A stretch of 30,892 nucleotides of DNA from a virus (lineage: Duplodnaviria > Caudoviricetes). Under the pieces are notes generated by a model that did not search any database, was not told the DNA's origin, and saw nothing but the letters and a program-made list of their open reading frames with translations. Positions 1 through 30,892 of the stretch are shown in pieces; the stretch's first letter is position 1; each line of letters starts with the position of its first letter. Location: IMG/VR virus record IMGVR_UViG_3300030101_000937, positions 1 through 30,892 of that record; one strand, given 5' to 3'. A program made the translations under genes and the position numbers.

Positions 1-86
1 TGTAACAAGAAAAGCAGAAAAAGGTACTGCAATACCTGATGATATAGAAACAGAAAGAGATAATATAAGAAGTTCAGTAGATACAA
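1..86. repeat. Terminal direct repeat, left copy (circular assembly overlap)
   Basis: Bases 1-86 (TGTAACAAGA...GTAGATACAA) are identical to 30807-30892 and fall mid-ORF. Confidence 0.97.
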
Positions 87-151
87 AAGAAAGCGAGATT
101 AAAGCACTAACTAAAAAAGTAGATGTGTTTAACTACGATACAAGTTTATAA
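2..151 (+). CDS. 3' part of the origin-spanning putative tail fibre assembly chaperone (begins at 30469)
   Basis: Frame from base 2 reads VTRKAEKGTAIPDDIETERDNIRSSVDTKESEIKALTKKVDVFNYDTSL*. TAA 149-151 overlaps the next ATG (TAATG). Confidence 0.8.
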   Translation, partial: VTRKAEKGTAIPDDIETERDNIRSSVDTKESEIKALTKKVDVFNYDTSL

Positions 152-2250
152 TGCCAACTAACAGAAGAATATTTTCACAAGATGCAGCAGCAACTTCAGG
201 TGATGCAAGTTCAGCAGAAGGATTAATATTACATCTTGATGCTAATGATGAAGATAGTATAGAAGCAGGTGGTGCTAATACAGGTAATGGTAGTGGTACT
301 TGGTTTGATATAGCTAATCACGATTTAAATGTTCCTTTAATAGACAAGGGTACTAATTTGGTTTTACACTTAAACGCAAGTGATACAACTTCGTATAGTG
401 GTAGTGGTGGAACTTGGACAGATTTAAGCACATACGGAAATAATGGCACAATAAACAATGCTACATTTGCAAGTGATACAAGAGGATATTTTGATTTTGA
501 AAGAAGTAACGCAGATGAAAATGTTGAAATTGCTGATTCATCTTCACTTGATATTAGCACAAATATTACTTTAGAATCTTGGATTAATGAAGAAAGTGTA
601 GCCCCCTTTGGTCGTTTGTTTTGGAAAAATGGAGCATACGCCTTATATAGAGGTACAAATGGATGGAATTTTTTAACAGGATCTGATATACTTGTACATA
701 ATTCAGATATACCATCTACAGGTACTTGGTATCATATTGCAGCTACTTATGATGGAGCAAATAAAAAATTATATATTAACGGAACTTTAGTAGATACGGA
801 TTCTGAAACTGCAAGTATACCAACAAATAATAATAGTTTATATATTGGTGGAGATGGTACGACTGCTAGATTTTTTGATGGTAAAGTTTCAGCAGTAAGG
901 ATTTATAATGTTGCATTAACAGCATCAGAAGTAGCACAAAACTTTAGAGCAAATAGTTTTTTAAGTTTTGATTCTATTTATTCTACAGATTTAGAAATGA
1001 ATTTAGATGCTGCTAACTATACAAGTGGCTCAACTTTTACTGATTCAAGTGGTAATGGTAACAATGGAACAATAAGTTCAACACCATCTTTTGATAAAGA
1101 ACTTGGAAACCATTTAAACTTTTCACAAGGTCAAACTTCAGGTGCATCAACGATGAGTACAAATAGATTGACAGTAAGTTCTTTTGCAGCATTGAGAACA
1201 AGTACAAATTTTTCTATTGAAATTTGGCTCAAATCCTCAACTGCAAGTAGTGATGGGATGATTTGGAATGTGTTTGATGGTGGAAGCGGAACCAAATGGT
1301 CTTTAAGTTGGAACACAAGCAAATTTAGGTGGGCAGTACACAATGCAAGTGGAATTTTTCAAGGCGGTCAAGATGCGTTTACTGAAAATACTTTTTCTAC
1401 AAATACTTGGTTACATATAGTAGCGACATACAATAATGGTACTGAACAAAAAATATATGTAAATGGTATTTTTGAAGGCGAAGCAAGTTCTCCTAATGCA
1501 GGAACAAATACTACTACAACAGTACAAATGAGATGGGGAGATAGGAGTGATGGATATGCAGTAGATACGCAAATTGGTCAAGCGAGATATTATAGCGCTG
1601 CGCTTACCTCTGCCCAAGTAGCACAAAACTATTTAGCTACAAAAAATGATTATCCTAATGGATTTAATGGTGCAATTACAAGTGCTATATTTAAGACAAA
1701 TTCAAGTTCGCCAAATGAAAATTATTTTGAATTTACTGGCTCAGAGAGAGTTGATTTGTCTTATTTTACTATAATGGAACAAGATACTACTGTTACCATT
1801 TATGGTAAATATGACAACGTTGGAAGTGGTTCATCGCAACAATATTTGTTCACAAAATATCAATCTGCACCCTCTGGTCAATTTGGTTTTTTAGTACAAA
1901 AACAACAAAATAAGGATTCTTTAAGTTGGACAATGAGAGATACATCAAATCAATTAGTTATTTCTTTAGTAGACAAAGGCACTATTACGGCTGGTGATTG
2001 GTTTCATTTAGTTCTTGTTTATGTAAAATCAACATCAGGAACAATGTATATAAACGGAACACAAGTTGGGACAACAAGTTATGCGACCAGTAATCCTTAT
2101 GGTACAAATACTGATTTTTTACGACTTGGTAATTATACTGCTGCTGGATTAGATGGGCAAATAGGACAATTTAAGGTTTTTGAAAAAGCATTTACAGCAT
2201 CAGAGGTTTTAGCTGAATATAATGCAACTAAATCAACTTACGGATTGTAA
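151..2250 (+). CDS. Tail fibre/receptor-binding protein with three LamG (concanavalin A-like) domains
   Basis: Repeated LamG hallmarks: WYHIAATYDG..KLYING, WLHIVATYNN..KIYVNG, WFHLVLVY..MYING, and YN.ALTASEV endings. Ser/Thr/Gly/Asn-rich. Confidence 0.85.
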   Translation: MPTNRRIFSQDAAATSGDASSAEGLILHLDANDEDSIEAGGANTGNGSGTWFDIANHDLNVPLIDKGTNLVLHLNASDTTSYSGSGGTWTDLSTYGNNGTINNATFASDTRGYFDFERSNADENVEIADSSSLDISTNITLESWINEESVAPFGRLFWKNGAYALYRGTNGWNFLTGSDILVHNSDIPSTGTWYHIAATYDGANKKLYINGTLVDTDSETASIPTNNNSLYIGGDGTTARFFDGKVSAVRIYNVALTASEVAQNFRANSFLSFDSIYSTDLEMNLDAANYTSGSTFTDSSGNGNNGTISSTPSFDKELGNHLNFSQGQTSGASTMSTNRLTVSSFAALRTSTNFSIEIWLKSSTASSDGMIWNVFDGGSGTKWSLSWNTSKFRWAVHNASGIFQGGQDAFTENTFSTNTWLHIVATYNNGTEQKIYVNGIFEGEASSPNAGTNTTTTVQMRWGDRSDGYAVDTQIGQARYYSAALTSAQVAQNYLATKNDYPNGFNGAITSAIFKTNSSSPNENYFEFTGSERVDLSYFTIMEQDTTVTIYGKYDNVGSGSSQQYLFTKYQSAPSGQFGFLVQKQQNKDSLSWTMRDTSNQLVISLVDKGTITAGDWFHLVLVYVKSTSGTMYINGTQVGTTSYATSNPYGTNTDFLRLGNYTAAGLDGQIGQFKVFEKAFTASEVLAEYNATKSTYGL

Positions 2251-2396
2251 TGATTACAGATTTAAGAACATATGGTTTGTCAGCATTTGCATTAGTGTTT
2301 AGTTCAATGCCACAAATAAATGTTTATTTACAAACAGCAGTTCTAGTTCTTACAATAGTTTTAGTAGTAATACAGATATACCAAAAAACAAAATGA
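2250..2396 (+). CDS. Small membrane protein, holin-like (48 aa, not in ORF track)
   Basis: [48 protein letters not shown]. Two hydrophobic segments and a basic C-terminus. Coupled by TAATG and ATGA overlaps at the head of the lysis cassette. Confidence 0.7.
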
Positions 2397-2779
2397 TACC
2401 AAAGAATGGCACTTTTAGATTCCTGTTGCACTTTTCAGGTGCTTTACTTGTATTCTTTCTTATAGTTGGAATACTTGTATACTTAACAGAATACACAATA
2501 CCTGAAGAAAATGCTTCTATAGTAAACACACTAATAGGTATGATAGCAGCAAGTGTAGCAATGATTATATCAACTATTACAGGTAGAAACCCTGATGAAT
2601 TAGAAAGTGCAAAGAAAAAGATAAGTTCACTTGAAATGAAAGTAGATATGCTAGTAAGCCAAAAAGATAGTTTAGAAAATTTAGTTATAGAAATGCAAAA
2701 AGATAGTATAGAAAAGTTATCTTTGATGAGTACAGTATGGATAGATGATTTAAGAAAAAATGATCCTAAAAAACTTTAA
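2393..2779 (+). CDS. Two-TM membrane protein with C-terminal coiled coil (lysis-associated, putative)
   Basis: Two hydrophobic helices followed by a heptad-like charged region; directly upstream of the endolysin. Confidence 0.6.
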
Positions 2780-3137
2780 ACTTGAAGAATTTGATAGCCC
2801 TGACTTTAAAGGTTCAGGTAAAAATATGGATGCTGATTTTATGCAGTTACTTGACAGGGCAAGAACAGAAGCAGGTATACCCTTTAAAATCAATAGTGGA
2901 TATAGAACAGAAAGCCATAATAGAAAAGTGGGTGGAAAACCCAAAACAGATTCTACTAAAGGAAGCAGTCATATGTATGGACTTGCAGCAGATATTGGAT
3001 GCACAGATTCTGTTACAAGATCAAAGATTATTGCAGCACTTATTACAGTTGGATTTAGAAGGGTTGGAATTGCCAAGTCATTTTTGCATGTGGACTTGGA
3101 TAAGGATAAGCCCAATGCAATATGGCTATATAGCTAA
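2760..3137 (+). CDS. Endolysin, peptidase M15 family
   Basis: [20 protein letters not shown] and FLHVD zinc-peptidase motifs. Confidence 0.9.
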
Positions 3138-3163
3138 AACTGCTTTAGTAGGAAATACACACA

Positions 3164-3577
3164 ATGCCAAAGAAAAAATTTAAAGAAACAGGGGTAGGTA
3201 AATTTTTACTAGAAAAAATACCCAACATAGTAGGTACATTAGCTGAAGGCACACCTGCAAGTGGAATTGTAAAAGCACTTATAGGTGGTAGTGAAATGAC
3301 TACACAAGATAAAGAATTAGCCCTTAAAAAACTACAACAAGAAATACATGAATTTGATGGTATTACAAAAAGGTGGGTGGCAGATTCACAAAGTGGTAGT
3401 TGGTTAGCACAAAATGTTAGGCCACTTACTTTAGCATTTCTTACAATAGCTTTTGTAATTGGTTGGTACATGCAAATCAAAGAACTTGAAATAGTAAAAG
3501 AATTACTTTGGGTAGTTTTTGCAGGTTACTTTGGTGGTAGAACTTATGAAAAGGTAAAAGGTAGATCAAATGGCTAG
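3164..3577 (+). CDS. Putative holin (3TM/GTA-holin-like)
   Basis: RW..D..S.SWL..NVRPL motif, hydrophobic helices, and a C-terminal YFGGRTYEK; follows the endolysin. Confidence 0.75.
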   Translation: MPKKKFKETGVGKFLLEKIPNIVGTLAEGTPASGIVKALIGGSEMTTQDKELALKKLQQEIHEFDGITKRWVADSQSGSWLAQNVRPLTLAFLTIAFVIGWYMQIKELEIVKELLWVVFAGYFGGRTYEKVKGRSNG

Positions 3578-3704
3578 ACAGCAAATAAGCACTTATAAGG
3601 CAAGAAAAAAAGTAAAACGACCTAATGTACATGCCAAGACCAAAACAAGCAAACTAAAGGGTTGTAAACACTACAGAAAGACATACAGAGGGCAGGGTAG
3701 GTAG
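3570..3704 (+). CDS. Small, very basic protein (44 aa) ending YRGQGR
   Basis: MARQQISTYKARKKVKRPNVHAKTKTSKLKGCKHYRKTYRGQGR*; fills the gap after the holin. Confidence 0.65.
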   Translation: MARQQISTYKARKKVKRPNVHAKTKTSKLKGCKHYRKTYRGQGR

Positions 3705-3709
3705 CAAAC

Positions 3710-3740
3710 TTGACTTTGTAAAAAAAAACGACTAACTTTG
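3710..3740 (+). promoter_or_regulatory. Bacteroidota housekeeping-sigma promoter (-33 TTG, -7 TAACTTTG)
   Basis: TTG 3710-3712, 20-nt spacer, TAACTTTG 3733-3740, matching the TAnnTTTG consensus; 18 nt before the ninG-like ATG. Confidence 0.7.
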
Positions 3741-3758
3741 GTGGGCTAGTGGGAATAT

Positions 3759-4145
3759 ATGCCTAAAAGAAAATTAAGCAAAAGTAAATTAATTAAAAAA
3801 CTAGATAGAATATTTAGTATATATGTAAGGTTGTTTAATGCAGATAAAAATGGTAATTGCAAGTGTATTACTTGTGGTAAACAACAACACTATAAACAAC
3901 TACATGCAGGACATTTTATAAGTAGAAGGCACTTATGTACAAGGTGGGATTTAAACAACGTTAAACCACAATGTGTACGTTGTAATATTTACCAACAAGG
4001 TAGACAATACGAGTTTAGTTTACAACTTGGTAAAAAGTTATCACAAGATTTATTAAAAAAAAGCAAAGAAGTTTGTAAGTTTGCACCAAGTGATATACAG
4101 GATATGATTGACCACTATACTACAAAGGTCAAAAATATTACTTAA
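3759..4145 (+). CDS. ninG: NinG/Rap-like recombination endonuclease
   Basis: LD..FS.YVR, CITCG, HAGHFISR, RWD..NV..QC..CN motifs. Confidence 0.85.
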   Translation: MPKRKLSKSKLIKKLDRIFSIYVRLFNADKNGNCKCITCGKQQHYKQLHAGHFISRRHLCTRWDLNNVKPQCVRCNIYQQGRQYEFSLQLGKKLSQDLLKKSKEVCKFAPSDIQDMIDHYTTKVKNIT

Positions 4146-4175
4146 TGTTTCTTATTTTATAATTGTTTAAATGTG

Positions 4176-4200
4176 GGGGTATGAAAGTACCCCTTTTTTT
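4176..4200 (+). terminator. Rho-independent terminator
   Basis: GGGGTAT-GAAA-GTACCCC followed by T7. Confidence 0.85.
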
Positions 4201-4248
4201 ATTCACTAATTTTTTGTAACTTGGTTAATAATTTTAAAATAAATAATT

Positions 4249-4596
4249 ATGGATAAAACACAAATGTATATTATAAAACAAAGTTCTATTAAGACAGCAG
4301 CAGATTTTTTTGCAAGGTGTAGTAATAGTGGATGCAAACATAGTGATGCTAATTTAGATGATGTATTTAAGTTTGCAGATCGTATTGTAGATTGGGTAAT
4401 AAGTGAAGGTGTAAAAACTACTAACTTGGTAGATGACCTACCTAAAGTACCTGATGACCAAAAAAAGTGGTTAAACAGGGGTACACCTGAATATAGTGCC
4501 ATGATAGAATACAAAAAAAAAGGTGGTAGCGTAAAACAAATTAGAAACCAGTTTAAAGTAAGTAAAGAAATTGAAACAGAATTATCAAAAATATAA
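4249..4596 (+). CDS. Hypothetical protein (replication/recombination module)
   Basis: 115-aa ORF with an A-rich start context; no confident family assignment. Confidence 0.7.
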   Translation: MDKTQMYIIKQSSIKTAADFFARCSNSGCKHSDANLDDVFKFADRIVDWVISEGVKTTNLVDDLPKVPDDQKKWLNRGTPEYSAMIEYKKKGGSVKQIRNQFKVSKEIETELSKI

Positions 4597-4598
4597 AT

Positions 4599-4928
4599 AT
4601 GTACAAAGTAGAAGGACAAATAAAACAAATAAAAAATTTGCAAAAGTTGGAAGGCAATACAGGGTTGAACCAAGTGCAAACAATGATATTAGAAACGAAG
4701 GATAAATACCCACAAGAATTACCTATAGAGTTTTGGAATAAATCAATAGGTGTTTTAAACCAGTATAAAAAAGGTGATACTGTTACTGTAAGCATGAATG
4801 TAAATAGTAATAAATGGAAAGATAGATTTTTTGTAAAACTAAAAGGGTTTAAAATAGAAACTGGTAATGAAGTTACCAATACAGAACAAAACCCTGATAG
4901 GGAAATAGAAGTAGATTTACCATTTTAA
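4599..4928 (+). CDS. DUF3127-like single-stranded DNA-binding protein
   Basis: KYPQ.L.IEF, GD.V.V..N....W..RFF..L.GFKI pattern and an acidic C-terminal DLPF tail. Confidence 0.8.
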   Translation: MYKVEGQIKQIKNLQKLEGNTGLNQVQTMILETKDKYPQELPIEFWNKSIGVLNQYKKGDTVTVSMNVNSNKWKDRFFVKLKGFKIETGNEVTNTEQNPDREIEVDLPF

Positions 4929-4932
4929 TTAC

Positions 4933-4956
4933 AGGGGGTTTTTACCCCCTTTTTTT
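4933..4956 (+). terminator. Rho-independent terminator abutting the helicase start
   Basis: AGGGGGT-TTTT-ACCCCCT followed by T6, then ATG 4957. Confidence 0.8.
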
Positions 4957-5871
4957 ATGATAATAAGGGCAACTGAAATAAAAAACAAACTACTAGATAT
5001 AAAGTTTGGTAGGGTTAAAGAGGGTTTGAAAATAGGTATACCTGAAATAGATGAATATATAAGATTAAAACTAAATGGCAATACTACCCTTCTTATAGGC
5101 CATGCAAATGTAGGTAAAACAAGTGTAGCAATATATTTACTAACTGTATGGGCTGTACTACATAAAACTAAAACACTAGTATGGAGTTCTGAAAATACAG
5201 TAGATTCTATTGTAAGAAAGATAATAGAGTTTAAAATGGGTAAACCTATAAGTATGGCAAGTGAAGTAGAAATACAAACTGCGTTAGGGTGGTGTGATGA
5301 TTACTTTAAAATTATAGATGTAGATGAATTGTACACTTATAAAGATTTACTTGCAGAAGCAAATGCAATTAAAGATGCATGGGATTACAATTTATGTTTA
5401 ATTGATCCATACAATAGTTTGGCCAAAGAACCCCAAGATATAAAAAGTTTAGGTGGCCATGAATACGATTACATGGTGCTTACTGAATTAAGATTATTTG
5501 CAAAAAAAAGGGGTATAAGTTTGTTTTTAAATTGTCATGGTAATAGTGAAGCACTAAGAAGAACACACCCAAAAAGCCATGAATATGAAAATTTACCTGT
5601 ACCTTTAGGTATGGCAAGTATAGAAGGTGGGGGTAAGTTTGGAAATAGATTTAATGACTGCTATTGCATACATAGGTATACAGGCCACCCTACTGAATGG
5701 ATGTTTACACACCTGCATGTTTTAAAAGTAAAGGAAACAGAAACAGGTGGCAGATGCACACCTTTTGAACAACCAGTAAAAATTAGAATGAAAATAAACA
5801 ATGTAGGTTTTGAGTTTGCAGGACAAGATATACTACATAACAAAAAGAATATAAAACAGGTAATGTTTTGA
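4957..5871 (+). CDS. DnaB-like (SF4) replicative helicase, C-terminal ATPase domain
   Basis: Walker A GHANVGKT, WSSEN, Walker B LIDPYN, and KVK..ETGG. Confidence 0.8.
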   Translation: MIIRATEIKNKLLDIKFGRVKEGLKIGIPEIDEYIRLKLNGNTTLLIGHANVGKTSVAIYLLTVWAVLHKTKTLVWSSENTVDSIVRKIIEFKMGKPISMASEVEIQTALGWCDDYFKIIDVDELYTYKDLLAEANAIKDAWDYNLCLIDPYNSLAKEPQDIKSLGGHEYDYMVLTELRLFAKKRGISLFLNCHGNSEALRRTHPKSHEYENLPVPLGMASIEGGGKFGNRFNDCYCIHRYTGHPTEWMFTHLHVLKVKETETGGRCTPFEQPVKIRMKINNVGFEFAGQDILHNKKNIKQVMF

Positions 5872-6092
5872 TAAATATAGTGATAACACTTTTAATATTA
5901 ACAACAGCAGCTATGTACTGGAGTAATTTAGTAGATGGCAATGTAAGTATTGCACCTATCATTGGTTTGATGTTTGGCTGTTTATATTCTTACCAACAAT
6001 TAGAAGAAGAAACTGAATATACTTTACAATTTTGTTTATTTATAGTTAGTATTACAGTAGAATGGAAAAGTACAAATGGATTGAAAAAGTAG
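5868..6092 (+). CDS. Hypothetical hydrophobic protein
   Basis: TTG start overlapping the helicase stop; hydrophobic segments. Confidence 0.55.
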   Translation: MINIVITLLILTTAAMYWSNLVDGNVSIAPIIGLMFGCLYSYQQLEEETEYTLQFCLFIVSITVEWKSTNGLKK

Positions 6093-6610
6093 CCAAGTAT
6101 CATAACGACTGGATTAAAATAGTAAATACTTTTGGTGAATATAATTATGCAGAAGATATAGTACAACTTTCTTATTTAGCACTTATGAGATATGCAAGTG
6201 AAAACAAAGTAATAAAAAATGGTAAAGTAAGCAGGGGTTATATGTACTTTACATTACGATCACTTTTCTACCAGTATTACAATAAAAAGAAAAAAGTAAA
6301 AAAATACAGTATAGATAATGGTGAATATGATATACAATTACCCTACCAAGACAACATAGAAGAGAATGAAGCATACCACAAAATTTGTAATTTAGTAGAT
6401 CATGTTACAGATACATGGCATTGGTATGATAAAAAACTATGGAAACTATACAGCCAAACAGATATGAGTATAAGAAAACTTGCAAGTGAAACTAAAATAA
6501 GTTGGGTAAGTATATTTAATAGTTTGAAGCATTTAAAAAAAGATATAAAATATAAACTTGCAGAAGATTGGGAAGATTTTAAAAACAATGATTTTGATAA
6601 AATAAAATAA
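6062..6610 (+). CDS. Phage sigma70/ECF-like RNA polymerase sigma factor
   Basis: Region-2-like AEDIVQ.SYL...GYMYFTLRSLFYQY and region-4 HTH LY....MSIRKLASETKISWVSIFNSLK. Confidence 0.75.
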   Translation: MEKYKWIEKVAKYHNDWIKIVNTFGEYNYAEDIVQLSYLALMRYASENKVIKNGKVSRGYMYFTLRSLFYQYYNKKKKVKKYSIDNGEYDIQLPYQDNIEENEAYHKICNLVDHVTDTWHWYDKKLWKLYSQTDMSIRKLASETKISWVSIFNSLKHLKKDIKYKLAEDWEDFKNNDFDKIK

Positions 6611-7008
6611 TGGCGAAGAAGAATTACAAAAAGTATAAAGAGAAATACGATAAAAAAAGCAAAGGTGTAGGTGATACAGTAGAAAAATTTACAACTGCTA
6701 CAGGTATAAAAAAAGTAGTAAAATTCATAGCAGGTGATGACTGTGGATGTGATGAAAGAAAAGATAAACTTAACCTACTATTTCCATATAACAAACCTGA
6801 ATGCTTTACAGAAGAAGAATATAACTACATGGCAGAAAAAATAAACAATTCTACCATTACTGTAGAAGAACAAGTAAATATTTTAAAAATATACAACAGG
6901 GTATTTAAAGAAAATGTTTCTACTACATCTTGCAGTTCTTGTTTTGTACATAATGTTTGGAACAAACTGAAAAGAATATATAAAGAATACCAACATGATG
7001 AACTATAG
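6610..7008 (+). CDS. Hypothetical Cys-containing phage protein
   Basis: KGVGDTVEKFTTATGIKK, DCGC and CSSC motifs; possible metal binding. Confidence 0.7.
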   Translation: MAKKNYKKYKEKYDKKSKGVGDTVEKFTTATGIKKVVKFIAGDDCGCDERKDKLNLLFPYNKPECFTEEEYNYMAEKINNSTITVEEQVNILKIYNRVFKENVSTTSCSSCFVHNVWNKLKRIYKEYQHDEL

Positions 7009-7444
7009 AAATATGCTCATGGGCATAGAAACAGAAAAAAAATTTGAAAGAATAATGATAGAAAAGGGTAATACTCTTGTAAGATCAAATGCACAACAAG
7101 ATATACATGACCACATAGATTATTTTGTAAATGATTATAGTGTAGATGTAAAAAGTAATAAAGATGAAAATAGTATATGGCTAGAACTTGTAAATGTTAC
7201 AGGTAAAAAAGGTTGGCTTTATGGCAAGGCAGATTATATAGCTTTTGATATGAAACATTTAGGTTGTTTTTGTTTTTTTAAAACTTTTGATTTACTACAA
7301 GTGGTAAAAGATGTAAAAGAGATTGCAAAAAATGGTACAGAATTTTTTAAATTGTACACAAGAAAAACCAAAAAAGATAAAATAGTAAGAGTTAAATATA
7401 CAGATATAGAACATTTAGAAAAGAAAAAAGTATGTTATGGATGA
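6995..7444 (+). CDS. PD-(D/E)XK-fold nuclease-like protein
   Basis: E..F..., HID.....VDVK, W.E..NV.G..GWLYG.ADY pattern. Confidence 0.6.
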   Translation: MMNYRNMLMGIETEKKFERIMIEKGNTLVRSNAQQDIHDHIDYFVNDYSVDVKSNKDENSIWLELVNVTGKKGWLYGKADYIAFDMKHLGCFCFFKTFDLLQVVKDVKEIAKNGTEFFKLYTRKTKKDKIVRVKYTDIEHLEKKKVCYG

Positions 7445-7697
7445 ATTTATAAATAAGAAATTAAACAATTTAGATGATTTAAGAACAGATAAAGCATTAC
7501 TAAACATTTGGGGTATCATAAAAAAATGGAGTGAAGCGAAACCTGACCACAAAGAACTAAATATAATTAAAGAAGAACTTGCAGAACTGGGTTTACTTAT
7601 TGCAAAAAAGAAAGTAGAAGAAGGTAATTTAAGAACTGCATTAAGTGATTATAGGTTAAGGTTAGCAAAAGCAGAAAGTAAAATACCAGTAGAATGA
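7437..7697 (+). CDS. Hypothetical protein
   Basis: 86-aa ORF overlapping both neighbours. Confidence 0.7.
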   Translation: MDEFINKKLNNLDDLRTDKALLNIWGIIKKWSEAKPDHKELNIIKEELAELGLLIAKKKVEEGNLRTALSDYRLRLAKAESKIPVE

Positions 7698-7843
7698 AAA
7701 AAGTAGTAGATGAAATGACTGGGTTAGTTTATGTACAAAATACAACTTCAGAAGATAAAGTACAATACATAAAACTACAAGCACAAATAAAAAAGATGAT
7801 AACTAAACTTGAAGAAGTTTTAGAAGATCTCAAAAACATATAG
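7694..7843 (+). CDS. Hypothetical small protein (49 aa, not in track)
   Basis: MKKVVDEMTGLVYVQNTTSEDKVQYIKLQAQIKKMITKLEEVLEDLKNI*; ATGA overlap. Confidence 0.6.
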   Translation: MKKVVDEMTGLVYVQNTTSEDKVQYIKLQAQIKKMITKLEEVLEDLKNI

Positions 7844-7874
7844 TTTGTAATTTGTTAATAAAATAGTATCTTTA
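7844..7874 (+). promoter_or_regulatory. Host-type (Bacteroidota) promoter TTTG-N19-TATCTTTA
   Basis: TTTG 7844-7847, 19-nt spacer, TAnnTTTA 7867-7874, upstream of ATG 7887. Confidence 0.65.
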
Positions 7875-7886
7875 TAAAAAACAATT

Positions 7887-8651
7887 ATGATTAAGTTACT
7901 AAATAATGAAACTTGGGGTAAAGAAGAAATACTAACTGAAATGGTTAGTGATACTTTTTACTATGAACATTTAGGTAAATATGCTTTAAGCAGTAGTGCG
8001 TTAAGTAACCTTTTAAAAAGTGCAAAAACTTACAGGCAAAGTTTGAATTTTGCAGGTGAAGAAACCACAGCACTAATGATTGGTAAGGTTTTCCATTGGA
8101 TGATACTAGAACCTGAAAAAATGGATAACGTAAAAATACTAGATGTATCAAGTAGAAATACAAAAGCATACAAAGAAGCAAAAGAAAAACACCACCATAT
8201 ACTACTTAAAAAAGAAGTAGCAGATGTAGAACATATAGCAGATGCAGTTTTACAAAATGAAATAGTAAAGGGTTATTTAAAAAATGCAGAGTTTGAAGTA
8301 CCTGCTATAGAAATGATAGATGGCCTACCTTTTAGGGGTAAAGCAGATATTATAAAAGATAGAACAATTATAGATTTAAAAACTACTTCTACCAACTTAA
8401 AAGATTTTGGATATTCAGCAGATAAATATAACTATGATATGCAATGCTATTTATACATGAAATTATTTAAGGCAAGAGATTTTAAGTTTGTAGTAGTAAA
8501 CAAACAAACAAAAGATATAGGTGTATTTGAAACAAGTGAAGAATTTTATGAAAGAGGTGGTACAAAATTTAAACAAGCTGTAAGTGTGTACAGGCATTTT
8601 TTTGAAGAACAAAACGATTTAGACCAATACGTATTAAGAGGTATATTATGA
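7887..8651 (+). CDS. DUF3799/RecE(ExoVIII)-like PD-(D/E)XK exonuclease
   Basis: LSSS.L..L, G..FH..ILEP, RGKADI....IIDLKTT, Y.Y..Q...Y motifs. Confidence 0.8.
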   Translation: MIKLLNNETWGKEEILTEMVSDTFYYEHLGKYALSSSALSNLLKSAKTYRQSLNFAGEETTALMIGKVFHWMILEPEKMDNVKILDVSSRNTKAYKEAKEKHHHILLKKEVADVEHIADAVLQNEIVKGYLKNAEFEVPAIEMIDGLPFRGKADIIKDRTIIDLKTTSTNLKDFGYSADKYNYDMQCYLYMKLFKARDFKFVVVNKQTKDIGVFETSEEFYERGGTKFKQAVSVYRHFFEEQNDLDQYVLRGIL

Positions 8652-9007
8652 AACAATTACAAGAATTAGTAGAAAAAAGAATAAAAGAAATAAAAGAAAC
8701 AGAAGTAGTAAAACAACCTACAGAAGAAAGAAAAACTTTACCTGTATACTCAGGGGTGTTAAAATACTTTCCTGATGCTATAAAAGAAATAGCAAGATGC
8801 AGTTACAAAGGTAACCTACAACACAACCCCAATAAAAAACTACATTGGGATAGAAGCAAAAGTGGTGATGAACTTGATGCACTAACAAGGCACTTACTAC
8901 AAGCAGGTACACTTGATACAGATGGTGTAAGCCATAGTGTTAAGGTAGCATGGAGGGCATTGGCTTACCTGCAAAAAGAAATTGAAAGTGGTGAAGAAAT
9001 AATTTGA
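8648..9007 (+). CDS. dATP/dGTP diphosphohydrolase N-terminal-like (DUF5664) protein
   Basis: YFPDAI.EIA..S..G..QH, W, DAL.RHL, D.DG..H...VAW.AL pattern. Confidence 0.7.
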   Translation: MKQLQELVEKRIKEIKETEVVKQPTEERKTLPVYSGVLKYFPDAIKEIARCSYKGNLQHNPNKKLHWDRSKSGDELDALTRHLLQAGTLDTDGVSHSVKVAWRALAYLQKEIESGEEII

Positions 9008-9177
9008 AACTTAATACTATACATGAATTTTACCTTCTTACCCTACAGGATATAGATGATGGTGCAACCAAACAAGAACTACTAAAAATAGTAGAAATGT
9101 ATGAACAGCAGGAAATGTATGAAGCATGTGCAGGTATGATAAAAGCAATAAAAGAAAGTTATGATACAAAAAATTAA
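9004..9177 (+). CDS. Hypothetical small protein (57 aa, TTG start, not in track)
   Basis: MKLNTIHEFYLLTLQDIDDGATKQELLKIVEMYEQQEMYEACAGMIKAIKESYDTKN*; fills the gap; E.YE.CA resembles a UVR-type hairpin. Confidence 0.55.
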   Translation: MKLNTIHEFYLLTLQDIDDGATKQELLKIVEMYEQQEMYEACAGMIKAIKESYDTKN

Positions 9178-9592
9178 AGAATTAGTAGAAACAGAAACAG
9201 GTATAGAAGATATATCATTAAAGAAAAGAACACAACCTTATGTAGAAGCAAGGGTGTTATATTCTAACCTTGCACTTAAACATACAAAGCTATCTTGCAA
9301 AAGAATAGGTGAAGAAATAAACAGGGATCACAGCAGTGTAGTACACCACAAAAAAGTATTTACACAATGGCTACACCTTAAAAAGTTTTATGCACAAAAC
9401 CTAAACAGCTACAAAACACTTGAAAGTATGTTAGAAGAAGAAAAGGTAGTAGATACAAATGCTATAGATTTATACAGAAAATACAAAAGAGAAAGTAAGA
9501 TACTACTAAAACAAAACAAAGAACTACTTAAAAAACTTGCACAAAAGCAAAAAGAAATAGATAGGTTAAAAAAGTATGAACCTATTTGGTAA
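9161..9592 (+). CDS. DnaA domain IV-like HTH protein with coiled-coil tail
   Basis: R....V.AR.......LS...IG..I.RDHSSVVH signature. Confidence 0.75.
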   Translation: MIQKIKELVETETGIEDISLKKRTQPYVEARVLYSNLALKHTKLSCKRIGEEINRDHSSVVHHKKVFTQWLHLKKFYAQNLNSYKTLESMLEEEKVVDTNAIDLYRKYKRESKILLKQNKELLKKLAQKQKEIDRLKKYEPIW

Positions 9593-9619
9593 ACAATTAT
9601 TAATATTAAAAACAAAAAA

Positions 9620-10345
9620 ATGAAAACAAATTTATTTCAATTAAACATATCTAAAAATTATGATGATTTTAGCTTTTACAAATTTAACAGATCAACAGAT
9701 AAAAATAACGTACAAAAACTAATGCAATCTATAAAACAATATAATTTAATTAGTCCATTAGTTGTTAGTGAAGAAGGTAAAATAATAGATGGGCAAAACA
9801 GGTTTGAAGCATTAAAAAGGTTAAAAATGCCTATTCACTATGTGATAAGAAAAACAAATAAAGATATACTTAATTATATTATAGATGCTCAATTTAAAAA
9901 AACATGGACTGCAAAAGATTATGTTGACTGTTATGCTGAACTTGGGTATGAAACATATATAGCTTTAAAAGATATACATAATAAAACAGAAAAAAAATTA
10001 AATACAACCTTTCCTATAGGTAAAATAATTTGTATTTATACTGATTACGTTCAACCTAAATTTAAATCAGGTACAGCAATTTTATATAAAGAATTTGGTG
10101 ATAAACTTTTTTCTTTATTGCAAGATATAGTAAAAACATATAACAATAACGAAATGTATTATTCCTCAATAAACATAAAGGCATTGAGAAAGGTTATGAA
10201 AAGAAATAAAAGTTTTGACACACAACACTTTATTACACAATTAGAAAACAACAAACTTCATGTTTTTTCACAAAACAAAGATCAAGAAGAAGAAATTATA
10301 CATATTTACAATAAAAACACTTTAAAAAGTAAAAAAATAAAGTAA
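9620..10345 (+). CDS. ParB/Srx N-terminal domain protein
   Basis: NR......V.KL..SI, PL.V....IIDGQNR..AL motif. Confidence 0.75.
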   Translation: MKTNLFQLNISKNYDDFSFYKFNRSTDKNNVQKLMQSIKQYNLISPLVVSEEGKIIDGQNRFEALKRLKMPIHYVIRKTNKDILNYIIDAQFKKTWTAKDYVDCYAELGYETYIALKDIHNKTEKKLNTTFPIGKIICIYTDYVQPKFKSGTAILYKEFGDKLFSLLQDIVKTYNNNEMYYSSINIKALRKVMKRNKSFDTQHFITQLENNKLHVFSQNKDQEEEIIHIYNKNTLKSKKIK

Positions 10346-10355
10346 TTATTTTCTG

Positions 10356-10376
10356 TTTAACAAAACACTATTTTTT
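10356..10376 (+). repeat. 21-bp direct repeat, copy 1 (TTTAACAAAACACTATTTTTT)
   Basis: Identical to 11218-11238. Confidence 0.9.
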
Positions 10377-11222
10377 ATGGTCAAAGTAAATACTTTAAGT
10401 GGGGGTAAAACAAGTTCTTATATTGCTGCTAACTACCCTGCTAATTATGATGTATTTGCACTTGTAAGAATAGAACACCAACCTTCACTATTTCTTGATA
10501 AAAAAGTAAGGCAAGAAGTAGAAGATAGAATACAAGCACCATTCATTGCTACAGCAGAAGATGACATGATAATATATACCATGTTAGATTTAGAACAATA
10601 CATAGGTAGAAAAATAACATGGGTAACTGGTAAAACTTTTGATAAGGTTTTAGAAACAGCAGGAACTTTACCTGATCCATTAAGAAGATATTGTACAACA
10701 CAAATGAAACTTGAACCTATATTTAAATGGTGGCAAAAAGTAATAAATAAACCTTGTGAGTTTGCTTTAGGTTTTAGGGCAAATGAAAATAAAAGAGCAG
10801 CAAGAACACTAAATAAAGTAAATAAAAATGGATATTTAGAAATGAAAGCCATAGTAGGCAAAAGAGGTACACTAAATAAGTGGGGTAAGATTGAATGGCA
10901 AAAGCCAACTTTCCCTTTAATACAAGATAACATATATAAACATACAATAGAGAAATACTGGTTAGATAAGCCAGTAAGGTTTGCATACATGAATAACTGT
11001 GTAGGGTGTTTTCACAAAAACCCATTACTAATTAAAAAAATGTGGGGGTTACATGAAGATAAGTTAAATTGGTTTGCAAGTAAAGAAAGAATAAAGCACA
11101 ATAAAGATGTTTGGTATAAAAGTAAAAACCTATCTTTTGATGATATAAAAAAATGGAATTTACAAACAGAATTGTTTGATGATGATTTTAATGAATGTGA
11201 TAGTGGTTACTGTGGTATTTAA
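10377..11222 (+). CDS. PAPS-reductase/PP-loop family protein
   Basis: PP-loop SGGKTS, R.CT..MK..P, GFRA.E..RA, FPL, NCVGC, and C-terminal ECDSGYCG. Confidence 0.75.
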   Translation: MVKVNTLSGGKTSSYIAANYPANYDVFALVRIEHQPSLFLDKKVRQEVEDRIQAPFIATAEDDMIIYTMLDLEQYIGRKITWVTGKTFDKVLETAGTLPDPLRRYCTTQMKLEPIFKWWQKVINKPCEFALGFRANENKRAARTLNKVNKNGYLEMKAIVGKRGTLNKWGKIEWQKPTFPLIQDNIYKHTIEKYWLDKPVRFAYMNNCVGCFHKNPLLIKKMWGLHEDKLNWFASKERIKHNKDVWYKSKNLSFDDIKKWNLQTELFDDDFNECDSGYCGI

Positions 11223-11238
11223 CAAAACACTATTTTTT
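11218..11238 (+). repeat. 21-bp direct repeat, copy 2
   Basis: Identical to 10356-10376; contains the gene's TAA stop and the AACAAA box of the late promoter. Confidence 0.9.
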
Positions 11239-11245
11239 TTATTGT
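11221..11245 (+). promoter_or_regulatory. Putative late promoter AACAAA-N13-TATTGT (terminase operon)
   Basis: AACAAA 11221-11226, TATTGT 11240-11245. Confidence 0.75.
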
Positions 11246-11273
11246 ATATTTGATTAATCAAGTTTTTTCAAGT

Positions 11274-11507
11274 ATGGCGCATGGGGGTAAAAGACAAGGT
11301 TCAGGCAGAAAATCTAAAGCAGAAGAAATAGATTTAATAGAAAAACTATCACCATTAGAACCTGAAGCATTTGCAGCTTTAACTAAAGGAATACAGAAAG
11401 GTGATTTTAAGTTTGTACAATTATTTTATAATTACTGGGCAGGTAAACCAAAAGAAACAAAAGATATAACCATAAATGAAGATGTTCCTTTGTGGTTAGA
11501 AGATTAG
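11274..11507 (+). CDS. terS: Putative terminase small subunit
   Basis: HGGKRQGSGRK N-terminal motif and GKPKE; immediately upstream of terL. ATG 11274 preferred over TTG 11250. Confidence 0.65.
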   Translation: MAHGGKRQGSGRKSKAEEIDLIEKLSPLEPEAFAALTKGIQKGDFKFVQLFYNYWAGKPKETKDITINEDVPLWLED

Positions 11508-12674
11508 ATGTTTAAAAAAACACAAGCATTATATAAATTACTGGAATTAAAGAACAGGGTAAGGATTGTATGTGGGGGTACTTCAGCAGGTAAAACTATT
11601 TGCATATTACTTATACTAATACAAGATGCAATAAAAAATAAAGGTAGGGAAGTATCAGTAGTAGCTTCTACTGTACCTGCACTAAGAAGGGGTGTATTAA
11701 AAGATTTTCTGAAGATTATGAAAACTACAAATAGATACAAAGAAGAAAGTTTTAATAAAACCACACTTAAATACACTTTTAGTAATGGTAGTTATTTAGA
11801 ATTTTTTAGTATAGATCAACCTGATAAGATTAGAGGTAGTAGAAGAACAGATTTATTTATAAACGAGTGCAACACTATACCAAATGGTTTTGAAAGCTAC
11901 CAACAATTAGCTATAAGAACTTCAGGTAAGATATGGTTAGATTACAACCCCACAAGTTTGTTTTGGGTAGACAAAGAATTAAAAGGGCAAGTAGATACAG
12001 ATTTTGTAAGATTAACATACAAAGATAACAACACACTACCTGAAGGTATAATAAAAGAACTAGAAAAGGCAAGAGATAAAGCAAAGACAAGTACTTACTG
12101 GGAAAACTGGACAAGGGTTTATTTGGATGGGCTTACAGGGGCTTTACAAGGTGCATGTATACCTGACTGGCAAGAAATAGATAAACTACCCTTAGAAGCT
12201 AAATTATTAGGTTATGGTATGGACTTTGGATATGTAGACCCCACTACAATAATGGCATTATATAAATGGAATAATGCTTATATATTTGATGAAGTATTAT
12301 ACAAAAGTAATATGGTATTAAGAGATGTGAGTTTATTTCTAACACAAAACAATATAAAAGAAAACATAATAGCAGATCATGCTGAACCAAAAAGTATAGC
12401 TACCCTTTCTATGGATGGACACAAAATATACCCCTGCACAAAAGGTAGGGATAGTGTAACCTATGGTATAAACCTAATAAACCAAAATGAAATATATGTA
12501 ACAAGTAATAGTAAGAACTTAAAAAGAGAATTACAAGGTTATGTTTGGGCAAGAGATAAAGAAGGTAACACAATAGAAAAACCAACTGGGGTGCATCCTG
12601 ATTGTATAGATGCATGTAGGTATATTTTAACAGACCATTTAAGTACACCAAAAGGGGAATATTATATTTATTAG
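11508..12674 (+). CDS. terL: Terminase large subunit (PBSX-like)
   Basis: Walker A GGTSAGKT, LFINE, DYNP, GMDFG..DPT, AD.AEP, D.IDA.RY. Confidence 0.93.
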   Translation: MFKKTQALYKLLELKNRVRIVCGGTSAGKTICILLILIQDAIKNKGREVSVVASTVPALRRGVLKDFLKIMKTTNRYKEESFNKTTLKYTFSNGSYLEFFSIDQPDKIRGSRRTDLFINECNTIPNGFESYQQLAIRTSGKIWLDYNPTSLFWVDKELKGQVDTDFVRLTYKDNNTLPEGIIKELEKARDKAKTSTYWENWTRVYLDGLTGALQGACIPDWQEIDKLPLEAKLLGYGMDFGYVDPTTIMALYKWNNAYIFDEVLYKSNMVLRDVSLFLTQNNIKENIIADHAEPKSIATLSMDGHKIYPCTKGRDSVTYGINLINQNEIYVTSNSKNLKRELQGYVWARDKEGNTIEKPTGVHPDCIDACRYILTDHLSTPKGEYYIY

Positions 12675-12681
12675 TTAATAA

Positions 12682-12712
12682 TTTGTTTATAATTAAAACT
12701 TTTGTATATTTA
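12682..12712 (+). promoter_or_regulatory. Host-type promoter TTTG-N19-TATATTTA
   Basis: TTTG 12682-12685, 19-nt spacer, TAnnTTTA 12705-12712, upstream of ATG 12731. Confidence 0.65.
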
Positions 12713-12730
12713 CATTATTAAACAATTAAA

Positions 12731-12997
12731 ATGAGTTACAAAAAATTTAAAATACCTATTAGAACTGAAACTTTTATAACTGTAGGTTATAATGTTGAGG
12801 AAGAAATCTCAATACTTGGTGAAACTGAAAAAGCTATACATATTGTATATCAAAGTCCTTTAAACCCATACATGCCAAAAAGATCAAAATACAAAGATGT
12901 ATTGTTATGGATACCTAAATCTATTTGGGATAATGGCAAGTATTTTGTAAATGACCATAAAGGTCAAAGGTGTTTTATAAGACCAGTTTGGTTATAA
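12731..12997 (+). CDS. Hypothetical protein
   Basis: 88 aa containing ETEKAI...WIPKS; A-rich start context. Confidence 0.75.
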   Translation: MSYKKFKIPIRTETFITVGYNVEEEISILGETEKAIHIVYQSPLNPYMPKRSKYKDVLLWIPKSIWDNGKYFVNDHKGQRCFIRPVWL

Positions 12998-13014
12998 TCT
13001 TTAAAAAAACAATT

Positions 13015-13212
13015 ATGAATTTAGATAAAAACTTTAGTGAAACAATTATTAGGTTAAACAGAATTATAGATAGGTTAAGAAGATCTATACATGATAGAGA
13101 ACAGAAAATAGTAGCACAAGAAGAAACTATAGCTGCTATGGATAAACAATTAAAAGAATTAGAAACACAGATTATTAATAAAAATTTTGAAACATGGAAG
13201 AATATAGATTAA
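13015..13212 (+). CDS. Hypothetical coiled-coil protein
   Basis: In frame with track ORF 12970; ATG 13015 in the AAAAAAACAATTATG context is preferred. Confidence 0.65.
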   Translation: MNLDKNFSETIIRLNRIIDRLRRSIHDREQKIVAQEETIAAMDKQLKELETQIINKNFETWKNID

Positions 13213-13355
13213 TTAAAATGGTAGTAAATGATAAAGAAAACAGGAAAACATTATACAAGGTATTGGGTTATGCCTTTATATCTTTTGTAAGTTTTTTTAG
13301 TTTCTTGTATGGCACAATGTATTTTATTGTATGGATGGTAAACATGAAACAATGA
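13194..13355 (+). CDS. Small single-TM protein (53 aa, not in track)
   Basis: MEEYRLIKMVVNDKENRKTLYKVLGYAFISFVSFFSFLYGTMYFIVWMVNMKQ*. Confidence 0.55.
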   Translation: MEEYRLIKMVVNDKENRKTLYKVLGYAFISFVSFFSFLYGTMYFIVWMVNMKQ

Positions 13356-13549
13356 TTGCTTGTTGGGGTGCTAATTGCTTTGTATATTACAAACCAGTAG
13401 AACAGGGAAAGAATAGAATGGTAAAACTAGAAATGAATTTACAAGGTAATGTAGTAACAGGCAAAGAACTATATAAACAAAACAGTAAAGAAATAATAAA
13501 TAAAATTGAAGAACTATATGAATATATTTATAAAAATTATGTAACTTGA
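13331..13549 (+). CDS. Hypothetical protein
   Basis: 72-aa ORF before a terminator; start uncertain (13331 or 13352). Confidence 0.65.
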   Translation: MDGKHETMIACWGANCFVYYKPVEQGKNRMVKLEMNLQGNVVTGKELYKQNSKEIINKIEELYEYIYKNYVT

Positions 13550-13583
13550 AGTAATTTCATTTGATTTTAATTTGGTTAATAAT

Positions 13584-13611
13584 AAGGCAGGTAGAAATAC
13601 CTGCTTTTTTT
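13584..13611 (+). terminator. Rho-independent terminator
   Basis: GCAGGTA-GAAA-TACCTGC followed by T7. Confidence 0.9.
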
Positions 13612-13617
13612 GTGTTA

Positions 13618-13642
13618 TACACTTTGGCTATAATTTTATTGT
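13618..13642 (+). promoter_or_regulatory. Putative late promoter variant TACACT-N13-TATTGT-N6-ATG
   Basis: TATTGT 13637-13642, ATG 13649; degenerate upstream box at the same spacing. Confidence 0.65.
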
Positions 13643-13648
13643 ATAAGT

Positions 13649-14308
13649 ATGAAAGTAGAAATAAATGTACCTAGCAGTATATCAGAAATCACACTAGAAC
13701 AATATCAAAAGTTTGTAAAGGTTAATACTGAAGAAAACAAAGATTCCAGTTTCTTAATGCACAAAACAGTAGAAATATTTTGTAATATGGATTTAAAAGA
13801 TATTGCAAAGATAAAACTAACAAGTGTGAAAGAAATACTAGATCATTTAAACAAAGTATTTGAAGTAAAGAGTGATTTAATACCTAGATTTACATTAGGG
13901 GGTATAGAATATGGTTTTATTACACAACTTGATGAAATGACACTAGGGGAATATATAGATTTAGATGAAAACATGAGTGATTGGGAAACCATGCACAAAG
14001 CTATGGCAGTTCTATATAGACCAGTAATACATAAAAAGGGTGATAGGTACAAGATAAAAGAATATGATGGTTTAGATAATAGTGGTGAAATGAAACAAAT
14101 GCCACTAGAAGTAGTAATGGGATCAATGGTTTTTTTTTGGAATTTAAACGAAGAATTGCTACAAACTACCCTGAACTATTTGAAGAAGGAAATGAACAAC
14201 AACAATATGGAAGTACAGAAAATTTTACAAGAAAATGGGGGTGGTATTCAAGCATCTATGGACTTTCTAAAGGGGATGTTTCCAAGTATGACACTATCAC
14301 TAAATTAA
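13649..14308 (+). CDS. Putative tail assembly chaperone (G-like, zero-frame product)
   Basis: First gene of the tail operon; internal T9 slippery run at 14130-14138. Confidence 0.65.
   Translation: MKVEINVPSSISEITLEQYQKFVKVNTEENKDSSFLMHKTVEIFCNMDLKDIAKIKLTSVKEILDHLNKVFEVKSDLIPRFTLGGIEYGFITQLDEMTLGEYIDLDENMSDWETMHKAMAVLYRPVIHKKGDRYKIKEYDGLDNSGEMKQMPLEVVMGSMVFFWNLNEELLQTTLNYLKKEMNNNNMEVQKILQENGGGIQASMDFLKGMFPSMTLSLN
14131..14137 (+). other. -1 ribosomal frameshift site T TTT TTT
   Basis: In-frame X XXY YYZ heptamer leading into the -1 frame open to 14394. Confidence 0.75.
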
Positions 14309-14394
14309 ATGTACACCAATGCTTAATGTTTTTGGCTTTTGAAAAAGAAAAAACACAAATTGAAATGCAGAGAATAAAAAGTAAACAAAGATGA
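14137..14394 (+). CDS. -1 frame extension (GT-like chaperone C-terminus)
   Basis: No ATG at its 5' end; begins at the slippery run; its TGA overlaps the next ATG (ATGA 14391-14394). Confidence 0.7.
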   Translation: MEFKRRIATNYPELFEEGNEQQQYGSTENFTRKWGWYSSIYGLSKGDVSKYDTITKLNVHQCLMFLAFEKEKTQIEMQRIKSKQR

Positions 14395-14846
14395 CAAAGT
14401 TTTACGATGTACTAGAAAAAATAAAAACCAAGCTGATAGCAGAACCATTTTGTAATACAGTAAGCTATGGTAGTTTAGATGATGTAGATTTAAACAAACA
14501 AAATATATTTCCATTATCACACATAATAGTAAACAACTGTAATGTATCTACAAACACCTTAACATTTAACATTAGTGTACTTGCAATGGATATTGTAGAT
14601 GAAAGTAAAAAAGAAACTACAGATATATTTGTAGGTAACGACAATGAACAAGATGTTTTAAACACACAACTATCAATACTTAATAGATTAATGGCATTAT
14701 TACAAAGGGGTGATCTATATACAGAAGGTTACCAAGTAGAAGGACAGGTAGGTTGTGAGCCATTTGTGGACAGGTTTGAAAATAAACTTGCAGGATGGGC
14801 AGCTACATTTGATTTAATTGTACAAAACGATATGACAATATGCTAA
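14391..14846 (+). CDS. Putative tail terminator/completion protein
   Basis: Size, acidic composition, FPL.HI motif and position in the tail operon. Confidence 0.55.
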   Translation: MTKFYDVLEKIKTKLIAEPFCNTVSYGSLDDVDLNKQNIFPLSHIIVNNCNVSTNTLTFNISVLAMDIVDESKKETTDIFVGNDNEQDVLNTQLSILNRLMALLQRGDLYTEGYQVEGQVGCEPFVDRFENKLAGWAATFDLIVQNDMTIC

Positions 14847-15349
14847 CAAAGGGTGGTAAACTAGAAACTGTACTAAACAGATTTAGAAAGCAGGTTATTG
14901 ATGGTAGTAGAAAACAATTAAAACTACAAAAGAAAAATGCTTTTGGTAAACTATCTAAAAGTTTGGATTCTAATTTAGAAATTTTCAAAAATAGTTTTAG
15001 CTTATCTTTTTCTATGGAAGAATATGGTATATACCAAGACAAAGGGGTAAGTGGTACAAAGAAAAAATACAACACACCATTTTCTTATACAACCAAAAGA
15101 CCACCTGCAAGTAAATTAGATAAGTGGACTGTAAAAAGAACAATAGCACCTAGAGATGAAAAAGGTAGATTTATAACTAGAAAAGGTTTAAATTTTATAA
15201 TTGCAAGGAGTATATACCAAAAGGGTATAAAGCCAAGTTTGTTTTTTACAAAACCTTTTGAAAAGGCATTTAAGCAATTACCTGAAGATGTAGTAAATGC
15301 TTATGCACTAGAAGTAGAAGATTTTTTAAAATTTAGTTTAAAAGAATGA
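14840..15349 (+). CDS. Putative neck/tail-completion protein (HK97 gp10-like)
   Basis: G.LS.SL, YG.Y.DKG..G and IKP..FF..PFE motifs; basic. Confidence 0.6.
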   Translation: MLTKGGKLETVLNRFRKQVIDGSRKQLKLQKKNAFGKLSKSLDSNLEIFKNSFSLSFSMEEYGIYQDKGVSGTKKKYNTPFSYTTKRPPASKLDKWTVKRTIAPRDEKGRFITRKGLNFIIARSIYQKGIKPSLFFTKPFEKAFKQLPEDVVNAYALEVEDFLKFSLKE

Positions 15350-16920
15350 GTACAAAAATAAATTCAAGAAGCCCATTTTACATAACAGCTACTGAACCTA
15401 CAGTATCAGAAGGTGCATTTAGTTGTACTACAGCAGGACTTGCAAACTTTAGTGTAGAAAGTGATGGTACTATTATAGAACCTACAATACTAAAAGGTAT
15501 CATAATAGATAGAGATGTTACAAGTTTTGCAGCTTTAAGTGCAAGTGATTCAAGTGTTTCAAGAACTGTAAACTACACAATACAAATACCTGATGGTTTC
15601 AGTAATACTACAGATGGTACTTTAATATGCCCACAAACATTTACGCAGTTACCCCCAACTACTTGTGTTCAATCAAGTAATAATAACATGGCTGTATTTA
15701 CAGGTAGTATTTCAGATATAACTAATGTTACTACAGGTAGTACAGTATCACTTGGTAGTTTCTTTTCCAATGGCACAAGTGCTACAATAACAAGTTATGA
15801 AATAGTAAGGTATGGTGATTCAGCAATAACAGCTACTTTAAGTGGTACAGTTCCAAACCAAACTTTAACATTTTCTACCACTTCTACAGGTGTAAGTGCA
15901 GATTTTATTGTAAGAGCAAGAAATAGTGTAGATGCTTGTATAACTTCAAGTAATAAGTTTACAGTATCAGGTGCATCAGCAGGTGCAGCAGATTGTAATA
16001 CTATTTCTTTATCAGGTGGTTCTATTGCATCTACAGGTTTGATAAGTGTACCTTCTTATAATGTAGGTAATCTAACAAGAATAAATATAAAAAGTATTGC
16101 AGGGGTTTCTAACACAACAGAAGTAACAACAAGCAGCCAACAAACAAGTAATTTAGCTAACAGTACAGGTTCAAGTAGAACTATAGTATTAACATTTAGA
16201 TTTTCAATACCACAGGGTTATAGTAATGCAGGTGGTAATTTAGATTGTGATGCAACCTTTACACAACCTGCAACTTCTACACCTGCACTTGTATGTACTG
16301 ATAATTTTTTAAGTTATTCAGGTTTTAGAATTACTACCACAGGTGATATAATAGTAGGTGAAGTAGATGTAAATGGTACAAGTGCTTCTGTTTTACAAGT
16401 ATCAACTGATCAAAGTGATGGTTTAGGTGGGTTTAAAAGTTCTTTTGATACTGTAACTTCAGCTACAGCAAGAACCATAAAGGTAACATTTTTAGTACCA
16501 AGTGGTTTTAGTAATACTGGTGATGCACTTACTTGTGATGTTTCAGGATTAACACAACCCCCAAGTAGTAACCCTTGTGATATTACAAACCCAGAATTTT
16601 TTATAAGTGATAGTTCTTTTAGTACTAAAACTGGTTTTTGTGATAACAACAGAAAATATACAGTAAATAATTCTGTAATTATAAATAGTTCAGGAACTTT
16701 AGTTAGTAATATAGTTGGTGGTAATATTGTTTGTGATAGGGGTACACCTATGAATGGTGGCAACGAATATTTTGCAATATCAGTAAACCCATCAGCAAGT
16801 GGTGCAGGTAATATTGGTTCAAGTTTTAAGGTAATAAGAATTGATGAATTTGGTGTAGTTACAGAAAGCCCTGTAGAAGTTAATTGTGGTAGTGATACAG
16901 GATTTGATAATATTTTATAG
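15346..16920 (+). CDS. Virion structural protein with three internal Cys-paired beta-rich repeats
   Basis: Ser/Thr-rich; repeated [IV]P.G[FY]SN....L.C...[FL]TQ.P. Confidence 0.7.
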   Translation: MSTKINSRSPFYITATEPTVSEGAFSCTTAGLANFSVESDGTIIEPTILKGIIIDRDVTSFAALSASDSSVSRTVNYTIQIPDGFSNTTDGTLICPQTFTQLPPTTCVQSSNNNMAVFTGSISDITNVTTGSTVSLGSFFSNGTSATITSYEIVRYGDSAITATLSGTVPNQTLTFSTTSTGVSADFIVRARNSVDACITSSNKFTVSGASAGAADCNTISLSGGSIASTGLISVPSYNVGNLTRINIKSIAGVSNTTEVTTSSQQTSNLANSTGSSRTIVLTFRFSIPQGYSNAGGNLDCDATFTQPATSTPALVCTDNFLSYSGFRITTTGDIIVGEVDVNGTSASVLQVSTDQSDGLGGFKSSFDTVTSATARTIKVTFLVPSGFSNTGDALTCDVSGLTQPPSSNPCDITNPEFFISDSSFSTKTGFCDNNRKYTVNNSVIINSSGTLVSNIVGGNIVCDRGTPMNGGNEYFAISVNPSASGAGNIGSSFKVIRIDEFGVVTESPVEVNCGSDTGFDNIL

Positions 16921-16922
16921 AT

Positions 16923-17912
16923 ATGGCTTTAAAAAGTGCAAGATTAGAAATTTATATATATAGTGGTACAGCAGGTAGCTTTACTTCAAGTGATCTTAGA
17001 TATACTTTGGACAAAGATAGGATTACAAGCCAAAGTAATATAATTTTTGAAATAGGTAATTTAGTAAGGGATTATATTACCCATGATTTTAATAACGACT
17101 ATGCAAGTGTAACTAAATGGGTAACTGTAGTTAAAAGGTTGTTTGATTCTACTACAGGTTTAGAATTTACAAGTGGTTCACCAGTAACTACAAACTTTTT
17201 AGCATTAGATGGGTTTGGTACTTTTGAAGATGAGATAAACCCCCAACTATCTACCAATGCTTTAATATCAGCAGACAATATATATATACCTGAAAACACA
17301 GCAGGTAAGTTACCAATATTTGCAGAAGGTGTAGGTAAGGTTGTAATAGATAGTAGCACAACACAAATAACAGATAGTGGTAATAGCAACCAAAAAATAC
17401 AATACATTACTATACCTGCTAACACTAGCACAATACAAGTATTTGATACAGATGATACAACTTTAAGAAAAACAATTACAGTAAACAATGTATGTGAACC
17501 TAAATACACTTCTTTCAAAGTAACATTTGTAAATAAATTTGGTGCTTATGAAGATTTATATTTCTTTAAGAAAACTACAGAAACTTTTACAGTATCAGAT
17601 GAAACACACAAAACAAACAGTATAGATGTAGAAACTGTTACTTACCCAACTTACAAAGGACAGCAACAAAGATATAATGTAAATGCTATCACAAACTTAC
17701 AAATGAATACAGGGTTTATAAAAGAAGATGCAACCAAAACTATAGAAGAATTATTTTTAAGTGAAAATGTTTTTATAAGATTTGATTCTAAAACATTACC
17801 TATAATACCAAGAAGTAAATCATTTGTACACAAAACAAGTTTGAATGATAAGCTAATAAATTATACAGTAGATTTTGAATTTGCATTTAATCTTATAAAC
17901 AATGTTAGGTAA
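16923..17912 (+). CDS. Putative distal tail/tail-tip protein
   Basis: CEPKY...VTFVNKFGA, L.MNTGF, ELFLSE, LINYT.DFEFA; tail operon context. Confidence 0.6.
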   Translation: MALKSARLEIYIYSGTAGSFTSSDLRYTLDKDRITSQSNIIFEIGNLVRDYITHDFNNDYASVTKWVTVVKRLFDSTTGLEFTSGSPVTTNFLALDGFGTFEDEINPQLSTNALISADNIYIPENTAGKLPIFAEGVGKVVIDSSTTQITDSGNSNQKIQYITIPANTSTIQVFDTDDTTLRKTITVNNVCEPKYTSFKVTFVNKFGAYEDLYFFKKTTETFTVSDETHKTNSIDVETVTYPTYKGQQQRYNVNAITNLQMNTGFIKEDATKTIEELFLSENVFIRFDSKTLPIIPRSKSFVHKTSLNDKLINYTVDFEFAFNLINNVR

Positions 17913-20125
17913 TGATTCAACTGCAATTATTTATAGAAGGCGTTCAGGTAGAACTACATGATAATGAAAGTGTAACACTTACCCAATCATTACAAGATAT
18001 TTTAGATATACAAAAAGTATTTACAGAATTTACAAGGACTTTTAATGTACCTGCTTCTAAAAATAACAACAAAATATTTAAACACTTTTACAACCCTGAT
18101 ATATTAGCAATTAATTTTAGCCCAAAGGATAAAAAGAAAGCAGAATTATTTTTAAACTACAAGCCATTTAAAAAAGGTTTTGTTAAGTACGAAAGTGTAC
18201 AAATGACAAATAACGAACCTGAAAACTACAGATTAACTTTTTTTGGTGAAGGCATAAGTATAAAAGATTTATTTAAAGATGATAAACTACAAGATATTAC
18301 AGAACTAAACAAGTTTTTAACTTATTCAGGTAGTGAAGTAATAGCACAAATGCAAGATGGCAGAGATTATAATATAAATGGTGAAGATGTTACAGATGCA
18401 CTTATATATCCCCTAATAACACACACAGATCGATTAATATATAATAGTGGTGATGATACAGCAGGTACTAAAAACTTATATGTGGGTAGTAATTCACATG
18501 GTTTACTATTTGACCAGTTAAAACCTGCATTTAGAGTACATGGTATTATACTGGCCATACAAAAACATTATAACATAACTTTCAGTAACGATTTTTTTGT
18601 AAATACAAATGCTGATTACTTTAACTTGTATTTATGGATGCACAAACAAAAAGGCACTATATTAAATGAAGATAATGCACCTACAGCTTCTTTACATGGT
18701 GGCCCTTGGACTGGTATAAGTTCTACTTATGATAGTAGTGATCCCAACAGGGCTTTGAGTTTAAAAGGTAACCCTACACTTGGGGTACCCACAGGTTTTT
18801 ATGCACAAGGTAACCAATATAAAAATAATAAATTTTATACAGGTAATAGGTTTATGCAACTGGAAGTAAGTGTAGATGTTGGTGTAGAATACACTATTGA
18901 AATACAACAAAAATTAGGGGGTAACAGTTCAGTATTTCATGAAAGTACACAAACCAGTACAGGTACAGATAAAGTAATAAAATTATCAGATCAAAAGAAG
19001 TTAGAAAAAGGATTTGCATATAGTGTAAGAATTAGGTGTTCTTTAGGTAAAACATTTACTGTAACCATGAGTATATTCGAAAGCACAAAAACCAATGGTA
19101 ACTTTGCAAGTGCTACAAACACATTTGATACTACAGTAACAAAAAATATTTTCTTAAAAGATAATATGCCTGATATTAAGGTAATAGATTTTTTAACTGC
19201 ACTATTTAAGATGTTTAACTTAACTTCTTTCTTTTCAGATAACACCATAAAGGTACAACCCCTACAAGATTTTTATGCAGCAAGTACAGTAGTACATGAT
19301 ATAACAGAACATTTAGATTTAGAAACTTCAGAAGTTACCCTACCCATACCATACGATAATATTAGTTTTAATTATGCAGGTAACGAAACATTTTTTACAG
19401 CTTTTCATAACCAATATATAGGTATCAAGTGGGGGCATTTAAGTACTTCTATATTAGAAGAAGTTACAAACAAAGAATATAAAATTACACTACCATTTGA
19501 ACACATGAAGTTTGAAAGGTTAAGAAATGTAACAGGTAATGCAAACACAGATATACAATGGGGTTGGAGTGTAAACACAGAACAGGAAAGCATACTTACA
19601 AAACCCACACTATTTTATGCACATAAAATTACAAGTGGTACTGCTATAGGAGTTTTAGAAAGTGTAGGGGGTTCAGTAAATGCTATAACTAACTATTACA
19701 TACCTTCTAATTTATCTGATCCTACAAGTGATACACAAAGTATACATTGGGGTGCAGAACAAAATGAATACACAAATGCAAGTGCAGATAAAAGTTTATT
19801 TGCTACTTACTATAGGGATTACATTACAGAAATATTTGATGATAGTAGAAGAATATTTAAGTTTAAAGCATACCTACCAATTAGTATTTTACTGAATTTA
19901 CAACTAAACGATAGAATAATTATTTTCAATACGTTATATAAGATTAATAAAATTGTAACAAATTTTGAAACAGGTTTAAGTAACCTTGAACTGCTAAATG
20001 AAATTAGTGATTTTGATGTACCAATAGATAATGTTATAAATGATGCAATAAAAACTATAGACAATACTGCACTAACAGCAGATAGTACAATAGTAACAGC
20101 AGATAATACGATATTTAGGTTATGA
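17912..20125 (+). CDS. Putative baseplate hub/tail-tip protein
   Basis: 737 aa; FT.TF.VPAS..NNKIF, MPDIK..DFL..LFKMFNL; upstream of the tape measure gene. Confidence 0.6.
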   Translation: MIQLQLFIEGVQVELHDNESVTLTQSLQDILDIQKVFTEFTRTFNVPASKNNNKIFKHFYNPDILAINFSPKDKKKAELFLNYKPFKKGFVKYESVQMTNNEPENYRLTFFGEGISIKDLFKDDKLQDITELNKFLTYSGSEVIAQMQDGRDYNINGEDVTDALIYPLITHTDRLIYNSGDDTAGTKNLYVGSNSHGLLFDQLKPAFRVHGIILAIQKHYNITFSNDFFVNTNADYFNLYLWMHKQKGTILNEDNAPTASLHGGPWTGISSTYDSSDPNRALSLKGNPTLGVPTGFYAQGNQYKNNKFYTGNRFMQLEVSVDVGVEYTIEIQQKLGGNSSVFHESTQTSTGTDKVIKLSDQKKLEKGFAYSVRIRCSLGKTFTVTMSIFESTKTNGNFASATNTFDTTVTKNIFLKDNMPDIKVIDFLTALFKMFNLTSFFSDNTIKVQPLQDFYAASTVVHDITEHLDLETSEVTLPIPYDNISFNYAGNETFFTAFHNQYIGIKWGHLSTSILEEVTNKEYKITLPFEHMKFERLRNVTGNANTDIQWGWSVNTEQESILTKPTLFYAHKITSGTAIGVLESVGGSVNAITNYYIPSNLSDPTSDTQSIHWGAEQNEYTNASADKSLFATYYRDYITEIFDDSRRIFKFKAYLPISILLNLQLNDRIIIFNTLYKINKIVTNFETGLSNLELLNEISDFDVPIDNVINDAIKTIDNTALTADSTIVTADNTIFRL

Positions 20126-20280
20126 TAGAATATATACTAGATATGCTAGAAATAGCAAAGAAAGAAAAACAAATAGGTGAATATACATATATAGCACTAG
20201 GTAAAAACCATTTACCAACAACAATAAAAGAAGGATATAAACAAGTAAAATTAAATATATGTCTGTCAAGAAAACAATAG
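20122..20280 (+). CDS. Hypothetical small protein (52 aa, not in track)
   Basis: MIEYILDMLEIAKKEKQIGEYTYIALGKNHLPTTIKEGYKQVKLNICLSRKQ*; ATGA overlap. Confidence 0.6.
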   Translation: MIEYILDMLEIAKKEKQIGEYTYIALGKNHLPTTIKEGYKQVKLNICLSRKQ

Positions 20281-21884
20281 AAATAGAAGCTATTGCAAAA
20301 GATGCAGTAAAGAAAATAGAAGAATTAACTGGGCAAGTAGAAAACCTAGAAGCACAGCTAAAAGATACCAACAAAACAAGTAAACAAGTAGCAAAAGGTG
20401 TAGGTGCTATAGGTACTACACTAAAAGCAGCAGGTATTGGTTTAATTGTAGCAGCATTTGCAAAGCTAACAGAAGTATTTAATGAAAATCAAAAGGTAAC
20501 AAATATATTCAACACAGCTTTTGAAGCACTATCTTTAGCATTTAATGACTTCTTTAATTTTTTAGATAATAATGTAGGTACAGTTATAGGTTATTTTAAA
20601 GGTATATTTGAAAACCCCCAACAAGCAATAAGTGATTTTGGTACTTCTATTAAAAATAACCTTATAGAAAGGTTTAATAGTTTTTTAGATACACTTGGTT
20701 TTTTAGCTAGTGCAGTAAAAAAAGTATTTAGTGGTGATTTTGCAGGTGCATTAGATGATGTTAAAAATGCAGGTAAAGAAAGTTTAGATGTACTTACAGG
20801 TGTAGACAACACATTTGATAAATCAGTAGAAACAGTAAAAAGTGCAACTTCAGCTATTGTAGATTACACCAAAGAAACAATAAAACAAGCAGCAAGTACA
20901 GTAGATTTAAATAGAAAAGCAGATGTCAGTATAGCTAAAAATAGAATTATATTAGAACAAAAAGATAGGGAAGCTGAAAAGTTAAGGCAAATTAGAGATG
21001 ATGAAAGTGTAAATATTGAAGAAAGAATAAAAGCCAATAATAAACTAGCAGAAGTTCTAGATGAACAAGAAAGGTTGATGTTAGCAAATGCAGATGCAGT
21101 AATAGCAGCAGCACAAGCACAATTTGATAAAAATGCAAATGATGAAAACCAAATAGCACTACTTGATGCAAAGGCAGAAAGAGAAGGCATACTAGCACAG
21201 GTAGAAGGTTTTAGATCAGAACAATTAATAAATATAAATTCTTTAAATAGGGAAAAATTAGATTTGTTAGATGAAGAAAAAGAAAAAGAAATAGAAGCTG
21301 CTGAACTTAAAAAGGAATTAAAAGAACAAGAGAGAGAGGGTATCAAAAGTAATTTAGATACTATAATAGCAGCAGCAGGACAAGAAACAGCAATAGGAAA
21401 AGCTCTATTTGTGGCAAAACAAGCCATGCTTATACAAGAACAAATACAAGATGCTAAAGCCATACTACAACAAATAACAGGTAGGGCAGCAGCAGCAGGT
21501 GTAGATGCAGCAGCAGGTTCAATGCGAACAGCAAGTGCAGTACCATTTCCTGCAAACATACCTTTAATTATAGGATTTGCAGCACAAGCAGCAGGAATAT
21601 TTGCATCTATAAGGTCAGCAGTAAGAGCAACTAAAAGTAGTGCTTCTAAATTTGGTGTATCTGGTGGTGTAATGACTTCAACCCCTAGAATACAAGCAAC
21701 CACAACACCTACTGCATCTGTTCCACCTGCATTTAATGTTGTAGGAGCATCAGATACTAATCAACTTGCAGAAGCAATAAGTGGTAAAGAACAAAAACCA
21801 GTAAAAGCATTTGTAGTTAGTAGTGATGTAAGCAATGCACAAAGTTTAGATAGGAATATAATTGAAACTGCAAGTATTGGGTAA
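20259..21884 (+). CDS. Tape measure protein
   Basis: Long Ala-rich alpha-helical/coiled-coil protein with hydrophobic segments. Confidence 0.75.
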   Translation: MSVKKTIEIEAIAKDAVKKIEELTGQVENLEAQLKDTNKTSKQVAKGVGAIGTTLKAAGIGLIVAAFAKLTEVFNENQKVTNIFNTAFEALSLAFNDFFNFLDNNVGTVIGYFKGIFENPQQAISDFGTSIKNNLIERFNSFLDTLGFLASAVKKVFSGDFAGALDDVKNAGKESLDVLTGVDNTFDKSVETVKSATSAIVDYTKETIKQAASTVDLNRKADVSIAKNRIILEQKDREAEKLRQIRDDESVNIEERIKANNKLAEVLDEQERLMLANADAVIAAAQAQFDKNANDENQIALLDAKAEREGILAQVEGFRSEQLININSLNREKLDLLDEEKEKEIEAAELKKELKEQEREGIKSNLDTIIAAAGQETAIGKALFVAKQAMLIQEQIQDAKAILQQITGRAAAAGVDAAAGSMRTASAVPFPANIPLIIGFAAQAAGIFASIRSAVRATKSSASKFGVSGGVMTSTPRIQATTTPTASVPPAFNVVGASDTNQLAEAISGKEQKPVKAFVVSSDVSNAQSLDRNIIETASIG

Positions 21885-21907
21885 CAAAACACATAAATAA
21901 TTATTGT
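21883..21907 (+). promoter_or_regulatory. Putative late promoter AACAAA-N13-TATTGT-N6-ATG
   Basis: AACAAA 21883-21888, TATTGT 21902-21907, ATG 21914. Confidence 0.8.
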
Positions 21908-21913
21908 TATAGT

Positions 21914-23248
21914 ATGGATATAATAGAACTTTTTATAGATGAAGAAGATGAAGTAAGTGGTATTGATGCAGTAAGTTTAGTAGAAAACCCTGCAATAGAA
22001 GAAGATTTTATAGCACTTAAATCATTAGAATATAAATTTGCAGAAGTAGACAAAGAAAAACGTATAATTATGGGTGCAGCACTTGTACCTAACAAACCTA
22101 TTTTAAGAACTAAAAATGATGAACCTTATTATATATATTTTAGTAGGGAAACAGTAAGAAAAGCAAGTGAATTATTTTTTATAAGGGGTAATGCTAGTAA
22201 ATCTACACTAGAACATGCAGAGCCACTACAGGGTTTAACAGCAGTTGAAACTTGGATAGTAGAAGATTTGAAGAAAGATAAAAGCAGGTTATATGATATG
22301 GAAGTACCTCTAGGTACATGGATGTTATCAATGAAGGTTTTGAATGATGATATTTGGAATAACTATGTAAAAACTGGTAAGGTAAAAGGATTTAGTATAG
22401 AAGGGTACTTTGCAGACAAGTTAGAAAGACCTAATGAACCAAACAAGTTAGAACAAATACAAGAAGAAGAAGCAGATTACCTACTAAACCACCTAAAGGA
22501 CATACTAGAAGATAAACAAGTAGAACTAGAAAGCTATAGTGACTACCCTGATGCAGTAAAAAACAATGCACAAAGGGGTATTGATCTAAATGAAAAAGTA
22601 AATAATAAGTGTGCAACCCAAGTAGGAAAAGTTAGGGCTTCACAATTAGCACAAGGCAAACCAATAACAGCAGAAACTATAAAAAGAATGTATAGCTTTC
22701 TATCTAGGGCAGGTGAATACTATGATGAAGGCAACACAGAAGCATGTGGTACTATTAGTTATTTACTTTGGGGTGGTAAAGCAGGTTTAAGATGGAGTGA
22801 AAGCAAACTAAAAGAACTTGAAATGTTAGCTGAAACAGGCCCAAGAGGTGGTATAAGAAAAAGCCCTAAAGCACCAAAGTCAGGTACACCAAACCCCAAC
22901 CCAAAAGGCAAGGGTACAGCAAAGGGTGATGCTTCTACAAGTAGGGGTGCAAAGGTATCTAAACAAGATGAAGCCACACTAAAGAAAAAAGCAGAAGAAT
23001 TTAATGAAAGGTACAAGAAAAAACTAGGGTATGGTGCTAATGTAGGTACACTTAAAGCTGTATTTCAAAGAGGTTTAGGTGCATTTAATGTTTCACATAG
23101 CCCAAGAGTTAAAAGTGCATCACAATGGTCATTTGCTAGGGTAAATGCTTTTTTATATTTACTAAAAAATGGTAGGCCACAAAACCCAAAGTATACTGGT
23201 GACTATGATTTACTACCTGCTAAACACCCAAAGAGTAGTAAAAAATGA
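21914..23248 (+). CDS. XkdF-like prohead serine protease with long C-terminal extension
   Basis: SLV..PAIE, ST.EH, GTW...., VK.GKVKGFSIEG catalytic-Ser motif; about 270 extra C-terminal residues. Confidence 0.8.
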   Translation: MDIIELFIDEEDEVSGIDAVSLVENPAIEEDFIALKSLEYKFAEVDKEKRIIMGAALVPNKPILRTKNDEPYYIYFSRETVRKASELFFIRGNASKSTLEHAEPLQGLTAVETWIVEDLKKDKSRLYDMEVPLGTWMLSMKVLNDDIWNNYVKTGKVKGFSIEGYFADKLERPNEPNKLEQIQEEEADYLLNHLKDILEDKQVELESYSDYPDAVKNNAQRGIDLNEKVNNKCATQVGKVRASQLAQGKPITAETIKRMYSFLSRAGEYYDEGNTEACGTISYLLWGGKAGLRWSESKLKELEMLAETGPRGGIRKSPKAPKSGTPNPNPKGKGTAKGDASTSRGAKVSKQDEATLKKKAEEFNERYKKKLGYGANVGTLKAVFQRGLGAFNVSHSPRVKSASQWSFARVNAFLYLLKNGRPQNPKYTGDYDLLPAKHPKSSKK

Positions 23249-23394
23249 AAACATTATACATAAAAGAGTACAAACCTTGTAACACAGATGGTAAAAGGGC
23301 TTGTTTATGTCCTGATGGTAAAACTTATTCAAGAAAATGCTGTGATGGCAGTTTTCAGGCACAAGGTATAGGTTCAGTAACAGGCACAAGTTAA
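23245..23394 (+). CDS. Small Cys-rich protein (49 aa, not in track)
   Basis: MKTLYIKEYKPCNTDGKRACLCPDGKTYSRKCCDGSFQAQGIGSVTGTS*; ATGA overlap with the protease stop. Confidence 0.7.
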   Translation: MKTLYIKEYKPCNTDGKRACLCPDGKTYSRKCCDGSFQAQGIGSVTGTS

Positions 23395-23400
23395 AAACAT

Positions 23401-23425
23401 AACAAATAATAAAAAAACATATTGT
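23401..23425 (+). promoter_or_regulatory. Putative late promoter AACAAA-N13-TATTGT-N6-ATG
   Basis: AACAAA 23401-23406, TATTGT 23420-23425, ATG 23432. Confidence 0.8.
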
Positions 23426-23431
23426 AATAAC

Positions 23432-23788
23432 ATGGATACTATAGAAAAAAGAATACAGGCATACCTAAGTAAATTACCCAAAGAACAAGTTAAATTATCT
23501 AAAATAAATGACATACAGGAAAGAATAAATGATGGTTTTGGTTTAGAAGATTTTATTAGAGATGAAATAGAAAAAGCACAAAAATCTTTGACTAAAGCAA
23601 GAGATATTTTACAATTTGATTTTAGAGATGCTTATTTAGATGCAGATGAATTATTGGAAGAATTAGAGAATGAAGTTAAAGAACTAGGTATAGCAGAGCC
23701 ACCAAAAGTAAAAGTTTTAAAATCAGAGTTAAACAAACTAAAAAGTTTAGAGAATAAACTAGAAAATGAAATAAAACAAGTAGGGTAA
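23432..23788 (+). CDS. Helical protein with shared leader; putative capsid-internal protein 1
   Basis: N-terminus MDTIEKRIQAYLSKLPKEQVKLS is shared with the next ORF. Confidence 0.7.
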   Translation: MDTIEKRIQAYLSKLPKEQVKLSKINDIQERINDGFGLEDFIRDEIEKAQKSLTKARDILQFDFRDAYLDADELLEELENEVKELGIAEPPKVKVLKSELNKLKSLENKLENEIKQVG

Positions 23789-23789
23789 G

Positions 23790-24167
23790 ATGAACACTAT
23801 AGAAAAGAGAATACAAGCATATTTAAGTAAGATGCCAAAACAAAAAGTAGAGTTAGCAAGAAAAGCACCTGCAATATTAAAAGATGCACAAAAAATAGAT
23901 GACAGTATAGACAGGGAAAAAGCTAAAGTAGAAAAAGCATTTTTACAATACAGAAAAGTTTGGCAGTCATGGACAAATTTTTTAGAAGATGCTGACCAAA
24001 AACTTACTAAACTAAGATACACAGATTTAGATGAACTGTATAAAAAATTAAATGAAGTTGGTGTAAACCCTAATTCTTTACCTGAAGTAAAACAAGCAGA
24101 ACAAGTTGCTAATAGAGCATTAAATGCTGTAGATGGTTTGAAAAGTGTTTACAAAAAACCACAGTAA
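23790..24167 (+). CDS. Helical protein with shared leader; putative capsid-internal protein 2
   Basis: N-terminus MNTIEKRIQAYLSKMPKQKVELA. Confidence 0.7.
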   Translation: MNTIEKRIQAYLSKMPKQKVELARKAPAILKDAQKIDDSIDREKAKVEKAFLQYRKVWQSWTNFLEDADQKLTKLRYTDLDELYKKLNEVGVNPNSLPEVKQAEQVANRALNAVDGLKSVYKKPQ

Positions 24168-24173
24168 AAATAC

Positions 24174-24198
24174 AACAAACTAAACCAATAATTATTGT
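24174..24198 (+). promoter_or_regulatory. Putative late promoter AACAAA-N13-TATTGT-N6-ATG
   Basis: AACAAA 24174-24179, TATTGT 24193-24198, ATG 24205. Confidence 0.8.
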
Positions 24199-24204
24199 AC
24201 TACT

Positions 24205-24834
24205 ATGAAGGCAGATAATATGTTAGGAAAAATCAAAGAATTGTTAAGTATTGATACTGAAACAAAAGAAGTAAAACTAGAACAAGCTACACTTGAAAAT
24301 GGTACTGTAATAGAAAGTGAAAACTTTGAAGCAGGTAGTGAAGTTTTTATAGTTACAGAAGATGAAAAAGTACCTTTACCAGTTGGTGAATATACTTTAG
24401 AAGATGGTGAAAAATTAATAGTAAAAGAAGAAGGCATTATAGCTTCTATTGGTGCAGAAAAAGAAGAAGAACCTAAAGAAGAAGCTAGTGAAGAAAATTT
24501 AAATACTGATAATATGGAAAATAAAGAAGTTGTACAAGAAGTACAAGAAAACCTTGAAGAAGAGAAGAAAGAAGAAATGCAGTATGCAACTAAAGAAGAA
24601 CTTGCTTCACTTCAAGATGAAATAAAAGAGATCAAAGGAATGATTGAAAAAATGGGTAAAAAAGAAGAAGAAATGAGTGCTGAAGATAAACCCATTGAAG
24701 AAAAAGAAGAACTTTCAGCAGTTGAAAAGGTAAAACATAACCCTGAAGAAGAAGTAAAAACTGAACCTGTATTTATGAGCAGAAGAGGTGAAACAACTTT
24801 TGATAGAGTTATGCGTAGAATTAATAATATATAA
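24205..24834 (+). CDS. Capsid scaffolding protein
   Basis: Very Glu-rich with a basic C-terminal helix; immediately upstream of the capsid gene. Confidence 0.75.
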   Translation: MKADNMLGKIKELLSIDTETKEVKLEQATLENGTVIESENFEAGSEVFIVTEDEKVPLPVGEYTLEDGEKLIVKEEGIIASIGAEKEEEPKEEASEENLNTDNMENKEVVQEVQENLEEEKKEEMQYATKEELASLQDEIKEIKGMIEKMGKKEEEMSAEDKPIEEKEELSAVEKVKHNPEEEVKTEPVFMSRRGETTFDRVMRRINNI

Positions 24835-24845
24835 TAATTTAGAAA

Positions 24846-25766
24846 ATGGCAACAAGTATTTCAACCAGTTATGCAGGCGAATTTGCAGGCAAGTACATCT
24901 CTGCAGCACTACTTTCTGGAAAAACTTTAGGTGAAGAAACAATAACAATTTTACCTAATATAGTGCATAAACAAGTTATGCAAAAAGTAAGCAGTAATGA
25001 CATAGTAAAAAATGGTGTATGTGATTATTCAGATAGTTCAACTTTAACATTATCTGAAAGAACACTAACACTTGAAGATTTTATGGTAAATGTTACTGCT
25101 TGTAAAAAAGATTTCTTAAACACATGGCAAGCTGCAGAAGTTGGTTTAGGTGGTTTAGGTAGAGAGTTACCAAAATCCTTTGCAGATTTTATTATAGGAC
25201 ATTTTTCAGCCAAAGTGGCTCAAAGAATGGAAACTAATATATGGGCAGGAGTAAATGGTACAGATGGGCAGTTTGATGGTTTTAAAGCACTTCTTGCTGC
25301 TGATAGTGATGTAATTGATGTAGTTGCTACAGATGTAACAGCTTCTAATGTTATTACAGAATTAGGTAAAGTTGCAGATGCAATACCAAGTGCTGTATAT
25401 GGACAAGAAGATACTACTATATGGGTGGCAAGTAATGTTTATAGAGCTTATATCAGAGCATTAGGTGGATTTGGTGCGAATGGATTAGGTGCAGCAGGTT
25501 TTGAAGATAGAGGTAACAACCAAGCTATTACACCTGCATTTTTTGATGGTATAAGAATTTCACATGCACAAGGTTTAGGAACTAACGAAATGGTTGCAGG
25601 ACAAAAAAGTAACTTTTTCTTTGGTACTTCTTTACTAAATGACTTGAATGAAGTAAAAGTAATTGACATGAGTGATATAGATGGTTCACAAAATGTTAGG
25701 TTTGTAATGAGATTTCAAGCAGGTGTTCAATTTGGTATTGGTGGTGACTGTGTACAGTATACCTAG
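24846..25766 (+). CDS. Major capsid protein
   Basis: 306 aa after the scaffold gene and followed by a strong terminator; YAGEFAGKYI, E..IW.G, VR..MRF.AGVQ. Confidence 0.8.
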   Translation: MATSISTSYAGEFAGKYISAALLSGKTLGEETITILPNIVHKQVMQKVSSNDIVKNGVCDYSDSSTLTLSERTLTLEDFMVNVTACKKDFLNTWQAAEVGLGGLGRELPKSFADFIIGHFSAKVAQRMETNIWAGVNGTDGQFDGFKALLAADSDVIDVVATDVTASNVITELGKVADAIPSAVYGQEDTTIWVASNVYRAYIRALGGFGANGLGAAGFEDRGNNQAITPAFFDGIRISHAQGLGTNEMVAGQKSNFFFGTSLLNDLNEVKVIDMSDIDGSQNVRFVMRFQAGVQFGIGGDCVQYT

Positions 25767-25786
25767 AATACTAATTAATTAACTAT

Positions 25787-25826
25787 AAAAGGGTAGGTAG
25801 GGTTTATATCTATCTACCTTTTTTTT
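25787..25826 (+). terminator. Rho-independent terminator after the capsid gene
   Basis: GGTAGGTAG...CTATCTACC stem followed by T8. Confidence 0.8.
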
Positions 25827-25839
25827 AAAATATAATATT

Positions 25840-26388
25840 ATGGCATGTAATTTAACAAGGGGTAGAAAAGAACCATGTAAAGATGTAGTTGGTGGTATTA
25901 AGGGTGTGTACTTTTTTGATTTTGGATCAATAACAGCAACTTTTGATAGCACAGACACAGATGTAATAGATAGTTTAGGAGATGTTACTTGCTTTAACTA
26001 TGAGGTAAAGGGTAACAGTAGTTTTGAACAAGCTATTACAAGTTCTAGAGAAAATGGTACAACTTTTTTCGAGCAAACACTAAATCTTACACTAAAAAAA
26101 CTAACAGTACAAGACCATAAAGAATTAAAATTATTATCTTATGGTAGACCACATGTGGTTGTAGAAGATTATAATGGTAATGCCTTTATGATGGGGTTAG
26201 AACATGGTGCAGATGTTTCAGGTGGTACAATAGTTACTGGTGCAGCTATGGGTGATTTAAGTGGTTATACACTTACACTAACAGCACAAGAACTAAAACC
26301 TGCTAACTTTTTAGAAGGTGCAACTTCAGCAAATCCATTTGCAGGACAAACTGGTACAGTAACAGTAACAGAAGGCACAAACAGTTAG
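25840..26388 (+). CDS. Major tail (tube) protein
   Basis: 182 aa; C..GR...C...VGGI, NGT.FFEQTL.L, G....D.SGYTLT..AQE. Confidence 0.7.
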   Translation: MACNLTRGRKEPCKDVVGGIKGVYFFDFGSITATFDSTDTDVIDSLGDVTCFNYEVKGNSSFEQAITSSRENGTTFFEQTLNLTLKKLTVQDHKELKLLSYGRPHVVVEDYNGNAFMMGLEHGADVSGGTIVTGAAMGDLSGYTLTLTAQELKPANFLEGATSANPFAGQTGTVTVTEGTNS

Positions 26389-26409
26389 AATTTGATTTTT
26401 TTGTTTTGA

Positions 26410-26438
26410 GAGGGGTAGCAGAAATGTTACCCTTTTTT
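26410..26438 (+). terminator. Rho-independent terminator
   Basis: GGGTAGCA-GAAA-TGTTACCC followed by T6. Confidence 0.85.
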
Positions 26439-26442
26439 ATTT

Positions 26443-26467
26443 AACAAAATAGAACTACTTTTATTGT
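26443..26467 (+). promoter_or_regulatory. Putative late promoter AACAAA-N13-TATTGT-N6-ATG
   Basis: AACAAA 26443-26448, TATTGT 26462-26467, ATG 26474. Confidence 0.8.
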
Positions 26468-26473
26468 ATATAT

Positions 26474-26815
26474 ATGATAGTTTTACAAAGTTCAGGTAGT
26501 AGCCAAACATTTAGTTTTATTCCTAGATCATACACTTCAGGAAATACTTATACAATTAAGATAAACAACGAAAGCACAAACAAAGAAGTGTTTAGCCAAA
26601 CATCTACAAGTTTTACAGAAGTAGATTACTATTACCAGTACAGCAATACTTTTACTTTGGTAGAAGATACTTTTTATACTTTAGAAATTACAGAAGGTAG
26701 TACACTAATTTTTAGAGATAAAATATTTTGCACTAATCAAACAGTAGCAGATTTCACAGTAAACGAAAATCAGTACACTACCAACACAACAACTAACGAA
26801 TTTGTATTTATATAA
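26474..26815 (+). CDS. Small beta-rich structural protein (head closure-like, putative)
   Basis: 113 aa, beta-strand pattern, upstream of the portal gene. Confidence 0.5.
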   Translation: MIVLQSSGSSQTFSFIPRSYTSGNTYTIKINNESTNKEVFSQTSTSFTEVDYYYQYSNTFTLVEDTFYTLEITEGSTLIFRDKIFCTNQTVADFTVNENQYTTNTTTNEFVFI

Positions 26816-26817
26816 AC

Positions 26818-28845
26818 ATGGATAACATACACATAGTAAACTTATCAACCTACAACAAACCCAAAGTAGTAGAAGATAAAAGAAAAGAATGGGTAGCTTA
26901 TGGTGATGATAACAATTACTACCAATATCTTATAGACCTTTTTACAAGTTCTACAACAAACAATGCAGTAATAAATGGTATAAGTAATATGATTTATGGC
27001 AAAGGTTTAGATGCACTTGATAGTAATACAAAAACAGATGAATATGCAGCGCTCAAAAGTATATTTAACAATGACTGTTTAAAAAAAATTGCACTTGATC
27101 TTAAACTACTTGGTGAAGCATGTTTTCAAGTTTTATACCAAAATGGTAAAGTAATAAAAGCAGAACATTTTCCAAGACAAACTTTAAGACCTGAAAAAAT
27201 GAATGAAGAAGGTGATATAGAAGCATACTATTATGCACCTGATTGGGAAAAAGTAAAACAAAATACCAAACTAAAAAGAATTGCAAACTTTGGTTTTGGT
27301 AATGGTAAAGAACCTGAGATTAAAGTAGTAAAAAAATATGTATCAGGGTACGATTATATATGCCCAGTAGATTATCAAGGTGCATTGGCTTACTGTGAAT
27401 TAGAAAGTGAAATTTCAGATTTCCTTATAAACGATGTACAATGTAATTTTAGTGGTACTAAAGTAGTAAACTTTAACAATGGTGTGCCTGATAGGGAAAA
27501 ACAGCTACAAATTAAAAGTGAGGTTATGGCCAAACTTACAGGTAGTAGGGGTGAAAAAGTTATAGTAGCATTCAACAACAATGCAGAAAGTAAAACTACT
27601 GTAGATGATATACCTTTAGATGATGCACCTGCACACTATGAATATTTAGCCAATGAATGTATTAGAAAAATAATAATGGGGCATAGGGTAACAAGCCCAT
27701 TACTTTTAGGTGTAAGGGATGGTAATAGTGGTTTAGGTAACAATGCAGATGAAATAAAAACTGCAAGTTTATTATTTAACAACATAACTATAAAACCTTA
27801 CCAAGACCAAATTATAGAATGTATAAACCATATTTTAGCAGTTAATGAAATAAGTTTAAAACTTTACTTTAGAACCTTGCAACCTTTAGAATTTATTGAT
27901 ACAGATAACGCAGTAACACAAGAAGCTAAAGAAGAAGAAACTGGTGTGAAGTTAGTTAGTCAGGTAGTAGATAAAGATTTTGCTATTATAGATGACAGGT
28001 TAGCATATAGCACACCTGAAAAAGCTGAAGAAATGGCTAGAAATATAGGGTGTGAAGGGATACACACACATGAATATATAGATGTGGATGGTAACACAAG
28101 GACTTGGTATATGCCTTGTGAAAAACATATAAAAGATGATCTAAAAAAATGTCCAAAAGGATTTGTTAAAGATAAAAATGGTAAATGTGTAAAGAAGAAA
28201 AGCATGTATTCAGAAGAACAACTTGCAAAAGATGAAAGACCTTTTTTAAGTGATGATGATGGTGATGAATTATTTACACTAATAGACCAGTTAGGCGAAA
28301 TAGAAGATTTAGAAAACTATGAACTATTAGACACAGATACTACAGAAGATGAACCTGATGATTTTGATGTAGAAAATTATTTAAATGGTTTAAAGTTATC
28401 ATCAAAACAAGATTCTAGCCAAGACAATGATTTATTTAAGGTGAGGTACAAGTATGTAAAAGGCACAAAAAAACAACCAAAAGGTGAAACTAGACCATTT
28501 TGTAGAAGAATGTTAAGTACTGGTAAACTATATAGAAAAGAAGATATTGCACAAATGAGTTTTAGGGGTGTAAATAAACAGCATGGACACAAAGGACAAA
28601 ATTATTCTTTGTTTAAGTGGCAAGGTGGGGTAAATTGTCATCACATTTGGGAAAGAAGAATTTACAAAAAGAAATTAAAAAAGGATGGCACACCCTATAA
28701 AGGTAATGCACTTGCAAACACAAAGTTTGTAAATGTAAATCAAGCTGTAAAACAAGGTTTTAAACTACCTAAAAACCCCAAAGAAGTAGCACAAGCAAAT
28801 ATAACTAGAGGTGACAAAGGACACCACCCAAACTATAAAGGATAA
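26818..28845 (+). CDS. Portal protein with C-terminal extension including a MuF-like Cys/His domain
   Basis: Portal-like first ~375 aa (YG.DN.Y..YL, L.L.GE, I..GH.V..P.LLG, I.P.Q..I); C-terminal RPFC...GG.NCHH.W. Confidence 0.8.
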   Translation: MDNIHIVNLSTYNKPKVVEDKRKEWVAYGDDNNYYQYLIDLFTSSTTNNAVINGISNMIYGKGLDALDSNTKTDEYAALKSIFNNDCLKKIALDLKLLGEACFQVLYQNGKVIKAEHFPRQTLRPEKMNEEGDIEAYYYAPDWEKVKQNTKLKRIANFGFGNGKEPEIKVVKKYVSGYDYICPVDYQGALAYCELESEISDFLINDVQCNFSGTKVVNFNNGVPDREKQLQIKSEVMAKLTGSRGEKVIVAFNNNAESKTTVDDIPLDDAPAHYEYLANECIRKIIMGHRVTSPLLLGVRDGNSGLGNNADEIKTASLLFNNITIKPYQDQIIECINHILAVNEISLKLYFRTLQPLEFIDTDNAVTQEAKEEETGVKLVSQVVDKDFAIIDDRLAYSTPEKAEEMARNIGCEGIHTHEYIDVDGNTRTWYMPCEKHIKDDLKKCPKGFVKDKNGKCVKKKSMYSEEQLAKDERPFLSDDDGDELFTLIDQLGEIEDLENYELLDTDTTEDEPDDFDVENYLNGLKLSSKQDSSQDNDLFKVRYKYVKGTKKQPKGETRPFCRRMLSTGKLYRKEDIAQMSFRGVNKQHGHKGQNYSLFKWQGGVNCHHIWERRIYKKKLKKDGTPYKGNALANTKFVNVNQAVKQGFKLPKNPKEVAQANITRGDKGHHPNYKG

Positions 28846-29348
28846 TGGCAGAAGCACTATTAATAACAAGAAAAGATGTAGTAAAGTTTACTTCAGTTTC
28901 AGGTAATCTTGATACAGATACTTTTATAATGAGAGTAAAGATTGCACAAGATAAACATATAGAAAACTATTTAGGTACAGATTTACTTGAAAGCATACAA
29001 GCAAAAATTGTAGCAGGTACACTTACTGGTGATTACCAAACATTAGTAAATGATTATGTAAAACCCTGCTTAATACATTGGACAATGGTAGAAATGTTAC
29101 CATTTAGTGCTTATACTATAGCAAATAAAGGTGTATTTAAACACAATAGTGAAAATGCAGAAAATGCTTCTAAAGAAGAAGTAGATTACCTTTTAGAGAA
29201 AGAAAGAAATACAGCACAATACTATACAAACAGGTTAATCGATTATTTAAGTTTTAATGCACCAAGTAAGTTTCCTGAATACTACACTTCTACAAATGAA
29301 GATGTACACCCTGATAAAGATGCAAGTTTTGAAGGTTGGGTATTATGA
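28845..29348 (+). CDS. Putative head-tail adaptor/connector
   Basis: 167-aa helical protein; AQD.HI..YLGTDL; directly after the portal gene. Confidence 0.6.
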   Translation: MAEALLITRKDVVKFTSVSGNLDTDTFIMRVKIAQDKHIENYLGTDLLESIQAKIVAGTLTGDYQTLVNDYVKPCLIHWTMVEMLPFSAYTIANKGVFKHNSENAENASKEEVDYLLEKERNTAQYYTNRLIDYLSFNAPSKFPEYYTSTNEDVHPDKDASFEGWVL

Positions 29349-29467
29349 AGTATAAAGCCAAAGAAAATAACATTAAGAAACTTACAGAATACTTAAACAA
29401 AAAAGTATATAACAAAAACAAACAAAATTTATTGTATAAATATGGCAAACACAATAAACTGGGGTAG
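29345..29467 (+). CDS. Possible small basic peptide (40 aa)
   Basis: MKYKAKENNIKKLTEYLNKKVYNKNKQNLLYKYGKHNKLG*; ATGA overlap, but it runs through a promoter. Confidence 0.4.
   Translation: MKYKAKENNIKKLTEYLNKKVYNKNKQNLLYKYGKHNKLG
29411..29435 (+). promoter_or_regulatory. Putative late promoter AACAAA-N13-TATTGT-N6-ATG
   Basis: AACAAA 29411-29416, TATTGT 29430-29435, ATG 29442. Confidence 0.8.
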
Positions 29468-29663
29468 AATTTATTGCTTCACAGAATTTGGTGATGAAGA
29501 TCACACTATAGCAGAAAGCATACCAAGTTTTAGTTCACCTGAATGTTTTTTATTGCCATTAACAGGAAGTTTAATAGAAACTAAAGCATTTACTGTAGAT
29601 ACAACTGTACAAAGAGCAGATTCTACTACATTAACTGCTGACCAAACAGAAATAACACTATAA
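29442..29663 (+). CDS. Small structural protein with C-terminal TAD repeats
   Basis: Ends FTVDTTVQRADSTTLTADQTEITL. Confidence 0.7.
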   Translation: MANTINWGRIYCFTEFGDEDHTIAESIPSFSSPECFLLPLTGSLIETKAFTVDTTVQRADSTTLTADQTEITL

Positions 29664-29673
29664 AAAAAATAAA

Positions 29674-30465
29674 ATGGCAAAAAGTACAGTAGGATTAGGA
29701 ACAGCAAATCAAGGTGATGGTGATCCAATAAGAACTGCCTTTTCTAAACTAAACGACAACCATACTGAATTATATGCTTTATTAGGTGATGGTAATACAC
29801 TATCAGTTACAGGTGATGTAGCACTTACTGGTGGTGCAGCAACAATACAAGCAGATTCAGTAGAAAACACAATGTTAGCAAACATAGCAAGAGGATCAGT
29901 TAAAGTTGGAGGTACTTCAAATGCACCTACAGATTTAGATGCAAAAGGAGATGGGAAAATATTAATAGGTGATGGTACAGATATAGCTTCTGTTTCAGTT
30001 TCAGGAGATATAGCAATAACAAATGCAGGTGCAACTACTATACAGGCAGGTGCAGTTGAAAATTCAATGTTAGCTGACAATGCAGTAGATCATGATGAAT
30101 TAGCAGCAAGATATACAACAGAGGTTACAAAAACAGATACAGCAGGTACAGGTGGTAGTGCAATAACATTAAATTGGGCAACAGGTAGTATATTTCATTT
30201 TTCATCATCTTTAACAGGTGCAATAGAATTAAAATTTGATAACTACAAAGTAAGTCAAGTTGTAGATATATATGGACTAACAGGAAGCCAAACGATTACT
30301 TTAAATTCAACTGCTTCAGGCACAGAAGTTTTTAACAAGGTAGGTACAACAGATTATGATGGTTCAGAAACAAACCACATACAGGTTATATGTTTAGATG
30401 ATTCAGCAAGTACACCTGTTTTCCATTATACAATAAACAAAGTAACAAGTGATGATACACCATAA
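29674..30465 (+). CDS. Tail fibre protein with T4 gp9/gp10-like N-terminus and duplicated shaft segment
   Basis: GT...G.GD..R.AF.K.NDN..ELY; two SV.GD.A......TIQA..VEN.MLA repeats. Confidence 0.7.
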   Translation: MAKSTVGLGTANQGDGDPIRTAFSKLNDNHTELYALLGDGNTLSVTGDVALTGGAATIQADSVENTMLANIARGSVKVGGTSNAPTDLDAKGDGKILIGDGTDIASVSVSGDIAITNAGATTIQAGAVENSMLADNAVDHDELAARYTTEVTKTDTAGTGGSAITLNWATGSIFHFSSSLTGAIELKFDNYKVSQVVDIYGLTGSQTITLNSTASGTEVFNKVGTTDYDGSETNHIQVICLDDSASTPVFHYTINKVTSDDTP

Positions 30466-30468
30466 ATT

Positions 30469-30892
30469 ATGAAAGCAAGAATAGTAAAAGGAAAAATAGT
30501 TAAATACCCAAAATTACCAAGTAGTTTTGGAAATACGATAGCAGGTTTTGAGAAATTAGATAGTAGTGTACACGAAAGTGCAGGGTTTTATGATATTATC
30601 ACACCAAGTTATGATAACAAAACACAATACATAAGCAACCTACATACCATAGATGATTATAAAGATGCAGATGGAAAAACTAAAACTGTATTTATTTATG
30701 ATGTAAAAACTAAAACATTTAGTGAAACACTTGCAGAACTAAAGAAAAAAAAGATAGCAGAATTAAAAAGTGTAGCTTACAATAAATTAAGTTCTACTGA
30801 TTGGTATGTAACAAGAAAAGCAGAAAAAGGTACTGCAATACCTGATGATATAGAAACAGAAAGAGATAATATAAGAAGTTCAGTAGATACAA
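30469..30892 (+). CDS. 5' part of the origin-spanning putative tail fibre assembly chaperone (ends at 151)
   Basis: ATG 30469, MKARIVKGKIVKYPKLP...LSSTDWYVTR..E....IPDDI...R..IR; open through the terminal repeat. Confidence 0.75.
   Translation, partial: MKARIVKGKIVKYPKLPSSFGNTIAGFEKLDSSVHESAGFYDIITPSYDNKTQYISNLHTIDDYKDADGKTKTVFIYDVKTKTFSETLAELKKKKIAELKSVAYNKLSSTDWYVTRKAEKGTAIPDDIETERDNIRSSVDT
30807..30892. repeat. Terminal direct repeat, right copy
   Basis: Identical to 1-86. Confidence 0.97.

Follow-up and report, generated by a model that had tools for sequence, protein, structure and literature searches.

The late genes of the marine phage studied here, represented by a window of 30,892 nucleotides (the whole stretch analysed, a phage of about 31 kb), are preceded by a repeated two-box signal, which raises the question of what this signal does, what reads it and where the resulting messages begin. 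AACAAA-N13-TATTGT occurs exactly at 11221, 21883, 23401, 24174, 26443 and 29411, always on the + strand, against 0.08 copies expected; shuffled sequences held at most one copy, and none of 100 shuffles reached six. A variant with TACACT as its second box is present at 13618, as the initial annotation had listed. In six of these seven copies, the variant included, an ATG follows the second box after exactly 6 nt (13649, 21914, 23432, 24205, 26474 and 29442), and of the 17 + strand TATTGT hexamers in the window six have an ATG at that spacing, all six being motif sites. At 11221 a G (11252) stands where the ATG starts elsewhere, and the ATG of the small terminase subunit lies at 11274. The features concerned are as follows.

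6062..6610, + strand: ECF-type sigma factor-like gene (182 aa, two helical domains), the predicted promoter reader
11221..11252, + strand: putative promoter copy 1 (boxes 11221-11226 and 11240-11245), before the terminase genes; predicted +1 is G 11252, predicted leader 22 nt
11274-11507, + strand: likely terminase small subunit, from its position; start taken from orthologs/family
11508-12674, + strand: terminase large subunit (PHROG 2 and Pfam Terminase_3)
13584-13607, + strand: intrinsic terminator-like hairpin found by terminator scan, directly before copy 2
13618..13651, + strand: putative promoter copy 2, TACACT variant; predicted +1 is the A of ATG 13649; heads conserved genes without named function
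21883..21916, + strand: putative promoter copy 3; predicted +1 is the A of ATG 21914, head maturation protease
23401..23434, + strand: putative promoter copy 4; predicted +1 is the A of ATG 23432, the first of two similar small ORFs without named function
24174..24207, + strand: putative promoter copy 5; predicted +1 is the A of ATG 24205, a scaffold-like gene followed by the likely major capsid gene 24846-25766
26408-26438, + strand: terminator-like hairpin with T-run (-16.8 kcal by folding, not listed by the terminator scan), directly before copy 6
26443..26476, + strand: putative promoter copy 6; predicted +1 is the A of ATG 26474, a small gene before the portal gene 26818-28845
29411..29444, + strand: putative promoter copy 7; predicted +1 is the A of ATG 29442, a small gene before a baseplate/tail-fibre-connector-like gene

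The claim that each copy heads a packaging or morphogenesis unit is supported by protein-family matches in the case of terminase, protease and portal, and for capsid by where the unit lies; of the genes at the head of units, 13649, 23432, 26474 and 29442 are without named function, and an ESM Atlas search with ORF 13649 returned hypothetical viral clusters only. In relatives of copy 2, TACA is kept at the 13649 gene. Two copies do lie directly after a terminator, as had been claimed, one hairpin being found by scan and the other by folding. Across the family, the terminator T-run of the pre-portal gene lies 41-57 nt before its ATG in 55 of 60 orthologous regions, a distance into which only this promoter fits. 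Downstream of the capsid gene, the next gene has a terminator 18-33 nt before its ATG and no promoter (hairpin in 47 of 63), so that read-through of the terminator is possible there.

These arrangements point to a late promoter class, as originally proposed. In ECF promoters the -35 box often ends with AAC, and an A/T tract comes next. The special short spacer of 13 nt had to be given up: with AAC as the starting point, the interval measures 16 nt here and 15-17 nt in relatives (ACA to box is 15 nt, i.e., AAC-N16, in 63 of 64 TATTGT copies and 14-16 nt in CGT types), which is ordinary ECF geometry, given the 16-18 bp of ECF promoters (PMC7776599) and the spacing of 16 in the late promoters of phage 7-11 (PMC8948821). 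The distinction from the Bacteroidota TTTG/TAnnTTTG promoter stands, since no site matches the host TAnnTTTG box. A promoter for host sigmaA (TAnnTTTG, -12 to -5) or of the Flavobacterium psychrophilum SM5 type (TAnnTTGY) was rejected, with none of the seven sites fitting the SM5 register and none carrying TTTG. A host-type TTTG...TAnnTTTG is found at 3733, before the replication block.

Family-wide, the same genes have the element in front of them: among 196 orthologous unit heads, 165 carry one of the listed boxes at 14-17 nt from ACA, and in 145 of these the box lies exactly 6 nt before the ATG, counts for which the list of -10 boxes was drawn from the same data and in which orthologous copies are non-independent. 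An ATG-blind scan for [AT]ACA-N15/16-TATTGT over 75 dereplicated genomes (a set still including the non-family G034 and G035, with 0 and 1 ortholog) gave 143 sense versus 26 antisense hits, the first ATG standing at 6 nt in 84 and at 7 nt in 7 of the 143. Among 140 distinct matches in an IMG/VR scan, 98 head orthologs of four window unit-head genes, 30 head ORFs of <40 aa and 12 head other ORFs. The element is thus repeated and confined to late-unit heads, as are the late promoters of phage sigmas of the 7-11 gp47 or phiEco32 gp36 kind. We estimate that about 860 IMG/VR stretches carry the exact TATTGT version, and the capsid clusters of the family number 7998 or more. From clade to clade the -10 box takes more than 10 forms (TATTGT, TATTAT, CGTTAT, CGTTTA and others), under an unchanging upstream ACA box.

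The sole cultured match to the window phage is Nonlabens phage P12024. The capsid and portal proteins of P12024S and P12024L (Nonlabens/Persicivirga, genus Inhavirus) are homologous to those of the window phage (31-32% and 35% identity, respectively), the gene order of the head block is the same, and a sigma gene (gp33) is present. Seven promoter copies precede late genes in these phages, but with CGTTA(A/C) as the box in place of TATTGT; they also differ in their primase-type replication genes and in their size of 35.7 kb. A tblastn search with the window sigma found no match; a broad sigma profile finds P12024S gp33, annotated as a sigma-region-2 protein (E 5.5e-17). By these sequence comparisons the window phage is a distant relative of the genus Inhavirus phages. 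The likely host group is assigned from this homology and from the host-type promoter at 3733. A host/prophage search of genome_contigs gave a single match, a 13.5-kb contig in a Thioglobus bin, which is probably a misbinned phage piece. A literature search, mostly of open-access sources, found neither this motif nor the P12024 promoters described.

Where transcription starts can be judged best at the terminase promoter, which has no ATG at +1. A pyrimidine-purine step, which marks the start sites of ECF promoters (PMC7776599), falls at positions 6/7 after the box in 46 of 51 distinct contexts and in only 2 and 1 of the 51 in the two neighbouring registers; position 7 is a purine in 50 of 51 (24 A, 26 G). 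This analysis left aside 78 of 129 rows, which have no listed two-box element before the small terminase gene. The step is also kept in 23 of 28 terminase contexts in which the leader palindrome lies elsewhere. Pyrimidine at -1 was seen at 178 of 193 unit heads versus 229 of 524 internal late genes, and is common before some internal genes too (portal 42/50, 25840 ortholog 49/64).

The register and this step argue for a start at the A of the ATG, and to that extent the original statement that late mRNAs start at or beside the AUG is indirectly supported; it would apply to only six of the 25 ORFs between 11274 and 30465, namely those heading a unit with a start-codon-abutting promoter, and the small terminase gene has its predicted 22-nt leader. 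The capsid, portal and large terminase genes are internal and not unit heads. Upstream of internal late genes the sequence remains rich in A (68% have A at -12, versus 16%), and A(-12) favours translation in Flavobacterium (PMC6847099); at unit heads the promoter element replaces this A. At least nine related genomes place the box 13-15 nt before the ATG, so that the leaderless layout is not obligatory, and some lineages have predicted leaders of 7-9 nt. For all these reasons the further proposal, that late translation is uncoupled from host-type leaders, is not supported. Two independent origins of the short-leader lineages were not borne out, a single origin not being rejected (support 60). 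For comparison, 5.5% of mRNAs are leaderless in F. psychrophilum (PMC9723704), and leaders under 10 nt make up about 3.7% in B. thetaiotaomicron (PMC7366714).

Three metatranscriptome runs (at most two samples from one study) hold the stretch as contigs, with shares of 0.20, 0.12 and 0.06; these are assembled contigs, a kind of data in which transcription starts are not visible. None of the 24 contig pieces listed, out of 76, spans a motif. One of these pieces starts at 29450, 8 nt into ORF 29442. In a divergent contig 116 loose letters precede 21978, which would extend it to some 50 nt before ATG 21914; read-through, DNA or a different layout may lie behind this.

As to the reader, the initial annotation had called ORF 6062-6610 sigma-like, and its predicted structure suggests an ECF-type fold. 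The AF2 model (pLDDT 78, pTM 0.41) has a low-confidence linker at 88-95; its top Foldseek hits in PDB are ECF sigmas over 160-180 columns (best E 4.7e-4), hits that are individually weak (TM 0.3-0.4) and that include at E 0.09 the structure of phiEco32 gp36 (9m7y), and in BFVD it matches phage ECF sigmas. The C-terminus resembles sigmaE region 4 (2h27; target TM 0.76, rmsd 2.0, E 0.83), and YlxM-type HTH hits occur in 28 of 58 aligned family members. At the N-terminus a group 4 region 2 is indicated by fold and weakly by sequence, Sigma70_r2 hits being weak, present in 19 of the 58 members (best E 0.0012) and absent for ORF 6062 itself; a search of PDB sequences with the family sigma profile found no sigma. 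A region-4 HTH at the C-terminus, small size, and regions 2 and 4 joined by a short linker agree with ECF (group 4) sigmas. Bacterial ECFs commonly have a cognate promoter before their own gene, which is not strictly defining; none was found here, the upstream ACA box occurring in 2 of 38 sigma upstream regions. The sigma gene is followed by a conserved ORF 6610, directly in 59 of 69 genomes with both and within 400 nt in nine more, for which ESM Atlas gave hypothetical viral clusters only.

Box and sigma agree at the level of clades in related genomes; independent co-changes of residues were not significant. All 44 sigmas typed TATTGT carry Arg58-Gly59, and a nested Arg58Glu clade of three sigmas pairs with TATTAT. 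Five sigmas with Arg58 pair with CGTTTA, and Trp148, a sigma-4 residue, scores equally high in mutual information, so the signal is mostly shared ancestry. A residue-base code was not supported by independent pairs: Arg58 versus G(-8) had only two such pairs on supported branches (one the same way, one without difference), and for Asn57 versus G(-11) 0/4 went the same way. The sigma tree never required more box-type changes than a structural-gene tree: 14 against 17 for capsid, 14 against 14 for portal, 15 against 20 for terminase and 14 against 16 for protease, small differences from fast trees.

We regard it as probable that the conserved two-box signal is a late promoter, read by host RNA polymerase with the phage ECF-type sigma of ORF 6062, and that transcription starts 7 nt after the box, which for six of the seven copies means at the first base of the ATG. 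Directly observed are the copies with their spacing, their conservation before the same family genes, a -10 box that differs between clades while the ACA box stays fixed, and the pyrimidine-purine step at that register. In the scheme that we propose, the replication block, sigma gene included, would be transcribed from host-sigma promoters; the C-terminal domain of the sigma would read wACAAA at -31 to -26 and the N-terminal domain the box at -12 to -7. The first gene of each unit would be translated from a leaderless message, internal genes such as capsid, portal and large terminase would use ordinary A-rich Bacteroidota start regions, and the terminase unit would keep the same start register with a leader of about 22 nt.

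The same promoter and start could instead be served by a host ECF sigma, or by host polymerase with another phage activator, ORF 6062 being otherwise employed or serving middle genes. We hold this to be unlikely. The failed independent-pairs test speaks for it, as do the second conserved candidate adjoining the sigma, ORF 6610, and the CGT-box promoter class of F. psychrophilum, which is ascribed to host ECF sigmas (PMC9723704) and resembles the CGTTAT versions. However, the many -10 forms follow the phage sigma clades, no second strong promoter class needing a sigma was seen (without de novo search), and a sigma homolog was present in every near-complete family genome examined, including all six fetched genomes at least 90% complete that had been picked by motif or capsid (G017, G021, G026, G036, G039 and G040). 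G036, a complete and motif-bearing genome considered as a sigma-less counter-example, has a divergent homolog (E 3.6e-5).

It is quite unlikely, in our estimation, that a phage-sigma promoter starts 1-3 nt before the ATG or at scattered positions, which would make the messages short-leadered and not strictly leaderless. The ATG at 7 or 8 nt in nine of the 165 unit heads and the lineages with longer leaders fit such a start, and two reports describe two likely start positions in ECF promoters (PMC7776599) and starts 6-8 bp after the element in phiEco32 (PMC8948821); against it stand the sharpness of the step at 6/7, where no ATG constrains it, and the 145 exact spacings. It seems very improbable that the motif works at the RNA level, as a translation enhancer, an operator or a processing site, or that it forms a dyad ACA...TGT site recognised by a DNA-binding dimer. 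In the window version ACA and TGT are complementary and the element is tied to start codons, but TGT is missing from 101 of 165 family copies (CGTTAT, CGTTTA, TATTAT and others), by which the dyad or RNA hairpin was rejected; the element also stands before the terminase genes without an ATG at the fixed place, is strand-specific, lies just after terminators and replaces the translation-favouring A(-12).

Late promoters read by a phage sigma have precedents. As proposed here, Salmonella phage 7-11 uses a small phage sigma (SaPh711_gp47) with host core polymerase, on eight two-box promoters with a 16-nt spacer before late genes; its consensus (GTAAtg-16-aCTA) and enteric host differ, its sigma-promoter pair was shown experimentally whereas ours is predicted, and the accessible part of that report describes no leaderless messages (PMC8948821). 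Coliphage phiEco32 gp36 is likewise a two-domain phage sigma for middle/late promoters, but with the consensus tAATGTAtA, with a helper, gp79, for which the window phage shows no counterpart, and with no start-codon fusion described in the accessible text (PMC12276001, PMC8948821). In the Thermus phages Lalka27a and YS40, late promoters have a distinct -10 box, starts lie six bases downstream and most transcripts are leaderless (bioRxiv 10.64898/2026.04.20.719267); there the late reader is an unidentified phage factor, and few mRNAs are leaderless in the likely host group of the window phage. Bacterial ECF promoters share the two boxes, the 16-18-nt spacing and the pyrimidine-purine start (PMC7776599), and the F. 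psychrophilum SM6 CGT-box class shares the CGT-type -10 of distant phage clades (PMC9723704). Unlike bacterial ECF systems, the present one is phage-borne, drives virion genes and has no copy before the sigma gene, and the window clade carries TATTGT instead of CGT. Leaderless messages at unit heads would follow a strategy already known from phages, in an arrangement that the likely host group seldom shows.

A wider reading, which we offer as rather doubtful, is that this very large flavobacterial phage family combines leaderless late unit heads, in a phylum where they are scarce, with a natural sigma-promoter library, in which more than 10 -10 boxes under a single fixed upstream box switch with single sigma changes (Arg58Glu, TATTGT to TATTAT). 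One branch would have shifted all its promoters upstream by about 8 nt, placing the starts within an A-run, and slippage there could add untemplated A-rich leaders mimicking the host translation signal. The general picture of phage late-gene switching is unchanged by our finding. What it provides is a concrete late-transcription switch that can be put to the test, for a marine and freshwater phage family that is abundant and has hardly any cultured members, with the cultured relative P12024S at hand for the purpose. If true, the sigma-promoter pair would be an orthogonal expression part for Bacteroidota, the natural -10 variants would serve for learning ECF specificity, and the unit heads would exemplify translation without a leader in bacteria of a phylum where ribosomes depend on A-rich leaders.

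Six exact copies of AACAAA-N13-TATTGT are found in the window, against 0.08 expected, together with a seventh copy carrying the variant box TACACT, and in six of the seven an ATG lies exactly 6 nt past the TATTGT position. Terminator-like hairpins immediately precede two of the copies. The initial annotation had described the repeated motif, its fixed distance to the start codon and, for two copies, its placement just after terminators, all of which we confirm. Of 17 TATTGT hexamers on the + strand, six have an ATG at the 6-nt place, and all six are motif sites. The copies are:

11221, + strand, before the likely terminase small subunit gene (ATG at 11274)
13618, + strand, variant TACACT, before the gene at 13649
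21883, + strand, before the protease gene at 21914
23401, + strand, before the gene at 23432
24174, + strand, before the scaffold-like gene at 24205
26443, + strand, before the pre-portal gene at 26474
29411, + strand, before the gene at 29442

The genome of 30,892 bases has an 86-nt terminal repeat and a GC content of 30.5%, and all its called genes are on the + strand. They comprise a replication block (NinG-like nuclease, SSB, helicase, exonuclease VIII) and genes for terminase, head protease, portal, tail-fibre-like and lysis functions. A host-type TTTG...TAnnTTTG promoter at 3733 (3716-3740), before the NinG-like gene, is where the replication block likely begins. Out of 50,697 annotated phage records, only those of the Nonlabens phages P12024S and P12024L matched the likely capsid (31-32%) and the portal (35%); these matches and the host-type promoter make a marine flavobacterium the likely host.

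A search of nine of the 64 parts of IMG/VR for the exact pattern with its ATG identified 166 loci. The 140 distinct matches divide into 98 in front of orthologs of the protease, scaffold-like, pre-portal or 29442 genes, 30 in front of ORFs shorter than 40 aa and 12 in front of other ORFs. Relatives were compared in a set of 80 genomes or large contigs (the window, the cultured phage P12024S and 78 others), most of them chosen through sigma homology and the remainder by motif or capsid; 75 remained once near-duplicates were dropped, including two (G034 and G035) which are not family members. Scanning these 75 for the TATTGT form without regard to the ATG gave 143 sense versus 26 antisense matches, the first ATG being at 6 nt in 84 of the sense matches and at 7 nt in seven. 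When the count was anchored on orthologs, a listed box was present 14-17 nt after the ACA in 165 of 196 unit heads (the first genes of late units); the list itself was compiled from these data, and the other 31 heads lacked a listed box. Box-to-ATG distance in the 165 was 6 nt in 145, 7-8 nt in nine, 11-19 nt in ten and 0 in one. The upstream box wACAAA is constant and the downstream box differs by clade (TATTGT, TATTAT, CGTTAT, CGTTTA, AGTTAT, TGTTAT, CGTATA and others), with P12024S carrying a CGTTA version ahead of seven late genes. The motif is real and well conserved. Reading it as a dyad, ACA...TGT, was ruled out by the absence of TGT in 101 of the 165 copies. The special short spacer proposed at the outset was not borne out, as 63 of 64 TATTGT copies have an AAC-to-box distance of 16 nt, an ordinary spacing: ECF promoter scoring uses 16-18 bp (PMC7776599), and the promoters of phage 7-11 have the same spacing of 16 (PMC8948821).

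One late promoter of the window belongs to two tandem, similar small ORFs (23432-24167) with near-identical N-termini and no family match; similar small-ORF genes with a promoter occur in four relatives (G002, G004, G006 and G016).

The terminase copy has no ATG at the fixed place and therefore provides a natural control for the predicted transcription start. From 129 rows 51 distinct terminase contexts were obtained, the other 78 rows having no listed two-box promoter and not being dereplicated. In 46 of the 51, positions 6/7 past the box form a pyrimidine-purine step, a mark of ECF start sites (PMC7776599), and the base at position 7 is A in 24 and G in 26, giving a purine in 50. At the two neighbouring registers the step occurs in two contexts and one. 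It also occurs at 3/4 in 18 contexts and at 10/11 in 31, the latter because of a palindrome in the leader, and the 6/7 step is kept in 23 of the 28 contexts where that palindrome lies elsewhere. Position 7 in the other motif copies is the A of the ATG. A pyrimidine at -1 precedes 178 of 193 unit heads versus 229 of 524 internal late genes, and is also frequent at two internal genes, portal (42/50) and the ortholog of ORF 25840 (49/64). An A at -12, which helps translation in Flavobacterium (PMC6847099), is present in 16% of unit heads versus 68% of internal late genes.

The predicted terminase leader (11250-11273) begins with a 12-nt palindrome, after which come a T-run and a CAA next to the ATG. 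The palindrome differs in relatives with its symmetry retained, and genomes whose small terminase lacks a listed promoter still carry the leader element, which has no stable RNA fold; our guess is a packaging-start or terminase-binding site. A PAPS-reductase-like ORF (10377-11222) lies between the copies of a 21-nt direct repeat (10356-10376 and 11218-11238) that corresponds to the upstream portion of the terminase promoter. Close relatives G002, L168, L174 and L176 have one copy of this repeat, G002 has no PAPS-reductase-like gene, and the leader element is followed by a different reading frame in L168 and L176. The terminase promoter looks like an insertion hotspot.

Unit heads of the predicted leaderless kind make up only six of the 25 ORFs from 11274 to 30465, with capsid, portal and large terminase being internal genes. 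Several TATTGT genomes have a predicted 13-nt leader on the scaffold-like gene, and in at least nine genomes the box stands 13-15 nt before the ATG at several late units, and a stretch of about 5-7 A residues covers the predicted start:

L514-L521, L532-L533, L536-L537, L540-L541, L544 and L545, shifted-box loci of G046-G049, G062, G055, G057, G059 and G061

These genomes may share one origin, and their A-runs are possibly slippage-made or host-type A-rich leaders. Upstream of the pre-portal ATG, a terminator T-run is found at 41-57 nt in 55 of 60 genomes, which leaves space for this promoter alone. A terminator also stands 18-33 nt ahead of the gene that follows the capsid, where there is no promoter; members of the family must therefore read through terminators, and the argument from the pre-portal one is not watertight. 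This second hairpin lies at 25795-25825 in the window, past the capsid gene and ahead of ORF 25840, and occurs in 47 of 63 genomes; it likely acts by attenuation, lowering the downstream protein relative to capsid.

The proposed reader, ORF 6062 (6062-6610, + strand, 182 aa), itself has no Pfam or PHROG match; among aligned members of its family, 19/58 match Sigma70_r2 weakly and 28/58 match a YlxM-type HTH. Its model (pLDDT 78, pTM 0.41) has ECF sigmas as its first PDB matches, the best at E 4.7e-4, and in BFVD it matches phage ECF sigmas, including gp33 of P12024S, which a broad profile recovers at E 5.5e-17. A sigma homolog is present in all six near-complete family genomes chosen without reference to sigma. 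Box type was assignable for 108 of the 126 distinct sigmas to which a unit head could be linked. Arg58-Gly59 is found in 44 of 44 TATTGT-typed sigmas, and a nested Arg58Glu clade of three goes with TATTAT, but five Arg58 sigmas are paired with CGTTTA, and in mutual information a region-4 residue scores as high. Independent residue-box pairs were too few or disagreed, and structural-gene trees accommodate box type as well as the sigma tree does or only slightly worse. The suggested co-variation of motif and sigma therefore holds as clade concordance and not as a demonstrated residue code, and the phage sigma is the best candidate reader by kind, presence and concordance.

A gene for a cysteine-bearing protein of no known family (6610-7008 in the window), a candidate cofactor, accompanies the sigma gene: of 69 genomes that have the two, 59 place it directly after sigma and nine more within 400 nt. 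A Microcystis phage shares the N-terminal motif of this protein. A 13.5-kb contig in a Thioglobus bin (L377, JAOMMB010000017.1), which carries a sigma homolog and has TATTAT in its terminase promoter, is probably a misbinned phage piece.

Taken together, we consider it probable that the motif is a late promoter, read by the phage sigma, which gives leaderless unit heads. It would work like the late promoters read by gp47 in Salmonella phage 7-11 (PMC8948821) and by gp36 in phiEco32 (PMC12276001), and leaderless late transcripts have been reported for Thermus phages (bioRxiv 10.64898/2026.04.20.719267). In Bacteroidota, leaderless mRNAs are put at 5.5% in F. psychrophilum (PMC9723704), and leaders under 10 nt at about 3.7% in B. 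thetaiotaomicron (PMC7366714). A literature search found no account of the motif. The departure from known systems is the combination of promoter and predicted leaderless start in a likely Bacteroidota host, together with the spread of -10 variants, and the fusion of promoter and gene head may be a simple economy in a compact genome.
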